Shown here: in pieces, positions 1-64,000 of the stretch
Layout: every line of letters starts with the position of its first letter
Numbering within the stretch: position 1 is the first letter of the stretch
Virus record (IMG/VR): IMGVR_UViG_3300013947_000034
Location: 1 to 64,000 of that record
DNA from: a virus
Lineage: Duplodnaviria > Caudoviricetes
DNA length: 64,000 nucleotides
Direction: 5' to 3' (one strand)
The notes under the pieces: generated by a model
Told to the model about the DNA's origin: nothing
The model's database searches: none
Seen by the model: the letters and a program-made list of their open reading frames with translations, nothing else
Program-made: the position numbers and the translations under genes

Positions 1-501
1 AATTTTATTACTGATATTGGTGCTAGTCGTGAACTTAATCGTCATAGAGTTAATAGTATTTGTGAAGAAAGTACTAGATATTGCGCTTATGATAAAGGTA
101 AATTTGGTAATAATATAACTGTTGCTAAACTGCCTTGGATTCCTTACAAATCTGATGAAGATAATGCTTGTTATGAAAATGGTTTCTTTACAGATGGTGA
201 ACTATTTTATGACAATACTATTGAAAGTCAGTTTACTAATAATTGGAATGCTATTGATTGGTTTTTATATGGTCTTCAAATAGCTAATCTTGTTTATTGT
301 AAAACTCGTGAACTTGGTTGGACTGCTCAACAAGCTAGAGAAATTCTTCCTCTTAATACTAAAACTCAAGTAGTTCATACTGCTTTTGTAGACGATTGGG
401 AACATTGGCTTCAGCTTCGTAGTAATGAAATTAGTGGAAAAGTACATCCTTCTCTATTAGAGCTATCTAAACGACTTGTAGAACTTGTATATCCTAAATA
501 A
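1..501 (+). CDS. thyX: FAD-dependent thymidylate synthase ThyX, 5'-truncated by the window edge
   Basis: Manual frame +1 translation is open from base 1 to TAA at 499-501. It reads ASRELNRHRVNSICEESTRY (ThyX RHRxxS...SxR motif) and later AREILPLNTKT...WEHWLQLR, typical of the ThyX C-terminus. Confidence 0.9.
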   Translation, partial: NFITDIGASRELNRHRVNSICEESTRYCAYDKGKFGNNITVAKLPWIPYKSDEDNACYENGFFTDGELFYDNTIESQFTNNWNAIDWFLYGLQIANLVYCKTRELGWTAQQAREILPLNTKTQVVHTAFVDDWEHWLQLRSNEISGKVHPSLLELSKRLVELVYPK

Positions 502-503
502 TT

Positions 504-719
504 ATGTGGATTAGTATTTTAAATTATCAACTATCTCAAATTGAGGTAGTTGATATTAGTAATTATGAAGTTGATGAAGAAGCTAATCTTGATGATAATC
601 AAATAGCTGAACAATGGCTTTATGAAAATGGATATGATTCTGATACACTTAGTTATCTTGTAACAGATGAATGTCCTATGTGTTTAGTAAATAATTTAGA
701 AACTCATTTGAACTTGTAA
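504..719 (+). CDS. small acidic hypothetical protein
   Basis: 71-aa ORF packed tightly between thyX and the next gene on the same strand. Confidence 0.7.
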   Translation: MWISILNYQLSQIEVVDISNYEVDEEANLDDNQIAEQWLYENGYDSDTLSYLVTDECPMCLVNNLETHLNL

Positions 720-721
720 TT

Positions 722-1492
722 ATGTCACAAAGTATTTTTGATATTGAAAGAGACCTTCTAGACATCTTTGAAGAACTAGAAGAGAATGGTGGAGAACTTA
801 CTCCTGAACTTGAAGAGAAACTTGAACTTAATGGTCAAGAAGTAACTCGCAAAGTTAAATCTTATGTTGGTTATATTCAAAAACTTCAAGCTGACCAAGC
901 TAGTATTAAAGCTGAACAAGATAGACTTAAAGCTTTGTCTGAATCTAAACAAAAGACTATTGATAATATTTCTCATCTTGTTCTTTATGCTCTTGATAAG
1001 TTTGGTATTGAAGATAAGAAAGGTAAGAAGTTCTTTGATTGGGGCACTGGTAAAGTTAGTACTCGTACATCAACTAGTGTTGAAGTTGATACTAAGAAAA
1101 TTGAAGGCGTAACTGATATTATTAGTGCTACTTTTGCTAATGGTATTTATACCAATACTCTCGATTATGCCAATAGCATTGACGAAAATGGAGTACTTGA
1201 TGCTTGTCAACATAATGTTAGCAACGATGAATATCAATCTCCAGACCCTATCGAATTAGAGGTGGAAGACCTTGATGATATTATTGTCAATATTACTGTT
1301 CCTGTATCAGCTAGTGCTCTTCTTCATGGTAACGGTTATCAACTTATGACTAAAGTCGGTGCTGTCAATCCTAACGGTTGGAAGTTTAAACCTACTGTTG
1401 ATAAGAAAACTATGAAAGCTAAACTTGCTGATAAAGGTTGTACTTCTAATATTGCTAAAGTTGTAACTAAAGAAAATTTATCAATTAAATAA
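722..1492 (+). CDS. Siphovirus Gp157-like protein
   Basis: The helical N-terminus SIFDIERDLLDIFEELEENGGELTPELEEKL...IKAEQDRLKAL matches the Gp157 family pattern as I recall it. Confidence 0.75.
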   Translation: MSQSIFDIERDLLDIFEELEENGGELTPELEEKLELNGQEVTRKVKSYVGYIQKLQADQASIKAEQDRLKALSESKQKTIDNISHLVLYALDKFGIEDKKGKKFFDWGTGKVSTRTSTSVEVDTKKIEGVTDIISATFANGIYTNTLDYANSIDENGVLDACQHNVSNDEYQSPDPIELEVEDLDDIIVNITVPVSASALLHGNGYQLMTKVGAVNPNGWKFKPTVDKKTMKAKLADKGCTSNIAKVVTKENLSIK

Positions 1493-1500
1493 TTGTAGAT

Positions 1501-1812
1501 ATGGAAAATTTATATAATGTAACAACAAGTATTCTAACTAAAGGTAATGTCACTCTTAGTGTTAATATTATTGCTGAAAATTTAGCTGATGCAATCAGTA
1601 ATGCGTCTTACCTTAAATATAATGGTAAAGCTATTAGACCAAATATTACTGGTGCTAAATGTATAGCAACTAATATTATTAGAAATTATTGGAGTGTTGA
1701 GGATTTGAATCCTAATTATAAAGGTTCACTAGAAAATAAAGAAGAAGGTACTGATACTAATAGTCCTGATACTAATAGTCCTGATGTTAACCCTTTTGAT
1801 GTCAACAAATAA
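1501..1812 (+). CDS. hypothetical protein
   Basis: 103-aa ORF in the operon; its C-terminus contains a short tandem repeat (DTNSP x2). Confidence 0.7.
   Translation: MENLYNVTTSILTKGNVTLSVNIIAENLADAISNASYLKYNGKAIRPNITGAKCIATNIIRNYWSVEDLNPNYKGSLENKEEGTDTNSPDTNSPDVNPFDVNK
1751..1785 (+). repeat. 15-bp tandem repeat CTGATACTAATAGTC x2 plus a partial third copy
   Basis: Read directly; in frame, encodes DTNSP repeats. Confidence 0.9.
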
Positions 1813-1838
1813 TATAATAATTTAATTAACGCTGAGTT

Positions 1839-2891
1839 ATGAGTAAATTTAATCGTGGTGGTTTACCTTGGGCTTTAGGCACTGATGTTAGTGCTTGTAA
1901 AACTGCTCAAGATGTAATGAAAGCAGCAGACCTTGATTGGTCTGTTGCTAAGTGTGAACTTGTGGCTAAAATGCCATTTAGAATTGGTAGCAACAATGAA
2001 CTTGGAGAAGATGCTTTCTCTCATAATGGTAATATTTACCGTGATTGTTCTAATGCTTATGCAACTTATAGAACTGATATTAATTATCCGTTGGGTATTG
2101 TAAAAGATAAATATGAAGTAGTTCAGAATATGGATGCTTTTAATTTCTTTAATAATGCTATTGGTGAAGGTATGGCTCATTGGGATAAAGCTGCTTGTCT
2201 TAACAATGGTGAGAAGGTTTACGTTAGTGCTAAACTTCCAGTTCAAACTTCTGTTGGTAAAGATGATACTATTGATAATTATCTTGTGTTTAGTAATGGA
2301 CATGACGGTAATGCTTCAGTAGATATTATGATTACTCCTGTTCGAGTTATTTGTACTAATATGCTTAATGGGGCTATTAATAAAGCCGAATGCCATATTC
2401 GTTTGCGTCATACTAAGTCTGTTAAAGAAAAACTTGAACTTGGTGCTCAAGTACTTAAAGTTGCTTGTTCTCATGCTCTTGATGCTCAAGAACTTTATCG
2501 TCATCTTAATACTATTAAAATGACTGACGAACAAGTTGCTGAATATCTTTGTAAACTTCAACTTACTCCTACTGAAATTGAGAAACTTATTGAAGTTGAC
2601 CCTAATCATGGTTACAAACGTTTAGTTGCTCGTGATTATCATATTATTGATGCTATTGAAATTAGTACTAGAAAGTCTAATCAACTTTATAATATGATGG
2701 ATTATTATATTGATGGTATTGGTCAGAAAGATATTGCTGGTACTGCCTGGGGAGCATATAACGCTGTAACTGGTTTCTATTGCAATGTTGCTAATCTTGA
2801 AGGCGAGAAACGTATGAATAGTCTTGTTTGGGGTAGTGCTAATAATAATATGTCTAAAGCTCTTAATAGTGTTATAGCTTATGCAAGTTAA
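1839..2891 (+). CDS. DUF932/DUF945 family phage-plasmid protein (TIGR03299-like)
   Basis: Motifs LGIVKDKYEVVQNMDAFNFF, NGEKVYVSAKLP, YLVFSNGHDG and TPVRVICTNML. Confidence 0.85.
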   Translation: MSKFNRGGLPWALGTDVSACKTAQDVMKAADLDWSVAKCELVAKMPFRIGSNNELGEDAFSHNGNIYRDCSNAYATYRTDINYPLGIVKDKYEVVQNMDAFNFFNNAIGEGMAHWDKAACLNNGEKVYVSAKLPVQTSVGKDDTIDNYLVFSNGHDGNASVDIMITPVRVICTNMLNGAINKAECHIRLRHTKSVKEKLELGAQVLKVACSHALDAQELYRHLNTIKMTDEQVAEYLCKLQLTPTEIEKLIEVDPNHGYKRLVARDYHIIDAIEISTRKSNQLYNMMDYYIDGIGQKDIAGTAWGAYNAVTGFYCNVANLEGEKRMNSLVWGSANNNMSKALNSVIAYAS

Positions 2892-3159
2892 CTTGAATAA
2901 TAATAAGTTTAAAGTGCCTCGTCACAATGTTGGTGATGAGATACTTGCTTTCAGTCATATTAGTGGACAATTCTTTCGTGGTTGGATTGGTAATATCAAT
3001 CTTTATTGTGATGCCAATCAATGTGCTATCAATTATACTGTAATGATTGATGAACAAAAAGGTGTTCCTAATGTTCCTGAAGCTTTGACATTTGATAATT
3101 TTAGTGATGCTCAAGCGTGGATTAAATCTACGCAAGAGAAACTAATGATCATCGAATGA
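2881..3159 (+). CDS. hypothetical protein
   Basis: 92-aa ORF overlapping the stop of the previous gene (translational coupling). Confidence 0.7.
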   Translation: MQVNLNNNKFKVPRHNVGDEILAFSHISGQFFRGWIGNINLYCDANQCAINYTVMIDEQKGVPNVPEALTFDNFSDAQAWIKSTQEKLMIIE

Positions 3160-3168
3160 TACATATTC

Positions 3169-3243
3169 ATACCTTTTATCGGGCGGCTCTAGTGACTAGA
3201 GAATAAGCAGGAAAGTTAACTCTAGCCGCCCTGTAAAAGGTAT
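3169..3243. repeat. inverted pair of the 20-bp dispersed motif, 35-bp spacer
   Basis: ATACCTTTTATCGGGCGGCT (3169-3188) and AGCCGCCCTGTAAAAGGTAT (3224-3243). Confidence 0.95.
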
Positions 3244-3312
3244 AGATAATACAAATGTTGTATTCTTAAACAACTTTTGGAATAAAAAGGGTTATATATC
3301 ACCACTTTTTCG

Positions 3313-3320
3313 TACCTTTG
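3313..3320 (+). promoter_or_regulatory. Bacteroidota sigma-A -7 box (TAnnTTTG)
   Basis: TACCTTTG in intergenic DNA. Confidence 0.6.
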
Positions 3321-3428
3321 CAATAGAACATTAGTAATATATTATATATATAGAGCTAATTTTTATGCTTGTAATTAGTTGATAATCAATTAGTTACAAA
3401 CTGGTTTAAGATTTATTAACGACATTTT

Positions 3429-3464
3429 TTCCTCGTTTCTGTGATAGAAACGAGGAATTTTTCT
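3429..3464 (+). terminator. intrinsic terminator-like hairpin
   Basis: Perfect 12-bp stem TTCCTCGTTTCT-gtgat-AGAAACGAGGAA followed by TTTTTCT. Confidence 0.7.
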
Positions 3465-3471
3465 ATCTTTG
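3464..3471 (+). promoter_or_regulatory. Bacteroidota -7 box upstream of the RepL-like gene
   Basis: TATCTTTG about 30 bp upstream of ATG 3502. Confidence 0.65.
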
Positions 3472-3501
3472 CGTTGTCGTTAATATAAGCCAGTTCTTAA
3501 T

Positions 3502-4026
3502 ATGATTGAAGTAATTAATTTTGAGACTATTATGGAACAACATGAAGCTAAGAATAAACTTAAAGATTCAGAAGTTGAAGTAACTACTATTTATGATGTG
3601 TTTAAAGATACTGATAGATACATATCTTCTAAGATACATAAATATTGTTCTAAAACTGCTGAAGATATTGCTGTTTGGATAAGTGAAACTATGTTTCCTT
3701 CTCAAACTAGTATAAGGTTTAATTCTAAAGCTTTAGTTGAATCTAAACAATGTAAAGCTAATACTCCTGATACAATAAGAAAAGCTATTAAAGAACTTAT
3801 TAATGTAGGAGCTATTGTTAAGTGGAAAGATATTGAAGGTTTACCTTCAAACGTGGAATGCGGTAATGAATGGTATTTACTTAATCCTCAAATGATTAAA
3901 GCTATAGGTTGTAAAGGTTTTAAAGAACAAGTAAATACTACTATTAAAGCTATAAGAAATAGTAATCATTATCAAATTCATGAATACTCTGCTATAGTTT
4001 ATAATTTTAAAAATAATAATTTATGA
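3502..4026 (+). CDS. RepL-like winged-helix DNA-binding/replication protein
   Basis: TPDTIRKAIKELINVGAIVK...WYLLNPQMI resembles the RepL-type wHTH; RepL-like genes are known in crAss-like phages. Confidence 0.55.
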   Translation: MIEVINFETIMEQHEAKNKLKDSEVEVTTIYDVFKDTDRYISSKIHKYCSKTAEDIAVWISETMFPSQTSIRFNSKALVESKQCKANTPDTIRKAIKELINVGAIVKWKDIEGLPSNVECGNEWYLLNPQMIKAIGCKGFKEQVNTTIKAIRNSNHYQIHEYSAIVYNFKNNNL

Positions 4027-4604
4027 GTAGATTAAGTAATGAACTTGCAGAAGCATTTATTAATTATAGTAATGCTTTTAAGCAAGACCCAAAAGACAGA
4101 GAAACTGCTGAGCAGCAGTTAAAGTTAGCTCTTAAACGAGCTATTGATTTTGTATCAGTAAATATTTATCTTGATAATGATGCAGCTAAACTTCCAGAAT
4201 ACGCTCATTACGAAGATGGTCATGCTACTGATGCTTGTTGTGATGTAGTTGCTACTAGTGTTGAAGTAACTCCTGATGGTCGAATCAAATGTGGTACAGG
4301 CATTCATGTTGCTACAGATGTAAGAGATAGTATTACTATTAGACCTAATAGTAGAATCACTAAACTAGGTCTTGTAATTGCTAATGCTCCGTGTACCATT
4401 GACGAAAGTTATAGAGGTGAAGTATTTGTAGTTTTTAGAAGTATTACAAATGCTGCTAGTTGTCCTATTAAAGTTGGTGATGTAATCGGTCAACTTGAAT
4501 GTCCTCATCATCGTCAAATTCTTTGGAATCCAGTTAAAACTCTTGATGATTTAGGAGAAACTACTCGTGGTGATGGTGGATTTGGTTCTACAGCTAATAA
4601 GTAA
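4023..4604 (+). CDS. dut: dUTPase (trimeric type)
   Basis: Motifs IRPNSRITK, TIDESYRGEV, GDVIGQL and C-terminal TTRGDGGFGST. Confidence 0.93.
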   Translation: MSRLSNELAEAFINYSNAFKQDPKDRETAEQQLKLALKRAIDFVSVNIYLDNDAAKLPEYAHYEDGHATDACCDVVATSVEVTPDGRIKCGTGIHVATDVRDSITIRPNSRITKLGLVIANAPCTIDESYRGEVFVVFRSITNAASCPIKVGDVIGQLECPHHRQILWNPVKTLDDLGETTRGDGGFGSTANK

Positions 4605-4608
4605 CATT

Positions 4609-4881
4609 ATGAAAAGAAAGATATTACTTATTACAACTAAGAATTGTCTTGGTTGTAGTCTTCAGTTAAAGAATGTACAATCTGCTATAAGTAAATCTTC
4701 TAAGGATATTGAACTTGAGGTTAAAGATTTTACAGAATTGCCTAAAAGGATTATTGCTAAGTACAATGCTTATGATTATCCTTTTACTGTTTATATTATA
4801 GATGATACAGTTAAGTTTAAAAGTACTGGAAGTTGTGCTGTATATCAAATTGTAAGGTATATAGATTTATATTTAAAGTAA
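4609..4881 (+). CDS. thioredoxin/glutaredoxin-like protein
   Basis: CLGC (CxxC) near the N-terminus and a YPFTV motif. Start reassigned to ATG 4609 (MKRKILL), just after the dut stop. Confidence 0.7.
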   Translation: MKRKILLITTKNCLGCSLQLKNVQSAISKSSKDIELEVKDFTELPKRIIAKYNAYDYPFTVYIIDDTVKFKSTGSCAVYQIVRYIDLYLK

Positions 4882-4961
4882 GGTTTTGTTGTAATAATAT
4901 GTGTTTAAGTTTTGCTCCTAGTGCTAGTGATAGTACTAGGAGTTTTTATCTAAATTAAATT

Positions 4962-5204
4962 ATGAATAAGAATTACGATAAACATAGAGAAATAGCTATT
5001 GTTGTATTTATGTTTGCAGCTGCTATTATGGCAGCTTGTGCTCATCAAAATAAAACTAATAATAAAGTTGATACTACAGATTCTTGTGGAATTAATGATG
5101 AGTATTATGAAATTGAAGATGATACAACAAACGATGGATATGATACTGATAGTATTATACAAATAGATGCTAACGGTAATATAATTAAAACTCCTCTTCG
5201 TTGA
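4962..5204 (+). CDS. small membrane/lipoprotein-like protein
   Basis: Hydrophobic segment IAIVVFMFAAAIMAAC ending in Cys, followed by an acidic tail. Confidence 0.65.
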   Translation: MNKNYDKHREIAIVVFMFAAAIMAACAHQNKTNNKVDTTDSCGINDEYYEIEDDTTNDGYDTDSIIQIDANGNIIKTPLR

Positions 5205-5594
5205 GGAATGGCAAATCATAAATTAATATTTTGAAATCCTCTGTAAAGAGAGAACACTAATCTTCTGAATAACTATTCAGTCGTAATATTAAATTGTCTC
5301 AGATAAGCTGAAATGTGGGTCTATTTGAATTTATATCCTTAACTTACAGTCTTATTTCGGTGAATGCTAGCTACCTAAGTGCTTGGCATAATACGTGGGA
5401 AACTCCCACAGCCTGCAAATTAAGCTCTCTGAGATGATTACTCAAATGAAAGGATAAACTATACGGTCATAATAATTTGACCTCTTACATAAGAAATTGA
5501 AATATTCTATTTTTCATAATATCTAAGATTGTTTAGTTAATACTAAGTTGTAGCAGTGGCTACATTAACACTCAGATTAGTTAGAAATTTCTAT

Positions 5595-5632
5595 GAGCAG
5601 CTTGTCCGTGAGGATAGGTTGCTCTTTTTTTT
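5595..5632 (+). terminator. intrinsic terminator ending the + strand block
   Basis: GAGCAGCTTGTCC-gtga-GGATAGGTTGCTC followed by a T run. Confidence 0.85.
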
Positions 5633-5663
5633 AAACATCATCAGCAACACACGATAGAACATT

Positions 5664-5703
5664 AAACAAAAAGAGCTAGACAATCATCACGACTATCTAG
5701 CTC
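5664..5703 (-). terminator. intrinsic terminator ending the - strand block/tRNA transcript
   Basis: On the - strand: GAGCTAGATAGTC-gtgat-GATTGTCTAGCTC followed by TTTTTGTTT. Confidence 0.8.
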
Positions 5704-5860
5704 ACCACCCTATAAATAAATGTTACAATAGTAACATTGTTGCGTTTGAAATTTAATAACTAAATAAACTAATAAACAATCATCACGACTATTCATTAAT
5801 ATAGTCACAAGATTACCATTTTAAACTTTAACTAACAATTTATAAGAACATTATCAGTAG

Positions 5861-5931
5861 CTGCCCTAGGAGGATTCGAACCACCAATAAGAGAACCAAA
5901 ATCTCTTGTGTTACCATTACACTATGGAGCA
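5861..5931 (-). tRNA. tRNA-Gln (anticodon TTG), CCA not encoded
   Basis: The reverse complement folds as a cloverleaf: acceptor TGCTCCA/TAGGGCA, D arm GTGT/ACAC, anticodon arm AGAGA-TTTTGGT-TCTCT, T arm GGTGG-TTCGAAT-CCTCC. Confidence 0.93.
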
Positions 5932-6004
5932 ATGTTTTCACATATATTTCTAACAACTTAAAAACTACTTAAACATGGCATAACGAGAAAACCTCCATCT
6001 GTTG

Positions 6005-6012
6005 CAAAGGTA
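6005..6012 (-). promoter_or_regulatory. Bacteroidota -7 box for the tRNA
   Basis: TACCTTTG on the - strand about 70 bp upstream of the tRNA 5' end. Confidence 0.6.
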
Positions 6013-6099
6013 CAATTATTATTTGTATCTCCAACAAATGAAGGTTTAATTTAAGCATCATTAAGATGATATACTACATCATGCCTTTTATCGGGCGGC

Positions 6100-9000
6100 T
6101 TATTTATCAAACGATGTAGGAACAAATCCAAGTATATTTTGACCGTAATGGTAATAACTATTACTCTTATCAAGAGTAGCAAGATTATTATAAGCTCTAT
6201 AAATAGGAATTTGTCTCATAAGTTTAACCTTAAATTTATTCTCACCTTTATAACGACCAGTAGTATAATTATAATCAAATTCGTCATCAAACATAGCATT
6301 TGCTAGAAGATTAAGACTATTGATAATATCATTAGGCATATTCATCATAGCAATAGGAGAACTCCAAAGCTGTTTAGCATTGTTTGGAAGGAATATTGGA
6401 TTATACATCATACTCTCAGTTGCAAGTTGGTCTGCACTATAAAGCATAAGATTAGGAAGAAACATCTTATCTTTATCTTTATCATCCCAAGCTATATTAG
6501 TACCAATAGCAACCATAATAGCAGCTAAAGCACCAAACACATCACCAGCAGTTCTACGAATAGCAGCTTTCTGATATTCGGGTAGTGCTTCCCAGTTAAC
6601 TCGAATATTCTCAGCAAAGTTTACATAAGCAGCAAAAAGACTTTGAGTTCCCTCAAGTGCTTCAAGTTGTTTATCATCAAGAAGTTTATGTCTTTCGTTA
6701 TATTGACGAATAGGCATTGAAAGGAAATTCATAAGAGCAGGAGCACAACCAACACGAGTATCGCCTGTTTCTTCATTAAAATAACCTTTTCTTCTCCAAT
6801 GTTTAAGAATACCAGGATATATATGTTTATGATATTGCATAACAAGACTACCCCACCAATACTTCTCAAGTTGAGCAGCACCAAGTCTATCATATACACC
6901 ATGTATTTCTTTATTAACAGCAATAACTTTTCCTTTGAACTCTCCAAGAAGACCATAAGCGTCATTTACTTCTCCGTTAGTACTTTGCTTAGAAAGTTGT
7001 TCCATAAGAGAACCATCTTTAAAACCTAGTTTACCGTCAACTAAATCAAGTTGTTCCATGAGAGTAGGATTAGCTTCAAATTCTTCCTTAGCTTTAGTTT
7101 CAAGTTCATTACGTTTAGCAATAAACTCTTTAACTTGTTTATTATTAAGGAATAAATTCTTAAATTCAGTAGCTAAATCTCTTCTACCTCTAGCATATTC
7201 TTTAAGTTGATTTGGGTCAGATTTTACATCATTGACAAATTTCTCAAATTGAGCAGCAAGAGGAGTACCAGCAATAAGTTCTCTCATAGCTTGTTCATGA
7301 CAATGGTTTTTATATTGTGTCCAAGTCATAGCTTGATAAGGAAGTCTACCTTTGTTTTGATAATCATCTACAGGAACAAGTCTATTCTCAAACATCATAG
7401 CAAACATAGCACCATTTTGCATATGATGTTCACCCATAGCATTAGGAGAATACATGAAGTCTCTGAGTTTATTAATAGCGTCACTAGCTTTAAAACTACC
7501 AGTAGGTCTTCCAAGTACCTCATCAAAGTCTACTACGTTCATAAACTTAACAATAGCATCAGCAAGACTAGTACTATCTTCTCTAGCCATTCCTCTCAAG
7601 AAAGATAAAGAAGAAGTATACCACATAAGTTTAGCTTTATTCCAAGAAGCAGTACCAAAATAAGCTTTAGCTACATGTTCGGCAAAAATACCACTACGAC
7701 CAACAGTAACGTTACCAATACCACCAGTAATATTAAGCATCATAAACTTAGCACTAGTAAGACTTTGTGCAATATTAGCACCTTTGGTAAGTTTATTATT
7801 AGGAAGTTTGTATCTATCATAGATAAGTCTATTACCCCAATTAGTAAACTGACCATAAAGTCTTTCATCGTAAGGCTTTTCAGCATAACGAGTAACATCT
7901 TCTGTACTTCTATTAAGGTCTTTTCTAAGATTACTAAAACCTATATTATCGTCAAGTACAGGAGTAGCTTTAATCATATTTTGACCATAATAGAAAAGAT
8001 ACTTATTATCTTGAACAGCATTTTGATGACCAGCAAGTTTAATAAACTGACTAATGCTAGAAACAAAGTCTCTATTAACAAGAGATTGATGTATTGCTTT
8101 ATTGTTCTTTTCAGCAGCATCAAGTCTAGCTTTATGTTCAGTTACAGCTTTATTATACTCTTCATCGGTAGTATATTGGTCTCTCTTTGGTTCAGCAGCT
8201 TTAATCTTATTAATATCTTCGCTATTCTTATTAGTAAATTCTCTACCAATCATAGGAAGTACTGGAGTTTTATCAGTAGAATAACTCATATCAGCATGAA
8301 GACTATTCTTGCCAACAGAACTAATATTAGCGTTCCAACCAGCAAATTCAGCTATTTGTTTACCAAACCATTTAAGGTCATGTTCAGCTTCTTTTGCAGT
8401 AATAGGGAGAAAACCTTGACTAATGATACGACGACTAGTTTTATCTCTAACAATTTTATCTAACGTAGTTTCGATAAGTTTCTTAGCTTGTTTATCAGTG
8501 TCACTAAGAGTTACATTGTTAGCGTATTTCTCATCGTCTATACCACGCTTAAAGTTTTCCGCTTGAGTAGTATTTTCTTTATAATTAGGATTACGATATT
8601 CTTCTTTAGGAACAATATCTAACTGATTATAACTAGCAGCCCAAGTGCCATTAGCATAATTAGGTTTAATACTAGTCTTTTGCCAAATACCTATTGGGTC
8701 GAATTTATGAGTATAAACATTCCATACATGATTACGAGTAAACCATTTATCAAACTCCTCTTTACCTTTAGCTCTAGCAGCTTCCATAGCATCAGTATAA
8801 TAAGGAGTTGTAGTAGTTTCAAGATACTCATTAATAGTAGCAAGAGCTTTAGTTTTAATCTCTGCTTCTTTACGTAAGTCTTTAGCTACTTTCTTATTTT
8901 TCATACCAGTATAGAACTCTTCTTTAAGAGTAAGAGTACCATAAAGGAAACGATTAGGAAGACGAACCGATTTATCATATACATAATTACCATCTTCGTC

Positions 9001-12000
9001 TTTAACTATACGACCTTTATTGTCATATTCAAAATCATATTCCATATTGGCATCTTCCCAAGCCTTGAGATATTCACCACCAATAGTTTTAGCTTTAGCG
9101 TATTCAGTATCAAATTTCTTACTGTATTCAGTATGCATAAATTTACGAATGAATCCACCAACACTAGCACCATTAGCAGGCATATTCTCATCATCAACTA
9201 TAGTCTTCTTTGTATTACGGAGTTTCTCATACAAATCAGCAAGTTTATGAAGGTCTTCAATACTAATTTGTTGTCTGTCGGTAATAGTATTAACTTCTTT
9301 CTTAGTAGTATCATAATAAGGACGAAGAATTTCATTAACTTCATTAACAAGTTTGAGATATTCAACGTTAGCCTTACCATTTTTACTATTAGTAGTGAGT
9401 ATTTGTTGTACTACAGTAGGAAGAGCTTGTCTTTGTTCAGGAGCATTATTAATTAATATTTGCTCATTACCAGCAGAATAAATAGTAGTATTATAACGAT
9501 TAGCTTCATCTTTTCTAATAGCTTCTTGTTCTTCTTCAGTAAATATATCTCCACGAATACGACCTTTACTATCGTAAACTTTCTCACCGTTGGCAATCTT
9601 AGTTTTAATAAGTTTAGCTTTATGAGACATTTGATTATTCTTTGTAACTTTACCTTTAGAAAGAATACCATAAGCTACAGCAATCTCATCGCTAACTTTA
9701 GGGTCTACGTGCCAAGTAGCATTTTGTTCAAGCCATTCTTTAGCTCTTTGATATTTCTCATCATTAGCAAGAACTTCATCAGAAACTTGTTTATTACCAA
9801 AAGCATCACGTTTCTCAGCTCGTTTGATAATGTCAAGTCTCTTATCAAGCTCTTCTTCAAAGCCATCTTTAACATGAGTATCGTTATACTCTTCATTAAT
9901 AGCACGTTGACGTTTGAGATATTGACTGAGTTTTACAGCAGCACCTTGAGAATTTAAAGAAGCTTCTTCATACTTAGCTTGGTCTACAATGATAGGTTTA
10001 CCTTCTTCATCATATCCTTTAGTACCAGGAACTGGATTAGTATCATCATAGATAGGTTTTTCAGTTCCATCTTCAAAATTTATAGTACTCTCAAGTTGAT
10101 GAATACTTCTTCTAAGCCTGCGATATTCAGTTTCATTATCTTCACTAAGAACACCATTAATTCTAAGACGATTAATGTTTCTAATCTGCTCTCTAAGTCT
10201 TGTATATTCAGCAAAAATAGTAGGAGCAGTTTTAAGCATATAATCATCATTATCATACATAAGCTTATAATACTCATCTTTAAACTGTTGATTAAGATGA
10301 GCAATCTTAAAAGCATCATATTCATGTTTAGCTTTTAGATAAGCCATAGGATTATTAATGACATCTTTGCGAGTTTCATTTACTTTATTTCTAAGAGTAT
10401 CTAAATCCTCAACAAATTTGTCAGTATAATCTCTAATAAGTTTACCATTCTTATCAACAAGTTTATCCCAATCTATATGACCAAGAGCTTTAATAGCTTT
10501 TTCAAACTCACGAGCTTCTTTTGCAGCTTGCATATCTTTAGCTCTAATATCAGCAACTATATGTTTACTAATATTTTGAATAAGACTATTACCAGTATCT
10601 TGTAAATCGCCAATCCAAGCATCGCACCAAGTAGTGGCATGATAACCGTTAAGAATATCAACTAAACCGTTTTGAATATTAGGGTCATCAGACCACTTAG
10701 CAACAACTTCTCTAGCGAATCTTTCATTAAGAGCACTAAGATTAAGTTTGTTACGTAAATCACCAATAGTCTTCTTAATATGATTAATAAAATCAATTAC
10801 TTCAGGGTTCTCATCTTTATCGACTACAACATCAAATATAGTACCATATTTATTAATAAGACTGTCTGTATCAAGAAGTAACTTTTGAAAACGTCTTTGT
10901 TCACTAGGATTATTACGAATCATTTCTATAGTTTCAGGAGCAAATATAGAAGCATAAGTTCCATCTTCTTTTCTATAGAATTGGTCAGCATCAGCAATAA
11001 GTTTCTTAGCTGTAGCACTAGTAAATCTATCAATAGCTTCATAAAGTTTTGGAGACATATTAGTATAATCTGTACTAACATTCTCAAAACCGTTATTATT
11101 CATAAATTGAACTTCGCGATAAGCATTAACATCTCCTTCATTTGCTCTACGATTTATATCTGTAAACATATCAAAGTTGTATTCAACAGAAGTACTTTCT
11201 TTATCGTTAGTAGAAGGAACAATTTCTACAACTCTAACTGGATAAGGAATTACTTTACCTTCAGAATCAAATACTACTTTTGTTTCTTTGGCAAAAGCAA
11301 ATTTCTTAGTAACTTCATTATCATTAATTACATCATGAATAGTTTGGAAATTACCAAAAGCTTTACCGATACGATTATAAAGATAGCTATTATTGATAAC
11401 TTGAACTCCTTTAATGCCATTTTTAATAAGATTAATAATCTTACCATAAGCATCACGAGCACCACCTATATCACCAATAGTTCTATCTTTATTAATATCA
11501 AAACCTGTATAAACTTTACCTTTAGCTGCAATAGCTCTTTCATTAGCATACTCTTTACGAAGTTCATCTTTCTCTTCTTTAGTAAGTTGATTACCTTGAA
11601 GTTGATTATCAATAATAGTTCTATAATACATCTCACTATAAGGCGTATTATTAGCTTGATTGACAGAAACAATTCCATGTTCGTTTTCCTCAAGCATACT
11701 TACTGGATAAGCAAATATTACATCACCATGACGAACAGTCTTATAAAGATTTGTAGTATTAACACCACGATTCTTAAAAGTAAGTTTTACATAAGGATTG
11801 ACTCTATCAGTCCAAACATTATAAATACCGTATTTAACTGCAAGTTTAGTATCATCAGGAGCTGTAGTTTCGTCTTGAGCAACTGAAGGTTTGTTATCTA
11901 CAATATCTTCTACAGGGAGGCTTTCAGTTTCTTCTGCAACAGTATTAGTATCAGCAAATTCACTATTAATATCTGATTGTGTAATATCCTCTCTACGAGA

Positions 12001-15000
12001 AGGAACATTGAGGGTTATAACTCCATCAGGAGCACTAAGTTCATTAACCCAAACTTTACCTACTCTTTTCTTCTTTACAGTTCTTTTAGGAACCATACCA
12101 TTATCAGAATGACTTCTTAAATAATCATCACGATAATCATCATAAGTAATATGCTTAAAGTTAGCATCGATTTGACTAAGAAGACTAGTAGCTTCTCCAT
12201 CTTGGTTAGCAAATAAAGTATCATCACGAAGAGTACTATTCTTAATAATTTTATTAACACCATTACGACGCATTTTAAAACCTTCAACTACAAACGCATA
12301 CTTAATAAGGTCTATAGCTGCAAGTTTAACAAGAGGATTCTGACTCTTAGTAGCAGTTTCAAAAAGATTATAAGCAGTCTCAGTATCTACATTATCATCA
12401 TTGAAACGAATAGACTGAGCGGCACAATCTTTATTACCAACACGATAATTATCTTGAAGGTCTACTTTAAGCTTATCAAATATACCAGCATCTTCTGACT
12501 TACTTTGTAACCAAGCAACCTTTTGAGCAGGAGTAAGTTTACCCCAAGCATTAATTTCATCTTGAGTTGGCTCAGTAATATCTTCAACATCAAAATGAAA
12601 TAGTGGACTACCACTAAATCCATAAATACGAAGTCGCTCTTGCAAATCAGTTGTTCCAGTCGATTCTAGACGCCCTGTAGAAGAGTTGATTGTATATCCT
12701 AATCTAATACCATCAGCGTTATTATAAGCAGCACCAATTACATATTTCTCATAATCATTATATTCTTTCTCAGTAAGTCTACGAGGAGTAGGAAGCATTT
12801 TACTAAGAGACTTAATACTGTTTACAAAAGCAGGATTTTGAGTTTCAAAAAGCATACTATTAACTACAGTACTAGTAACAGAAGCGTACTTTAAGAAAGC
12901 ATTAAGAGAAGGATAAGTAGATTCATGATTGTCTTTTACATAATTGTCTTTATCAATCTTACCATCTTTAATAAGTCCAGGATAAATACTTTCAAGAAAA
13001 GGAATCCCATCTTTATTTAGTGCTTTAGCATCGTTACTATTAAGAATATCTTTAACAGTTTCAAATACTTCATTAGTAGCAAATATGGTTTGCTTAGCAC
13101 CAAATTTATCAGGATTACAAACTCTTACAATTTTCTGAATTATATTAGCCAAACGATTAATATCATTATAAGCCATAAGAATTTCAAATTCACGAACAAG
13201 AGAAACATTAGCGGCATTCTTAACATCATTAGCTAATTCTTCTTGGTCAAGAACAATATTGTTATTCTTAATAAAACTATAATTTGTACCAAGCTTTTCG
13301 TTGATAGCTTCAACCGTCATTTTACCTGAATATAAAGAAGAACTATCGATACCAAGTTCTTCAGCTATTTCTTTAAGAGCATCAACTATTGGTTGAGAAG
13401 AGCCTTCACTATAAACAGACTTACCTTTATTGTAAGCATTAACTATACGAGTTATGGCAGGATGCATCATAAACGCAACACCAGTAGTATAATTACTGCC
13501 AATATCAGGGAAAGTTTTATATACAGCAAAAGTAAACTCATTTACATTAGGTACAGCACCTTTCTTTACAGCATCAAGAATATGAGCTGTAGTTTCAGAA
13601 CTATATGCAGTAAGAATAGCATCATCTACATTATGATTATCGTGTGACCAACCAATCATAGTATGGTTGATTGTAACATAACCATCTTTATATTCAACAT
13701 TATCTTCTCCAAAACGTTTAGCTAGAATTTTAGCTTGCTTTGGTGTAGCTTTATATCTAGCACTAATAGCATACTTTTTATCTATAGTAGGTTGAACTTT
13801 ATTACATATAGATACAAAAGTATCACGAGTAACACTAAAAGCTTTAAGTTTAGCGCCACTCATAACATCTTCTTGATATTCTGCTTGGTCAACAAAATCA
13901 TAACAACTACGACCGTTACGAACACTCTTAACAACATTGTTCATAATGTTATCACGTGCAGCAATAATATCTTCAAATTGTGATTGACCAGTATTTTCTT
14001 CAAAAGCTTCATCAGATTGAAGAATACGAAGCATATCATCAAGAATGCGATTGTTACGAGCTTGACGACTATTCTTTTCTTCAACACCATTAGCTTTACT
14101 AAATTCCTCTCTACTAAGAAGATTATTTTCTTCAGCAAGATTTCCTAAAGCATTAGAAGGAACAGTTTCATCGAGATTAAGAGCTTGTCTTACATAATCA
14201 TCATATTCTTTACCAAATGATTCTTTATAAGCAACTTTCTGAATATCTCCGTCTTTATCTATATAAGTATTATGTTGAATACCATATACAGAGTCAATAT
14301 CAAAGTCAGAACCAGTTTGAGCAACCCAATCATCAGGAACTACAATAGTAGAACCTTGAGCGTCATCAGTAAATCCAACCACTTTCATAGCACAAACTGA
14401 TTGCTTACCTTCAGTAGGAATACGATAACCAATAATAGTATCAAGTCCAGCTCTTTGCAGTTGATAAAGAAGACCTCCTACAAGATTTCCGTTTTCGTCT
14501 CTAATTTCATCAGCTTCTTTATAAGTACCATCTTCATTTTTAGCAAAATTGAAATTACTTTTAGGAAGCATAATTTCAATATAACGTTTACCATCAGGAT
14601 GATAACGAAGAGTTTTAGATATAGATAATCTATTCTTTTGATATATAGGAATAACTATATCTTTATTATCTTTTTTATGTTTAATAGTTCTTTCTCCTAC
14701 TTTTTTCCAACTTTTTCCAAGTTTATTTAAAGCATAAACTCCTCCGTCAGAAATACTTCCCCATGTAGATACATTAGCTCCATTAGGAATAGCATTTCTT
14801 AAAGCAGTATATAATTCATTTCGTTCTTCTTTAGTAGAAGGATTTACAGTTTTACCATCTTGTTCAACTGTACCTATCTTTTCAGTTGTAGTTTTAAAAT
14901 GAACAGAATAATTATTATTTTCTTTATCTTTTACTAATTCAAACCAACCTTTTTTCTTCCCTTTTATATAAATTCTTAAAGCTTTACTTTTATAACCAGG

Positions 15001-18000
15001 AGTTTTTTCTCTATCATAAACTTCAACATCAAATTTAGTTTTATTTATACCATCAAGATTGAATGGATTTTCTTTAGTATATTTTTTACTATTAAAACCT
15101 ACATTAGTCACCTGAGCAGCATGAAAACCAGGCAGCTTTTGACGAGTAATAGCGTTATTAAACATAGACTGACAAACATTCTGAGCTTTACTCATCATAT
15201 TAGTCATATATGTAGGCATAATTGTATTAGCTCTTCCAAGTTCAGTATAAGGACTATCTTCATTGAGAGTAAAGAACTCAAGTATATTACTATCAAGACC
15301 TTGACGAAGACATTCTTTACGAAGTTTATTAAAGAATAGTTTCATATCAAGACCTTCAATATTTCCATTAGCATCAAGTTTAATAGAACCATCTTCATTT
15401 GTAGGAATATTAAGTTCCTTAACAAGACTATTAAAACTATCTTTAATATTAGCAACATAAAGTCTAAAGAACTCTTTCTTAACTTCACCTATACTTCCAT
15501 TATCAGGAATATTATCAACAATTTTCTTCATGATTTGAATAGCAGCTTTATTTTCTGCATTCATGTGTTGAGGAGTTTCTTGTTGAGTATAAAGAAAGTT
15601 ATAAGAATAAGTCTCTTTATAATCTTCTACATGATTCTTAAAATCTTGAATGTGAGCATCAGTAACTTCACCAGTCTTTTCATCAAACAAAGTAAGCACT
15701 CCAGCTTTACCAGCTTTAGAAGTTTCTTCAGTATTAAGTTGGTCAATACCATTGTCTTTCATAAGATTATATACTTTCTCAAGGTCAGTACCTTCAATAA
15801 ATCTAGGTACAAGAACTAGTTCAGCATTCTTAATTTGACGAGGAGCATAAGTATTAATCTTATCATTATAAGTCATATCATAATAGAAATTCTTTTGTAC
15901 TTGAACAAAAGTCTTAATATCGTCTACTCTAAGAGGTTTACTTCTATCCATAATACGTTCAATAAGAGGCATATATTTATTAAGTTGACCTCTACCTGCA
16001 ACACGACGAATCCATTCTTCAAAAGTAATATAAGATTGAGCATCGTTCACAGTAGTACCTTGATAACCGTCCATATGCTTATTAGCTTTAGCAATAGCTT
16101 CAGCTTCTGTAAGTTCAGGGTCATGTTTCATATAAACACGAGCAAGTTCGTGAACAATAGGACCGTTTTGAGAAGCTTCTTTAGAAGTTCTTACAGTATT
16201 CTTAATAGTAATACCAACAAATCCAGGACGTTGAGTAACATGAAGACCAAGACCATTAAGTTTATCTTGAATAGCTTGACTATTAAGATAACTCATCTTC
16301 TCTAAGTCGGTAAGCATCATATTTTCATCTTGATAGATATTAAAAGTACTATAAGGAGTACCACTAGCTTGACTTTCCTTAGCACGTTTCAAGAAATCTT
16401 GAGAAGACTTATAAAACTTATCATCACCTTCAAACAAATCATCAAAATAATTATAAGCAAGACGATAATTAAGAGCAAAGTCAGCAACATTATCATCATT
16501 AATAAGTCCAGCTACATCAAGATTCTTAAACTCATCCATACGATTAGCAGAACTATCAATATAATCACTAATAAATTCTGCTATTTTATTATCAATAGCT
16601 TCGGCTTGTTCTTGAGTATGATTAAGTTTAATCTTACCATTCTCATAACCAAAGTGAATAAAACCACCTTTACTACCATTATAAAGACTATCAAAACAAT
16701 CATCAAGAAGTTCTTGACCATAATTGCGAACTTTACCAGTTTGATAATCAGTAATAGTAAACTTATCACTATGGAACATATTACCAACTAAACCATGATT
16801 AGAATCAAGATATTTATCTTTCTTAGTATGATAATCTTTCTTAGTATGATAATTAGCATAAAGTCTACGAGCAGATTCTTCGTCTATACCAAAAGCATTA
16901 TCTGGATTAAATTTAGGTTTACCGTCAGCTTCACGTTGAATCACACCATCATCACCAGTCAAGAATATCATATTAATAGCTTCAGCCATATTAGTCAATT
17001 CTTGATTGAATATCTTTCTAAATTGTTTATAAACGGGATGTTCTCTATTAACTTCATAATTAACTTGAATATCACCAATTCTACCTTGACGATAAGCTTG
17101 TTTACGATACTTATCATAAACCATAGGACGAAGATTATCTCTCATTTCATTGTTGTCAAGAATAGTAGCTTTACCATTCTCAATAACAAACTTATTCATA
17201 CCTTTTACAGGGCGAATAGAACCAGTAATAATATATTTATTTACATTACCTTCTTCGTCAGTAAATTGATAACCAATAGTTGCAGTTTTACCATCATTAC
17301 GAATAATCTCATTCTCATATACAGAACGAGTAATATTGTTACTAGATAAATCTCTAACAATTTGAGCACGGTCAGTACGATTATCTTCAAGCTGAATAAA
17401 TCTAGCTCTAGGATTAGCTTGATTAAATGCTGATTCAGACATACTCTCAAGATGTTCTGCAACATAATTCTTAATATAGTTATCTACATCAACAACATTG
17501 GTTACAGTTCTAATAGGATTACTCTTAGTTACAGCATATCTAGGAGCACGAACAACAAATGTTTTAGGAGCATCAGAAGGAGTTCTCATAAAGTAATTAG
17601 CAAGAGGAATACTGTTAGTTACTCTATCAGCATCAATATTTTTATCACTATTAAAATAGTTGGTAAAAGCAGTATAAACATAATCACCTTTGCTCATTTG
17701 AGAATAAGTAATACCTGCACCTTCATCAGTTTTTACAGCTCCATTAAACAATGCAACATTAAGTAAACCAGAAGCATAATTAGTAACACCATACTTCTGT
17801 TTATCAGCGTCATAATAAAAGAGACCATAGTTAACTACTTTACCATTCTCTTTAGTCTCAATAAGAATGTTACTAAGATTATACTGATTGTTCTTAAACT
17901 TAAATTTGGCAAAGTTGACAAGAGATTCAGGAGCATTGTTACCTAATTCATCAGTAGTAGTCTTAGGACTATTGAGAACTTTAAGCAAATAAGTAATCAT

Positions 18001-19935
18001 AGAACTATTGATAATATCAGACTGAAGATTACCTAAACCGTTACGAGAATTAAGTTCAACTTTAACAGAAGAATAAGGATAAAGTTTATCAGATAAAGCA
18101 ATAGTTTGATTAATAGTGTCTTGAGAACGATAATCGCTAAAACGAATATTATCTCTTTGTTTAACTAGTTTATCTATTTCTTCATTAATATCATCAATAG
18201 CTTTATATTCGCCAGCTTCATTAAGTGTATCAATCTTAGTTTGAAGTTTCTTGATTTCTTTATTAATATTACTAATAAGTTCACGATTTTCAGTATATTG
18301 AGAAGTAGTAGCATCAGAAGCTTTAGCTATCTTTCTAAGACTATCCGTAAGATAGCGCATATTAGTTGCAACTTCTCCACCATTAGCGAGACGAACATAA
18401 TTGTCAATAGACGCTTTATCTGCACTAGGATAATAATCCTTAATACGAGAAGCAATTCTATCAACAATACTATTATAAATTCTAGCTTGGTCTAAAGCAA
18501 ACTCATCACCAGCAGCGAGTGCTTGAGTATATTCTGTAATACTATCATCTACTTCATTAGCAAGTTTGGTAGTAACGTCAGAATCAGTATTTATATGAGT
18601 AAACTTAGCATCATTAAGGAAACTAAAAGCATGAACTTGTTGAGCATTACTATTCTTATTACTCTTGCTCATAACTGTATTTTCATCAGCAATACGAGTT
18701 TCATATTTATTGATTACAGTTTTGAATTGAGTATAAAGACGAGCAGCATAATCTAAATCAGAAGTAAGGTCTTTATAAAGTTTAATAAGACCTTCCATAC
18801 CAGGAATATTACTAGCTTCTTTTACACTATCAATAAACGTCTCAAGATTAGAAACATCTTTCTTAGCACTAAGAGTACTAATAATATCTTTAACATCAAT
18901 ATAATCTACATTACCAGTAGGATTGTTCTTATCATAATCGTAAACATCTTTCTTTTTACCAGACTTTAAAGTCTTAGTATCAACAGTATTACTAGTAAGT
19001 TTAGGAATCATAGAAAGACTAAGACGAATATCAAGGTCAAAACCTTTCATATAACTAGAACCAAGACCACTATGGTCATTCCAAGTATTATCTTGTCTAT
19101 CACCTACAGTAAGTACATCTTCGTCTTCATTGTTATTATAAGTAGAATCATCTACTGAATCAAAATCTTCAGCATAATCTTCAGCAAGACTAGATTCAGT
19201 TTCATCACTATATTTTAGATTACCAATAATAGGGTCAGCGATAATAACTCTATTAAAGAAATCTTTACCAGTACCATCTTTAAATATATCTTTATAAATA
19301 GCAAAAGTATTTTGAACTTGAACATCACCATTCTTATCAAATGCTTTAGTTATATCAACTATAAGCTCATCTCTCTTATAATAAGTTTCATTATTGTTAA
19401 GTAAAGCATCGGCTATTTTATTAACTTCGCCATTAGTTGCAGTTTTACCAATAACTTTAAGATAATTAGCGGCAACATCCTTAGTTACTCTAACTTTTGT
19501 ACGTTTAATTAAATCACCAAGAATAGCATTTTTATCAACAATTTCGCCACTTCTAATATCACTAACATACATACTACGCATAATATTAGGAATAGCTCTA
19601 GTAATAGCATACACTTTTGCATGACTATCACTATAACCAAAAGCATCTACATCCTTAGCATAATAAGTACCTGTACTTTGAGCATTGACATCAAAATGAA
19701 TACTATTATAATATCGAATAGCAGTTTTAGCGATAACTCCTCTTTCAGAATTATCAACACTAGGAACATTATCAGTCTTATTTACTTTCTGATAATACTT
19801 AACAAACTCATCAGTAAAACCTCCAGTTTCAGGATTACTAATAAGACTAACTAACGCTACAAAACGAGCATTATTTGCTCCAACCTTACGTTTAATGCTT
19901 GTGCCAGCACTTGTTGTTTTAAAATTACAACCCAT
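6100..19935 (-). CDS. giant virion-encapsidated RNA polymerase of crAss-like phages, 4611 aa
   Basis: Catalytic GSDFDID motif preceded by GYRIPTEGKQS; also PKTF and TEETSKAG segments. Size and position match the crAss-like virion RNAP locus. Confidence 0.92.
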   Translation of the reverse strand: MGCNFKTTSAGTSIKRKVGANNARFVALVSLISNPETGGFTDEFVKYYQKVNKTDNVPSVDNSERGVIAKTAIRYYNSIHFDVNAQSTGTYYAKDVDAFGYSDSHAKVYAITRAIPNIMRSMYVSDIRSGEIVDKNAILGDLIKRTKVRVTKDVAANYLKVIGKTATNGEVNKIADALLNNNETYYKRDELIVDITKAFDKNGDVQVQNTFAIYKDIFKDGTGKDFFNRVIIADPIIGNLKYSDETESSLAEDYAEDFDSVDDSTYNNNEDEDVLTVGDRQDNTWNDHSGLGSSYMKGFDLDIRLSLSMIPKLTSNTVDTKTLKSGKKKDVYDYDKNNPTGNVDYIDVKDIISTLSAKKDVSNLETFIDSVKEASNIPGMEGLIKLYKDLTSDLDYAARLYTQFKTVINKYETRIADENTVMSKSNKNSNAQQVHAFSFLNDAKFTHINTDSDVTTKLANEVDDSITEYTQALAAGDEFALDQARIYNSIVDRIASRIKDYYPSADKASIDNYVRLANGGEVATNMRYLTDSLRKIAKASDATTSQYTENRELISNINKEIKKLQTKIDTLNEAGEYKAIDDINEEIDKLVKQRDNIRFSDYRSQDTINQTIALSDKLYPYSSVKVELNSRNGLGNLQSDIINSSMITYLLKVLNSPKTTTDELGNNAPESLVNFAKFKFKNNQYNLSNILIETKENGKVVNYGLFYYDADKQKYGVTNYASGLLNVALFNGAVKTDEGAGITYSQMSKGDYVYTAFTNYFNSDKNIDADRVTNSIPLANYFMRTPSDAPKTFVVRAPRYAVTKSNPIRTVTNVVDVDNYIKNYVAEHLESMSESAFNQANPRARFIQLEDNRTDRAQIVRDLSSNNITRSVYENEIIRNDGKTATIGYQFTDEEGNVNKYIITGSIRPVKGMNKFVIENGKATILDNNEMRDNLRPMVYDKYRKQAYRQGRIGDIQVNYEVNREHPVYKQFRKIFNQELTNMAEAINMIFLTGDDGVIQREADGKPKFNPDNAFGIDEESARRLYANYHTKKDYHTKKDKYLDSNHGLVGNMFHSDKFTITDYQTGKVRNYGQELLDDCFDSLYNGSKGGFIHFGYENGKIKLNHTQEQAEAIDNKIAEFISDYIDSSANRMDEFKNLDVAGLINDDNVADFALNYRLAYNYFDDLFEGDDKFYKSSQDFLKRAKESQASGTPYSTFNIYQDENMMLTDLEKMSYLNSQAIQDKLNGLGLHVTQRPGFVGITIKNTVRTSKEASQNGPIVHELARVYMKHDPELTEAEAIAKANKHMDGYQGTTVNDAQSYITFEEWIRRVAGRGQLNKYMPLIERIMDRSKPLRVDDIKTFVQVQKNFYYDMTYNDKINTYAPRQIKNAELVLVPRFIEGTDLEKVYNLMKDNGIDQLNTEETSKAGKAGVLTLFDEKTGEVTDAHIQDFKNHVEDYKETYSYNFLYTQQETPQHMNAENKAAIQIMKKIVDNIPDNGSIGEVKKEFFRLYVANIKDSFNSLVKELNIPTNEDGSIKLDANGNIEGLDMKLFFNKLRKECLRQGLDSNILEFFTLNEDSPYTELGRANTIMPTYMTNMMSKAQNVCQSMFNNAITRQKLPGFHAAQVTNVGFNSKKYTKENPFNLDGINKTKFDVEVYDREKTPGYKSKALRIYIKGKKKGWFELVKDKENNNYSVHFKTTTEKIGTVEQDGKTVNPSTKEERNELYTALRNAIPNGANVSTWGSISDGGVYALNKLGKSWKKVGERTIKHKKDNKDIVIPIYQKNRLSISKTLRYHPDGKRYIEIMLPKSNFNFAKNEDGTYKEADEIRDENGNLVGGLLYQLQRAGLDTIIGYRIPTEGKQSVCAMKVVGFTDDAQGSTIVVPDDWVAQTGSDFDIDSVYGIQHNTYIDKDGDIQKVAYKESFGKEYDDYVRQALNLDETVPSNALGNLAEENNLLSREEFSKANGVEEKNSRQARNNRILDDMLRILQSDEAFEENTGQSQFEDIIAARDNIMNNVVKSVRNGRSCYDFVDQAEYQEDVMSGAKLKAFSVTRDTFVSICNKVQPTIDKKYAISARYKATPKQAKILAKRFGEDNVEYKDGYVTINHTMIGWSHDNHNVDDAILTAYSSETTAHILDAVKKGAVPNVNEFTFAVYKTFPDIGSNYTTGVAFMMHPAITRIVNAYNKGKSVYSEGSSQPIVDALKEIAEELGIDSSSLYSGKMTVEAINEKLGTNYSFIKNNNIVLDQEELANDVKNAANVSLVREFEILMAYNDINRLANIIQKIVRVCNPDKFGAKQTIFATNEVFETVKDILNSNDAKALNKDGIPFLESIYPGLIKDGKIDKDNYVKDNHESTYPSLNAFLKYASVTSTVVNSMLFETQNPAFVNSIKSLSKMLPTPRRLTEKEYNDYEKYVIGAAYNNADGIRLGYTINSSTGRLESTGTTDLQERLRIYGFSGSPLFHFDVEDITEPTQDEINAWGKLTPAQKVAWLQSKSEDAGIFDKLKVDLQDNYRVGNKDCAAQSIRFNDDNVDTETAYNLFETATKSQNPLVKLAAIDLIKYAFVVEGFKMRRNGVNKIIKNSTLRDDTLFANQDGEATSLLSQIDANFKHITYDDYRDDYLRSHSDNGMVPKRTVKKKRVGKVWVNELSAPDGVITLNVPSRREDITQSDINSEFADTNTVAEETESLPVEDIVDNKPSVAQDETTAPDDTKLAVKYGIYNVWTDRVNPYVKLTFKNRGVNTTNLYKTVRHGDVIFAYPVSMLEENEHGIVSVNQANNTPYSEMYYRTIIDNQLQGNQLTKEEKDELRKEYANERAIAAKGKVYTGFDINKDRTIGDIGGARDAYGKIINLIKNGIKGVQVINNSYLYNRIGKAFGNFQTIHDVINDNEVTKKFAFAKETKVVFDSEGKVIPYPVRVVEIVPSTNDKESTSVEYNFDMFTDINRRANEGDVNAYREVQFMNNNGFENVSTDYTNMSPKLYEAIDRFTSATAKKLIADADQFYRKEDGTYASIFAPETIEMIRNNPSEQRRFQKLLLDTDSLINKYGTIFDVVVDKDENPEVIDFINHIKKTIGDLRNKLNLSALNERFAREVVAKWSDDPNIQNGLVDILNGYHATTWCDAWIGDLQDTGNSLIQNISKHIVADIRAKDMQAAKEAREFEKAIKALGHIDWDKLVDKNGKLIRDYTDKFVEDLDTLRNKVNETRKDVINNPMAYLKAKHEYDAFKIAHLNQQFKDEYYKLMYDNDDYMLKTAPTIFAEYTRLREQIRNINRLRINGVLSEDNETEYRRLRRSIHQLESTINFEDGTEKPIYDDTNPVPGTKGYDEEGKPIIVDQAKYEEASLNSQGAAVKLSQYLKRQRAINEEYNDTHVKDGFEEELDKRLDIIKRAEKRDAFGNKQVSDEVLANDEKYQRAKEWLEQNATWHVDPKVSDEIAVAYGILSKGKVTKNNQMSHKAKLIKTKIANGEKVYDSKGRIRGDIFTEEEQEAIRKDEANRYNTTIYSAGNEQILINNAPEQRQALPTVVQQILTTNSKNGKANVEYLKLVNEVNEILRPYYDTTKKEVNTITDRQQISIEDLHKLADLYEKLRNTKKTIVDDENMPANGASVGGFIRKFMHTEYSKKFDTEYAKAKTIGGEYLKAWEDANMEYDFEYDNKGRIVKDEDGNYVYDKSVRLPNRFLYGTLTLKEEFYTGMKNKKVAKDLRKEAEIKTKALATINEYLETTTTPYYTDAMEAARAKGKEEFDKWFTRNHVWNVYTHKFDPIGIWQKTSIKPNYANGTWAASYNQLDIVPKEEYRNPNYKENTTQAENFKRGIDDEKYANNVTLSDTDKQAKKLIETTLDKIVRDKTSRRIISQGFLPITAKEAEHDLKWFGKQIAEFAGWNANISSVGKNSLHADMSYSTDKTPVLPMIGREFTNKNSEDINKIKAAEPKRDQYTTDEEYNKAVTEHKARLDAAEKNNKAIHQSLVNRDFVSSISQFIKLAGHQNAVQDNKYLFYYGQNMIKATPVLDDNIGFSNLRKDLNRSTEDVTRYAEKPYDERLYGQFTNWGNRLIYDRYKLPNNKLTKGANIAQSLTSAKFMMLNITGGIGNVTVGRSGIFAEHVAKAYFGTASWNKAKLMWYTSSLSFLRGMAREDSTSLADAIVKFMNVVDFDEVLGRPTGSFKASDAINKLRDFMYSPNAMGEHHMQNGAMFAMMFENRLVPVDDYQNKGRLPYQAMTWTQYKNHCHEQAMRELIAGTPLAAQFEKFVNDVKSDPNQLKEYARGRRDLATEFKNLFLNNKQVKEFIAKRNELETKAKEEFEANPTLMEQLDLVDGKLGFKDGSLMEQLSKQSTNGEVNDAYGLLGEFKGKVIAVNKEIHGVYDRLGAAQLEKYWWGSLVMQYHKHIYPGILKHWRRKGYFNEETGDTRVGCAPALMNFLSMPIRQYNERHKLLDDKQLEALEGTQSLFAAYVNFAENIRVNWEALPEYQKAAIRRTAGDVFGALAAIMVAIGTNIAWDDKDKDKMFLPNLMLYSADQLATESMMYNPIFLPNNAKQLWSSPIAMMNMPNDIINSLNLLANAMFDDEFDYNYTTGRYKGENKFKVKLMRQIPIYRAYNNLATLDKSNSYYHYGQNILGFVPTSFDK
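16816..16851. repeat. perfect 18-bp tandem duplication inside the RNAP gene
   Basis: ATCTTTCTTAGTATGATA x2, encoding YHTKKD twice. Confidence 0.95.
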
Positions 19936-19960
19936 AACTTTATGAATTAAATTAGTTATT

Positions 19961-20001
19961 AAAAAATTAAGTTCTAGAGGATTTTAAATTCTCCTCTAGA
20001 A
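19961..20001 (-). terminator. possible terminator hairpin upstream of the RNAP gene
   Basis: TTCTAGAGG (19972-80) / CCTCTAGAA (19993-20001), with a - strand T-rich tail. Confidence 0.45.
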
Positions 20002-20026
20002 CCTTGAAATATATTCTGTGAATAAT

Positions 20027-23000
20027 CTATCGACAAGACATCGAAATTGCAGCAGAGCTAACGAGAGAGGCAAATTTGGCACGTTCCGATATTGGAAGGG
20101 ATTCGATTGCTGAATTGAATGAATTGAAAGCTATTTCTTCACTAGTACTTTTATCTTCACCATATTCATCTTCATCATTAGCATCTTCGTCGCTAACATC
20201 AAAACGTTCATCAGCTTTTCCAGCAGCACCATCAAGTAAATCCTCAGTCGGTTCAACAGTTGTAGTATCTTCTATCCGCCCGGTAGAAGGTGTAGTTGTA
20301 TCTTGACTATCCTCATCTTCTTTTGTTTCTGTCTCAGCAGCTTTAACTTCAGTTTCTTGATTATTCTTAAATACTTCACCAAGAGCTTCCATTTGTTTAG
20401 CACGAAGACTATTAGGACGAATATTAACACCAAACAAGTCACCAATAAACTTGAGTATCTTTTGCCAAATAGTATTACCTTTAACTACTCCACCATCAGC
20501 ATCAACTTGATTAAGATAATTCATCAAATCAACATTTGTAAGAGACTCGACAATAAACTCTTCTAGAGCATCTTGAGGATTCTCACGAGTAGCATAACTT
20601 TCAGCAGTAAATTTATTTACATTATTAAGCCAAGCAGTAATTTGTTCAAGAGCAGCTTTATCTTGAATATGTCTTCTCTGTTTAATATTCTCAATATTAC
20701 CAGCTTGCAAATCAGCAATATCTTGAGCTATAGCATCAGCAAAGTCATCGTATATATCTTTCATACGAGAACGAAGATTAGCTACAGCATTAGGATGAGT
20801 TTTGTCGTTAGCCATATCTTCAATGTAAGCGTGAAGATTTTCATGCATTATAGTTCTAATAGCTCTACCTTTCTCACCAGGTTTTTTACTATTAATCATA
20901 TCTAAGAACTTTTGACCAACAACAACTTTATTACCTTTAGTGTTACTCCAAACAGCATTAGCTTGTTTATGATGTTTTTCCATAAACTCACTGTCAAAGA
21001 TAATATCTTTAGCTAAAAGTTTACGTAAAGGATTATCAGGTTTAATACTATTTAGTTTATCTTTAGAAGCACTATCGAGTAAAAGAGCACTAGCAACTTC
21101 AAAACCTTTATTCTCAGAATTAGACTGAATAATAGCTTTAACTTCATCAGCTTTAGACGTATAAGTAGTTTTATTATCCATACCTTTTACAGGGCGGCTT
21201 TCAGACTTACTAACTACTTCAAAACTAAATCTAGCATTAGCACCTTGTTTATTAGCTGCAACTCTTCTAATATTGCTACCATTTTCTTGAGCCATATTAA
21301 CTCTAAGAAGATTGTTTTGTTGAACAAAATCTTTAAAGCTATCATAAGTAAGATTTATACCATTCTTTCCTTTATATTCAGGAATGGTAATTTTAAACTT
21401 ACCGTCAGTAGTTCTACTAGTAATACCTTGAAGAGGAATGTTATGATTATTATCAGACTTTAGAACAGCAAAGTTAATATTGAAATTAAGACCTTCTATT
21501 CCTTTAATAAGTCTATCAGCTACAGCAGACAAATCGCCATTATAAGAAATATAAGTAGGTTTACCATCAACTTTACTAATAATTTGACCTACACCATCAC
21601 CATTTTTATCTCTATAGAAAAGAAGTTGATTATTCTTATTACCAAAGTTAACTCCAAGAATATTTGCAGTTCTAAATACAGATAGTCCTTTACTGAGGAA
21701 AATAGGATTCTTATTAATATTAAGAAGATTATCAATAAAATCAATAAAGTTATCTCTATTCTCAGTAAAATTCCCATCGTTAATAGAAGCAAGTCTATCT
21801 TTAATTTGAGTAACTATAGCACTTTGAAGTTGCTTAAAGTCTTTACCTGTCTCAACGTGTTGTTGTTTGCCATCTTTTGTATAGTATGTAGCACCTGCCC
21901 AACTTACAGGATAAGCATTGACAATATCTACAGTACCATTGCTACGAGGAACAGTAACATAAGTTCGACCAGCACTAACAAGAAATTTATTGCTTCCAAT
22001 ACCATTAATAAATTCTCCATTAATAGACTTAGCAGCAATTTCAAACTTAGTATCTTTAGCAATAGCTAATTGAATAGGTTGAGACGTTTCAGCATCACTT
22101 TTGAAAGTACCATCATTACTGCGAATAAGTTCACCTTCAAATACATCACTAGCTATAATATCAATATTTGGATTATTATCAAGTTTAGCAGTTTCATTAT
22201 AACTTTCGCGAAGATTATCAAACCATCTATCAATAGAATTAGCAACTACTGCACCAGTAAATTTATTAATATTACCTTCAGTAAGAACTTTATAATTATA
22301 TCTCCAAAGTTTGGCAAGTCCATTAAGAGCAACTTCATATTCAGGACCAGTTTTATCAGAGTTAATCATATTATTAGCAACCATGTCTTGAACAATAGGA
22401 TTACTCTTAAATTCGCTAACTAGTTGTTCAGCATTAAACTTATCAAAAGCAGCTTTATGAATAATTTCATTAAGTTTAGCATGCTCAGGAGTTTTACTTC
22501 TAGCTATATCTTTAAGAACTTGTTTAAGTGCTCCATCCTTAGAACCATCAGTTTTGTCTACATGATAAATAAGACCGTCATTCTTTTGGACATATTCGCC
22601 TCGTTCACCTTCAGAAGGAAGTGATATACTACCAATAAGTTTACCGTTAGATTTAATACCTAAACGATTAGTACCTTTAGCTGTAGTAACTCTTTCGATA
22701 GTAAGTTTATCTCCGTTTTTAAGTTTAACTTGTTCAGCATAATTCTCCTTTAAGTTTTCATCAGTATCAAAATCAGAAAGATTCATATTAACTCTATGAG
22801 TAGTTCCATTAGGAAGAGCAGCATCTCTTTCAGCTTGAGATTTATGGAAGTTATTCAAGAAAACAACAGGATTACTAACATCGTTTGCATCAGTAATATT
22901 AAACTTAGCTTGACCTTCAGGGGTATTAAGATAAGCAGACAAACTATTAAACATAAAGTCAGCCATAGAATAATCATCATAAGCAGACTTAATATAGTCC

Positions 23001-26000
23001 ATAAGGTTCATAAGATTACCATAATACTTACCATTAATTTGAGGAAGTTCAACATCTTTAGCATAAACATCAAGTAAATCACTAACAGCTTGTTTGTAAG
23101 AATCATCAAATACTACAGCCTTACCATCTTTTGTTTTAGCATTACGTTCTTCTTGGTCAAAACTACTGAAATAAACAGAAGCAACAGTACTTTCTTTATT
23201 CAATATTTTACTCATCTTTCTACGAACAAGTTTAAAAGCACTATCTATTACTTGTTTACTTTCAGTTTCACTATAACCTTTAGCAACATAATCATCAAGC
23301 ATAGCTTTAGCTTCAGTGTCCAAATTTAAATCAGGAGTAGTTTTAATTTTAGCAATAACTCCTTGAAGTATTTTCTTATCATCAGAATTACTATAGAAAT
23401 CAGGAACTTTAGCTTCTTCTTTAGGAGTAGTATCTTCTTCTAAATTGGGAGCAACTGGAACAGTAGGAGCAACTGGAACAGTAGGAGCAACTGTAGTAGT
23501 TGTACCTTCTTCTATCCCCCCGGTAGAAGGTATAGTTGTGTTTCCATTAGTTCCTTCTTCTTGATTTCCTTCAACTCCAAGTTTACCTTGACTAACAACT
23601 TCAAACTTACCGTCGTTATCAAGTCTAACTATTGGAAAACTTACAGGATTAACGTTTTGCTCAGTAGCAATATCAGCATTTGCGAATAAATCATCATTAG
23701 CATTAAGTTTAGGACTTAGAGGATGAACTTCATATTCATTATCGACATCGGTTGGAACAAGTTGATAATCATCATCAGTAGTCTCTTTACCAGTAGTCGT
23801 TGTAAACTTATAATTTGTAAAATCTAATTTTCCGATTTTACTCGGTTTTATCGCAGACTGCTGTGTACCAACATTCGATAATTGCGTATTTCCTTGCGCT
23901 GTGACGCTTTCAACTAACGACCCTGATAAATTATTCGTCTGACCAGTTTGAGGGGTTGAGAGCGAAGGATTTAGCGGTTCTACCGTTGGCGATGGTTCAG
24001 GAGAAGCAGGAGTTTCAGTATTAAGTTGTTCAGCTTCTTCTTCTTGAGCTTGAGCAGCAGCAGGTTTAGTCTCTTCAAATAAATCATCTTTAGCAAGCAT
24101 TTCTTGAATTTGTTCACCAAAACGATAATTGAGTTTACCGCTAAGATGAAGACAATCTAGAGCTTCTTTTAAATCTGCTTTATCTTTATCGTTAAGAATT
24201 GATACAAAGTTATCATAATTTTCAAAGTCTTGATTATAATAAGCACCGATTGCGTTAGTGATAGCATTACGATTATCTTTATTACGTTTAGCTATATCCT
24301 TAATAGTATCATAAGTTTGATTTATAACCTTAACTCTAGCATCATCAAGCGTTTGATTTAAGAAACTAAGTTCACTAGCTATATCTTCTCTATTCTTAAC
24401 TTGTTTACTTTTAAGGTAATCTCTATTAACTTCAGCAATAGCTTTATCTACAAGTAAATCAGTAAGATTTTTACCAACAACTCCAGGAATACCAAATTCA
24501 TCTGCATCAGTAAGAATTTGATTAGCTTTTCTACGATTTTCTTCAAATGCTTTATTTTGTTCAGCAATAGTTAGTTCATCAGAATATTTACTAAACTCAC
24601 CAACTATATTATGTTTAGTTGCATAATCATCAAGTCTTTTGAAATACTCGGCACGTTTAGCAATATCTTCATTTCCTTCAGCATCGTTTAAATTTAAAGA
24701 CATAATATCTTTAAGTTCTTTGCTAGCACCTTCGTTAGGTTTAAATTTAAGAACACCATTTTCGTCATGGAAAGCAGTAATTCCAGTACGAATAGCTTCA
24801 CGAAGGTAGTCAGGAGTAAGTTGAGCTTGAACAGCAGCTATATTTTTATTAATATTATCAAGAGCTACAGCACTACTAATATCAGTCTTAGCTTTTTCTT
24901 CAATTTCTCTACGTTGAGCATAAAGTTCAGCAAGATTATTAGCAAGAATTGTTTGAGCTGCAACTCTTTGTAAATCATCAATAGAAGTATCACCTAGTTT
25001 ATCAGCAATTTCTTTAACTTGAAGAGCAGCATTAATATTAGCTTGAGTTAAACCAAGTTTGTCTTCTTGACGAGCAATATCTTGACCATACTTTACATTG
25101 TTTGTAGCAATCATTTGAAGATACTCAATTGGAATAACTTGGTCATCCTTACGATGAGCAGCATAGTTATCAGCAATATTCATAACTCTAGTAAGTTCAT
25201 TATCGTATTGTTGAGTAACTTCATCCATTTTATTAAGTATCTCTTGTTGAGTTTGAGTAGCATCTTCTTTAGTAGTAATACCTTTATTTACTAAAGCATC
25301 ACGTACTTCATTAGATTTCATAAACTCACGAAGATAACCAGCGTTACCGTGATGAGCTGCATTAAGAGTTAAATCAGTAATAAGTTCATCTTGTGCTCTA
25401 GATGCAGCAACTTGTTGAGCTACAGTATTTCCTTTAATATCAGCGTTTTCACTAGGAGCAGCAAAAGGATTAACTCCTTCTTTTATCTTAGCAGCTCTAT
25501 CAAAGAATATATTAAAGTTATTCAACCAAGACTGCATATTATCTCTACGAGCTTTAACTTCACCAGTTTCACTAAGACCAAAAGAACTAGGAGTACTTTC
25601 TCCAGTTTGTTCGTCAGTTTTAGTTTTAGATTTTTCATCTATAGTAGCTTGAACTCTACCAAAAGCAGAACCTAAATGATGAAATACTACACCACCCATT
25701 ACTCCCCAAAAAGCAGAATCAGCAAGTCCTCCGCTACGAAGATACTTTTTCATTCTATCATCCCAAGGAGATTTATCTGCATCTGCTTCATCAAGAAGAA
25801 CATGACCAAGATTAGTACCTTCCATTTGAGCAATATAGTTTACACCTTCTTCAAGACCTTCACTAAGTTCTCCAGCTACAATAAGCTTTTCGTTTTTAAG
25901 TCTATCCCAAACTTTATTACGAGCTTTAGTCCAAGTAGAAACTTTATCAGCAGCAGCTTTAATTTCTTCTTCAGTTTTGCCTATAGCAAGTCTATTGTTA

Positions 26001-27121
26001 CGAAGAGTTTCATTAAGACTAGCACTACCGCTTCTATTTTTAAGACCTTTCCAAAAACCTCTAAGTCCATACATTTGAATAATATCAAACGTAAGATTAC
26101 CAAAGTTATATTTAAAGTCTTCATCAGCAGAAGCTTTAGAAATCTTTCTAGCAACAGCATCTTTATCAGAAGTATCAATATCTTGAAGTAGTTCTTGATT
26201 CTTATTTACAAATGCTTGATAATCTTGATTATTCATACTATTAAGCTTATCAGTAGCAGTTTTATAAACATCTTGATAAACTCCTTGCGCTTCTTGATAA
26301 TTTTCCATCATACGTTGAAGTACAGCATTACCTCCAACATTAGCAAAAGTATTAAGCTTACCTCCTTCTCTAGTGCTATTAATAATTCTAGCAGCAGCAG
26401 ATTGAAAACCAGTAAGATGAGTACCTTCTACCCCACGCTCAATATTATCAAGAGTTTTATTAATACCAAATAAACTTTTAAGACCGCTACGACTACGAGC
26501 ACCGAGTTTAAGAGCTTTACCTATAGTACCAACTCCTTTCATAATTCCACTAGCAGGAAGAAGTAAAGTTAAACTAGACATTACACTAGGGAAATTACTA
26601 GCCCACCAACCGAAATTTGTAAGACCTCCACTATAAATATCATTACGTGTAGGGTCACTATAAATTGGAGCTACTTCTTGGTCGAAATAATCTTGCCATT
26701 CTTTAATTGTATTACTAATAGGATTTTGGTAATCACCATCACTAGTAAAGAAACCATTAGCGACAGCATCAAACAAATCAGGAACAGCTTTAAGTGTACC
26801 AAGAATAGCTTGACTAACAAGAGCTTGACTTAAAGCATTACCAGCTTTAGTCCAATTAGACTGATTTTCAGCACGCTCTTTGTCAAGATTAGTAATTGGA
26901 TTAGGAGTAACACCATAGTGTTGATAACTATGAGTATCGCCCATAACCCAAGTACTACCTACGTTCTTAGCAAATTCATTAGCTGCACCTGAAGTATTAT
27001 CTTGATTTACATCTAAAGTATGAAAGAAGGGTTGTTGAGCACGACCCTTCTTTGTTTTAGGATTATAATTAGGATTACTAACTATAATTCCACTATTATT
27101 AAAAACACCTTCTGTATTCAT
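20027..27121 (-). CDS. large virion/ejection protein with a C-terminal zincin-like metalloprotease domain, 2364 aa
   Basis: HENLH (HExxH) plus downstream EEFIVESLT; hydrophobic Gly-rich N-terminal helices; adjacent to the RNAP gene, as known in crAss-like phages. Confidence 0.8.
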   Translation of the reverse strand: MNTEGVFNNSGIIVSNPNYNPKTKKGRAQQPFFHTLDVNQDNTSGAANEFAKNVGSTWVMGDTHSYQHYGVTPNPITNLDKERAENQSNWTKAGNALSQALVSQAILGTLKAVPDLFDAVANGFFTSDGDYQNPISNTIKEWQDYFDQEVAPIYSDPTRNDIYSGGLTNFGWWASNFPSVMSSLTLLLPASGIMKGVGTIGKALKLGARSRSGLKSLFGINKTLDNIERGVEGTHLTGFQSAAARIINSTREGGKLNTFANVGGNAVLQRMMENYQEAQGVYQDVYKTATDKLNSMNNQDYQAFVNKNQELLQDIDTSDKDAVARKISKASADEDFKYNFGNLTFDIIQMYGLRGFWKGLKNRSGSASLNETLRNNRLAIGKTEEEIKAAADKVSTWTKARNKVWDRLKNEKLIVAGELSEGLEEGVNYIAQMEGTNLGHVLLDEADADKSPWDDRMKKYLRSGGLADSAFWGVMGGVVFHHLGSAFGRVQATIDEKSKTKTDEQTGESTPSSFGLSETGEVKARRDNMQSWLNNFNIFFDRAAKIKEGVNPFAAPSENADIKGNTVAQQVAASRAQDELITDLTLNAAHHGNAGYLREFMKSNEVRDALVNKGITTKEDATQTQQEILNKMDEVTQQYDNELTRVMNIADNYAAHRKDDQVIPIEYLQMIATNNVKYGQDIARQEDKLGLTQANINAALQVKEIADKLGDTSIDDLQRVAAQTILANNLAELYAQRREIEEKAKTDISSAVALDNINKNIAAVQAQLTPDYLREAIRTGITAFHDENGVLKFKPNEGASKELKDIMSLNLNDAEGNEDIAKRAEYFKRLDDYATKHNIVGEFSKYSDELTIAEQNKAFEENRRKANQILTDADEFGIPGVVGKNLTDLLVDKAIAEVNRDYLKSKQVKNREDIASELSFLNQTLDDARVKVINQTYDTIKDIAKRNKDNRNAITNAIGAYYNQDFENYDNFVSILNDKDKADLKEALDCLHLSGKLNYRFGEQIQEMLAKDDLFEETKPAAAQAQEEEAEQLNTETPASPEPSPTVEPLNPSLSTPQTGQTNNLSGSLVESVTAQGNTQLSNVGTQQSAIKPSKIGKLDFTNYKFTTTTGKETTDDDYQLVPTDVDNEYEVHPLSPKLNANDDLFANADIATEQNVNPVSFPIVRLDNDGKFEVVSQGKLGVEGNQEEGTNGNTTIPSTGGIEEGTTTTVAPTVPVAPTVPVAPNLEEDTTPKEEAKVPDFYSNSDDKKILQGVIAKIKTTPDLNLDTEAKAMLDDYVAKGYSETESKQVIDSAFKLVRRKMSKILNKESTVASVYFSSFDQEERNAKTKDGKAVVFDDSYKQAVSDLLDVYAKDVELPQINGKYYGNLMNLMDYIKSAYDDYSMADFMFNSLSAYLNTPEGQAKFNITDANDVSNPVVFLNNFHKSQAERDAALPNGTTHRVNMNLSDFDTDENLKENYAEQVKLKNGDKLTIERVTTAKGTNRLGIKSNGKLIGSISLPSEGERGEYVQKNDGLIYHVDKTDGSKDGALKQVLKDIARSKTPEHAKLNEIIHKAAFDKFNAEQLVSEFKSNPIVQDMVANNMINSDKTGPEYEVALNGLAKLWRYNYKVLTEGNINKFTGAVVANSIDRWFDNLRESYNETAKLDNNPNIDIIASDVFEGELIRSNDGTFKSDAETSQPIQLAIAKDTKFEIAAKSINGEFINGIGSNKFLVSAGRTYVTVPRSNGTVDIVNAYPVSWAGATYYTKDGKQQHVETGKDFKQLQSAIVTQIKDRLASINDGNFTENRDNFIDFIDNLLNINKNPIFLSKGLSVFRTANILGVNFGNKNNQLLFYRDKNGDGVGQIISKVDGKPTYISYNGDLSAVADRLIKGIEGLNFNINFAVLKSDNNHNIPLQGITSRTTDGKFKITIPEYKGKNGINLTYDSFKDFVQQNNLLRVNMAQENGSNIRRVAANKQGANARFSFEVVSKSESRPVKGMDNKTTYTSKADEVKAIIQSNSENKGFEVASALLLDSASKDKLNSIKPDNPLRKLLAKDIIFDSEFMEKHHKQANAVWSNTKGNKVVVGQKFLDMINSKKPGEKGRAIRTIMHENLHAYIEDMANDKTHPNAVANLRSRMKDIYDDFADAIAQDIADLQAGNIENIKQRRHIQDKAALEQITAWLNNVNKFTAESYATRENPQDALEEFIVESLTNVDLMNYLNQVDADGGVVKGNTIWQKILKFIGDLFGVNIRPNSLRAKQMEALGEVFKNNQETEVKAAETETKEDEDSQDTTTPSTGRIEDTTTVEPTEDLLDGAAGKADERFDVSDEDANDEDEYGEDKSTSEEIAFNSFNSAIESLPISERAKFASLVSSAAISMSCR
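23448..23493. repeat. 18-bp tandem repeat (2.5 copies) encoding VAPTVP
   Basis: GGAGCAACTGGAACAGTA x2 plus GGAGCAACTG. Confidence 0.95.
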
Positions 27122-27123
27122 AA

Positions 27124-29073
27124 TTAATCAATGTCTATATTATAAGCATCATCATCATACATTCCTATATTACTAAGAATATAATTAGAATAAATAGCTC
27201 GTTGATTATTAATAAGATTAATATTATCAGTATCAATAAAACTACTCATAGCTTTAGCTAGTTTAGTTTTATAATCATCAGAAGAGAAATCTTCATTAAC
27301 TACATTATTAGCAATAGGAGCAAAACTTTTCCAAGCATCAGGATAAAGTTCACTCATAGCACTAGTAACATAAGCATCAACTTGTTTAGTTAAATCAGTT
27401 TGGAATTGAGTATTAATAGCCCCATTTTTACCAACAATACCTTTACGAAGATTACCATCTTCATCATAAAATTGTTTGTTTGCCAAATCAATACCATCTT
27501 CAACTATAAGCATTTTATTGACTTTACGAAGAGCATCATTCTTATCTAGAGGTTGAACTCTACCATTAGCATATTCCATTTGATAAACAGCTTTACCAGT
27601 AGCAGGGTCATTATAAACATTAAGTTTACCATCTTGAGGAATATCAACACCATATTGATACATTTCCATACTAGCAAGTTCTTTCATAGCTCTAGTCTGA
27701 GAATTTTGAGCAAATACTCTCTCAGCTTCACCATTCATAAAATCAGGAATAAATATCTGACGACTATTTTGTTTAATATCATCAATTTGATTGCCAGTTT
27801 CAGAATCTTTATCAATCTTAGTTGGAATAGTAATTACATAACCTGTTTGATTACCTTGCATACCGAGAGAAACTTGAGTATCAGGGTCAAACTTTCCACT
27901 AGCAATAGCAGCACGAACTAAATCTTGAATATTAGCTTTTTCATTGCTATTATCTATAGCATGACGAACAGTTGTATGTTTATCTGAATCTTCTTCATCA
28001 GTAACATACATTTCATACTGAGTAAAGTCAGCATTCATAAGACCATTAAGAATAGCATTACTATTTTCTTTTACAAGAGAATTAGCTAATTCAGTATTAA
28101 GTCTACCACTATTAAGAGCATCACTAATTTGTTTACGACGAGCACTATTAAAAGGAAGAATCATAGAACTAACAGTAGATACACCATTATTATCTACACC
28201 TTTTATCGGGCGGATAGTTTGTTTAGCTAATTCTATACTTAAAGCAGGAGCTTCAAAATTATCTATCATACTAACACTAGGATTGTAATAATATCCGTCA
28301 CTTTGTTCAGTATTACTTGAACTACCAGTAAGTCTAGTAGCTATATCTAGCCCTTGATGTTTAATATTACCACGTTCCATAACAGAACTAGGAAGATTAC
28401 TTTGATTGTTTTTAATAAGCTTACCTTTAGCATCAATACCAGCTATCTGAAACCTATAGAGACCTTTATCGTTCTTAATATTGCGAATAGTATCATATAC
28501 TTTATTAAATAAAGAACTACGTTTACTAATATCAAGAATATATTGACCATCTTTAATTCTAATTTTAGCACCAGCCTTTTTTAAAGCAGCTTGAGTAAGA
28601 TGAGCACGCTTGAGCATATCAGTAAATGCATCATTATCATATTCAACATCTTTAGCTAACCAATCAATGCCAAGAAAAGTTCTCTTTTCAGTTTTGTCAC
28701 CAAATTTAATAGAAAGACCTTCAGCATCAGTTCCTTTTATACTACCAAGATTTCTTTTAGCATCAGAATAAGCTTTACTAAAAGAATTACTTGCAGGAAT
28801 TACATTACCGTCAGAATCTTTTCCGTTATTAAGTCCTGGTAGAAGATTATCATTATTAACTGCGTTAAGAAAAGCATAAGCTTTACGTTGATTTTCGTCA
28901 AAATGAGACATCATACCTTGTATTCTACGACCATCAGTTCTAAGCTTCTTAATGGTTGCATTAACCATTTGTTGTTTAACTGGGTCAGCAAAGTGAGCAC
29001 GAGATAAATAATTAGCAGCACCAGCATAATCTCCATCACTTATAAACTTGTCATATATCTTTTTACTAAGCAT
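27124..29073 (-). CDS. putative virion cargo/ejection protein, 649 aa
   Basis: Long ORF with native codon usage, positioned in the ejection-protein cluster. Confidence 0.6.
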   Translation of the reverse strand: MLSKKIYDKFISDGDYAGAANYLSRAHFADPVKQQMVNATIKKLRTDGRRIQGMMSHFDENQRKAYAFLNAVNNDNLLPGLNNGKDSDGNVIPASNSFSKAYSDAKRNLGSIKGTDAEGLSIKFGDKTEKRTFLGIDWLAKDVEYDNDAFTDMLKRAHLTQAALKKAGAKIRIKDGQYILDISKRSSLFNKVYDTIRNIKNDKGLYRFQIAGIDAKGKLIKNNQSNLPSSVMERGNIKHQGLDIATRLTGSSSNTEQSDGYYYNPSVSMIDNFEAPALSIELAKQTIRPIKGVDNNGVSTVSSMILPFNSARRKQISDALNSGRLNTELANSLVKENSNAILNGLMNADFTQYEMYVTDEEDSDKHTTVRHAIDNSNEKANIQDLVRAAIASGKFDPDTQVSLGMQGNQTGYVITIPTKIDKDSETGNQIDDIKQNSRQIFIPDFMNGEAERVFAQNSQTRAMKELASMEMYQYGVDIPQDGKLNVYNDPATGKAVYQMEYANGRVQPLDKNDALRKVNKMLIVEDGIDLANKQFYDEDGNLRKGIVGKNGAINTQFQTDLTKQVDAYVTSAMSELYPDAWKSFAPIANNVVNEDFSSDDYKTKLAKAMSSFIDTDNINLINNQRAIYSNYILSNIGMYDDDAYNIDID

Positions 29074-29079
29074 AACTCT

Positions 29080-30306
29080 TTAATTTAAAATACCACATTC
29101 AGATAATTGTCTACTAGTTTGTTGAAATACAGAACCGTCTGTTTTGACATCATAACTATATTCTCCAGGGTTACTAATATAAGTACCACCCAAAGTAGGA
29201 ATAGGAGAAGTAATATTACTAATATCAGTATTAGTAGAAAGAGCATGTTTTGTACTAAAGCTTAAACCTCTAGTAATACTATTACCAGTTTGAGTACTAG
29301 TAGTTATGTTATCATAAGCCATATTCTTAGTAATAATACCTATCTTACTAAGCATATATTCTTTAACTTTAAGAGGTTGCCCATTATCGTCATAAACATC
29401 ACTCTTTAAAGCGGCAATATTGTTCTCAATATTCTTACGCTCACCTTCATCTGTAGTAGTTTCAAGTTTGTCATTAAGTTGTCCAACTTTCCATACAAGG
29501 TCATCGTATTGTTGAATAAGAGCGTTCATATTATCAGGGTCAAGAGCAAAGAGGTTATTATATACCTCATCAATTTTCTTCTTAGTTAAAGTTTCTCTTT
29601 GATAACTAGAACCACTTTGAGTGCTATAACCAAGTTTTACAGAACGAAGACTATCAGAACCAGAAGAAGCATTTCCTCCAACACCTTGTTCATCAGAAAC
29701 ACTAGACTGTGAACTACTACTTGTAGCTTTCTTAACTGGAGCAGCAAGTTGACCAGCAAGAGTAACAAGACGACTAAGGTCAACTTTCTTAACTGGTTCC
29801 CAATTAGCTTTCCATTCAGAACCACCAACTATGTTGCCATTATCATCTTTAATATCTTCATAAGCATATTTATTTTGAGCAAGCCAACGTTCTTTAGTAA
29901 GACCTCCAATAACTCCACTATTAGCAAGGGATTCAACTTCGCCTTTCTTCTTTTCATAAGCTTCATTAGCACGAATACGACCAATAACTTCAGGAGAAGA
30001 AGTAGCACTACCAGCTAATTCAGTAGCAACATCTAAAGCTCTACTATAATCTCCATATTGAGCTGCATCGTTAATTTGTTGTTCAATACGTTTAGCATAA
30101 TCATATTTCCACTTATCTTCAGCAGCGTTAAGTTTAAGCTGACCAATAGCGTTTGTAATAGCGGACTTTTGTTGAATTGCTTTATCAGAACGTTCATCAA
30201 TCTTATTTAATGCTTGAGCAAGAGCATCAAGATTTGCACGAACAGGAATACGTTGAGGTACATAACCACCAATCGTAATAGTACTTTGATTATCCTTATA
30301 AGCCAT
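29080..30306 (-). CDS. putative virion cargo/ejection protein, 408 aa
   Basis: Helical N-terminus; position in the ejection cluster; own -7 box upstream. Confidence 0.6.
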   Translation of the reverse strand: MAYKDNQSTITIGGYVPQRIPVRANLDALAQALNKIDERSDKAIQQKSAITNAIGQLKLNAAEDKWKYDYAKRIEQQINDAAQYGDYSRALDVATELAGSATSSPEVIGRIRANEAYEKKKGEVESLANSGVIGGLTKERWLAQNKYAYEDIKDDNGNIVGGSEWKANWEPVKKVDLSRLVTLAGQLAAPVKKATSSSSQSSVSDEQGVGGNASSGSDSLRSVKLGYSTQSGSSYQRETLTKKKIDEVYNNLFALDPDNMNALIQQYDDLVWKVGQLNDKLETTTDEGERKNIENNIAALKSDVYDDNGQPLKVKEYMLSKIGIITKNMAYDNITTSTQTGNSITRGLSFSTKHALSTNTDISNITSPIPTLGGTYISNPGEYSYDVKTDGSVFQQTSRQLSECGILN

Positions 30307-30332
30307 AATATTATTAATTTATTTACTAGTTA

Positions 30333-30340
30333 CAAAAATA
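30333..30340 (-). promoter_or_regulatory. Bacteroidota -7 box
   Basis: TATTTTTG on the - strand about 27 bp upstream of ATG 30306. Confidence 0.5.
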
Positions 30341-30342
30341 GC

Positions 30343-30374
30343 AAAACTTCTGATAGTATTAACACTATCAGAAG
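30343..30374 (-). terminator. intrinsic terminator after the 1197-aa gene
   Basis: 11-bp perfect stem CTTCTGATAGT / ACTATCAGAAG with a - strand TTTT tail. Confidence 0.75.
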
Positions 30375-30387
30375 TAATTACTATATT

Positions 30388-33300
30388 TTAATTAATACCA
30401 TACTTTCTACGTTCCTTATCGGTAAGCATACTTAAATAGAAATTCTTAGTACGTTCATCAGTAGAAGCATTATACAAACCTGCAATCATTTGAGGAGAAA
30501 GATTATAGCCCATTTCGAGAAGTCTTGTAGGACTAGCTTCTTTACTAGAAGCAATCATAGCACGTCTACTTTGGTCATCTTCATAAGCAGTTCTACCAGC
30601 AGTCCAGAAATTAGTCCAAGCTTGAGACAAACCGCTAAGACCGACATTAAGAGCTTGAGCTTTAGATTGAACAGCATCGTTTTTAATCTTAGCAATTTCG
30701 CTTTGACGAGCAAGTTCATTCTGAGCATTCTGAATAGCAACAGCTTGTTGATTCTTAGCGTCCTCAGTAAGCATCTTATTTTCTTCATTTTCCTTAGTAG
30801 CATAAAGTTTACTAAGTTGCTCAAGAGCTGTAAGATTAACATCATTTGCTCTATTAAGAGCGGCTACAGAACTAGAAGTATTATTATAAACTTGACTACT
30901 AAGTCTGTCTCTTTGACGTTTTATTTCTTCTACTTGAGGAGCAATATTATAATTAGTAGGAAGTTTACTAGCACTAATAATAGGTGCTCTATCAGGAAGA
31001 TAATATTTACCAGCAGCATTATAATTAATAAGACCAGTACTCAAAGCAGCAAGACTATCAATTCCTAGACCTACATAATCTCCACCAGTAAAAATAGTAT
31101 GGGATTTACTACGAGGTAAACCACGATAAGGAACTTCAACATCTTCTGTAGGAGGAGTATAAGGGAGGTTAGGCACACTTACTTTATTAAAATTAGGAAT
31201 CGTAGTAGCGTTTGTATTAATAGTAACAAAAGAGGGAGTTCTCCATTTTGCAGTAGCAACTACTGGATTAAGTTCTCCACCTATTTGGTCATATTCTTCT
31301 TTACCATATAAAGCTTTATGTCTCATACCTTTTACAGGGCGGCTAGAAATTAAACTTCCACCAAGTTTATATTTAGCAACACCTCCATATCTAAAAGGGG
31401 CATCCATATAATCAAATATATCTATTTTATTATGGATGTCAAAATTTCTAATTTTATCTTTTCCTTGCAATCGTCTACTTTTATCTAAAAGATAATTTCT
31501 ACGAAGAGTTCTATTAATTGTTCTATAATTTACATCTTTCATAAACTTAGTTTCTTTATTAAAATCGTATGCTTTACGAGGTTTCATAAATATTCTAGCT
31601 TCTCTAATAAAATCATCAAAACGATTATATTCTCTAGGTATGAAATAATTTTCATCACCTTTTTGAAAATCAACACCATCAGTATTCCAACGACCTGATT
31701 TATTGGTTTGGTTTAGATATTCTTCTAGATTTTGTAATGTAATCTTATCTTCTTTTGCAGAACTAGGCAAATAAGCACGTTCTGTTACATTAAGTATATC
31801 ACCGTTGCTTCTACCATAATTATCTTCTATTGCTATAGCTCCTTTCTTTCTAGCATCTTCGATAGATTCTTTATAATGTTTAGTACCAGCAAAAACATTA
31901 TTATGTCCTCCTCTAACAACTTTCATTCTTGCAGCTCTTAATTGGTCAGCAATAGGTTTACTTTTATCAATATCGAAATCATAGAACAATTTACCTATAT
32001 AACCGTTGCTTATTCCGTCATTTGGATTTTTAAAAGCGTTAGCTATTCCTCTACTATTAGAAGTATATAAACCACCATTAGTATTCAATCTATCTCCTCC
32101 TCCACGATACGATTTAATTGTAGTAAGATAATTTTTAGCAGTTTCTTTATCGTTAGCATATACTCCACGAAGACTTGTTTGTTGACGCTTTAAAAATTCG
32201 TCCACAGTACGCTGTTCATTCCAAGGATATTTAACTTTAGGATAATTGACTTCTTCAAGAAACTTATAATATTCAGGATTATGATTCATTAAATCATAAT
32301 AAGCATCTTGCTCAACTTTATTTGCAAAACCAGTAGAACCCCAACTATAACCATAATAAGTAGTTGGATTTCCAACAGGTTTTCCATTATGTGTAGGTTG
32401 AATCACTTGACCGTGATATTTAGGAGCTTTCTTATTAAAACTATATTTAAAAAAATCTCGTTCCCTTCTATCAGGCGTAATGTAAGTATAAAATAAATCA
32501 GGATTTTTATTAACAGCTTTATTACGAACTTCAATAGGATATTCATACCAATTATTTTCAAAAGGTCTATTACCCAATGCGACATCTAAATTTTTGTCAT
32601 AATTTTGTTGAATAGTTCTATAATCTCCTCTATCTAAAAGACCTGCTTTTTTATAAAGCTTATTAAGCTTATATCCATATTTTCCGTAATTCATAGGATT
32701 ACGAAGAATGTTAGCAATTTTATTTCCTACAATACCTAATCCTATATCACCAATAGCGTTAACTCCTAAACTCAAATAAGGATGTTCTTTAGCATATTCA
32801 GTATTAAGAAAACCACCAGTATCATTCATCATATAATGACGAAGAAAATCATTAGTGTTTTTACTATCACGAATAGAACCATATATGTTACTAGGTGTAA
32901 AATTAAGAATAGGAGCAGCAGCCGCTGTAGTAAAATTTACAGCACCCATTGGGTCATAATAAGAACTAGTATCTTTTTTACCTGCTTCTTTCCAATGATT
33001 AGCTTTACCAGTAATAACTACATCTTCACCGTTTGTTGCAGAAGTAGTATAATTTTTACCATCTAAAGTATCAGTAAATGTACCATCATTATTAATGTGA
33101 ATACGAGAATAAGGAATAGCAGTTCCTTGTCTAGCTTTACTTCCATCATCTTTAAGTCCATTTCTTTTCTTAAAATCTTGCTGTTCAGCAAACACTTTAT
33201 CTTTATTGTAACCACGAAGAATAGCTTGAGCAGGAGACATTCCATTACCAAGAATAGGTTGAGCACTAAAAATTCTTAGAGCACCATTCTTTTTCTGAGC

Positions 33301-33981
33301 AACTTCACCACCTTCAGCTTCAACTTCATTACCACCAACATTAATACCTATACCAGTTTGACCAGTCTCGTTAATATCTTCATGAGAGCCGCCCTGTAAA
33401 AGGTATGTATTGTTGTCTACCTTAGTAGCATCACCACCATCAGTAATATAAATACCTTTAGCACCAAGAGTTTTACCAAGTCTAGCAGCAGTTCTAAATT
33501 GTCTAAGATAATCTTCTTGATAATCAGAACTATTATTAAGCGCTTGTGTCATAGCGTTAGCTTCTTGAGTAGTGTCTTGCCAATCTTGCATGCTCTTTTG
33601 AAGACGCATTTGTTTCTTCTTTGCAGAATTACCAAAAATAGAACTAGCAATAGAAGTTGCAGCTCCAATAGCAGCACCAATCCAACATTTCTTACGACCA
33701 CCAAGTTTCATCTTAGTAGGGTCATTAGGAATAGTTATTCTATTAAACCCACTAGGAGTACTAGGAAGTGGATTGGGGGCATCAAGATTTTTAATACCCT
33801 CAACATCAACTTTAGGTTGATTATTGTTAGTATTATTAACCTGATGCTTACTGACAGCACTATCTACAATAGAACCAGCAGCCGAAGCTACTGGTGCTAT
33901 ATAAGAAGTAAAGAAACTACCGAAGTCAGCTTTAGGTCTACCACCACAACGAAGACTTCTTCTTTTAGTTTTTACAGTCAT
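30388..33981 (-). CDS. virion cargo protein with a central foreign insert, 1197 aa
   Basis: N-terminal hydrophobic WIGAAIGAATSIASSIFG, GGSHE and VEAEGGE segments, coiled-coil C-terminus; the central ~600 aa differ in composition. Confidence 0.7.
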   Translation of the reverse strand: MTVKTKRRSLRCGGRPKADFGSFFTSYIAPVASAAGSIVDSAVSKHQVNNTNNNQPKVDVEGIKNLDAPNPLPSTPSGFNRITIPNDPTKMKLGGRKKCWIGAAIGAATSIASSIFGNSAKKKQMRLQKSMQDWQDTTQEANAMTQALNNSSDYQEDYLRQFRTAARLGKTLGAKGIYITDGGDATKVDNNTYLLQGGSHEDINETGQTGIGINVGGNEVEAEGGEVAQKKNGALRIFSAQPILGNGMSPAQAILRGYNKDKVFAEQQDFKKRNGLKDDGSKARQGTAIPYSRIHINNDGTFTDTLDGKNYTTSATNGEDVVITGKANHWKEAGKKDTSSYYDPMGAVNFTTAAAAPILNFTPSNIYGSIRDSKNTNDFLRHYMMNDTGGFLNTEYAKEHPYLSLGVNAIGDIGLGIVGNKIANILRNPMNYGKYGYKLNKLYKKAGLLDRGDYRTIQQNYDKNLDVALGNRPFENNWYEYPIEVRNKAVNKNPDLFYTYITPDRRERDFFKYSFNKKAPKYHGQVIQPTHNGKPVGNPTTYYGYSWGSTGFANKVEQDAYYDLMNHNPEYYKFLEEVNYPKVKYPWNEQRTVDEFLKRQQTSLRGVYANDKETAKNYLTTIKSYRGGGDRLNTNGGLYTSNSRGIANAFKNPNDGISNGYIGKLFYDFDIDKSKPIADQLRAARMKVVRGGHNNVFAGTKHYKESIEDARKKGAIAIEDNYGRSNGDILNVTERAYLPSSAKEDKITLQNLEEYLNQTNKSGRWNTDGVDFQKGDENYFIPREYNRFDDFIREARIFMKPRKAYDFNKETKFMKDVNYRTINRTLRRNYLLDKSRRLQGKDKIRNFDIHNKIDIFDYMDAPFRYGGVAKYKLGGSLISSRPVKGMRHKALYGKEEYDQIGGELNPVVATAKWRTPSFVTINTNATTIPNFNKVSVPNLPYTPPTEDVEVPYRGLPRSKSHTIFTGGDYVGLGIDSLAALSTGLINYNAAGKYYLPDRAPIISASKLPTNYNIAPQVEEIKRQRDRLSSQVYNNTSSSVAALNRANDVNLTALEQLSKLYATKENEENKMLTEDAKNQQAVAIQNAQNELARQSEIAKIKNDAVQSKAQALNVGLSGLSQAWTNFWTAGRTAYEDDQSRRAMIASSKEASPTRLLEMGYNLSPQMIAGLYNASTDERTKNFYLSMLTDKERRKYGIN

Positions 33982-33984
33982 AAT

Positions 33985-36900
33985 TTAATACTTTGAATAA
34001 TTAATATTTATATCTTCAAATCTAAAAGGAATATTATCAACATTATTAAATAAGAAACGAGTAACGAAATAACGACCATAAACAAGATTACGTTGGTCAC
34101 TTGCATCACTCAACATCATATCAACTTTAACTTTCTCTTTAGCATTAAGGTCTTTATAATGCTTTCCATAACGTTGAGCTATTTCTTCTCCTTGAAGTTC
34201 TTTACTAATATAATTACGAATATAATTAAAATTCCAAATTCCTTTATCAAAGTAAGGATGTTTATAATCTGCAACACCTTCTTTATTAACTTTGTCATTA
34301 TTAATTATATTATTGATTGCAATATCTAAATCTCCAGTATCATTAGAATCAGTATATATACGAAGAATGTCACCACTATAATGTGTAATATCACCATACG
34401 TTCCATTCCCCATAACTGGCTCAGCCATTCTAGTAATTTTATCACTGGCATAAGCATATACTTTATTAAGGATATAACTGATAGAATTAAGACATTTAGG
34501 AACACTATAATATTCATTGAATAAAACATCAAATATAGCAGGCATTATAGTCTTAGTTACTTCACTATTATCTTCCTGCTTAATAGTAACATTTGTAGCA
34601 TAAGTAGGAAAACCATAAGTAGTATGCCAAAGAGTAAGATAATCTCCAAGTCTAGCGTCTTTGTGAAAACAATATAGATAACTAGATTTACCATCTTCTG
34701 TAGCATAATAAAAATATGGTTTATTCTTAGTATTAGCAGATTTACTAAACTTGTAATCATGAAGACTAACATAATGTTTAGTAGTCATATCAAAACTAAG
34801 AGTAATATAATCTTTAGCAACATCTTTATTATGGTATTTAATGCAAACTATAACTCTGTTATTAACAAAGTCAGTAGTCATATGAGCATCATCAATAATA
34901 ACGTTGTTAAGCCAACCTAATATATCATTACTTAAATCATTGAGTTTATTGTTATCAAAATTATATATTCTAGCATTATCTGCATCAACAAACCAATAAC
35001 CGTTTGCGTTAACCGTCCAAGCTTCAGGATTTTGAAGTCCACCATAACCATGATTACTAGTAAACAACTCTATCGGTTCTACCTCAAACAAATCGGGCAT
35101 TTTTAATTGCGCTGTAACGTCCGATGTCTTGAGGAGGTTATCTCTATTAAGGTAAAACAAAGAATGCTCCGTGTGGACAAAAAAAGCGTTGCCTACGCCA
35201 ACGATATTGGATATGTTGCCCTTCGCCTTAGACAGTACTTTATAGTTGTTCGACTGAAAATGTCGCCAAGCATTAGCAAGACTTTCATCACCTATAACAT
35301 CGCTACGACGAATAGTTGTACGCTTATAACTATCATAGTTTAAATTATCCTTATAATTAGTATAAACTTTATAGGTACTTTCTATATAAGTATCCTTGAG
35401 TTCAATAAGGTCTGTAGCATTGAGTGGTTGAACAATAAAATTCACACTACGTTGATGACTACCTTCTCCGCTTTCATTATCACCAAGAACACCAACTAAA
35501 TAACTAGGTTCTTTCTTAATAGAAACAGCATTAGTATTAATCCTACTAAACTTAGAATAATTAAGCAATCTAGCATATTCAGCAGTTTGTGAAGTCCATT
35601 CCTTAGCAATAGAATTTTCATCATTGATTTCATATACTTTACCAGTATCTGATATATAAACTTTTCTATCATAAATTAAAGCTTTATCGTTAACATAGAA
35701 GGCAGGATAATTAAAATCATAACCATGAACGTAATTGTTAGGGAAATTACTAGCATCGTCACTATCAGCATAACTGTAAGTTTCAACATCATCATGTTTG
35801 TAACAAATAGGACCAAAAGAAACAAGTTGTTTATCTTTCTTACAATATATGTTACGATTGAAAACTATAACATTGCCGACTTCACCAATAGTAGGAATTA
35901 CTTTACCTTTGCTATCTTTAAGACTAAGAACTATGCCACCATCAGAACCAGCAGTATTAATAGCATTCGTTGCCTTATCTGAGTTGATGCTATTAGAAGT
36001 AACAATACCAGCATCATTAATATAAGCTGGATTAGTTGATGGAAGCTCATAACCACTACTTGTAATTTTGTATTCAGGAACATATATAGAACCGTTATAA
36101 TTAACATTACCAGTCTCAACTTCGCTAGCTTTAAATAAACCTACATTATTATTAGTCTTAGCACAATAAGCTTGATAATTATTAGTTACTTCAGGTTTCT
36201 CATAACTGAAGAAGAAACCAACATAACCATCAGGTATTTGAATGTTAGTAAAACCAATTTTAATAGCATACAAAGCACTATCAGATTTATTAAAAGCATG
36301 AGCAGCACCAGTCTTAAATAACTTATCGTTATTATAGTTCTTATAATAACCAAATTGAGTTGATTTAGCATCATTACTTGAACTAGGAGAAATAGCACTA
36401 CTTACAACTTCATAAACAAATTTATCTTTAAGAGTATCAATACTAAGTATATTAGTAAAATCTCTATCATTGCCTGAAGTAGCTCCACTAAGACGTTCAG
36501 CAAGAGCAGTAACGTTTGATATTTGAGTGTCAACAGTATTAGCACCAGTCATAGTAACTGAGTTCATAATACTTGTTGGAAGAATATCGTTTGTGAGTTG
36601 ATAACCGTTAGTGTAAGTACCATCTCTACGAACATAATGAATAAAGAAGTTATATACACTATTAGGCATTAAAGTCCTAACTGCATCTTCAATATTAACT
36701 GTAGCTGAATAAGTTCTAGTATTACTAGCTTTAGTCATTTGAAAACGATTAGGTCTAAAGTATGCAGCAGGCATCCAATCTCCATATATTATTTTACCGA
36801 CATTATCACCACTAAGTTTGTAAGCTCTATTTTTATTACTGCCTCCATTACCAGTACCTAAAGCCGCATAAAATCTATGAGATTTACCATTAACTGGAAT

Positions 36901-38346
36901 ACTAATAATATCAAATGTTGTACCATCAGTATTAAACGCTACCGCAAGACCAGATAATTTTCCTTCAGCTCTCCAACCAATAGAAACATTATCAAACTGG
37001 CTAGCATCATCTTTGTCAGTGCAAACCCAAGTAAAGTAACGTTTAAGCTCACCATAGTCTCTAATGTTAATTACAGCGTGATATGTAACTTTAGTACCAT
37101 CAACTGTAACAATTGTATTACTAGTCGGTTTCTTAATTTCAATTATAGCAGCAAATATAGCATTTGTTGTCCAACTAAATGTATACGCTTCATAAGTTTC
37201 TGTTGTATTAGTAGTTGTAGTTTGACTAGCACAAGCAGAATAAATCATTCTAGCTTTAACTTTATCGGCATAACTTTGAAGGTCAACATTATAATCGCTT
37301 TCATCATAGTTTGCAATATAAAGGCGATTCTCATAATTACAAAGAGTTCTAACATTAAACAGATTAAAACTATTAGCAACTAAATCATCAATATTTGCTT
37401 CTTCAAAATTACTAGCATCAAAAATAAACTCTCTAACATCGAAACTAAACTTACGCCAAATACGTGGTAAAGCAGCATCTTCATGCTTTAGAATATAACC
37501 TATTTGATAAGCTTTATAACTATAGTTATCATCAAAGTTTATAGCAAACTTAAAATTATAGTTACAATCCTTATTATCATTATTATAAATACCATTACAA
37601 CGAGTAAGAGCTAAATTAGTAGAGTCTTTAACGTCATAAACATGATTTATAATAGTTTTATTCTCAAGGTTTACAGCAAAGTATGAAGCGCCTATAGGAA
37701 ACCAATTAGTATAATAATCAGTATCAATTTCATAACGAATAAAGAATTGATAAATACCATTAGGCATACTAACACCAGGAACTTTATCTAGAAGACTAAG
37801 ATTAGCAACTGGAGTATCAGCACATACATTATAAATCTCAGGATTGTCTGTACTAGAGCAACGAGTGAGATTAATAGTCTTCAAAGGAACATCTACTTTC
37901 TGAGTAACATTACGAGTTTCTTCATTATCTTTATCGGTAATTGCAATTTCTCTAGTTACATTATATTCACCAATAGCAATAATAAGCTCGTTATTTACAT
38001 TATAGGTATAAGCTCCAACAATGTCACCACCACTATAATTCCAAGCACTTTGAACTTCGGTCATATCAAGAAGACCAGTATCTACATTTTCAGTGCAACG
38101 ATAAATGTGAGAACTAGCTTCACCAGTATCAGCAAGAAGATAAGAAAGAACAACAAGTTCTTTAGTACATGGTATAATACCAACAATCTTGCCTTCGATG
38201 TTTCCATCAAAAGCAAGACTCATACCTTCTTCATTTGTTACATGAGAAGCATCAGGACTAATCTTAATGTTCTTTGCAAAGACAAAACTACCATTCTTTA
38301 GAGCATTAGGATTCTTATTTAAATTAAGTTCTTTGACTATACTCAT
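33985..38346 (-). CDS. tail stabilization/muzzle protein (P22 gp10-like in crAss annotation), 1453 aa
   Basis: N-terminus LNLNKNPNALKNGSFVFAKNIK, C-terminal HGYGG and RFEDI segments, beta-rich composition; position next to the ring-protein gene. Confidence 0.7.
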   Translation of the reverse strand: MSIVKELNLNKNPNALKNGSFVFAKNIKISPDASHVTNEEGMSLAFDGNIEGKIVGIIPCTKELVVLSYLLADTGEASSHIYRCTENVDTGLLDMTEVQSAWNYSGGDIVGAYTYNVNNELIIAIGEYNVTREIAITDKDNEETRNVTQKVDVPLKTINLTRCSSTDNPEIYNVCADTPVANLSLLDKVPGVSMPNGIYQFFIRYEIDTDYYTNWFPIGASYFAVNLENKTIINHVYDVKDSTNLALTRCNGIYNNDNKDCNYNFKFAINFDDNYSYKAYQIGYILKHEDAALPRIWRKFSFDVREFIFDASNFEEANIDDLVANSFNLFNVRTLCNYENRLYIANYDESDYNVDLQSYADKVKARMIYSACASQTTTTNTTETYEAYTFSWTTNAIFAAIIEIKKPTSNTIVTVDGTKVTYHAVINIRDYGELKRYFTWVCTDKDDASQFDNVSIGWRAEGKLSGLAVAFNTDGTTFDIISIPVNGKSHRFYAALGTGNGGSNKNRAYKLSGDNVGKIIYGDWMPAAYFRPNRFQMTKASNTRTYSATVNIEDAVRTLMPNSVYNFFIHYVRRDGTYTNGYQLTNDILPTSIMNSVTMTGANTVDTQISNVTALAERLSGATSGNDRDFTNILSIDTLKDKFVYEVVSSAISPSSSNDAKSTQFGYYKNYNNDKLFKTGAAHAFNKSDSALYAIKIGFTNIQIPDGYVGFFFSYEKPEVTNNYQAYCAKTNNNVGLFKASEVETGNVNYNGSIYVPEYKITSSGYELPSTNPAYINDAGIVTSNSINSDKATNAINTAGSDGGIVLSLKDSKGKVIPTIGEVGNVIVFNRNIYCKKDKQLVSFGPICYKHDDVETYSYADSDDASNFPNNYVHGYDFNYPAFYVNDKALIYDRKVYISDTGKVYEINDENSIAKEWTSQTAEYARLLNYSKFSRINTNAVSIKKEPSYLVGVLGDNESGEGSHQRSVNFIVQPLNATDLIELKDTYIESTYKVYTNYKDNLNYDSYKRTTIRRSDVIGDESLANAWRHFQSNNYKVLSKAKGNISNIVGVGNAFFVHTEHSLFYLNRDNLLKTSDVTAQLKMPDLFEVEPIELFTSNHGYGGLQNPEAWTVNANGYWFVDADNARIYNFDNNKLNDLSNDILGWLNNVIIDDAHMTTDFVNNRVIVCIKYHNKDVAKDYITLSFDMTTKHYVSLHDYKFSKSANTKNKPYFYYATEDGKSSYLYCFHKDARLGDYLTLWHTTYGFPTYATNVTIKQEDNSEVTKTIMPAIFDVLFNEYYSVPKCLNSISYILNKVYAYASDKITRMAEPVMGNGTYGDITHYSGDILRIYTDSNDTGDLDIAINNIINNDKVNKEGVADYKHPYFDKGIWNFNYIRNYISKELQGEEIAQRYGKHYKDLNAKEKVKVDMMLSDASDQRNLVYGRYFVTRFLFNNVDNIPFRFEDININYSKY

Positions 38347-38351
38347 AATTG

Positions 38352-39110
38352 TTATCTTCTTGGGTCAAAGGTTGAATTATAGAAGAAGTTTCTCCAACCT
38401 TCATCATTATACATATCATTACGAACAGAAGCAATAGCTTTAGTTTTTAAAGCTTGCCATTGAAGATAAGGATTAGTAACAGGACTATTACTTTTCAAAT
38501 CATAAACTTGATGATGACTTCCACGACTAAGATATTTATAAAGAATATAATAAACTATAGCCTCAAGTAAAAGACCGTTATCATAAACATAAGGAACTTC
38601 ACAATCATAATACTCATCATAATATGTCATAGGTTCATAACTTTCTACAGTAATATTATCGGTATCAAAGTTAAGTTCAATATGTCCATTATCGGTTATT
38701 ACAAAGTTACGATTAGTATCTCTATTAATAACTTTACCAACTCTCATAAAATTAACTCCAGTTGTATTAGTATCATCAATAATAGCAATTTCAGAATCTA
38801 ATTCATTATTATTGTTTGAATTAAGTTCTGAACTACAACAACTAGATGTATCTTCAAGTTGCTTTATTTCGCAACCGTTATTGTCATAAACTTTAATTTC
38901 TGTAGCATTAAGCTTACAAGGAAATATAGCTATACGACTATGAACTTCTAGTTTACGTTTCTTCTTTGCCATTGGAAGACACTTCATTTGACTAAGAGCA
39001 TCAATAATCCAAGCAGCAGCACGAGGAATCCAATCGCTCTCGCTTAGGTTAAAGTCATTATCAACTTTGCCTACTATACGCTGCATAGTAACTTTTTGTT
39101 TGACCTTCAT
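38352..39110 (-). CDS. tail tubular/ring protein
   Basis: DNDFNLSESDWIPRAAAWIIDALSQ N-terminus, typical of the crAss tail ring gene preceding the muzzle gene. Confidence 0.6.
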   Translation of the reverse strand: MKVKQKVTMQRIVGKVDNDFNLSESDWIPRAAAWIIDALSQMKCLPMAKKKRKLEVHSRIAIFPCKLNATEIKVYDNNGCEIKQLEDTSSCCSSELNSNNNNELDSEIAIIDDTNTTGVNFMRVGKVINRDTNRNFVITDNGHIELNFDTDNITVESYEPMTYYDEYYDCEVPYVYDNGLLLEAIVYYILYKYLSRGSHHQVYDLKSNSPVTNPYLQWQALKTKAIASVRNDMYNDEGWRNFFYNSTFDPRR

Positions 39111-39999
39111 TTCTTATGTATTTAGTATATAATGTTTTATCTGCATCAAGACAAAGAGTAAGTTTAACTTTAAGACCCATTGAAATATTCATTATTTCAT
39201 CAGTATTGCCATGACACCTTTCAACTATCTCTGCATTAGTAAGTTTTCTAACACTAGTGTCACGATAATCAATAGCTTCAACTTTTAAACTCTTACCATT
39301 AGGTACGTGCGATTGACATAAACAAAACTCATACCAAGCATCAGGTTGTCTATAAACTCTAGGGTCAACAGCATCATAAGGAATGCCATTCTTCTCACAG
39401 AACTCAGCTTCATCTTTATTCCATATTTGTTTACCTTCAGCAATAAGTTGTTCACGTCTTCTACGAGTACCTTGGAAATCACATATTTTACTACCAGTAT
39501 TAAGAACACGATTAAAACATAACCAACCTAACTTACCTTCAAAACGATAACCATAACCATCAAGAATAAGAAAACGTTGAACTTTCTCATAATAAGTCTT
39601 GATTATAGCTTTATATTGAGCAGGACTTAAAGCAAGTATCTTCTTACATAGCTCAATCTCTTTCTCTAACTCTACTATCTTTCGTAAATCGACAGCATAA
39701 CCGACTAGTTGAAAACAAAGATGTTTAAGCTCCATATCGTTACGAGTATCAGCATACAAACCTTTAGCAGCAGATTCAAGTCTACCATTAATATATTTAT
39801 TTTGTTGAAACTCTGGATAATCAATAATAGGATACTTAAACTTATCAACATTAGGAACAATAGCAGAACGTTTATCTTTAATAGAACCAATAAGAATATC
39901 ATAACTAATTCTAGCTCTTTCAAGTCTTACACTAAAAGCATCGTTAGCATCTTGCTGATATTCTTTAAGTCCTTTAGCTTTAAATCTAATTGCAGTCAT
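39061..39999 (-). CDS. IHF/HU-like domain protein
   Basis: YKAIIKTYYEKVQRFLILDGYGYRFEGKLGWLCFNR resembles the IHF-like domain seen at this locus in crAss-like phages. Confidence 0.5.
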   Translation of the reverse strand: MTAIRFKAKGLKEYQQDANDAFSVRLERARISYDILIGSIKDKRSAIVPNVDKFKYPIIDYPEFQQNKYINGRLESAAKGLYADTRNDMELKHLCFQLVGYAVDLRKIVELEKEIELCKKILALSPAQYKAIIKTYYEKVQRFLILDGYGYRFEGKLGWLCFNRVLNTGSKICDFQGTRRRREQLIAEGKQIWNKDEAEFCEKNGIPYDAVDPRVYRQPDAWYEFCLCQSHVPNGKSLKVEAIDYRDTSVRKLTNAEIVERCHGNTDEIMNISMGLKVKLTLCLDADKTLYTKYIRNEGQTKSYYAAYSRQS

Positions 40000-40002
40000 A
40001 GC

Positions 40003-40689
40003 TTAATATTTAATTGTATTAGGTACTTCATCAGTTTCATGATGATTATTAATTAATTCTCGCTTAGTAATGATTTCTTTAATTTGACCAATCATATCTT
40101 CACTAAGCAACCATTCATTACTATCATAAAGCTTATCTTCATCAGTAAGTTCTCCATTAATTTCAGCTATTTGATTAGGATGCTCAAAAGCACTTTCGAT
40201 AATAATAGCGTCAACTGGAACAACTTTATTAGCAGCACTAGGAAAAAGATAAATATATCCATTAATGTAGTCATAACTAATAGCACCACATAAACCAGGA
40301 ACACTATCTTTAAATCTAGCAGTAGTTTCTTTAATATAAGGAAACTCTCTATTAGTTTTATAACCAACTGAACTAACTCTATCAAAAGGAAGATTATTAG
40401 TAAGTCTAACTGGTCTTGGAACCTTTTGTAAAGTTCTCTTTATCTTATCAAGAGGAAGACCTTCATAATCTTCAGGAAGTTCTATATCACCATCATTAAC
40501 TGTAGTAAGACTAACTCTAAAACGTTGAGTAAGTATTTTATCAACATAAAGATGATTCTCATAACTTCTACGAATAATCTCATTACGAGTATGAATAATA
40601 AGATTACGAATACGATTACGAAGACTATGATTATTAGGTTGACCCATACTATGAGCAATCTCACTAACAAGCATATTTATACTAGCCAT
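40003..40689 (-). CDS. tail tubular/ring protein
   Basis: MASINMLVSEIAHSMGQ...RNLIIHTRNEIIRR N-terminus; GYIY and WLLSEDMI motifs; synteny. Confidence 0.6.
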   Translation of the reverse strand: MASINMLVSEIAHSMGQPNNHSLRNRIRNLIIHTRNEIIRRSYENHLYVDKILTQRFRVSLTTVNDGDIELPEDYEGLPLDKIKRTLQKVPRPVRLTNNLPFDRVSSVGYKTNREFPYIKETTARFKDSVPGLCGAISYDYINGYIYLFPSAANKVVPVDAIIIESAFEHPNQIAEINGELTDEDKLYDSNEWLLSEDMIGQIKEIITKRELINNHHETDEVPNTIKY

Positions 40690-40716
40690 ATCATTATTAA
40701 TTTAATTATTAATGAA

Positions 40717-40773
40717 AGCCGCCCGGTAAAAGGTATAACAATGTACACATACAATACCTTTTACAGGGCGGCT
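40717..40773. repeat. inverted pair of the 20-bp motif, 17-bp spacer
   Basis: AGCCGCCCGGTAAAAGGTAT (40717-36) and ATACCTTTTACAGGGCGGCT (40754-73). Confidence 0.95.
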
Positions 40774-40789
40774 AGATTCACTATTCTTA

Positions 40790-41296
40790 TTACTTACTAG
40801 CTGGAGCATTAGCACCATCACTAGTATTCTCTTTAGCAATAAGGAAGTCAAGAAGCTCAAGTATACCAACATTAAAATCAGTAGTAACAAAAGCTTTGAT
40901 TAAATCATCTTCCTTAATAGGAGTAATTTGAACAGCAATAACTTTCTCATCAAGTTCTTTAGTAAACTTCTGAATCTTCTTATTAGCAGCATCAAAATAC
41001 TCAATTACTTCAGCACGTTGTTCATTATCAGTACGAGTAAAAGTATAATCACCACTAGATTGTTTAGCCTCTTTCTTCTGAAGTTCTTCAAGAAGTTTAT
41101 TCATCTTATCATCATCTTCTGATTTAAGAGACTCTTTAGCATCTTTAATAGCATCTTCATAAGAAGTTGCAGTAGCTTTTAAACTCTTAACATTCTTCCA
41201 AATAGCAAGTACTACTTCAGCAGGAAGTTCTTTAGTCTTAATTTGCTTGAGTACATTATATGCACTAACAGCATTAATTGTTTTTACTTTAGCCAT
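40790..41296 (-). CDS. hypothetical helical protein (tail-fibre-associated in Bacteroidota phages)
   Basis: 168-aa ORF with native codon usage and a -7 box TATATTTG at 41334-41341 on the - strand. Confidence 0.7.
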   Translation of the reverse strand: MAKVKTINAVSAYNVLKQIKTKELPAEVVLAIWKNVKSLKATATSYEDAIKDAKESLKSEDDDKMNKLLEELQKKEAKQSSGDYTFTRTDNEQRAEVIEYFDAANKKIQKFTKELDEKVIAVQITPIKEDDLIKAFVTTDFNVGILELLDFLIAKENTSDGANAPASK

Positions 41297-41414
41297 TGTA
41301 TTATTTATTTTACTAGTTTAATTTTGACTGGCACAAATATATTAATAATATATTATTATATAACTACGTTATATATATAATAATATATTTTAATATAATT
41401 GTGTCAGCGTTATA

Positions 41415-41717
41415 CTACTCGGTTACTACTGTAACTTTGTCAGGGTCAGAATTGACAGCCTTAATAAATTCACTTACACCACTTGAAATGCTATTCATTT
41501 CATCACTATCAGTAGTCTGATAATTGATATTAAGATTATTAGTTCCGTAATAATTGAAACTAGCAACTTGATTGTTACCATCACTAGTAACACTTCCACT
41601 ATCAATGTTTTCAATGTTACCATTACGAACACGAACATCACCACTAATTGTGTGGTCACCAACAGTAGCTTCTACATGAGAAGTTACACTTACAATTTTA
41701 GTTACTTTTAAATCCAT
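41415..41717 (-). CDS. small beta-rich tail-associated hypothetical protein
   Basis: 100-aa ORF directly downstream of the variable receptor-binding gene. Confidence 0.65.
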   Translation of the reverse strand: MDLKVTKIVSVTSHVEATVGDHTISGDVRVRNGNIENIDSGSVTSDGNNQVASFNYYGTNNLNINYQTTDSDEMNSISSGVSEFIKAVNSDPDKVTVVTE

Positions 41718-41753
41718 AATTAATTTATAATTAAATAATTAGTATATAATTTA

Positions 41754-43037
41754 TCAATTCATAATATAACTACCTCCTGGAGGAACTTGTTTCCAACTGC
41801 CATCTATATTAATTTCAAAAGACAATTCACATCTTTGTCCCCAATAACCACCTTCATAAACATTGTCAAATCTAATATATATATTAACATAACTTGTTTT
41901 ATCTCCTTTAGGAATAGTTACAGAATTTATATTTTGACCAGATACATTAGAAACATAACCTCTTCCATATATTGTTTTAGTATAATTGTTATATTTACAA
42001 ACACTTCTAAACAAACCATCAGTAACAGTAAATGTATTATCAGGAATTTTATATATTGTTACTTTACAAATACAAGTACCACCGATTAATGTTTTTAATG
42101 AGGAGAAATCAACAAAATCACTAGCACCACTTTTAATGCTTTCCATATAAATTAGTCTAGGATAATATTTAAAATAAATACTCCCAGCAGGAGATATAAA
42201 AATTATTTTTGTATTATCATATAAATTTGCATTACGAGTATACGCTAAAAAAGGTACAATGGTAACATATTGGTCTCCACTACCTACATCAAAAGTTATT
42301 TCTTTACTTGCATATATATAATCTGTTGGTTCTTGACAATTAGCTACATAATAATTTTTATAAATCTTATCCTTAGTATTATATGGTGAATTATAACAAA
42401 TTTGAACCCAAAAAGACCATGCTAAATATAAATCAGGTATTATATCATCCATAGTAAGATTTTTAGTATCATCAATATTTGTATTCTTATATAAGATACA
42501 GTTATATTTAATAGTTGAAGAATAATAAACTTCAATACTTCTTAAAATAGGAAGAGAGGTTAGAAACGTATTTGACTTTGCTTTATTATTATAGTTTCTA
42601 AAATCACCTAATCTATAAGGAGAATTAATACCACCTTTTGGAAAATGTTTTCCTGATACACTTGTGGTCATATTATCTTTAACATATCCAGTAGCACCGT
42701 ATACATTATCTATATAAAAGGTATCACACGCTTTAATTACAAAGCCTTCTTTACCATAATTATTGTATAAATTTTTATAAGTGTCCATAGGTATATTCAT
42801 ACCACAACGAACAACACAATTATAGTTATTATAAGAAGATGTTGTAGTTTCATCAGAGTCTTCTCTAATAGGATATTCTTTAAAATCTCCTTTACAATTT
42901 ATAGGTTTGAATCTACTCCATATATTTATATTCTCACTCTTACACAAAGTAGCTAAATCATTACTTGATTCACCTAATGCGCTCTTAACATCATCAATAC
43001 TAACAGGAGCATTAATGATTCCATTATTATACGGCAT
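41754..43037 (-). CDS. putative receptor-binding/tail-fibre tip protein with a variable C-terminal region
   Basis: N-terminus NGIINAPVSIDDVKSALGESSNDLATLCKS...INIWSRFKP is a recurrent Bacteroidota-phage fibre-associated module; the remainder is very AT-rich and N/Y/I/K-rich. Confidence 0.65.
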   Translation of the reverse strand: MPYNNGIINAPVSIDDVKSALGESSNDLATLCKSENINIWSRFKPINCKGDFKEYPIREDSDETTTSSYNNYNCVVRCGMNIPMDTYKNLYNNYGKEGFVIKACDTFYIDNVYGATGYVKDNMTTSVSGKHFPKGGINSPYRLGDFRNYNNKAKSNTFLTSLPILRSIEVYYSSTIKYNCILYKNTNIDDTKNLTMDDIIPDLYLAWSFWVQICYNSPYNTKDKIYKNYYVANCQEPTDYIYASKEITFDVGSGDQYVTIVPFLAYTRNANLYDNTKIIFISPAGSIYFKYYPRLIYMESIKSGASDFVDFSSLKTLIGGTCICKVTIYKIPDNTFTVTDGLFRSVCKYNNYTKTIYGRGYVSNVSGQNINSVTIPKGDKTSYVNIYIRFDNVYEGGYWGQRCELSFEINIDGSWKQVPPGGSYIMN

Positions 43038-46000
43038 ATCTTTTATTCTTTAAAAGTTCAACTTCATTTTCTAATTCTCTAACTCTAGCTTTAAGTTTTG
43101 TAACTTCATCATCAACTTCAGTTATAGCACCAAAAGCAAGACTAATAAGTTTAGGATGCCAATAATTAATCTTTAGATAATCATTAGAATCTCTAGTAAC
43201 TATATCGTTAATTAATGGATTATTGACTCGTTGAGCAATAAAACCAATACTATGTTTACCTGTGCGAATATAATCAAATTCATAAGTTCCACCAATAGAC
43301 TTAATAACATTTAAACAATTAAGTTTAGTAACATTACGTTTAAGCCTAATATCAGAAGTTTGATATGCTGTTATACCTCCAGTAGCAAGAATGTTACCAC
43401 TAGCTGTAATACTAGAAGTAAGTAAACTACTTATACCAGCTCTAAGATTAATAGTGCCGCCACTTTGAGCAGAGTTGGCATTAAAGATGGTTCCATCAGC
43501 AATACCAAGATAAATAGTCTTACTACTATGAGTATATTTAAGACCTGCCCATTGATTCCAATCCCAATTAATAGGACCAAATCGAATAGTACCATTACTA
43601 GAACTATTAATAATAAGTTGATTTGCTAAACCACTAATAGGAGTACCATTAATAGTAATTCCATTATTATCTTTAGTAGTACTAATTGTAGAACTTGCAG
43701 ATATAGTACTAGCTCCACTTAATGCTCCACTAATATTACCAGTTCCATCAAAACTTTGCCCCCAAATAGTTCTAGCAGTTTGAAGCTTAGCAGCACTACT
43801 CGAATTACCATCACATCTTGCACTAATATTTGAATAGTTTACAATACAACTATCAGACCCAACAGTTGTACCTTGATATGGGACATTATATAATTTAGTA
43901 GCCGCATCAGACAAACTTGTATAAGCTTCAACATCATGAGTTGAGTTAATTAATTTAAAATTATTATTTATTGAACCACGACTATCTTGTATAGCACGAA
44001 TTACAGTTCCTTGATAAGCGCCAGGAGTTTTAATAAATACATCAACGTAAGCTTTTTTTAGATGAATATAATATCCAGCTTGAATCGAATCTGTTGAATA
44101 ACCTTTACGTACTAACCAGTGTAAAGCAACACCTCCTCCTGCTGTATCACTATTATTTATATCATTAGTTCTAAATTCTACCCTACATAAACCAAACCAT
44201 CCACTAATATAACCTTGACTAATATAAAGTAGAAGAGCGTTATCATTGTAACTGTAATTAGCATCGACATGAGCAATACGTTTAAATGGTTTAGGGTTGG
44301 TATCGCCTAAATTAATAGTACAGAAATTAATTGCTCCATTTAAAGATACATTTCCTGCACCATCAAAATTAACATTTCCAACAAAATCCTTACCAGCTAT
44401 AGATATGTTTCTAGCATTAGTGAGTTTGGTAGCAGAATAAACTTGCATATTACTAACAGTTTTAGTAGTTCCACCAACTGTTAAACTAATACCATTATTA
44501 GAATTAGATAATGCAGTAAGAAGACCATTAGCGTGAATACCGTCAAGTTTATCAGCGTTGGTTGCGGTAGCAGCATTACCACTAATACTAGCACTACTTG
44601 TTATATATCCAGCTCCATTAGTTAATTGATTAGTGTTATTTGGTATAACAAAACTTTTATTACTAGAACCATCATAAGAACCTGAATTATAACCACTCCA
44701 AGATAATGAATAAGGTGATTTAAGAGAAGTAGGAATTTCAGAAGTTAGCGCAAGAGTACCAGTTCTAGCAGGAAGGAATACAGCGTTACTATTATCTCCT
44801 TGTGCTTGAATTCTAACAGAGTAATCAACATTAGCAGTATTACTACAATGAAAATCTATATATTTACCTATTTCAATAACACCATCAATTCCTATTTGAG
44901 GTATTTTACCAAACATGTTTACATTACCAGAACTACCTAAAAAAACAACACTCTTATCAACTTTATTACTTAGTTTACTATCAACATCACTCTTAGTATA
45001 ATAATTACTCAAACTTTGGTGAGATGTAAGAAACGTTGTACCTTTAGTTACAGTTATTGTACTACCTGATTTGCTAACACTTGTAACAGCATTACCAGTT
45101 CCAGTAGTAGTAACCGTTTGCGCACAATTAGCTAGACTTTGATGACTAGTTAAATAAGTTCCTAAATCGACAGCAGTTCCTCCACTAGCTGCAATAGTTT
45201 TAGTAGCACCATTAATTTTTACACTATGAGTATGTCCACTAGAAGCATAACTGCCAGCAGGTTGATAACTGCCTTTTGCTTGATACACACTATCAAGTTT
45301 AGATTTTATATAATTATATATAGAAACAGCTTTACGCTTATGAGGTACATTGACAGCATTAGTATCAGCAAAACCTTTATCACTAGCACAACTAGTAATA
45401 AATTGAGTACCATCAGTTATATCTGCGTTTCCAGTTGCAAGAGTAGCAACAAGGTCAGTAAACGATTGATGTTTAGTTAGATAACCGCTATCGTTAGTAA
45501 ATGCACTAACTTTAGTAGGTCTATCTGTAATGTCTGTCCATTTGTGAGTATGAGCACTAGGAGTAAATGTACTAGGTTTGCCAGTAATATTATTCCAACT
45601 TAAACTAAGTCCACTAAGTTCATCACCAATATTATTAACTCTAGATGTAAGAGAAGCAATACTATTATTGAGTGCTGCAACAGAATAGGCAGAAGCAATC
45701 TTACTTAAATCTTCAGTAGTAAGTTTAATAGCGTTATCATAAGCAATTATGCTTCCGTTAAGTCCACCTCCACCCCCGGTAGAAGGTGTATATGTACCGT
45801 AAGCAGATATACCTCCACTTACTCCAACATTAGCGACATCTTTAGTATTTACATTAGTTATCTCAAGAACATTATCTCCTTTATTTTTAAGAAGTATATT
45901 ACCAATTTGAATTTGACCTCCGTTAGTCGTGTTACCAACATATAAACCAGTAGGAAGATTAGAACTAGCTTCAGTACCCCCTTGAGGAAGAATCTCAAGT

Positions 46001-49000
46001 CTACTAAAAACTTTCTTAGGAGTTATATAATCAATATCATTAAAATTACTACTACCAGTTACTCCATAATGTAAATAGAACAATCTAGTATAACTGAACA
46101 TAGTAGCAAAACTAGTACCTTGAAGAATAAAACTATTAGGGTCACCATGAAGAACTCCATCAGTTCCCCAATAAATAGCTCCACTAGCAAGATAACCACT
46201 ACCGTCATGACGAAATAAACTTCTAGCATAATCTGTACCAGCAACTTTGTTAGCAAGTTGCTCACTAGTAAAAGTATTACGGTCAATCATAGGTCCACCA
46301 TACCAAGCAGCAATAGCAGTTTTATCTCCTGCGACAATACCATTTATACCAGCAGTAATACTACTATCAGTATCTTTAAGTTGAATAGCACTAGTAAGAA
46401 CTAAACCGCCTGTAACTTCCGTAGTTTGGTTAAGAGCTTCTTTAAGGTATTTATAAGTACTTAAATCAGTACCAAGACTGCTAAGTATATCAGCTTGACA
46501 AGCAGCAAGATATTGCTTAACTTCTTTAAGCCTAAGCTGAAGACTATTATAAAGTGTGTTGGCAGTAGCTATATTGCTCTTATTAATAGCAGCACTACCA
46601 GCAATAAGTTTATCAATTAAAGTTTTGTATTCAGTCCAAGCTGTACTCATACCAGTTTGAGCTTCAGTTAACTTACCAACATTAGCATTATTTTTAAGAT
46701 AAGTAGAAGCAGTAACACTCTTAATTTGGTCATTAGCAGCAGCAACCTCATTACTAGCTTGAGCTAACAAATCAGTAAGTCTAGCTTTCTCAGAAGAATC
46801 AAGAATACCATCTTTAGTAAAACTATTAAACTTATCATCAAGACCAGGAAGTGTACTAGCACTAATATTATTAATCTTATTATTAACTTGAGCAATACTA
46901 TCAGCTAACTCAGTAGGACCAATATAACGAACTTTCTTAATCCAATGTTTTTCATTGAATGCAGTACCATCAGCAGTAGCAGTAAGTAAGTCGCCTTTGT
47001 AATATTGAGTTCCGTTAATTACAGCAGCAGCAGGAAGAATCCAAAGGTCACGTTCTTTATAACCTTTAGATATAACACCTTTACCAGCTTTAGCATCATT
47101 ATAAGAATCAACAAATATAGAAGACTTACCATCAATAGTATCAAATACATCTTTAGGAATATCCATTTGCTCCCAGCTAGTACCATTCCAATAATTAGTA
47201 GTACCAGTATTTGTATTATACCAAATATCTCCTTCATGATTAGACTTGTCTGTCCATGATGTACTAGGGTCTGTATCTTGATACCAAGTTTCAGCTTTGC
47301 CATCAAGTTGACCTTGAATACCTTCAAGTTCTTTATTAACAGCATTGCTAAAGTCAGCTAAATCTTTATCATTAGACTTAACCCAATTAGTACCATCGTA
47401 AACCCAAGTCTCAGTTTTATCATTAACTTGTTTAAGCCAAAGGTCACCTTTATCATAAGGTTTAGAAGGAGTAGTGCTAGAATAAAATATACGACGCTTA
47501 CTATCAGCTAAATCGTTAGCAGCTTTAGCATCATCTTTTGCGGCTCCAGCAGCAACAGCAGCATCTTCGGCAGCTTTAGTAGCATCACTAGCTGCTTTCA
47601 TAGACTTATCAAAGTCTGCATCTTTAATCTCAACCCAAGCAGTACCAGTCCAACGATAAGAATGATTATTCTTAATATCATAGAATATATCACCAACATG
47701 TTCATTACGAAGAGCGTCAGTATTCCATTGATTGGCAGGAATATTGCTTACAGTAGGAGCATATTCATAAAACCAAACAGTAACACTCTCATCTTTCTGT
47801 TGTTTAACAGTATCGACAAGATTACTAAACTTAGTTTCATAATTATTTTGCCAAGTAAGTATATCAGCAATAGCTTCAGAATAACGAGAAGCTAAAACCC
47901 AATGGTCAGCGTTAAATGTTTCACTTGCTGTAGTAGCACGAGCAATATCGTTATTAAACTTACCAGCAAGAGTAGCATTAACCCACATGTCACCAACATG
48001 ATAATTAGTTGGAGGAGTACTACCATAAAAGATTTTCATCTTACTATCAGCAGTAGCCTGAGCTTTAGCAGCAGCATCAAGAGCTTTAGTTATATCAGTA
48101 TCTGTAATTCTGCTCCAACGATAAGGATTAGCATCATCATCATAACGAGTAAAACGATAAGCATAACCGGTAAGTCTATCATAATACAAATCGCCTACAT
48201 GAATATCTTTAGTATTCTTATCAGTCCAATTCTTAGCAGGCTCGTTAGTTAATGTTGGAGCACCGTCATAGAACCAAGTTTCAATAGCACCATCGGTTTG
48301 TTTCTGAAGGTCTTTAATAACTTGACTATTATTAATAATACTAATTACAGTAGCTTCATCAACTCCAGCATTATCTTTAATATATTGATTAAGGTCTTTG
48401 CCTCCAATACTAGAACCTATTTCGAGGTCAGCTTTAATACTAACCTTACCATTTTTATATTTAACATAAGTAGTAGGATTAATACCTCTATCTCCAATAT
48501 ACATATCACCATATACATTAAAGAAAGCTTTACCTTGATAAACGCCATATTCAACATACTCTTTATTCAAAAGAGTAAAGTCGTTAATTCCACCATAAAG
48601 AGAAATACTTGGCGCAAAATTATCAACAGCATTAATAACAATAGCAGATTGACGTTGAGCATCATTCCCACGATAACCAAGTTGATTAAGAACATCGCCT
48701 GGAGCAGGAGCATCAGAGCCAGCATCAAATACTAGTTGACTCAAATCAATATAATGATATTTCTTATTATCTATAGTTACAGTTTCAGTACTAACGCCAA
48801 CAACAAGTCGCCAAAGATAATGATTACCTGCCTTATGATAAGTTCCTTTCTTAACATTAAAAGATTTAGCTTGAGCTTGGTCTCCAACTTTCCACTTATT
48901 GTCTATCTCTTCACCATCTTGTTCGCCAAGAAAATAGCAACGATAAACATTCTGTTCAACATCATCTATAGTAACTTTCTTATCGTCTACATAAGCAACT

Positions 49001-49638
49001 TTAACGCTACCAGCAGGAGAAACAATAAGTTTACCACCAATAGTATCAACATCAAGTATTTGAAGAGTTTCAAATATAGCTTTAAGACGAACATAAAGAT
49101 AATCTGTAGTAAGATAACTCTTACCGTTCTTATCTATAGACCAAGTACCACCAGTATAAGCAGTTGGCTTTCCGATAGTAAGACCATTGACAAAATTATA
49201 AATACCATTAATAGTCTCATCATTCATCTTCTTAGGATAAAGAATATCACTCTTTAAAGCTGAATAAACATTACTATTAGAAGGAGATTTATCACTAGTA
49301 GTAGTTATAATATCAAAGCCTTTACTATAACCGCCACCAATAACACCATTATCAAGACGACTAACAATGTCTTGGTTAATTTGTGCTTGAGAAAGTCGAT
49401 AAGCATAATCCCACCAATTAGTAGTAGATTCAAACAGTCCATCAGTGACAATTTGATAAATCTCACTAATAGTTGGTTTACGAGTATTATCAACTTCGTC
49501 AATAGCAGCTTTACCACTAAGAGTTTCGTCGACTTCATTAACTGAAGCGGTAGTGATCTTAGCATTAACAACTACATCTTTACTTTCTCGAGAAGGACTG
49601 TTGCCGTCTATCTCATTAATTGTTGGAATTTTACTCAT
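43027..49638 (-). CDS. tail fibre/spike with a C-terminal peptidase S74 intramolecular chaperone, 2203 aa
   Basis: C-terminal SDIRLKRNV...GFIAQ...coiled coil; internal repeats (APT..N.PA..W...HVGD.YYD and IFY..TP...Y..GD.W); SHQSL and ARTIWGQSFDG fibre motifs. Confidence 0.88.
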   Translation of the reverse strand: MSKIPTINEIDGNSPSRESKDVVVNAKITTASVNEVDETLSGKAAIDEVDNTRKPTISEIYQIVTDGLFESTTNWWDYAYRLSQAQINQDIVSRLDNGVIGGGYSKGFDIITTTSDKSPSNSNVYSALKSDILYPKKMNDETINGIYNFVNGLTIGKPTAYTGGTWSIDKNGKSYLTTDYLYVRLKAIFETLQILDVDTIGGKLIVSPAGSVKVAYVDDKKVTIDDVEQNVYRCYFLGEQDGEEIDNKWKVGDQAQAKSFNVKKGTYHKAGNHYLWRLVVGVSTETVTIDNKKYHYIDLSQLVFDAGSDAPAPGDVLNQLGYRGNDAQRQSAIVINAVDNFAPSISLYGGINDFTLLNKEYVEYGVYQGKAFFNVYGDMYIGDRGINPTTYVKYKNGKVSIKADLEIGSSIGGKDLNQYIKDNAGVDEATVISIINNSQVIKDLQKQTDGAIETWFYDGAPTLTNEPAKNWTDKNTKDIHVGDLYYDRLTGYAYRFTRYDDDANPYRWSRITDTDITKALDAAAKAQATADSKMKIFYGSTPPTNYHVGDMWVNATLAGKFNNDIARATTASETFNADHWVLASRYSEAIADILTWQNNYETKFSNLVDTVKQQKDESVTVWFYEYAPTVSNIPANQWNTDALRNEHVGDIFYDIKNNHSYRWTGTAWVEIKDADFDKSMKAASDATKAAEDAAVAAGAAKDDAKAANDLADSKRRIFYSSTTPSKPYDKGDLWLKQVNDKTETWVYDGTNWVKSNDKDLADFSNAVNKELEGIQGQLDGKAETWYQDTDPSTSWTDKSNHEGDIWYNTNTGTTNYWNGTSWEQMDIPKDVFDTIDGKSSIFVDSYNDAKAGKGVISKGYKERDLWILPAAAVINGTQYYKGDLLTATADGTAFNEKHWIKKVRYIGPTELADSIAQVNNKINNISASTLPGLDDKFNSFTKDGILDSSEKARLTDLLAQASNEVAAANDQIKSVTASTYLKNNANVGKLTEAQTGMSTAWTEYKTLIDKLIAGSAAINKSNIATANTLYNSLQLRLKEVKQYLAACQADILSSLGTDLSTYKYLKEALNQTTEVTGGLVLTSAIQLKDTDSSITAGINGIVAGDKTAIAAWYGGPMIDRNTFTSEQLANKVAGTDYARSLFRHDGSGYLASGAIYWGTDGVLHGDPNSFILQGTSFATMFSYTRLFYLHYGVTGSSNFNDIDYITPKKVFSRLEILPQGGTEASSNLPTGLYVGNTTNGGQIQIGNILLKNKGDNVLEITNVNTKDVANVGVSGGISAYGTYTPSTGGGGGLNGSIIAYDNAIKLTTEDLSKIASAYSVAALNNSIASLTSRVNNIGDELSGLSLSWNNITGKPSTFTPSAHTHKWTDITDRPTKVSAFTNDSGYLTKHQSFTDLVATLATGNADITDGTQFITSCASDKGFADTNAVNVPHKRKAVSIYNYIKSKLDSVYQAKGSYQPAGSYASSGHTHSVKINGATKTIAASGGTAVDLGTYLTSHQSLANCAQTVTTTGTGNAVTSVSKSGSTITVTKGTTFLTSHQSLSNYYTKSDVDSKLSNKVDKSVVFLGSSGNVNMFGKIPQIGIDGVIEIGKYIDFHCSNTANVDYSVRIQAQGDNSNAVFLPARTGTLALTSEIPTSLKSPYSLSWSGYNSGSYDGSSNKSFVIPNNTNQLTNGAGYITSSASISGNAATATNADKLDGIHANGLLTALSNSNNGISLTVGGTTKTVSNMQVYSATKLTNARNISIAGKDFVGNVNFDGAGNVSLNGAINFCTINLGDTNPKPFKRIAHVDANYSYNDNALLLYISQGYISGWFGLCRVEFRTNDINNSDTAGGGVALHWLVRKGYSTDSIQAGYYIHLKKAYVDVFIKTPGAYQGTVIRAIQDSRGSINNNFKLINSTHDVEAYTSLSDAATKLYNVPYQGTTVGSDSCIVNYSNISARCDGNSSSAAKLQTARTIWGQSFDGTGNISGALSGASTISASSTISTTKDNNGITINGTPISGLANQLIINSSSNGTIRFGPINWDWNQWAGLKYTHSSKTIYLGIADGTIFNANSAQSGGTINLRAGISSLLTSSITASGNILATGGITAYQTSDIRLKRNVTKLNCLNVIKSIGGTYEFDYIRTGKHSIGFIAQRVNNPLINDIVTRDSNDYLKINYWHPKLISLAFGAITEVDDEVTKLKARVRELENEVELLKNKRYAV

Positions 49639-49930
49639 ATAATTATTATTTGAAAAATAAAAGGAGCAGGACTTCTAGGACTTAATACATTAGCAACTTA
49701 AACACCAATTTAATTAATATTCTTGTTAACTGTTTGCCTGCTCCTTATTCGTTTATTACTTAGTTCTTTTTGATTGAAATATCAACACAGATACACATTC
49801 TTTGCGTTCTGAGACGTTTTAATACCTAGTCATGATAAGTTATTCACGAGATACCCAAAAGTCGCTTACATCGAAAATTTGATACTAAAATAAAATCTTA
49901 AATTTAGTATTAGTCGTTGTATTATACGTT

Positions 49931-49962
49931 AAACCCCCAAGACTAATCTCTAGTCTCAGGGG
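49931..49962 (-). terminator. intrinsic terminator-like hairpin after the head-fibre gene
   Basis: On the - strand: CCCCTGAGACTA-gagat-TAGTCTTGGGGG followed by TTT. Confidence 0.6.
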
Positions 49963-50003
49963 TCACGGACACACATTTCAGCATCGCAGAAAGCAAGAGT
50001 ATC

Positions 50004-50723
50004 TTAAAGCTGAATAATACCAGCAGTTCTCATCTGAGCTAGAAGAGTATTAATAACACCAGCAAGACTTGCAATAGTTGCTGATTCAGCATCAATGTCA
50101 GCAATATTAGTTATAGCTTTAACACCACCAATAGCTTCTTTTGTAGCTTTAGGTAAAGTATAACTTATAGGAGCACTAATAGTAAACTCACTTTGCTTAG
50201 TAACCGCTCCATCTTTGGCGATCTTATAAATTACAGCATGACCTTCATCAGTTGTGACAAAACTGTTACCTCCATCAGTAGGCAACCAACTGGCAGTACC
50301 AAAACCATAATTAATACTAGCAAAGAAAGTATGTTGAGTATCACCAAGTTTAGCAAGATTTGCAGCTTTAATTTCATTACTATCTCCAATAGTCAGCTCG
50401 ATAATAGGAGAAGGAATATTAAGATTATCAACTTTATCAGTTAAAGTTTTAACCTTGCCATCGACTTGTTTATATAAATCAGCATTAGTACTAATATTTT
50501 TACTATTAGTTGTCACTTTAGTATTAATCTCTTCTATATTAGATTTGATTGTAGTAACATCAGTACTAACAGCACCAACTTCTTTATCAATATTGTCAAC
50601 TTTAGTTTCAAGCTCTTGCATACCATCACCAGCTCCTTCGTTAAGAGCTTCTTTGATAATATTACGATGGTCTAGTGAAATACCAAGAGCATCAACCGCA
50701 GCATTAATCTTTACTTTGTCCAT
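50004..50723 (-). CDS. coiled-coil fibre protein (head-fibre-like)
   Basis: Heptad-rich N-terminal half and C-terminal YTLPKATKEAIGGVK motif. Confidence 0.6.
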   Translation of the reverse strand: MDKVKINAAVDALGISLDHRNIIKEALNEGAGDGMQELETKVDNIDKEVGAVSTDVTTIKSNIEEINTKVTTNSKNISTNADLYKQVDGKVKTLTDKVDNLNIPSPIIELTIGDSNEIKAANLAKLGDTQHTFFASINYGFGTASWLPTDGGNSFVTTDEGHAVIYKIAKDGAVTKQSEFTISAPISYTLPKATKEAIGGVKAITNIADIDAESATIASLAGVINTLLAQMRTAGIIQL

Positions 50724-51048
50724 AACTATTAATTGTTTTATCTATATCTTTATAATCATAACCAAACTTTCTAAGTGTTGGTTTAAATATCCAACTCCAA
50801 CTTAGAGGAGCAAGTATCGCACTATTGATTAAAACTTTGCCGTCAATAGTTCCCCAAGTTCTATAAGCAATACCTATAATAATAATACTAAAAATAAGTA
50901 TTACTCTTTTCCATCCTCTACCTATTTGCTTATTGATTACAGCACTAATTGTAGTAATAAGAAAATAAGTAAGAGTATTAACAGCAAAACAATAAGCTAT
51001 ATCGAATCCATTTATTACTTGCTGTATCATTTGATTTATTAGTTCCAT
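50704..51048 (-). CDS. holin-like small membrane protein
   Basis: Two to three hydrophobic helices and a basic/charged C-terminus. Start moved to ATG 51048 (or 51030) because a TATATTTG -7 box lies at 51070-51077. Confidence 0.5.
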   Translation of the reverse strand: MELINQMIQQVINGFDIAYCFAVNTLTYFLITTISAVINKQIGRGWKRVILIFSIIIIGIAYRTWGTIDGKVLINSAILAPLSWSWIFKPTLRKFGYDYKDIDKTINSYGQSKD

Positions 51049-51123
51049 AACCTTATTCTTTAATGATTGCAAATATAGTTTATTAGCATCTTTATTAGTA
51101 TTAACTACAGGATATTTAACAAA

Positions 51124-51161
51124 ATAAAAGTAGCCAACAGTTACAACACTATCAGCTACTT
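51124..51161 (-). terminator. intrinsic terminator ending the small-gene cassette
   Basis: On the - strand: AAGTAGCTGATAGT-gttgta-ACTGTTGGCTACTT followed by TTATTTT. Confidence 0.75.
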
Positions 51162-51178
51162 AATTAAGACTACTACTG

Positions 51179-51601
51179 TTATCTACACTCATACCAATCA
51201 ATTTGAATACCTTTACGACACATATCTGCATACCAACGATTAAAAGCTATTCCATCATAGCCATCAACATCGTCTATAACATCTTTCACATACATACAAA
51301 GATGTTCTTCATCTGGAACACTACTACCAAGATAATCAGCTTTACACATATTAGCAACAAATACTGCATCGTAAGAAGCATCATTATTAGTTAAATGTAT
51401 TCCACATTGTTTCATCATAGTTTCTAGTTTCTCTTTTGTAATTGGCTCTAGAGCAACTTCTGTACCATTATTGTCTCTAGTGGTCATTTTACTAACCGCA
51501 AAATCAACTAGTTTACGATTAAAATGCCTACCATTATAACGAAGATAAACAATCATATCTTCAGGTAATTCATCATAAGTATCAAAAGCTTCTTTATACA
51601 T
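51179..51601 (-). CDS. conserved Bacteroidales-phage hypothetical protein (YLRYNGRHFN...ADYLGSS)
   Basis: ORF 51179-51652. The likely start is ATG 51601 (MYKEAFDTYDE), since the upstream extension runs through the 20-bp motif pair. Confidence 0.65.
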   Translation of the reverse strand: MYKEAFDTYDELPEDMIVYLRYNGRHFNRKLVDFAVSKMTTRDNNGTEVALEPITKEKLETMMKQCGIHLTNNDASYDAVFVANMCKADYLGSSVPDEEHLCMYVKDVIDDVDGYDGIAFNRWYADMCRKGIQIDWYECR

Positions 51602-51618
51602 ATCAATAAGTTTATTAT

Positions 51619-51674
51619 AGCCGCCCGATAAAAGGCATGGAATTGTATACAACTATACCTTCTACAGGGCGGCT
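51619..51674. repeat. inverted pair of the 20-bp motif, 16-bp spacer containing the palindrome TTGTATACAA
   Basis: AGCCGCCCGATAAAAGGCAT (51619-38) and ATACCTTCTACAGGGCGGCT (51655-74). Confidence 0.95.
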
Positions 51675-51682
51675 TTCATTAC

Positions 51683-51898
51683 TTAGTATCTACTATAACG
51701 ACCACGTTCACGACTATCATAATCTCTATCGTGATAACGGTCATCATCATTATTATATCTACTACTACGAGAATTATATTCTCTATCATCATCACAACGT
51801 GCAAGTTCTTCTTCTAAATCTTCAAGTTCTTCACGCATACGTCTAATCTTACTTCTAAGTTCAGACTTACTTTTCTTCATTTCTACCATAATGTACAT
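51683..51898 (-). CDS. small R/D/Y/S-rich low-complexity protein
   Basis: Short coiled coil followed by DDDREYNSRSSRYNNDDDRYHDRDYDSRERGRYSRY. Confidence 0.7.
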   Translation of the reverse strand: MYIMVEMKKSKSELRSKIRRMREELEDLEEELARCDDDREYNSRSSRYNNDDDRYHDRDYDSRERGRYSRY

Positions 51899-51902
51899 AA
51901 TT

Positions 51903-52376
51903 TTATTGTTTAGTTACAGCAGCAAGTATTTTAGCAATATCGCCTTTCATACCTGCAACTTCAGATTTAATACCAGCTATTTCTTCATCACGAGCTTTAT
52001 CTTTAGCAAACTGAGGATTAAGTTCTTTGAGAACTTCTTCACAAGCAGTAACTTTATTCTTATAATCTTCAATATGTTCAATTACATAAGTAGCGTGTTG
52101 AAGAGTAGCTTCTACTTCAGATTGAATAGATTGTTTAGTCTCGGCAATAACAAGATTACCATTGTTATAACTAACAACATTATTGTTAGCGGGAACATTA
52201 TTGTAATCTATAGTATTACCATTAACTTTAACTTTAAGGTTTATAACCATCATATTACTACCGTCAGTAGCAAACATAGGAGTAGTTGTGCCAACAACTT
52301 CACCAACCTTAAAATCTATTTCATTAGTCTTGTCTAGAATATAAACATGACTACCTTGATTAAGAGCAGAAAACAT
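51903..52376 (-). CDS. hypothetical protein with a C-terminal coiled coil
   Basis: 157-aa ORF translationally coupled to its neighbours. Confidence 0.75.
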   Translation of the reverse strand: MFSALNQGSHVYILDKTNEIDFKVGEVVGTTTPMFATDGSNMMVINLKVKVNGNTIDYNNVPANNNVVSYNNGNLVIAETKQSIQSEVEATLQHATYVIEHIEDYKNKVTACEEVLKELNPQFAKDKARDEEIAGIKSEVAGMKGDIAKILAAVTKQ

Positions 52377-52690
52377 TATACTACAAGTTGAAGTTTATTA
52401 TTTTGTTTATCAAATACTACAATATGAAGACCTTCTGTAAGAGCAGTCAAAGCTTCACCATTGCTTGCTAAGAGAGGAAGAGTAACATTATTAACCATCA
52501 TTTCAAAACCAGTTGCAGTAGTTGTAGCTGCATTGAAATTAATTACCATAATACCGGCAACACCCATAACTCTGAAAGTATGATTAGGCATTGTAAAAAC
52601 AGCATTAGCAGTAGCACTGCCAGCAGTCGTTTGAGTAGCAGCTACTAAAGGTATACCACCACGATTACCAATGAATTCATTATAAGCCAT
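52376..52690 (-). CDS. small beta-sandwich-like hypothetical protein
   Basis: 104-aa ORF, coupled (stop/start overlap at 52376). Confidence 0.7.
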   Translation of the reverse strand: MAYNEFIGNRGGIPLVAATQTTAGSATANAVFTMPNHTFRVMGVAGIMVINFNAATTTATGFEMMVNNVTLPLLASNGEALTALTEGLHIVVFDKQNNKLQLVV

Positions 52691-52708
52691 AATATTATCT
52701 CCTATAGT

Positions 52709-53593
52709 TTAAAGCCAAAAGTTATTCAAACCATTGTTATTATACATACCATATTGATAAGCAACACAATTTGGAACAGCTTGAAATGGGGTATAAGGAA
52801 CAGTCACAGTTTGTGGCTGAGCACATTTAATTTCATTAACTGCTTGAGCAATAGGATTAACAGCAGCAGCTATTTGTTGAGCTATTACACCACTTTGATG
52901 TTCAGTAGTAAGCTGAGTCTGTAAAGAATTAATCTTATCTTGCATAGCAGACTTTTCTGCTGCGTCAAGTTTAGCAATAATTCTATCGCCCACACCATCA
53001 ACTGATTTTTCAAGGTTACAAGTCTGGTCGCGAAGAGCATAACCAACATCAGCAAAACCACGAGTAACAGCATTACCGACATTATTAACTGATTCTTTAA
53101 CTACGCCAGCTTGTTCGATAATTGTTGATTTCAAATTACAGCAACAATTTGCTAACTGGCTAGCAAGTGTCATTGTATTCTGAGTACCAGCATTAAGAAG
53201 AGCACCAGTAGAAGAATCAATCTTACAACCAACTTGAGTAACAGAATTACTCACATTAGCAATAGCTGCTTGAATCATATCAACCTTAGTACCAAACATT
53301 GTAGCAAGACGTTGAATAGCTGCGCCATTACCATTAATAGCTTGCATAAGTAAATCACGACCATCATTGTTATTAACCATGTTAGCAAGATTACCTAAAC
53401 AACCGCCATTTGCACCAGCATTACCAAACAGACCACCATTACGCATAAGAGGATAAAGGAAGAAGAGAAAGATAACCCAAATCCAACTACCATTACCAAA
53501 TCCACCATTACTAAGAAGTAAAGGAAGAAGACTGTTCGCATCATTACTCTTAGTTCCACAATCAGGGAACATAAAAACTTTAGAATCGTCCAT
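52709..53593 (-). CDS. membrane-anchored Gly/Asn-rich coiled-coil protein with a CCC motif
   Basis: GGFGNGSWIWVIFLFFLYP transmembrane segment and LANCCCNLK; -7 box TATCTTTG at 53652-53659 on the - strand. Confidence 0.75.
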   Translation of the reverse strand: MDDSKVFMFPDCGTKSNDANSLLPLLLSNGGFGNGSWIWVIFLFFLYPLMRNGGLFGNAGANGGCLGNLANMVNNNDGRDLLMQAINGNGAAIQRLATMFGTKVDMIQAAIANVSNSVTQVGCKIDSSTGALLNAGTQNTMTLASQLANCCCNLKSTIIEQAGVVKESVNNVGNAVTRGFADVGYALRDQTCNLEKSVDGVGDRIIAKLDAAEKSAMQDKINSLQTQLTTEHQSGVIAQQIAAAVNPIAQAVNEIKCAQPQTVTVPYTPFQAVPNCVAYQYGMYNNNGLNNFWL

Positions 53594-53680
53594 AATTAAA
53601 TTATTAAGATTAATAAAACATATAGTACATTAACTAGTATTTTGTACAATGCAAAGATAAGCACTTTCTGCAATATAAAC

Positions 53681-53718
53681 AAAAAGATGACAACTAGATT
53701 ATTCTCCAGTTGTCATCT
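53681..53718 (-). terminator. intrinsic terminator
   Basis: AGATGACAACT / AGTTGTCATCT 11-bp stem with a - strand TTTTT tail. Confidence 0.75.
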
Positions 53719-53761
53719 AATTAATATAATGATTAGCAAGTATTTATTTACTAGTTATGTA

Positions 53762-54100
53762 CTAAATACACATGGGTTCAACATTTTTATTCTTTAGAGT
53801 TGCTTCAGCAGTAGCGAGACGATAAACTCTTGAAGTATTTAGCCATTTATATGCTAAATCTCTAAGATGTCTTACTGTATGAACAGTTCTATTAAGAATG
53901 CTTGCAATAGTGGTTACACTAAATCCAGCATGAAGCATTTGTTCAACTATCATAGCTCTAGTCATAACTACATTTTCAGCACGACTTTTACCAAGTACAT
54001 CTTTTCTAGTAATATTAAATGTACCATCAGGAAGAGTAGTTCCACAACATTGAATTACATTATCGATTACTCTCCACAATTCTTTCTCTTTATCGTTCAT
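53762..54100 (-). CDS. DnaA C-terminal-domain-like HTH DNA-binding protein
   Basis: ITRKDVLGKSRAENVVMTRAMIV...SVTTIASILNRTVHTVRH mirrors the Bac_DnaA_C signature. Confidence 0.7.
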   Translation of the reverse strand: MNDKEKELWRVIDNVIQCCGTTLPDGTFNITRKDVLGKSRAENVVMTRAMIVEQMLHAGFSVTTIASILNRTVHTVRHLRDLAYKWLNTSRVYRLATAEATLKNKNVEPMCI

Positions 54101-54127
54101 AATTAGAAAAGTTAAATGATTATTAAA

Positions 54128-54445
54128 TTATTCTACTGTTCCATCATCAGAACTAGTAGACGAACCACTACTTATGTCTTCTGATTCTTTAATCTTAATA
54201 TCTCCATATTTATTAGCAAGTTGCTTAGCAACATAATTTATATAGAGATTAGCTAGCTTAGTATCATTAAGAGCATAAGCAGCACAAGCAGCTTGAAATA
54301 TGTTCCAACAGTTAAACATGACACTACCATCGCCTTTGCAACCGTAAGAACAATCGTTAAGAATAGCTTCACCTGCTTGACTAATTACAGTAAGAAGCCT
54401 AACATAAATATCTTCCCATTCATCAGGAACTTGTAAAACTATCAT
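54128..54445 (-). CDS. hypothetical protein
   Basis: 105-aa ORF coupled to the upstream gene. Confidence 0.7.
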   Translation of the reverse strand: MIVLQVPDEWEDIYVRLLTVISQAGEAILNDCSYGCKGDGSVMFNCWNIFQAACAAYALNDTKLANLYINYVAKQLANKYGDIKIKESEDISSGSSTSSDDGTVE

Positions 54446-54657
54446 AATACTATCACTTTATTATTAAACTTATTAATATCAAAATCAATAATTCTATCAC
54501 TATGTTTAAGCACAGCTTTATACATAGCAATAGTTGTAAGTTTGAGAGTCTTATCTCTATTAACTACAAAACCTTGAGCAGCTAGATACTCAAGAGTATT
54601 CACAACTCCTTTTTCTAACTCCTCAAGGTTTTTTGTAGTGTCAGTTACATTATTCAT
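54442..54657 (-). CDS. hypothetical protein
   Basis: 71-aa ORF in the operon. Confidence 0.65.
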   Translation of the reverse strand: MNNVTDTTKNLEELEKGVVNTLEYLAAQGFVVNRDKTLKLTTIAMYKAVLKHSDRIIDFDINKFNNKVIVL

Positions 54658-54669
54658 AAGAACATCTTA

Positions 54670-55293
54670 TTAATGATTAAACACTTTGTTATTTACATAT
54701 ATAGAATATTCATTAGTAAGAATAAGAAGTTTATTAGTTACTTGAATAATTCTATTATCTTTATCTTGACCATCGTAAATAATAGCAAGACATTCGTTGG
54801 TTACTGTATCAATCCAATCTTCTTTAAGTTTAGTAGCAATACATACACCATCTACATCATACGCAGAGAAAACATTATAAAGCTTATAATACTCGGTACT
54901 TATTACCTTGAATAGGTTCTGCTTTATCAATTCTTTATTCTGTTCTATATTGTTATGAATAATAACATCATGACAATTAGAAGCAATAACACCTTTAAAA
55001 TTACCAAAAGCAGTTTCAATAGTATTCTTTACTTTACTGCGTTCTTTATTCTCAGCATCACGGAAAGCTTTATCTAAGACACCATTAAGCTTAACTACAT
55101 TCTCGCTTACTTGCTTGATTGCAGTAGCCATTTCAACCATCGGACGATTACGGTTCTTAGCCTTAAACAAATCAACTAACTTAATAATAAGAGTATAAGC
55201 AAGATATACTCCGCTACTAATAAGTACTGTGATATAAGAAGTATCTTTAATTGATTCAGCTATAATATCATTTATTTGATTAAATTCATCCAT
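54670..55293 (-). CDS. membrane-anchored helical protein (possible lysis function)
   Basis: N-terminal transmembrane segment YITVLISSGVYLAYTLII followed by a coiled coil. Confidence 0.6.
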   Translation of the reverse strand: MDEFNQINDIIAESIKDTSYITVLISSGVYLAYTLIIKLVDLFKAKNRNRPMVEMATAIKQVSENVVKLNGVLDKAFRDAENKERSKVKNTIETAFGNFKGVIASNCHDVIIHNNIEQNKELIKQNLFKVISTEYYKLYNVFSAYDVDGVCIATKLKEDWIDTVTNECLAIIYDGQDKDNRIIQVTNKLLILTNEYSIYVNNKVFNH

Positions 55294-55299
55294 AGCTAA

Positions 55300-55351
55300 A
55301 CAATAAAGACGGAAAGCCGCCCTGTAAAAGGTGAGACGAGCAGCATTCCGT
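55300..55351 (-). terminator. intrinsic terminator whose 3' arm includes a 20-bp motif copy
   Basis: On the - strand: GACGGAA-T-GCTGCTC...GGGCGGC-T-TTCCGTC followed by TTTATTGTTT. Confidence 0.7.
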
Positions 55352-55375
55352 CTATCAACTAAAACCTATTGAATA

Positions 55376-56287
55376 TTACTTCTTTTCATCGTTAGATGAA
55401 GCATCAACGTTCGCAGCTGCATGATTAGAAGGAGCGCCTTCCAAAGTAAGAACTGTATCGAGTGAACCAGTTAAAGTATCATTAGCTACTGGAACAGCAA
55501 TAATAACTTCTTGCCATACAGCCTCGTCACGAGTACGACCGTAAGCACGAGGATACTTAAATCGAATGTTATAAAGCTTATAATCATCGGAATCAACAAC
55601 CATTGGATAACCAGGATAAATAGAAGCACCTTCCTGATAAGTATTGTTGAAACCACGGTTCTGAGCACATACAGAAGCAAGATTCTTAACATAAGCGCCG
55701 TCACAAGTTGGAGCTACACCGTGAGTTTGAGTTACAGCTGTACCAACAAGGTCGTCAGCGGCAATCAAATTCCAATCCTTCCAATCAGTACCAGTAATAG
55801 TAATTTTAGCATCTGCTACAGTTACTTTAAGCTCAAGTTCTGGATTACCAGCCTCAATCATATTAGTAAACTGCTTAGCAAGACTAGCAGCCATAGTAGT
55901 AGCAGTAGTCTTATGGGAACCGTTATCAGTAACAGTCCAACTATTACGTTCATGCTTAATAGCACCAACCTTAACAAGTTGAAGAGTATAATCTTTACCT
56001 GCAACTGGAGCAGGAATAGTAATCTCACCTTTAAAGTGAACTCCAGTTGTCTTCGTGATAGTAGTTACACGAGCAGAAGCAAAGTCAATTGGAATAACTA
56101 CGGCTTGACTATTAGGACGACCATAAGCAATACTAAAGTCAGCAGTAGGAGCAGCAGCAAGGAATTGACTATCATCGTCATTCTGCCAAATACCCACAGT
56201 ACCAGCATTTACACCAGTAAGGTCTTGAGGCTTAGCAGGAGTAGCTGCAAGAGTAGCATCAGCACTACAAATAAACAGTTGTTTCAT
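55376..56287 (-). CDS. capsid-associated (auxiliary) structural protein
   Basis: 303 aa, beta-rich, highly expressed-type codon usage, third gene after the MCP. Confidence 0.55.
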   Translation of the reverse strand: MKQLFICSADATLAATPAKPQDLTGVNAGTVGIWQNDDDSQFLAAAPTADFSIAYGRPNSQAVVIPIDFASARVTTITKTTGVHFKGEITIPAPVAGKDYTLQLVKVGAIKHERNSWTVTDNGSHKTTATTMAASLAKQFTNMIEAGNPELELKVTVADAKITITGTDWKDWNLIAADDLVGTAVTQTHGVAPTCDGAYVKNLASVCAQNRGFNNTYQEGASIYPGYPMVVDSDDYKLYNIRFKYPRAYGRTRDEAVWQEVIIAVPVANDTLTGSLDTVLTLEGAPSNHAAANVDASSNDEKK

Positions 56288-56315
56288 TATTAATTATTTT
56301 ATAAGTTATACAATA

Positions 56316-57221
56316 TTATTGGGCACTAGGTTGATAACCCTCATCTCTAGCATTGTTACGAACGTTTTCACGTTGTTGTTGCTGTTGAGCACCTTGAGCA
56401 GCAGCAAGACCACCATTAAGAGCAGTACGATACAAATCAACTGCGTGCTTAACAATATCAACGTGCATACTCTCAGGAAGTTCACAATCAACATCTTCAC
56501 CACCAATATCTTCATTGAAATGAACAGTACCAGGCTTACCAATATAAGATAAACGAATTTCGTTTACACTAAGACCATCACCAAACTTATAAGTATCAGG
56601 AGTACTCTTAGTGGCAGCATCCGGTTTATCAATATAAAGTTCAATATTGTTATCATGAATTGTAGCAACAGGACTACGAAGATTTGGAGCCATTACAAAA
56701 TCATTAACAACATCGGCAAGATATTGGTCATCAACAAGACGAATAGGGAAGATATTAGTTGTAAAACTACCACCACCAACAGCTTTAGTATAATCAATAC
56801 TCAAATCTACAAGGAAGAAGTATTCAATACTTGCAGGTTTACCATCACCAGTTGCATCAGCAGCATAAATAGCATCACCTTTCTTAATAGTACTATCATT
56901 AGCTTCACTAGCTAAACGGAAGTTTGTAAGAGGAAGAATGTAACTAGCAATATAATTAGTCTTTGGAGTAGGAAGAGTAACTTTACCCTTCCATACTCTA
57001 TAAAGACTTTTAAGAGCATTGACTTGATTGAGCTTAGAGTTATCAGTAATTACTCTATCACTAGTAGTACCAATGTTTTGAGCAATCACTTGATTAACAG
57101 TGTCCGAAATGGAGTTGTTCAGGAGTAAGTCTATCTGCGATGGCAAGATAGCTCTCACATTTTGCATACCCATTTGTTGAGCATAATTTCTGAACATTTG
57201 ATGCATTTCAGCAGTAGTCAT
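56316..57221 (-). CDS. conserved crAss structural (neck/ring) protein
   Basis: MTTAEMHQMF...MGMQNVRAILPSQIDLLLN N-terminus and CELPESMHVDIVKHAV C-terminus; synteny with the MCP. Confidence 0.65.
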   Translation of the reverse strand: MTTAEMHQMFRNYAQQMGMQNVRAILPSQIDLLLNNSISDTVNQVIAQNIGTTSDRVITDNSKLNQVNALKSLYRVWKGKVTLPTPKTNYIASYILPLTNFRLASEANDSTIKKGDAIYAADATGDGKPASIEYFFLVDLSIDYTKAVGGGSFTTNIFPIRLVDDQYLADVVNDFVMAPNLRSPVATIHDNNIELYIDKPDAATKSTPDTYKFGDGLSVNEIRLSYIGKPGTVHFNEDIGGEDVDCELPESMHVDIVKHAVDLYRTALNGGLAAAQGAQQQQQRENVRNNARDEGYQPSAQ

Positions 57222-57232
57222 ATCTCTATCTA

Positions 57233-58372
57233 TTAAATCAATTTGAGTTTATTTTCTAACTTAGTCTTCAGACCAGCATTGTTAGGATTATCAAAGAAAG
57301 CAATAGCATCATTAATGTTAGCTCCAACGAAATCACCATCAGGAGTACTAATCTGTTGATTAAAGTCAGAACGTACAAGTTCACCACGTGCAATAAGTGT
57401 TTCAATAAACGCCTTGCTCATCAATTTGCGGTCACTAACAAGTTCGTTGAACTTACGAGGATTTGTAGTAGCAAAATCCATAAGTTCCTTAGTCTGAATA
57501 AGACCATTCTTAGCAAGACCATCGGCAAGATTAATTCCACTATATACACAATAGTTGATATAAACTGCACTTGTCTTAGTAGGAGAAGATTGAAGCTCTA
57601 CAAGATGCTTCATGGCAGCTTGTTGTTCCTTAATAAGTTTCTCCTTACGAGCCTCTTCTTTACGTACATCTTTAATGTAGAAACGAAGATTAGCATTACT
57701 ATTGATGAAAGCTTCATCTTTAGCAACATCAGGATAATTAAGACAATGACGATAAATAATATATTGCTCAAGATTAAGAGGGTCACCATATTGGTACTTA
57801 GTACTCTCAAGATTAAACAAATCATTATCACGCATTACAGCAGCTTCATAGAGTTTAGCGGCATTAGAACGGTCAACCTCATTATACTTAGCCCAAATTC
57901 TATCCTCAGCAGCCTTAATCTTCAAATAATCTCTCTTATGGTGATAACGGAAAGAAATATCAATCTTTCTCTCAGTATCACGAATATCAAGAAACATATT
58001 ATTAAGATAATTCTTAACACGAGTAATAAACTCTGGGTTATTAGAAGCAACACCTACAAGTTCAGGGAAATAATGTTCTACTTCACCTTTGTTACTCATA
58101 AGTTTACGAACTGAATTGACAGAAGAACCAATCATATTACGAGGTTTACCAATAGCAGCCATATTCATTCTACGATAAGCAGAATAATTAAGTACAGAAG
58201 CAATGATAATAAATCGCTTATCAATATACTCTTCATCAAGTTCAGCTTCTAATGCAGCTTTCTTAGCGGCTTCCTCTTCAGCTACAGTAGGATTTTGTTT
58301 TGCAGCATTCTCTTGAGGAGCATCATTACTATTTGAAGGACTCATGTCCAAAGGGACTTTAATATCAGTCAT
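57233..58372 (-). CDS. conserved crAss protein immediately downstream of the MCP
   Basis: 379 aa; syntenic with the conserved crAss capsid block. Confidence 0.65.
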   Translation of the reverse strand: MTDIKVPLDMSPSNSNDAPQENAAKQNPTVAEEEAAKKAALEAELDEEYIDKRFIIIASVLNYSAYRRMNMAAIGKPRNMIGSSVNSVRKLMSNKGEVEHYFPELVGVASNNPEFITRVKNYLNNMFLDIRDTERKIDISFRYHHKRDYLKIKAAEDRIWAKYNEVDRSNAAKLYEAAVMRDNDLFNLESTKYQYGDPLNLEQYIIYRHCLNYPDVAKDEAFINSNANLRFYIKDVRKEEARKEKLIKEQQAAMKHLVELQSSPTKTSAVYINYCVYSGINLADGLAKNGLIQTKELMDFATTNPRKFNELVSDRKLMSKAFIETLIARGELVRSDFNQQISTPDGDFVGANINDAIAFFDNPNNAGLKTKLENKLKLI

Positions 58373-58392
58373 AGCTTTATAAGTTTAATGAA

Positions 58393-59871
58393 TTACAATA
58401 CACACTTCAACTGGAAGAACTTAGTAGCCTTGTCTACTTGCAAACCGAATGAATTCTTAACCTCATAACGAGAGCAGTCAATATCAGTAGCAAGAGAATT
58501 AGTAGGAACAGCACCCCAAGAAGCAGGAATAGGAGTAAGACCTTTAATCACACCATTAATATAAACTTGACCCTTCTTACGAACCTTACGAATGTTGTTA
58601 TGACCATTATAAGAAGAAGCGTCGAGCATAAATGCTTGATGAGAAGTCATAGGATAACCAGTACGAGGATGTACATCACCATTAGCCTTAGCGTTCTCAG
58701 CAAAAGTACCACGGTCGAGGAATGAAAGATGTTTCAAAGTAATCATATGACCATCAACAGTCTTATACTGACGGAAGTAGTTACCATAAGAAAGACCGCT
58801 AGCAGAAGTTTGAATCATCTTATCACCAAGAGGAGTAACAAAACCCTCACTCTTAGCCTCATTCTTAATAGCACGGTCAAAGTCCTCTACGAAACCTTTA
58901 CCACAAGCAAGAACAACATCCATATTACCAGTGTCTGTATCCTTATCAAGAACATCACCAACAGTACGAACAAGCTTATTGATTGTAAGCTCTTCACCAT
59001 AAGTGTCGTAATTAGATTCACGACAAATCTGTTGCATACCTGCTGTATGAGGAATTGGCTGACCATTATCTTCATCAACAAGAGTAATCTCACCATTGAT
59101 GGTCTTATTATACTCAGCAAACCACAAACGCTCCTCATTCATTACACGTTGCTGTAACTCAAACTGGCGCATCTCCTCATTAATCCAAAGATTAGTAGTA
59201 CCGCCACCAGTAGTCTTAAACTCATAAGTTACAATAGTGTTTGCAATGTTACCTGCAATCTCCTTACTAAAACGATGGAACTCAAGTTGAGAAGTCATCT
59301 TACCAGGTCCCATAGTATTAGTACGATTACCCTTAGAATAACTCTCTGGAATAGTAGGAGCAGTCAAAGACCAACTTTTACCTACAGTCAAGTTCTTAGC
59401 TACATCGACAAAAGCTTGTGGGTTAGGATTTGTAATACGAAGACGATACAAGTAACCACCATGAGCACCAGCACCAAGGTCTTTCATAATACGAACTTGA
59501 GTTACACCATCAGGAGCAATCAAACCATACTGCTCAATAAACCAATGAGTACGGAACTCAACTTCAAAAGTAGCACCACCCTTACCAGGAGTTGTATTAG
59601 CGTTGTTAAACCAAAGTACAGTATCGTTGAACTTCATACGACCCATAGTCTTCCAAGTCCAATCAGTAGTATCAATATCAACTGTACCAGCAGTACCTTG
59701 ACCTTCAGTCAAGAAATTAAGTGGGAATCTATCATCATCCATACCAAAAGTATAGGTGAGCATAGAATTAATCTCACTAGGTTTAGATAACATAAGATGA
59801 GCAATGGTTTCTTCATTAGAATAACCACGGTCTTCATAGTTACCACGTTGTACTTCACGAATTGCGTACAT
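58393..59871 (-). CDS. major capsid protein
   Basis: 492 aa with strongly optimised codons; motifs DDRFPLNFLTEG, YIDTTDWTWK-like segment, MTSQLEFHRFS and GMQQI; position after the portal and scaffold-like genes. Confidence 0.88.
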   Translation of the reverse strand: MYAIREVQRGNYEDRGYSNEETIAHLMLSKPSEINSMLTYTFGMDDDRFPLNFLTEGQGTAGTVDIDTTDWTWKTMGRMKFNDTVLWFNNANTTPGKGGATFEVEFRTHWFIEQYGLIAPDGVTQVRIMKDLGAGAHGGYLYRLRITNPNPQAFVDVAKNLTVGKSWSLTAPTIPESYSKGNRTNTMGPGKMTSQLEFHRFSKEIAGNIANTIVTYEFKTTGGGTTNLWINEEMRQFELQQRVMNEERLWFAEYNKTINGEITLVDEDNGQPIPHTAGMQQICRESNYDTYGEELTINKLVRTVGDVLDKDTDTGNMDVVLACGKGFVEDFDRAIKNEAKSEGFVTPLGDKMIQTSASGLSYGNYFRQYKTVDGHMITLKHLSFLDRGTFAENAKANGDVHPRTGYPMTSHQAFMLDASSYNGHNNIRKVRKKGQVYINGVIKGLTPIPASWGAVPTNSLATDIDCSRYEVKNSFGLQVDKATKFFQLKCVL

Positions 59872-59902
59872 ACTTAAACGAATTAATTAATTAAACAATA
59901 AC

Positions 59903-61267
59903 TTAACTAAACTGAATATCATCAGTTGCATTTTTATTATCTTTAGCTGGTTTAGTAATTCGTACAGTACCACGACCTTTATTTTGTTTAGCTGTTAATC
60001 TGAGAGTTTTAACTTCATGTTCTCTAACAGCCATCTTTACTAGGTCTTCATAAGAACCACCTGTGTACATTAACCAAGCTTGTAGAATTTCATTATTAAG
60101 AGCATCTTCAGGAGTTTGTTTAGCAAGAGCACGTTCATAACCAGTAGCTACATTACCTTGCTCGTCTTTAATACCTCTTGAAAGATAATCATAAAAATCG
60201 TTAGGAGTAACAGTAACCTTTTGTCCATTAACCTCACGAACAAGAGATTCAGGAAGTTGATAATTACCAACCTTACGACCTTCAACGACAGTTTTTACAT
60301 TATTCCAATAAGCAATAGTATCTTGTTCTTGTTGCTTACGTTGAGCTTCAGCTTGTTTAGCAGTCTCTTCATCACGTTTTTTATCAGCAGCTTGAAGATT
60401 AGCTAACTGAGTTTTAGCTTCATCATAAAGACCACCAGAATCTTTAAGATACTTAATGTAATTATCATTGAGAGAAGCATTACCAAACTCTCTAGCAGCA
60501 GCTTTGATGATTGCAATCTGTTGCTCTTCGGACTTTTCATCAACAGTCAAACCACTACGGTCAGGACGTTCACCAAATCCACGAGGGTCACCATTGTTAA
60601 CAGTAAGATAATCAACAAACTGTTTGAGGATTGGATTATCAACAAATACTTTGTTTACAGCAGCTTGAGCAACTTCATTAGACTTGAGTTCAATAGCAGA
60701 ATTAATATAACTCTTAATACCATCTATATCATCAGTAAATTCAACTGGCTTACCTTCTTCATCAGTAATGTCAATATCAAGAGCTTTACGAATATTTTCA
60801 AGATTAACATCAGCACCAGGTTCGTCTACCTGAAGAGAATCAATCCAACCCTTAACGTCTTTAGCTTCTTTAAAAACTTTACCATCCTTATCTACAAGGT
60901 CGCCATTATCAGCAACAGTATAAGTTTGACCTTCAAACTCAACTCGCATACCTTTCTCTAGCTCCCCGGTAGAAGGTGTAGTATCGTTTCCATTATCATC
61001 TTTACCGTCAGCATCTTTAGTATCAGCAGAATGCTCATCACCAGATTTATCATCTTTGTCATCTTTACTGTCGGAAGCGTTACCGTCACCATCTGCGCCT
61101 GTACCGTCACCGTCTTTTCCTTCTCCATCACCTTTGCCGTCTTTACCAGTAATATCGGTAGTATCAGTACCACTGTTACCACCAGTTCCAGTAAAATCAA
61201 TATCGAGTACTGGAGCACAAAGACGAGCATGAGGTTTAAAACCTAGAGTATTACGAAATACAAACAT
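59903..61267 (-). CDS. acidic scaffold-like protein upstream of the MCP
   Basis: D/G/K-rich disordered N-terminus and helical C-terminus; -7 box TACATTTG at 61321-61328 on the - strand. Confidence 0.7.
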   Translation of the reverse strand: MFVFRNTLGFKPHARLCAPVLDIDFTGTGGNSGTDTTDITGKDGKGDGEGKDGDGTGADGDGNASDSKDDKDDKSGDEHSADTKDADGKDDNGNDTTPSTGELEKGMRVEFEGQTYTVADNGDLVDKDGKVFKEAKDVKGWIDSLQVDEPGADVNLENIRKALDIDITDEEGKPVEFTDDIDGIKSYINSAIELKSNEVAQAAVNKVFVDNPILKQFVDYLTVNNGDPRGFGERPDRSGLTVDEKSEEQQIAIIKAAAREFGNASLNDNYIKYLKDSGGLYDEAKTQLANLQAADKKRDEETAKQAEAQRKQQEQDTIAYWNNVKTVVEGRKVGNYQLPESLVREVNGQKVTVTPNDFYDYLSRGIKDEQGNVATGYERALAKQTPEDALNNEILQAWLMYTGGSYEDLVKMAVREHEVKTLRLTAKQNKGRGTVRITKPAKDNKNATDDIQFS

Positions 61268-61651
61268 ACTTTAATTGATTAAATGATTAATAAATAAACT
61301 AACTGTTTTATTAGTTGCTGCAAATGTATTACTATTAATTTAATTACCATTGTTAGCACTCTTTGTTTATAGTTTATTAATAGCATAAGCAAAAGTATTA
61401 TTAATATAATGTATAAGTCTACTAATGTAAACATTTGTAGCACTAGTTATAGCACTAAGTCAATTAGTAGCATTATGTATCAAACCGATGCTCATAGGTG
61501 CTTTCGCTGACAACTCTGTGTCGGGAACATTCGATTTTTGCTACAATCCTTTTACAGGGCGGCTTTAAAATGCTTTCGTGAATAACTTATCACCAACTAA
61601 TCGAAAGTGCCACAGAGAAGAATTTAAAATATTAAATTTGCTATCAATATA

Positions 61652-61689
61652 TAAAAGAAAAGGAGCAGCACTCTCACGAGCACCACTCC
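61652..61689 (-). terminator. intrinsic terminator after the portal gene
   Basis: On the - strand: GGAGTGGTGCTC-gtga-GAGTGCTGCTCC followed by TTTTCTTTT. Confidence 0.8.
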
Positions 61690-61720
61690 CAACATGAAAA
61701 AAATTACATATAATTGTGTG

Positions 61721-64000
61721 TTATTTGTCGTATCTATTCTTATTTGTTCTTGCTATCTTTAATTGATTAGCCATTTCTTCTCTCTTAACCTGACGGTCGG
61801 CAGCTTTATTATAACTATCCATAGCAAGTTTCTGACGTTCGAGTTGAATTTTAGCAGCTTCACTAGCACGTTTGCTTTCTTCTTGAATACGAGCTAACTG
61901 ACTCTTAGCATATTCGTCATTATCTGGATTTGTATCACCAAGCAAAGCAATATCACCTTTAGCATATTCAAGTTGTAAATCATACTGTGCTTTAAGCGCA
62001 AGAGTTTCACGGTCTTGTTCACCTTTTGCTGCAATCTCTTGAAGCTTCATTTGATTAGCTTGTTCTTGAATAGCTTGGTCCATTTGTTTCATTTGCTCTT
62101 CATGTTGTTGACGAATCTCAGTAAACTTACGAATACTATCAGATATAGCAGCAACATTATCACCTTGAATAGCAGCAAGAGCAGAATCTAAATCACCATT
62201 TTGTGCAGCACTAAATGCCCATTGTCTTAATTGTTGAAGCTTATCCATTTCTTTAGCATTGTTTCTAACTGTGGTTGAATAGTCAGAACCGACAAAGCTA
62301 TTAACATCAAGACTAATATAATGTTTCTTACCAGTTGTTTTATCTATGTAAGAAGTTTCAAGACCATCAATATAAGCAGACTTAGCAAAATCAATATCTC
62401 TATTGTAATCAGCGCAACGCATAAGGTCAAACATTTGGAATACTAAAACAGAACCAGTACTTGATTGAGCAATAGCGTTTTGAGTAGTAGAAGCTCCAGC
62501 AGATTGAGCTATTTGACCATAACGTTGAGCATTCATATCAACAAGTTCACGAGCTTCTTGTTTAATCATTTCTTTAAGATTACTAAGTTCAGTAATATAC
62601 TGACCCATATTAGCATTAAGTAATCTAAAGTTTTGAGCTTTAGTTCCAGCTGGGTCTTCACTATCATCAAAAGGAAGAACACCGTCAGCTGCCATCTTAT
62701 ATATAGCATCTTCAGGGTTATCACTAACAAGAGACTTTGGAACAAGCAATATAAGCATCTTGTTTTTTGCTATTACCATTTCTTGATGATAAGAAACTAT
62801 ATTACGAAATACTTGGAAAGGAGTAATAATTTGAATAATACTAAACTTACCCATATAAGGAACAAGTTCCATAATACCATTGTAAGGAAGTTTACCTTTA
62901 CGTTCATAAAGTATAGGTCTAGCTTTTACAGGATAAATACCATTAAAACGAGTGCCAATACGATAACCTTCATAAACTTGAGGTTTGTATTCCCATTCAA
63001 TACTAATATCTCCAGCTTCTTTATTAAGTTGATAATCTTCTTCAACTATGGTTTGCTCTTGAAAACCGACTTCATTTATACGAGTAAGAATACCAACTTT
63101 AGCAAAACCTTTCCAAACTACATGCCAAACTTCATAAAGAGTAGTATTATCTTCATAACTATTAAGTTTCTGAGACTTATAAAGTTTACGTTCTTCATCA
63201 GTAAACTTATCACAAACATCAGCATATTTTTCAAATAATTGATTCCAACCAAGTTGAACAGTCTTTGCACTACTACCAGGAACACGATTATAAAGGTCAT
63301 CAAGATAGGCTCTATCTTTATCTTCTAGATAATCATCAAAAGCATCAATAATTTGATTATAAGACATCATAATACGTCTAGCAAACATATCATGGTCTTC
63401 AACCATCATTTGATTATTTGGAATAGGAAAAGCTTCTGCAACTGGAACAGCTTCTTTAATAATCTTATCTCCACGAAGTTCAGTATAAGTATAACATTCC
63501 CCAAGAGCACAATAATTAAAGAAAGCAGTAAGATATATTTGAGCATCGTTAGTAAGGTCACGAATAAAGTTAAGTATATCTTGACCTTGCTTACTTTCTC
63601 TATCAATATAATTTTGATTAAACTTATTCATAAACTCTTCTGGGTCAGGCATCACATCTTGAGGATTAATACTATCGACTGATTGTCCTTGTCCTTGAGC
63701 TTGTTGAACAGCTTCTTGATACTTACGTTCAAACTCTTGTTGAAAAGCTTGCTGAGCAGCTTCCGTCACTTTCTCTTTAAGAGCAGCATTTCTATTAAAT
63801 ACAATATCAGGATTATTAGCTCCTACAACAAAGTCATGAATTCCTTTAAAATACTCTCCAATATACCTACGTACAATATCGGACATAATGTCATAATTAC
63901 GAAGTACAGCAGGAAATCGTTTATAACGCTCTTTAGTAGCATTATAAGGATTGATAGTTTTTCTATAAAACTCATTAGGTAATTCACCATGAAGAACACG
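61721..64000 (-). CDS. portal protein, 5'-truncated by the window edge
   Basis: The frame stays open beyond the listed ATG 63886 to base 64000 (…RFPAVLRNYDIMSDIVRRYIGE…); motifs YEVWHVVWKG, EGYRIG, KLPYNG and QRYGQI are typical of crAss portals. Confidence 0.88.
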   Translation of the reverse strand, partial: RVLHGELPNEFYRKTINPYNATKERYKRFPAVLRNYDIMSDIVRRYIGEYFKGIHDFVVGANNPDIVFNRNAALKEKVTEAAQQAFQQEFERKYQEAVQQAQGQGQSVDSINPQDVMPDPEEFMNKFNQNYIDRESKQGQDILNFIRDLTNDAQIYLTAFFNYCALGECYTYTELRGDKIIKEAVPVAEAFPIPNNQMMVEDHDMFARRIMMSYNQIIDAFDDYLEDKDRAYLDDLYNRVPGSSAKTVQLGWNQLFEKYADVCDKFTDEERKLYKSQKLNSYEDNTTLYEVWHVVWKGFAKVGILTRINEVGFQEQTIVEEDYQLNKEAGDISIEWEYKPQVYEGYRIGTRFNGIYPVKARPILYERKGKLPYNGIMELVPYMGKFSIIQIITPFQVFRNIVSYHQEMVIAKNKMLILLVPKSLVSDNPEDAIYKMAADGVLPFDDSEDPAGTKAQNFRLLNANMGQYITELSNLKEMIKQEARELVDMNAQRYGQIAQSAGASTTQNAIAQSSTGSVLVFQMFDLMRCADYNRDIDFAKSAYIDGLETSYIDKTTGKKHYISLDVNSFVGSDYSTTVRNNAKEMDKLQQLRQWAFSAAQNGDLDSALAAIQGDNVAAISDSIRKFTEIRQQHEEQMKQMDQAIQEQANQMKLQEIAAKGEQDRETLALKAQYDLQLEYAKGDIALLGDTNPDNDEYAKSQLARIQEESKRASEAAKIQLERQKLAMDSYNKAADRQVKREEMANQLKIARTNKNRYDK

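Follow-up and report, generated by a model that had tools for sequence, protein, structure and literature searches.

A lineage-specific DNA word on both strands of crAss-like phage genomes: a possible strand-specific recognition site

Chi sites, the words recognized on DNA by RecBCD or AddAB, are 5-8 nt long, owned by the host and biased by replication direction, and in E. coli their density is near one copy per 6-7 kb per strand. Meanwhile, mycobacteriophage L5 and the Cluster A phages have stoperators, some 20-30 asymmetric sites per genome whose consensus co-evolves with the reader. Localized nick motifs have been described in T5, phiKMV-like and tf/LUZ24-like phages, with a short asymmetric consensus present in a handful to 14 copies per genome, in coding and non-coding regions, at positions that are similar among related phages and with a consensus that depends on the lineage (PMC3517423). 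In bacteria, the uptake sequences of Neisseriaceae (DUS) and Pasteurellaceae (USS) are equally frequent in both orientations and spaced more evenly than by chance, form dyad pairs between genes, show a reading-frame bias, fall on poorly conserved residues and differ in dialect from lineage to lineage (PMC2817400). Regarding the crAss-like phages, their mode of replication and packaging is unknown according to a review (PMC10136315).

The word described here was found in a crAss-like gut phage genome of 85,018 bp, whose first 64,000 nucleotides are the window. Its core, CTTYTAYMGGG, has exactly 20 exact matches in the window, 10 per strand at 17 loci, in agreement with the original prediction of at least 20 copies, and the 0.1-0.2 chance matches estimated there are close to the mean of 0.19 (maximum 3) seen in shuffled sequences. 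The 20-mer at up to three mismatches has 18 matches against 0 in the shuffles. A weight-matrix scan of the whole genome gave 27 sites scoring at least 23 and a weak extra match at genome position 70433 (score 14.9), while a stricter pattern gave 12 plus and 14 minus copies genome-wide. The motif block covers ~22-23 bp, from the preceding C through the trailing AGA, is asymmetric and has a high information content, with the consensus ATACCTTTTACAGGGCGGCT in the present genome and the general form of a pyrimidine run followed by A, Y, N, GGGG, R and R; no second conserved block was found near it. All 16 GGCGGCT heptamers of the genome fall inside the motif. No published description turned up in the literature, whether it was searched by topic or for the literal words. 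The copies in the window, three tight inverted pairs included (3169/3224, 40717/40754 and 51619/51655), and other features are:

3169..3188, plus strand: copy of the exact consensus type ATACCTTTTATCGGGCGGCT, left arm of a tight inverted pair, with a stop codon 9 nt before it
3224..3243, minus strand: right arm of this pair, 35-nt spacer; the RepL-like gene (3502) starts 258 nt downstream
3502..4026, plus strand: RepL-like winged-helix gene, candidate reader
5860..5931: tRNA-Gln, the only tRNA detected
6081..6100, plus strand: single intergenic copy; it overlaps the stop codon that ends the gene for the 4611-aa RNA polymerase
11903..11922, plus strand: in-gene copy, antisense, SLPVED, within a lineage-specific insert of a giant gene
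12668..12687, minus strand: in-gene copy, sense, NSSTGR
17198..17217, plus strand: in-gene copy, antisense, IRPVKGM, within a lineage-specific insert
20274..20293, minus strand: in-gene copy, sense, TPSTGR, in an acidic linker of a 2364-aa gene
21180..21199, plus strand: in-gene copy, exact 20-mer, antisense, SRPVKGM
23514..23533, minus strand: in-gene copy, sense, IPSTGG; genomes G002 and G004 have the motif at the matching position
28196..28215, plus strand: in-gene copy, antisense, IRPIKGV
31325..31344, plus strand: in-gene copy, exact 20-mer, antisense, SRPVKGM; position kept in relatives with the protein only 32% identical
33387..33406, minus strand: in-gene copy, exact 20-mer, sense, third frame, YLLQGG, with YLLRGG in its place in relatives, in keeping with their own dialect
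40717..40736, minus strand: arm of a tight inverted pair, 17-nt spacer; followed 27 nt downstream by the gene for tail ring protein 2
40754..40773, plus strand: partner arm of the 40717 copy, 16 nt past the stop codon of the upstream gene
45770..45789, minus strand: in-gene copy, sense, TPSTGG, with a degenerate 3' end
51619..51638, minus strand: arm of a tight inverted pair, 16-nt spacer; ATG 17 nt downstream
51655..51674, plus strand: partner arm of the 51619 copy, 8 nt past a stop codon
53762..54100: HTH protein gene, candidate reader in the original prediction
55315..55334, minus strand: single intergenic copy in a hairpin loop
60960..60979, minus strand: in-gene copy, TPSTGE, before the major capsid gene
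61545..61564, plus strand: single copy in a 286-nt intergenic region, with a copy of a second repeat family 14 nt away

Like the nick motifs, the word is short, asymmetric and similarly placed in related phages; however, it has 16-22 bp compared to about 9 bp in tf and occurs on both strands with close neighbours on opposite strands, whereas those motifs are confined to one. The word resembles DUS and USS in its equal use of both orientations, its regular spacing, the dyad pairs behind genes, its frame bias and its dialects, but the uptake sequences belong to competent bacteria and reach hundreds to thousands of copies, in contrast to about 20-30 copies of the word in a phage, and to our knowledge no uptake step exists in a phage life cycle. 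As with Chi, it is a strand-specific word on DNA that has a similar per-strand density and is tolerated in genes, but it is 16-22 nt long, phage-private and without replication-direction bias. The count of asymmetric sites per phage genome is comparable to that of stoperators, which follow transcription and serve a temperate-phage repressor, whereas the word has no such orientation bias, with 14 sense and 13 antisense copies among the 27 genome sites. Inverted doublets able to form hairpins are also typical of REP/REPIN sequences, but those are intergenic, bacterial and RAYT-spread, while the word has half of its copies in genes and stable sites, and a transposase of this type was not seen. 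Finally, T7-type promoters are co-oriented and located upstream of genes, unlike the word, half of whose copies are antisense and many of whose copies lie within long genes.

Inside genes, where 14 of the 27 copies are located, the peptide readings in three frames and strands were as predicted: SRPVKG, IRPIKG or SLPVED in antisense, (T/I)PSTG and NSSTG in sense, and YLLQGG at 33387. These copies show a reading-frame bias and sit at poorly conserved residues. At the copy at 60960, a position shared by 37 distinct related sequences, ACG is present in 35 of the 37 and GGG in all of them, codons that account genome-wide for 2.8% of Thr and 2.1% of Gly, respectively, and the other invariant Gly codons of the same alignment are GGT, GGA or GGC. 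Because these rare codons are fixed at a shared site, the constraint acts on the DNA, and the proposal that the word is selected at the nucleotide level and not at the peptide level is upheld. Present every few kb, within essential genes too and at a clear cost in codon choice, such a conserved, strand-specific signal would mark a core DNA process in the phage family that is most abundant in the human gut.

The prototype crAssphage has 31 copies in its own dialect and ΦcrAss002 has at least 18 copies of its own version of the word (CTCCTTTAYGGGGGAA sites); since the latter phage is cultured, direct bench testing is possible. The word occurs at matching positions in relatives despite protein identities of 32-46%, in lineage-specific dialects. 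For instance, motif position 12 is G in one of the 27 copies here, in nearly all copies of G002 and in all of G004. Each lineage has its own dialect, with matching positions across subfamilies of Intestiviridae, and the attempt to name the reader through motif-free relatives failed, as the apparent non-carriers (G032 and G034) bear other dialects. As relatives carry their own versions, the word looks like a DNA signal read by a phage factor, and its reading by such a trans-acting factor is considered probable.

Across 596 Gb of bacterial genomes, the exact 16-mer of the commonest dialect is no more frequent than expected by chance once mis-binned crAss-like contigs are set aside, and sites among close relatives are stable, differing by point mutation only. 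The word is phage-private, is no repeat of bacterial genomes and was not recently mobile. A REPIN- or MITE-like selfish mini-element, spreading by transposition, could be brought to mind by the inverted doublets and by the copy at genome position 76095, which resembles a 15-20 bp insertion relative to relatives; this is scarcely credible, as positions match and change by point mutation, copies are kept in genes despite the codon cost, no transposase occurs among the proteins scanned and the sole HNH endonuclease is lineage-specific. A mobile element was rejected in view of the stable sites and the non-repeat status in bacterial genomes. In addition, the word and its dialects may help to recognise or classify Intestiviridae contigs, including those mis-binned into bacterial genomes.

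The balanced orientation reported in the original prediction stands, at 10 per strand in the window, and the orientation of the word is independent of transcription direction, but the arrangement goes beyond balance: of the 44 neighbouring copies less than 2.3 kb apart in seven genomes, 41 are on opposite strands. The minimum same-strand gap here is 2.9 kb (label shuffle, P=0.0004), and the spacing per strand is very even (CV 0.37, P=0.0002), each strand having about one copy in every 6-7 kb. Opposite-strand close neighbours together with same-strand spacing point to strand-specific reading over plain orientation-free binding. The opposite-strand pairing could also reflect selection against nearby direct repeats, whatever the word does, as the phage encodes RecT and an exonuclease. 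Regarding the pairs, their spacers vary from 16 to 51 nt within the present clade, and in crAssphage the arms are separated by 26 to about 260 bp, suggesting that the arms act as separate sites.

The best explanation, put forward tentatively from these sequence comparisons, is that the word may be a phage-private, strand-specific recognition site at which a phage-encoded DNA enzyme or initiator would nick, prime or start replication. To a phage-encoded protein, every copy would be a site of its own, asymmetric and strand-specific, and a strand-specific DNA event, such as a nick, a primer or the loading of an initiator or helicase, would start at the copy in the setting of replication, recombination or packaging; in that case a tight inverted pair would work both ways, its hairpin being a by-product. 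That this event is strand-specific nicking or priming is a possibility to be held with reserve. Known primases recognize about 3 nt and not 16-20. With tight pairs, the two strands would be nicked at points just 36-55 bp from each other, and known localized-nick motifs are all on one strand only (PMC3517423).

Passive sites for a sequence-specific dsDNA-binding protein (regulator, roadblock or genome organiser), without strand-specific chemistry and comparable to L5 stoperators or the extra iterons of plasmids, are possible but somewhat doubtful. The asymmetric block of ~22 bp and its high information content suit such a protein, genome-wide dialects fit co-evolution with it, and the pairs adjoining RepL-like genes resemble autoregulation or an origin; however, passive binding predicts neither the same-strand spacing nor the opposite-strand close neighbours, the orientation bias to transcription seen in stoperators is absent, and the variable pair spacing speaks against a dimeric operator. 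It is rather doubtful that the private both-strand signal directs a new mode of phage DNA handling through a reader of no known family, the copies being, for example, many strand-specific start or nick sites for replication or a self-marking of phage DNA against a phage nuclease; if true, this reading would cover Intestiviridae, including the most abundant human gut phage.

Quite unlikely is a word for self-recognition, akin to Chi or to DNA uptake sequences, read on one strand by a translocating phage helicase-nuclease, recombination or packaging machine, by which phage DNA would be spared or favoured over word-less host DNA. We know of no sequence-regulated phage helicase-nuclease, and Chi itself is short and host-owned. 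In its favour, bacterial genomes lack the word, its per-strand density is close to the one of Chi in E. coli, and the products of the phage include a Gam-like protein, a PD-(D/E)XK nuclease and an SF1 helicase. The distribution of copies, from their orientation and spacing to the dyad pairs after genes, the frame bias and the poorly conserved residues, is as in uptake sequences (PMC2817400). However, homology breakpoints are only about two-fold enriched at the sites (26 alignment ends at motifs compared to 13.3 expected in five close genomes), a weak excess confounded by intergenic location. This excess also bears on the recombination sites suggested in the original prediction, the motif being rejected as a recombination junction.

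A role in transcription, in which the virion RNA polymerase or some other transcription factor of the phage would use the word as a promoter, pause or terminator signal, would agree with the length and compactness of the word, similar to single-subunit polymerase promoters, with dialects reminiscent of T7/T3/SP6 promoters, and with the location of intergenic copies, sense ones lying 15-71 nt before start codons and antisense ones 0-40 nt after stop codons. This is improbable, because half of the copies are oriented against genes and many are within long genes. In the study of the crAss-like phage phi14:2, early transcripts had no common motif and middle promoters were host-type, the word being unlike the promoters described there. 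In the present genome, TAnnTTTG promoters and hairpin-plus-U terminators were found in other intergenic regions; since such elements occur elsewhere, the word is probably no ordinary promoter or terminator of the host type, as the original prediction had argued for promoters from the balanced orientation.

The three tight pairs fold into long hairpins, with stems of roughly 20 bp and -49 to -61 kcal/mol, and no clear run of U follows them. The stem that holds the motif at 55315 in its loop is kept in relatives with a different sequence. Hairpins acting as RNA elements in processing, stability or termination are nevertheless very improbable, as most copies are single, partnerless and in either orientation, and G-U wobble pairs show no consistent coding-strand preference across relatives. 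An RNA family or tRNA identity was also set aside, the Rfam search giving no match and the tRNA-Gln being the only tRNA.

Among the candidate readers, the 'IHF-like' gene at 39061 is homologous to a prototype crAssphage gene annotated as IHF; however, the search for the HU/IHF domain (PF00216) gave no match, and the label is doubtful because the neighbouring gene at 40003-40689, a fellow 'IHF' homologue, is a Pfam crAss tail ring protein. HU/IHF was therefore rejected as the reader. An I-HmuI-like HNH nicking endonuclease (genome 68790-69530) was rejected since it is lineage-specific, missing from G002, G004, G027 and prototype crAssphage, and no repressor or integrase was recognised among roughly 40 proteins scanned. 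Of all candidates, only the RepL-like winged-helix proteins have any support, and even they are weak ones. In the present genome they are encoded at 3502-4026 of the window and at genome positions 71532-72047 and 72049-72606. Here, their RepL-likeness consists of weak tblastn matches and language-model or structure look-alikes, and no RepL-like gene was found in ΦcrAss002, which counts against RepL as the reader in the nicking or priming model. Some indirect support comes from upstream motif pairs: the pair 3169/3224 precedes the RepL-like gene here and in G004, and in crAssphage a motif pair lies 263-630 bp ahead of each of the two Pfam-positive RepL genes (P of roughly 0.001 according to our own estimate).

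The 20-bp word with the core CTTYTAYMGGG is a phage-private DNA signal, strongly selected across the family, whose orientation ignores transcription and follows a strand-aware layout. The core occurs 20 times in the window, ten copies per strand, compared to a mean of 0.19 in dinucleotide-preserving shuffles, and the 20-mer with up to three mismatches gives 18 matches compared to none in the shuffles, confirming the excess over chance, the positions and the strand balance of the original prediction. In the whole record (85,018 bp, completeness estimated at 88%, with the window covering bases 1-64,000), a weight-matrix scan found 27 sites scoring at least 23, plus one weak match, and every one of the genome's 16 GGCGGCT heptamers falls within the motif. 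Conservation spans a compact block of about 22 bp, from the C directly before the 20-mer to the AGA directly after it, and no second conserved element was found close to it.

Regarding the in-gene copies, the constraint acts on DNA, as had been proposed, rather than on the peptide. Synonymous variation was checked at window 60960, inside the gene upstream of the major capsid gene, where threonine is encoded by ACG in 35 of 37 distinct related sequences and glycine by GGG in all 37. These nearly fixed codons are rare, accounting for 2.8% (ACG) and 2.1% (GGG) of their codon families genome-wide, and the other invariant glycines of the same alignment are encoded by GGT, GGA or GGC. The motif-encoded peptides form identity islands within proteins otherwise 32-46% identical among relatives, and the peptide reading is poorly supported. 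In-gene copies are restricted to few reading frames, all antisense ones being read as S/I-R-P-V/I-K-G and most sense ones as P-S/F-T-G; besides the linkers already recognized, they occupy the edges of lineage-specific inserts and the junctions between variable and conserved regions.

The phage is a member of Intestiviridae, a crAss family, and the named record nearest to it is cr8_1 (Obtuvirinae, genus Fohxhuevirus). Conservation at the DNA level extends to the related crAss-like genomes G002, G004 and G027, which carry 24, 21 and 19 copies when position 12 is left free, many at matching positions. The dialect of the present genome is CTTTTAC(A/C)GGGCGGCT, that of the closest clade CTTTTACGGGG(C/G)GG and that of most other relatives CTTCTACGGGGGAGCT. 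Position 12 is G in one of the 27 copies here compared to nearly all in G002 and all in G004, matching sites included, and at window 33387 this change converts Q to R in relatives; such a genome-wide change fits a trans-acting reader that would co-evolve with its sites. At least 18 copies of CTCCTTTAYGGGGGAA occur in the cultured phage ΦcrAss002 and 31 of TCCTCYACGGGG in prototype crAssphage (Carjivirus communis), and two relatives apparently without the word turned out to have other dialects. Within its first 50 kb, crAss001 (Steigviridae, NC_049977.1) lacks the word but contains seven copies of YCCTTCTGGAG in both orientations, which may be an analogous Steigviridae signal or a Pro-Ser-Gly peptide effect.

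The commonest 16-mer was found in 86 stretches among 596 Gb of bacterial genomes, by our own estimate no more than expected by chance, so the word is not a host repeat; the only multi-copy contigs were phage-sized and binned into unrelated genomes. JAFRAK010000011.1 (93,767 bp), filed as a 'Bacilli bacterium' assembled genome, is probably a mis-binned crAss-like phage genome, because it holds at least 12 copies, and contigs from Acholeplasmatales and Coprovivens bins resemble it. A recently mobile element, another poorly supported reading, was rejected, as five genomes about 93% identical to each other have nearly all sites in common and differ only by point mutations.

Although the genome is 91% coding, 13 of the 27 copies are intergenic. 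Antisense intergenic copies tend to follow stop codons by 0-40 nt and sense ones precede start codons by 17-67 nt, while tight inverted pairs at three loci (spacers of 35, 17 and 16 nt) fold as long hairpins. Overall, 14 copies are sense and 13 antisense, and readings based on transcription or RNA are poorly supported. The motif is not part of ordinary host-type promoters, as anticipated, or of terminators, since TAnnTTTG promoters of the Bacteroidota type and hairpin-plus-U terminators are readily found separately, in other intergenic regions. Canonical TAnnTTTG -7 elements were seen at window 3160-3501, 5220-6099, 30307-30387, 41297-41414, 51049-51178 and 53594-53761, in structural as well as replication gene blocks, some directly 3' of hairpin-plus-T terminators. 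A tRNA-Gln (anticodon TTG; window 5860-5931) lies in an 880-nt ORF-free stretch between two convergent gene blocks. At 55294-55375, the motif occupies the loop of a hairpin with a T-rich run after it; in relatives, the stem found here, AGACGGAA/TTCCGTCT, is replaced by GGGAATG..GCTCTA / TAGAGC..CATTCCC, a different sequence that preserves the structure.

Beyond the predicted balance, orientation depends on distance. Of 44 cases of neighbours less than 2.3 kb apart over seven genomes, 41 are on opposite strands (9/9 here), whereas orientation across longer gaps is near random (58/100). The spacing of loci is more even than expected at random for three of the four genomes first tested (CV 0.47-0.64 vs 0.94); per strand, the CV is 0.37 here (P=0.0002) and 0.38 in crAssphage (P=0.0002), and at least 2.9 kb separates any two same-strand copies in the present genome (label-shuffle P=0.0004). 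Pair spacing ranges from 16 to 51 nt in the present clade, and crAssphage arms are 26 to about 260 bp apart; given this variability, the arms behave as separate sites rather than as a single dimer site.

The favoured reading is that a reader encoded by the phage works on a single strand, where it would nick, prime or load an initiator, and that tight pairs would serve both directions. Known phage nick motifs resemble the word in their asymmetric consensus, in their dialects and in the way positions recur among relatives; unlike it, they are confined to one strand (PMC3517423). Passive protein binding is a serious rival, as is a private self-mark, Chi-like or uptake-sequence-like: uptake sequences resemble the word in being balanced in orientation, evenly spaced, paired as dyads and biased in frame, yet belong to competent bacteria (PMC2817400) and not to a phage. 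The word lacks a defining feature of Chi and of stoperators alike, and, in line with the original prediction, no published description was found in the literature searched. Avoidance of nearby direct repeats could yield part of the geometry whatever the role of the word, RecT-type recombination being annotated in crAss002 and crAssphage.

Candidate reader genes
Genome 68790-69530, minus strand: free-standing I-HmuI-like HNH endonuclease with HNH_3 and NUMOD domains
Window 3502-4026: RepL-like winged-helix gene; weak evidence for RepL likeness
Genome 71532-72047: paralogue of the 3502 gene (35% identical), adjoining the RepL-like gene 72049-72606
Genome 72049-72606: second RepL-like gene; weak evidence for RepL likeness

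The I-HmuI family nicks long asymmetric sites. Neither close relatives nor crAssphage have the HNH endonuclease, which rules it out as the shared reader; it is probably a mobile homing endonuclease. The proposed IHF-like reader was not sustained: an HU/IHF domain search found none, and the 'IHF-like' homologue at window 40003-40689, a neighbour of the proposed gene at 39061 and related to a crAssphage gene long annotated 'IHF subunit', has a Pfam match to CrAss_Ring_2 (tail ring protein 2), which makes the label look outdated.

Among the candidates, some support exists for RepL-like proteins alone. In crAssphage, a motif pair lies 263-630 bp upstream of each of the two Pfam-positive RepL genes (chance estimated at about 0.001, given five tight pairs in 97 kb). 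The candidate at 3502, one of up to three RepL-like winged-helix genes here, likewise has the pair 3169/3224 upstream, as in G004, and the genes 72049-72606 and 71532-72047 are followed by a motif copy at 71509. Against the RepL-like candidates stand the weak evidence for RepL likeness in this genome and ΦcrAss002, in which no RepL-like gene was found.

Another word, GATAAGTTATTCA, with the near-palindromic TGATAAGTTATTCAC, is also dispersed, occurring at window 20019, 36315, 49834 and 61579 and at genome 77221, mostly within long intergenic regions; its copy at 61579 and one of the main motif are 14 nt apart.

Follow-up and report, generated by a model that had tools for sequence, protein, structure and literature searches.

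A palindrome-centred element at the heads of gene blocks in a gut crAss-like phage, and its candidacy as an operator within host-type promoters

What is the function of a short degenerate sequence that recurs ahead of several of the main gene blocks of a phage and, once more, antisense within one of its genes? The phage concerned is a gut crAss-like phage (Crassvirales, Intestiviridae, Obtuvirinae) with an 85-kb genome, whose positions 1 to 64,000 are the stretch of DNA analysed and are here called the window. The crAss-like phages are the most abundant human gut viruses, and a virion RNA polymerase transcribes their early genes while host RNA polymerase transcribes the middle and late ones. 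To our knowledge, control of their transcription is known in outline only, and neither a regulator nor an operator has ever been defined. The original prediction was of a cis-acting, multi-copy family, ~55 bp in length, overprinted on genes and intergenic DNA and perhaps REP/MITE-like. The family is real and one of its copies does lie in coding sequence; the mobility is what did not survive. Literature searches did not yield a description of the motif, and the sole match in Rfam and tRNA scans of the DNA was a tRNA-Gln at 5860-5931. The four sequencing runs listed with this phage, none of them of RNA, give contigs of a strain ~99.5% identical to it.

By exact word search the core, GATARRTTATTCAC, occurs four times in the genome, and all four occurrences are in or at intergenic DNA, which is ~8% of the total. 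The core 15-mer, identical at three of the sites, is one of only three 15-mer families with at least three occurrences. The exact 14-mer cores are at:

20018-20031, in the window
49834-49847, in the window
61578-61591, in the window
77221-77234, outside the window

The core is, however, only the centre of the element: box A (TCTRAGMSR) precedes a 16-bp near-palindrome (GTGAwwAAsTTwwTCAC) by ~14 nt, and TTTGAG follows the near-palindrome at a distance of exactly 8 nt. The core followed after exactly 8 nt by TTT[GCA] is present in the 77-, 20-, 61- and 23.9-kb copies and at three sites each in cr8_1, G003 and G004. A degenerate form of this spacing pattern, partly defined after the data had been seen, has 3 matches in the genome versus 0.11 expected, and 1-3 in each of five relatives where the backwards control has 0. 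Several copies have an outer dyad, CTCAA ... TTGAG, and TTTGAG may alternatively be the outer arm of this larger dyad and not a promoter -7 box. Within the window, the parts of the intergenic copies and their immediate neighbours are:

61690-61661, minus strand: portal terminator, after which the 61.6-kb copy comes
61620..61637, minus strand: AT block ATTTAATATTTTAAATTC, of low variability, between the portal terminator and box A
61602..61617, minus strand: box A CTCTGTGGCACTTTCG, which aligns with its counterparts elsewhere in the family
61578..61593, minus strand: 16-bp near-palindromic core GTGATAAGTTATTCAC, an exact core, in the portal / gp092-like spacer
61566..61573, minus strand: weak -7-like box GCATTTTA, 4 nt after the core, from the alignment of copies
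61548-61563: copy of the first dispersed element of this genome, GCCGCCCTGTAAAAGG, after the weak -7-like box
49857-49870: box A TGTAAGCGACTTTT
49832..49847, minus strand: core GTGAATAACTTATCAT (plus strand TGATAAGTTATTCAC), in the spacer before the 2203-aa gene
20042..20057, minus strand: box A CTCTGCTGCAATTTCG, within the final codons of the 2364-aa gene
20018..20033, minus strand: core TCGATAGATTATTCAC, overlapping the stop codon that ends the 2364-aa gene; the ATG of the 4611-aa gene follows after 83 nt
20006..20013, minus strand: -7-like box TATATTTC, 4 nt after the core
19972-20001: hairpin, then a T run, downstream of that -7-like box
5291-5303: box A TCTGAGACAATTT of a weak member
5265..5280, minus strand: core CTGAATAGTTATTCAG of the weak member, ~45 nt before the ATG of the ORF 4950-5219 (minus strand)

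Could resemblance of this degree be due to chance? The ungapped 38/56 match of 20002-20057 with 61562-61617, formerly counted by hand, was borne out by a recount, and 49833-49849 is indeed the exact reverse complement of 61576-61592. Both this 17-mer inverted match and the 38/56 alignment exceed the shuffled background; with either 56-nt copy as query, no other segment of the genome matches at 34/56 or better, and the best 56-nt match in 30 Markov shuffles is 29-34. A profile scan, proposed earlier as the way to check the family, separates five copies cleanly, both with a 62-nt PWM and with a gapped HMM. Their PWM scores are 60.0, 46.2, 39.9, 27.1 and 26.8 bits, the next site has 1.4 and the maximum in shuffles is 11.0, and nhmmer ranks the five in the same order. 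The 20.0-kb copy, noted before as covering the stop of the 2364-aa gene, has that stop (TAG, 20029-20027) inside its core; it scores 39.9 bits as a PWM seed and 11.6 bits when the profile leaves this genome out. As the bare 14-mer with 2 mismatches allowed is found 8 times against an expectation of 4.0, a total reached by 5 of 100 shuffles, the degenerate core alone is inseparable from chance and it is the longer architecture that defines the family. The 5.27-kb weak member, taken alone, does not rise above the null (8.7 bits, E 0.18); its positional orthologues (cr8_1 2534, G004 6500, G001 437) have 9-15 bits.

Four antisense in-gene copies had been proposed, each coincident with a patch of otherwise rare CG-containing codons, and from them it was argued that the element is ‘strong enough to distort coding sequence’. 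The one at 23894-23956 is a real family member as judged by PWM and nhmmer against shuffles:

23898..23955, plus strand: in-gene copy, antisense in the 2364-aa gene, with box A GCTGTGACGCTTTCAA
23923-23938, plus strand: in-gene core CTGATAAATTATTCGT, then 8 nt, then TTTGAGGGG

With a PWM not containing it, it has 22.7/26.8 bits versus the shuffle maximum of 11.0; a profile made from other genomes only gives it 20.1 bits, and nhmmer 16.3 bits (E 7.5e-4; best of 20 shuffles, 9.6). The other three, at 35105-35150, 35215-35265 and 57105-57170, are background: all are missing from the ungapped PWM list, the gapped HMM has zero matches at both 35-kb sites even at E 1000, and its nearest match to the 57.1-kb site is an 11-nt one at 57193-57203 with -2.0 bits. 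The CGATGTCTTG shared with the 20.0-kb copy carries no weight since, by estimate, ~24 shared ten-mers are expected by chance between one 56-nt copy and both genome strands. Counted as CpG per 80 nt, the CG-rich patches hold up at 23.9 kb (98.7th percentile) and at both 35-kb sites (95.8th) but not at 57.1 kb (67th), and the 77.2-kb copy has zero CpG. As to distortion of coding, no extra synonymous constraint is detectable at the 23.9-kb copy, its synonymous/nucleotide conservation being at the 57th-77th percentile of the gene among close relatives and the 34th-66th among distant ones. The copy is in frame and stop-free where the 2364-aa gene encodes a low-complexity linker; its orthologues are those of G001 (80563) and G002 (80050), with a weaker counterpart in cr8_1 (20554), and in clade A its core decays. 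From its sequence it would be either a drifting old copy or a lineage-specific internal site, and an antisense promoter there is possible.

Does dispersal then reflect mobility? Being dispersed, dyad-symmetric and in both orientations, the element is like the short REP, REPIN and MITE sequences, and a miniature repeat of that kind, which spreads and can land in genes, could also have supplied the stop-free, in-frame copy in the linker and the 15-mer identical in three copies. This origin is nevertheless extremely improbable. In cr8_1 and in many relatives known from metagenomes, copies occupy the orthologous places, specifically the portal/gp092 spacer, the spacer before a large fibre-like gene, the replication-module head and the spacer near tRNA-Gln, and they are positionally orthologous between lineages with only 37% identity in the 2364-aa protein. 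(The nearest relatives that protein-seeded scans brought up among viral and metagenome contigs are at most 79-86% identical in the query protein.) The 49.8-kb copy has orthologues at G001 55145 and G002 52588, and many metagenomic loci have the same site on the sense strand. Every copy can be aligned at orthologous positions; no alignment has an element-sized gap, and neither insertion polymorphism nor target duplication of the MITE type was seen. There are only 3-7 copies per genome, a stable number and a very low one in comparison with those repeats, and no RAYT or transposase is nearby. A mobile repeat of this kind would be expected to have a hairpin or stable terminal inverted repeats in every copy; here only the 77.2-kb copy folds well and most lack a stable hairpin. 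In viral contigs, among those listed, the exact 15-mer occurs as single chance matches in unrelated contigs, without bursts and without a close relative. Cores of relatives differ between sites, which is unexpected after recent transposition. In the more distant Intestiviridae cr271_1, ctcc615, cr3_1 and Carjivirus communis, core-like words (GGATAACTTATAAG, GTGATAGATTGATCAT) are in the same spacer, but at most 4.7 bits are scored with the profile, which is not significant. A false lead is so removed, the element being neither a mobile repeat nor a measurable constraint on coding sequence.

In the phage studied and its relatives alike, the recurrent location of copies is the heads of main gene blocks, which raises the issue of whether they are recombination joints, i.e., conserved boundary sequences at which exchangeable modules such as the fibre genes or the RNAP block are joined. 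Large, variable fibre-like genes, which differ in position and size from lineage to lineage, have copies ahead of them, and the genome is a mosaic, with its 2364-aa gene 88% nucleotide-identical to clade B and its gp092-like protein ~68% identical to both clades. However, joints leave unexplained the fixed 8-nt spacing, the dyad symmetry and the copy that heads the conserved replication module, and boundary conservation could be a by-product of promoters at module heads; we consider them very improbable as the reason for the element.

A dyad at such places could also act as structure, whether an RNA hairpin or a DNA cruciform, and serve as terminator, processing or stability signal, or origin-like feature. 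The 77.2-kb copy is what lends this appeal: it has a 23-pair hairpin (-28.6 kcal/mol; z -7.0 against shuffles) followed by UUUAU, and among six genomes 7 of the 11 changed stem cells still pair via G-U, which works only in RNA. The cr8_1 portal copy folds moderately (z -3.5) and the outer dyad of several copies points the same way. Yet six other copies (61.6, 20.0, 49.8, 23.9 and 5.27 kb, and the cr8_1 46-kb one) fold like shuffles, with z from -1.5 to +1.1; the 77.2-kb stem has an invariant right arm, a changing left arm and zero two-sided compensatory changes; RNAalifold on 12 orthologous portal spacers gives no conserved pairing around the core; and ordinary terminators already adjoin the 61.6- and 20.0-kb copies. 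Structure as the general function is accordingly rather unlikely, and the family is defined by sequence rather than by structure. A non-coding RNA was also sought with RNAalifold, in the 250-nt gap after the 61.6-kb copy, where only a short hairpin beside the gene start was found.

Where variability could be quantified, it is low. Among 38 unique clade-B sequences of the portal spacer the 14-mer core has a variability of 0.0056 versus a spacer mean of 0.057 (lowest 4.5% of windows scanned) and the equivalent of box A, TTCTGAGAC, is invariant (lowest 3.5%). The most invariant part of the spacer is the AT block, with variability 0.000 in the same set (lowest 0.2%), and it is kept in all three clades. 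At this site cr8_1 and clade A have the exact reverse complement of the core, GTGAATAACTTATCAC; the asymmetric core is thus flipped between clade A and the genome studied, and it is also flipped between sites within that genome. Orientation of the core being immaterial, a symmetric binder would fit. Three sites share one 15-mer here, and the same three differ mutually in relatives, which suggests concerted evolution in which the sites track one binding specificity. Might that specificity be that of DnaA, or of another host factor concerned with, for instance, replication control? The DnaA box consensus is TTATNCACA and TTATTCAC(A), in all four copies, matches it at 8-9/9; in addition the protein encoded at 53762-54100 has a sub-threshold match (E 9e-4) to the DnaA C-terminal HTH. 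In relatives, however, the sites persist with cores that deviate at key positions (TTTATCGG, TAATCAC, TATAAG), they are scattered singly without the box clustering of origins, and the HTH protein is missing in cr8_1 and its model unreliable (pLDDT 55). A DnaA-type site is quite improbable.

We consider it about an even chance that the element serves as operator to a dimeric regulator and lies embedded in host-type promoters that drive middle and late operons. The copies, their architecture, positional conservation and low variability provide a dyad that keeps a constant distance to a promoter element, recurs at several operon heads and varies less than the DNA around it. The promoter element is suggested by TTTG which, with the preceding 4 nt, resembles the Bacteroidetes -7 box (TAnnTTTG), and as an xTTG adjoins the palindrome on its far side, 20-21 nt upstream, the palindrome would fill the spacer of a host-sigma-type promoter. 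At the same offset, the -7-like box has 5-6/6 matches in the 77- and 20-kb copies, cr8 53.8 kb (exact TATATTTG), cr8 46 kb and G003 17.4 kb. Such boxes are always on the sense strand and, at three site types, have a start codon 36-70 nt downstream. The 61.6-kb box is poor (3/6), at an offset where clade A has exact TATATTTG, and the 49.8-kb copy lacks a -7-like box on both strands. A canonical, conserved TACATTTG is ~55 nt before the gp092-like ATG, and with the 61.6-kb copy 311 nt upstream of it that copy is dispensable as gp092-like promoter. A sigma-70 consensus scan gave no surplus of promoter-like sites. At 20.0 kb, the hairpin and T run after the -7-like box would stop a transcript begun there.

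Under the operator reading we infer from sequence that a protein binds, that the promoters are active and in which direction control runs. The binder, a sequence-specific dimer encoded by phage or host, would occupy the palindrome and switch the promoters, either as a spacer-bound repressor or as a MerR-like factor; alternatively it may be an activator that stands in for a weak -33 element, as MotA does in T4. Four heads would be coordinated in this way: at 77.2 kb that of the replication module, at 61.6 kb that of the capsid operon, at 49.8 kb that of the large fibre-like gene and at 20.0 kb that of the giant RNAP-homologue gene, this last being the 4611-aa gene with the DFDID motif. Pfam and PHROGs gave no recognisable DNA-binding domain in the small ORFs at 73.6-78.3 kb, upstream of the replication module. 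As candidate binder, the 53762-54100 protein was set aside, for cr8_1 lacks it although it keeps the sites; its HTH matches are sub-threshold, it has no solved relative and the AlphaFold model is poor. That one palindrome-binding regulator gates the replication, capsid, fibre and giant virion RNAP units together is a further, and improbable, step. Were it true, there would be a global on/off switch by which non-lysogenic crAss-like phages stay quiet in Bacteroides cells, with bearing on their unexplained long-term persistence, and the in-gene copy would be an internal or antisense control point within a virion-protein gene. An operator-like site is in any case a DNA probe with which to fish out its binding protein, and the motif provides both a means of marking where operons start in genomes of Obtuvirinae and a few sites to mutate.

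How does the element compare with what is known? The nearest counterpart is the tripartite motif of the middle and late promoters of phi14:2 and ‘candidate genus VI’ (Drobysheva et al., bioRxiv 10.1101/2020.03.07.982082). Like it, the present element is a conserved intergenic crAss-like motif, with a host-type -7 element, upstream of the RNAP-homologue, the gp092 homologue and other middle and late genes. The phi14:2 promoters (NC_021806; g070, g075, g108, g110), with an A tract, (C/T)TTG, ~20 unconserved nt and TAnnTTTG, are plain Bacteroidetes promoters and have neither the palindromic spacer nor box A; the copies described here have neither the A tract nor the unconserved ~20-nt spacer, have TTTGAG instead of TTTGCA/TTTGTA and match the -7 box at only 3-6/6. 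Given that difference in layout, and that the genome has its own canonical TAnnTTTGCA promoters at other spacers, the element is a separate class. By eye, no consensus known to us for sigma-54, lambda boxA/nut, CRP/FNR/Rex, Fur or IHF fits the spacing; in CRP/FNR/Rex-type sites N6 separates the half-sites, versus the N8 of GTGA-N8-TCAC here. By analogy there is a resemblance to operators within the promoter spacer, such as MerR-family sites and the LexA or Fur boxes that overlie promoters, and to T4 middle promoters, where a MotA box takes the place of the -35 element: the site is of fixed length, keeps a set distance to a downstream promoter element, recurs at several operon heads and has a dyad as for a dimer, although the MotA box is non-palindromic. 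From all of these it differs in its putative binder and in its unrelated sequence.

Are the dispersed copies separable from their background? The ungapped 38/56 match that the original prediction had counted between 20002-20057 and 61562-61617 is correct, as is the 17-mer inverted identity of 49833-49849 and 61576-61592. Elsewhere in the genome, whose 85,018 bp begin with the 64-kb window, no 56-nt segment reaches 34/56 with either the 20.0-kb or the 61.6-kb copy, the best chance matches over 30 shuffles being 29-34. Four exact copies of the core GATARRTTATTCAC exist, all in or at intergenic DNA: three are in the window and the fourth is at 77221-77234. Besides that of the core, just two other 15-mer families reach three or more occurrences in the genome. 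With two mismatches allowed, the genome count of the bare 14-mer is indistinguishable from chance, and so the core alone is too little to define the family. A 62-nt PWM from 16 seeds, the in-gene 23.9-kb copy being outside the seed set, gives 27-60 bits for the four intergenic copies and 22.7/26.8 bits for that in-gene copy, with the next-best genome site at 1.4 and a maximum of 11.0 over 40 shuffles. When the profile contains no sequence of this genome, 77221 still scores 50.7 bits, 23925 20.1, 61591 18.1 and 20031 11.6. A gapped HMM agrees with the PWM (23.9-kb copy 16.3 bits, E 7.5e-4; best of 20 shuffles 9.6), and by both means the real copies stand apart from shuffled background. Neither gives any score to 35105-35150, 35215-35265 or 57105-57170, which had also been proposed as copies.

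Alignment of these copies with their orthologues in cr8_1 and four complete relatives (G001-G004) reveals a fixed layout: box A (TCTGAGACG, TCTAAGCGG or CTGTGGCAC) is separated by ~14 nt from a 16-bp near-palindrome, GTGAwwAAsTTwwTCAC, which TTTGAG follows at a distance of exactly 8 nt. The TTTG with its preceding four bases resembles the Bacteroidetes -7 box TAnnTTTG, matches it exactly in the portal spacer of clade A, the cr8_1-like lineage (TATATTTG), and has an xTTG 20-21 nt upstream, at the opposite edge of the palindrome. Core, 8 nt and TTT[GC] together match three times in this genome versus 0.11 expected, and 1-3 times in each of five relatives, with none for a backwards control. Sites with their -7-like boxes, and one weak extra member, are:

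20.0 kb: -7-like box TATATTTC
77.2 kb: -7-like box TTAATTTG
Fibre-type sites (spacer before a large fibre-like gene): -7-like box TGTGTTTG or CATGTTTG
5265-5303: weak extra member, alone within the null, whose orthologues in three relatives do score

Intergenic DNA is ~8% of the genome. A minus-strand block running from ~72.6 kb down to 6.1 kb holds the terminase, portal, major capsid protein, fibre-like, 2364-aa and 4611-aa genes, the last with a DFDID motif; plus-strand genes extend from ~73 kb over the record ends to 5.2 kb, with small ORFs first and the replication module after them. At 61.6 kb, the sense strand reads portal stop, terminator (61690-61661), invariant AT block, box A and core, then a weak -7-like box, a copy of the first element (a separate dispersed repeat), ~250 nt, a canonical conserved TACATTTG, a short conserved hairpin and ATG. 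At 20.0 kb the core overlaps the stop codon of the 2364-aa gene; 3′ of it, a -7-like box and then a hairpin with T run precede the RNAP-homologue gene's ATG. The TTTG box at 77.2 kb is 36 nt 5′ of a TTG start conserved in cr8_1, and the cr8_1 fibre-type copy is 45 nt 5′ of the ATG of a 1063-aa gene. The best-supported reading, from sequence, is of a putative dyad-symmetric operator within host-type promoters heading middle and late transcription units. Its weak points are that the -7 box is poor or absent at two copies, that a terminator lies just 3′ of the 20-kb copy, and that a canonical promoter is nearer to the gp092-like gene than the 61.6-kb copy is. Recombination at module boundaries is a lesser rival for the same sites.

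Two neighbouring hairpins may be mentioned. At 61296-61328 (-) the canonical -7 box TACATTTG is directly followed by a 6-bp hairpin, probably the 5′ stem of the capsid-operon mRNA, whose pairing survives the exchange of CG for GC seen in 6 of 12 relatives. The other, long and with a T run (GGAGCAGG…CCTGCTCC, 49655-49760 (-)), is ~150 nt 3′ of the 49.8-kb copy and immediately precedes the 2203-aa gene's ATG; it could end a short transcript or be an attenuator.

The nearest named relative is cr8_1, an uncultured phage of Crassvirales, Intestiviridae, Obtuvirinae (~74% nucleotide identity over the spacer compared). It carries the portal/gp092 copy, which also occurs recognisably in 11 of 27 viral contigs, in ~40 metagenomic loci and, in the diverged form CTGATTAACTTATAAG, in the other clade; orthology holds likewise for the copy heading the replication module and for the fibre-type copies. 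Box A does not vary among 38 unique clade-B spacers (lowest 3.5% of windows by variability), and the 14-mer core varies at 0.0056 versus a spacer mean of 0.057 (lowest 4.5%). At the portal site this genome's asymmetric 16-mer is the exact reverse complement of that of clade A, between unflipped flanks, and one identical 15-mer is common to three sites here that differ mutually in relatives. Both features would accord with sites that track the specificity of a symmetric binder, and fit poorly with a directional signal. A further weak point of the operator reading is that no binding protein was identified, the search covering the small ORFs upstream of the replication module and the protein of 53762-54100; binding of DnaA-box-like kind is a lesser rival to the operator. 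That protein (minus strand, 112 aa, all-helical) has sub-threshold matches to HTH_23 and the DnaA C-terminal HTH, has counterparts of 56-60% identity in G001-G004 but none in cr8_1, and its AlphaFold model is poor.

Might the element act as a hairpin instead? The 77.2-kb copy forms one of 23 pairs (-28.6 kcal/mol, z -7.0), which six genomes retain with several one-sided changes to G-U and no two-sided compensations, and the cr8_1 portal copy folds at z -3.5. The other copies fold like shuffles, and RNAalifold on 12 orthologous spacers found no conserved pairing around the core. A hairpin therefore characterises a single site rather than the family. Hairpin function is a lesser rival.

The 23.9-kb copy falls within the part of the 2364-aa gene that encodes a Ser/Thr/Pro/Gln-rich linker, and the CpG-rich patch noticed there is real (98.7th percentile). 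The proposed distortion of coding sequence is not supported, conservation at the copy being ordinary: nucleotide identity is at the 57th-68th percentile, synonymous identity at the 63rd-77th versus clade B and ~34th-49th versus clade A, without excess, and the core decays within clade A. It is therefore a true family member, with no constraint on coding sequence seen. Mobility, as in a REP/MITE-like repeat, is likewise unsupported. The genome is mosaic (20027-27121 versus 59903-61267): for the 2364-aa gene, nucleotide identity is 88% with clade B (G001/G002) and 56% with clade A, whereas the gp092-like protein is ~68% identical to relatives in both.

Other repeats accompany the family. The first element, (tcta)GCCGCCCTGTAAAAGG(tatg), has 10 exact copies and ~24 at ≤4 mismatches, on both strands, genic and intergenic, some as inverted doublets:

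3165-3249, first element
6084-6099, first element
17201-17216, first element
21183-21198, first element
31328-31343, first element
33388-33403, first element
40718-40772, first element
51620-51673, first element
55316-55331, first element
61548-61563, first element
66.7-82.1 kb, first element in the rest of the genome

One copy is directly 3′ of the 61.6-kb copy, at a spacing unchanged in cr8_1/clade A; cr3_1 (Crudevirinae) has the first element in the same spacer, and contigs assembled from other samples end at its copies. At 82.1 kb a core-like palindrome CGATTAATTAATCG adjoins one. Its in-gene variant is a 47-nt family (…TCTATCCGCCCGGTAGAAGGTGTAG…; 20263-20309, 23503-23549, 60949-60995; 79-83% identical); the present element has a copy at 250-630 nt from each member, a proximity with a roughly estimated chance of ~0.03. 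A third motif, TAAAATATTAAATAA, at 77266-77280 (+), 82153-82167 (+), 71342 (-), 61620-61637 and 5221-5232 (-), lies 3-18 nt 5′ of start codons, cr8_1 included. No other block of the portal/gp092 spacer varies so little across 38 relatives. The motif is exactly 18 nt past the TTTGAG-position box at 77.2 kb and also, on the opposite strand, at 61.6 kb.

In Carjivirus communis, the prototypical crAssphage, TTTCGTGATAGATTGATCAT in the portal/gp75 spacer (L237:1010-1050) resembles the core and left flank, its profile score of 4.7 bits not being significant. No description of the present motif was found in the literature searched. Canonical TAnnTTTGCA promoters occur at about a dozen other spacers of this genome, and the phi14:2 middle promoters, as read from that phage's public sequence, share this canonical form and differ from the present element. 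As a putative phage promoter/operator motif, the element is of a known kind.
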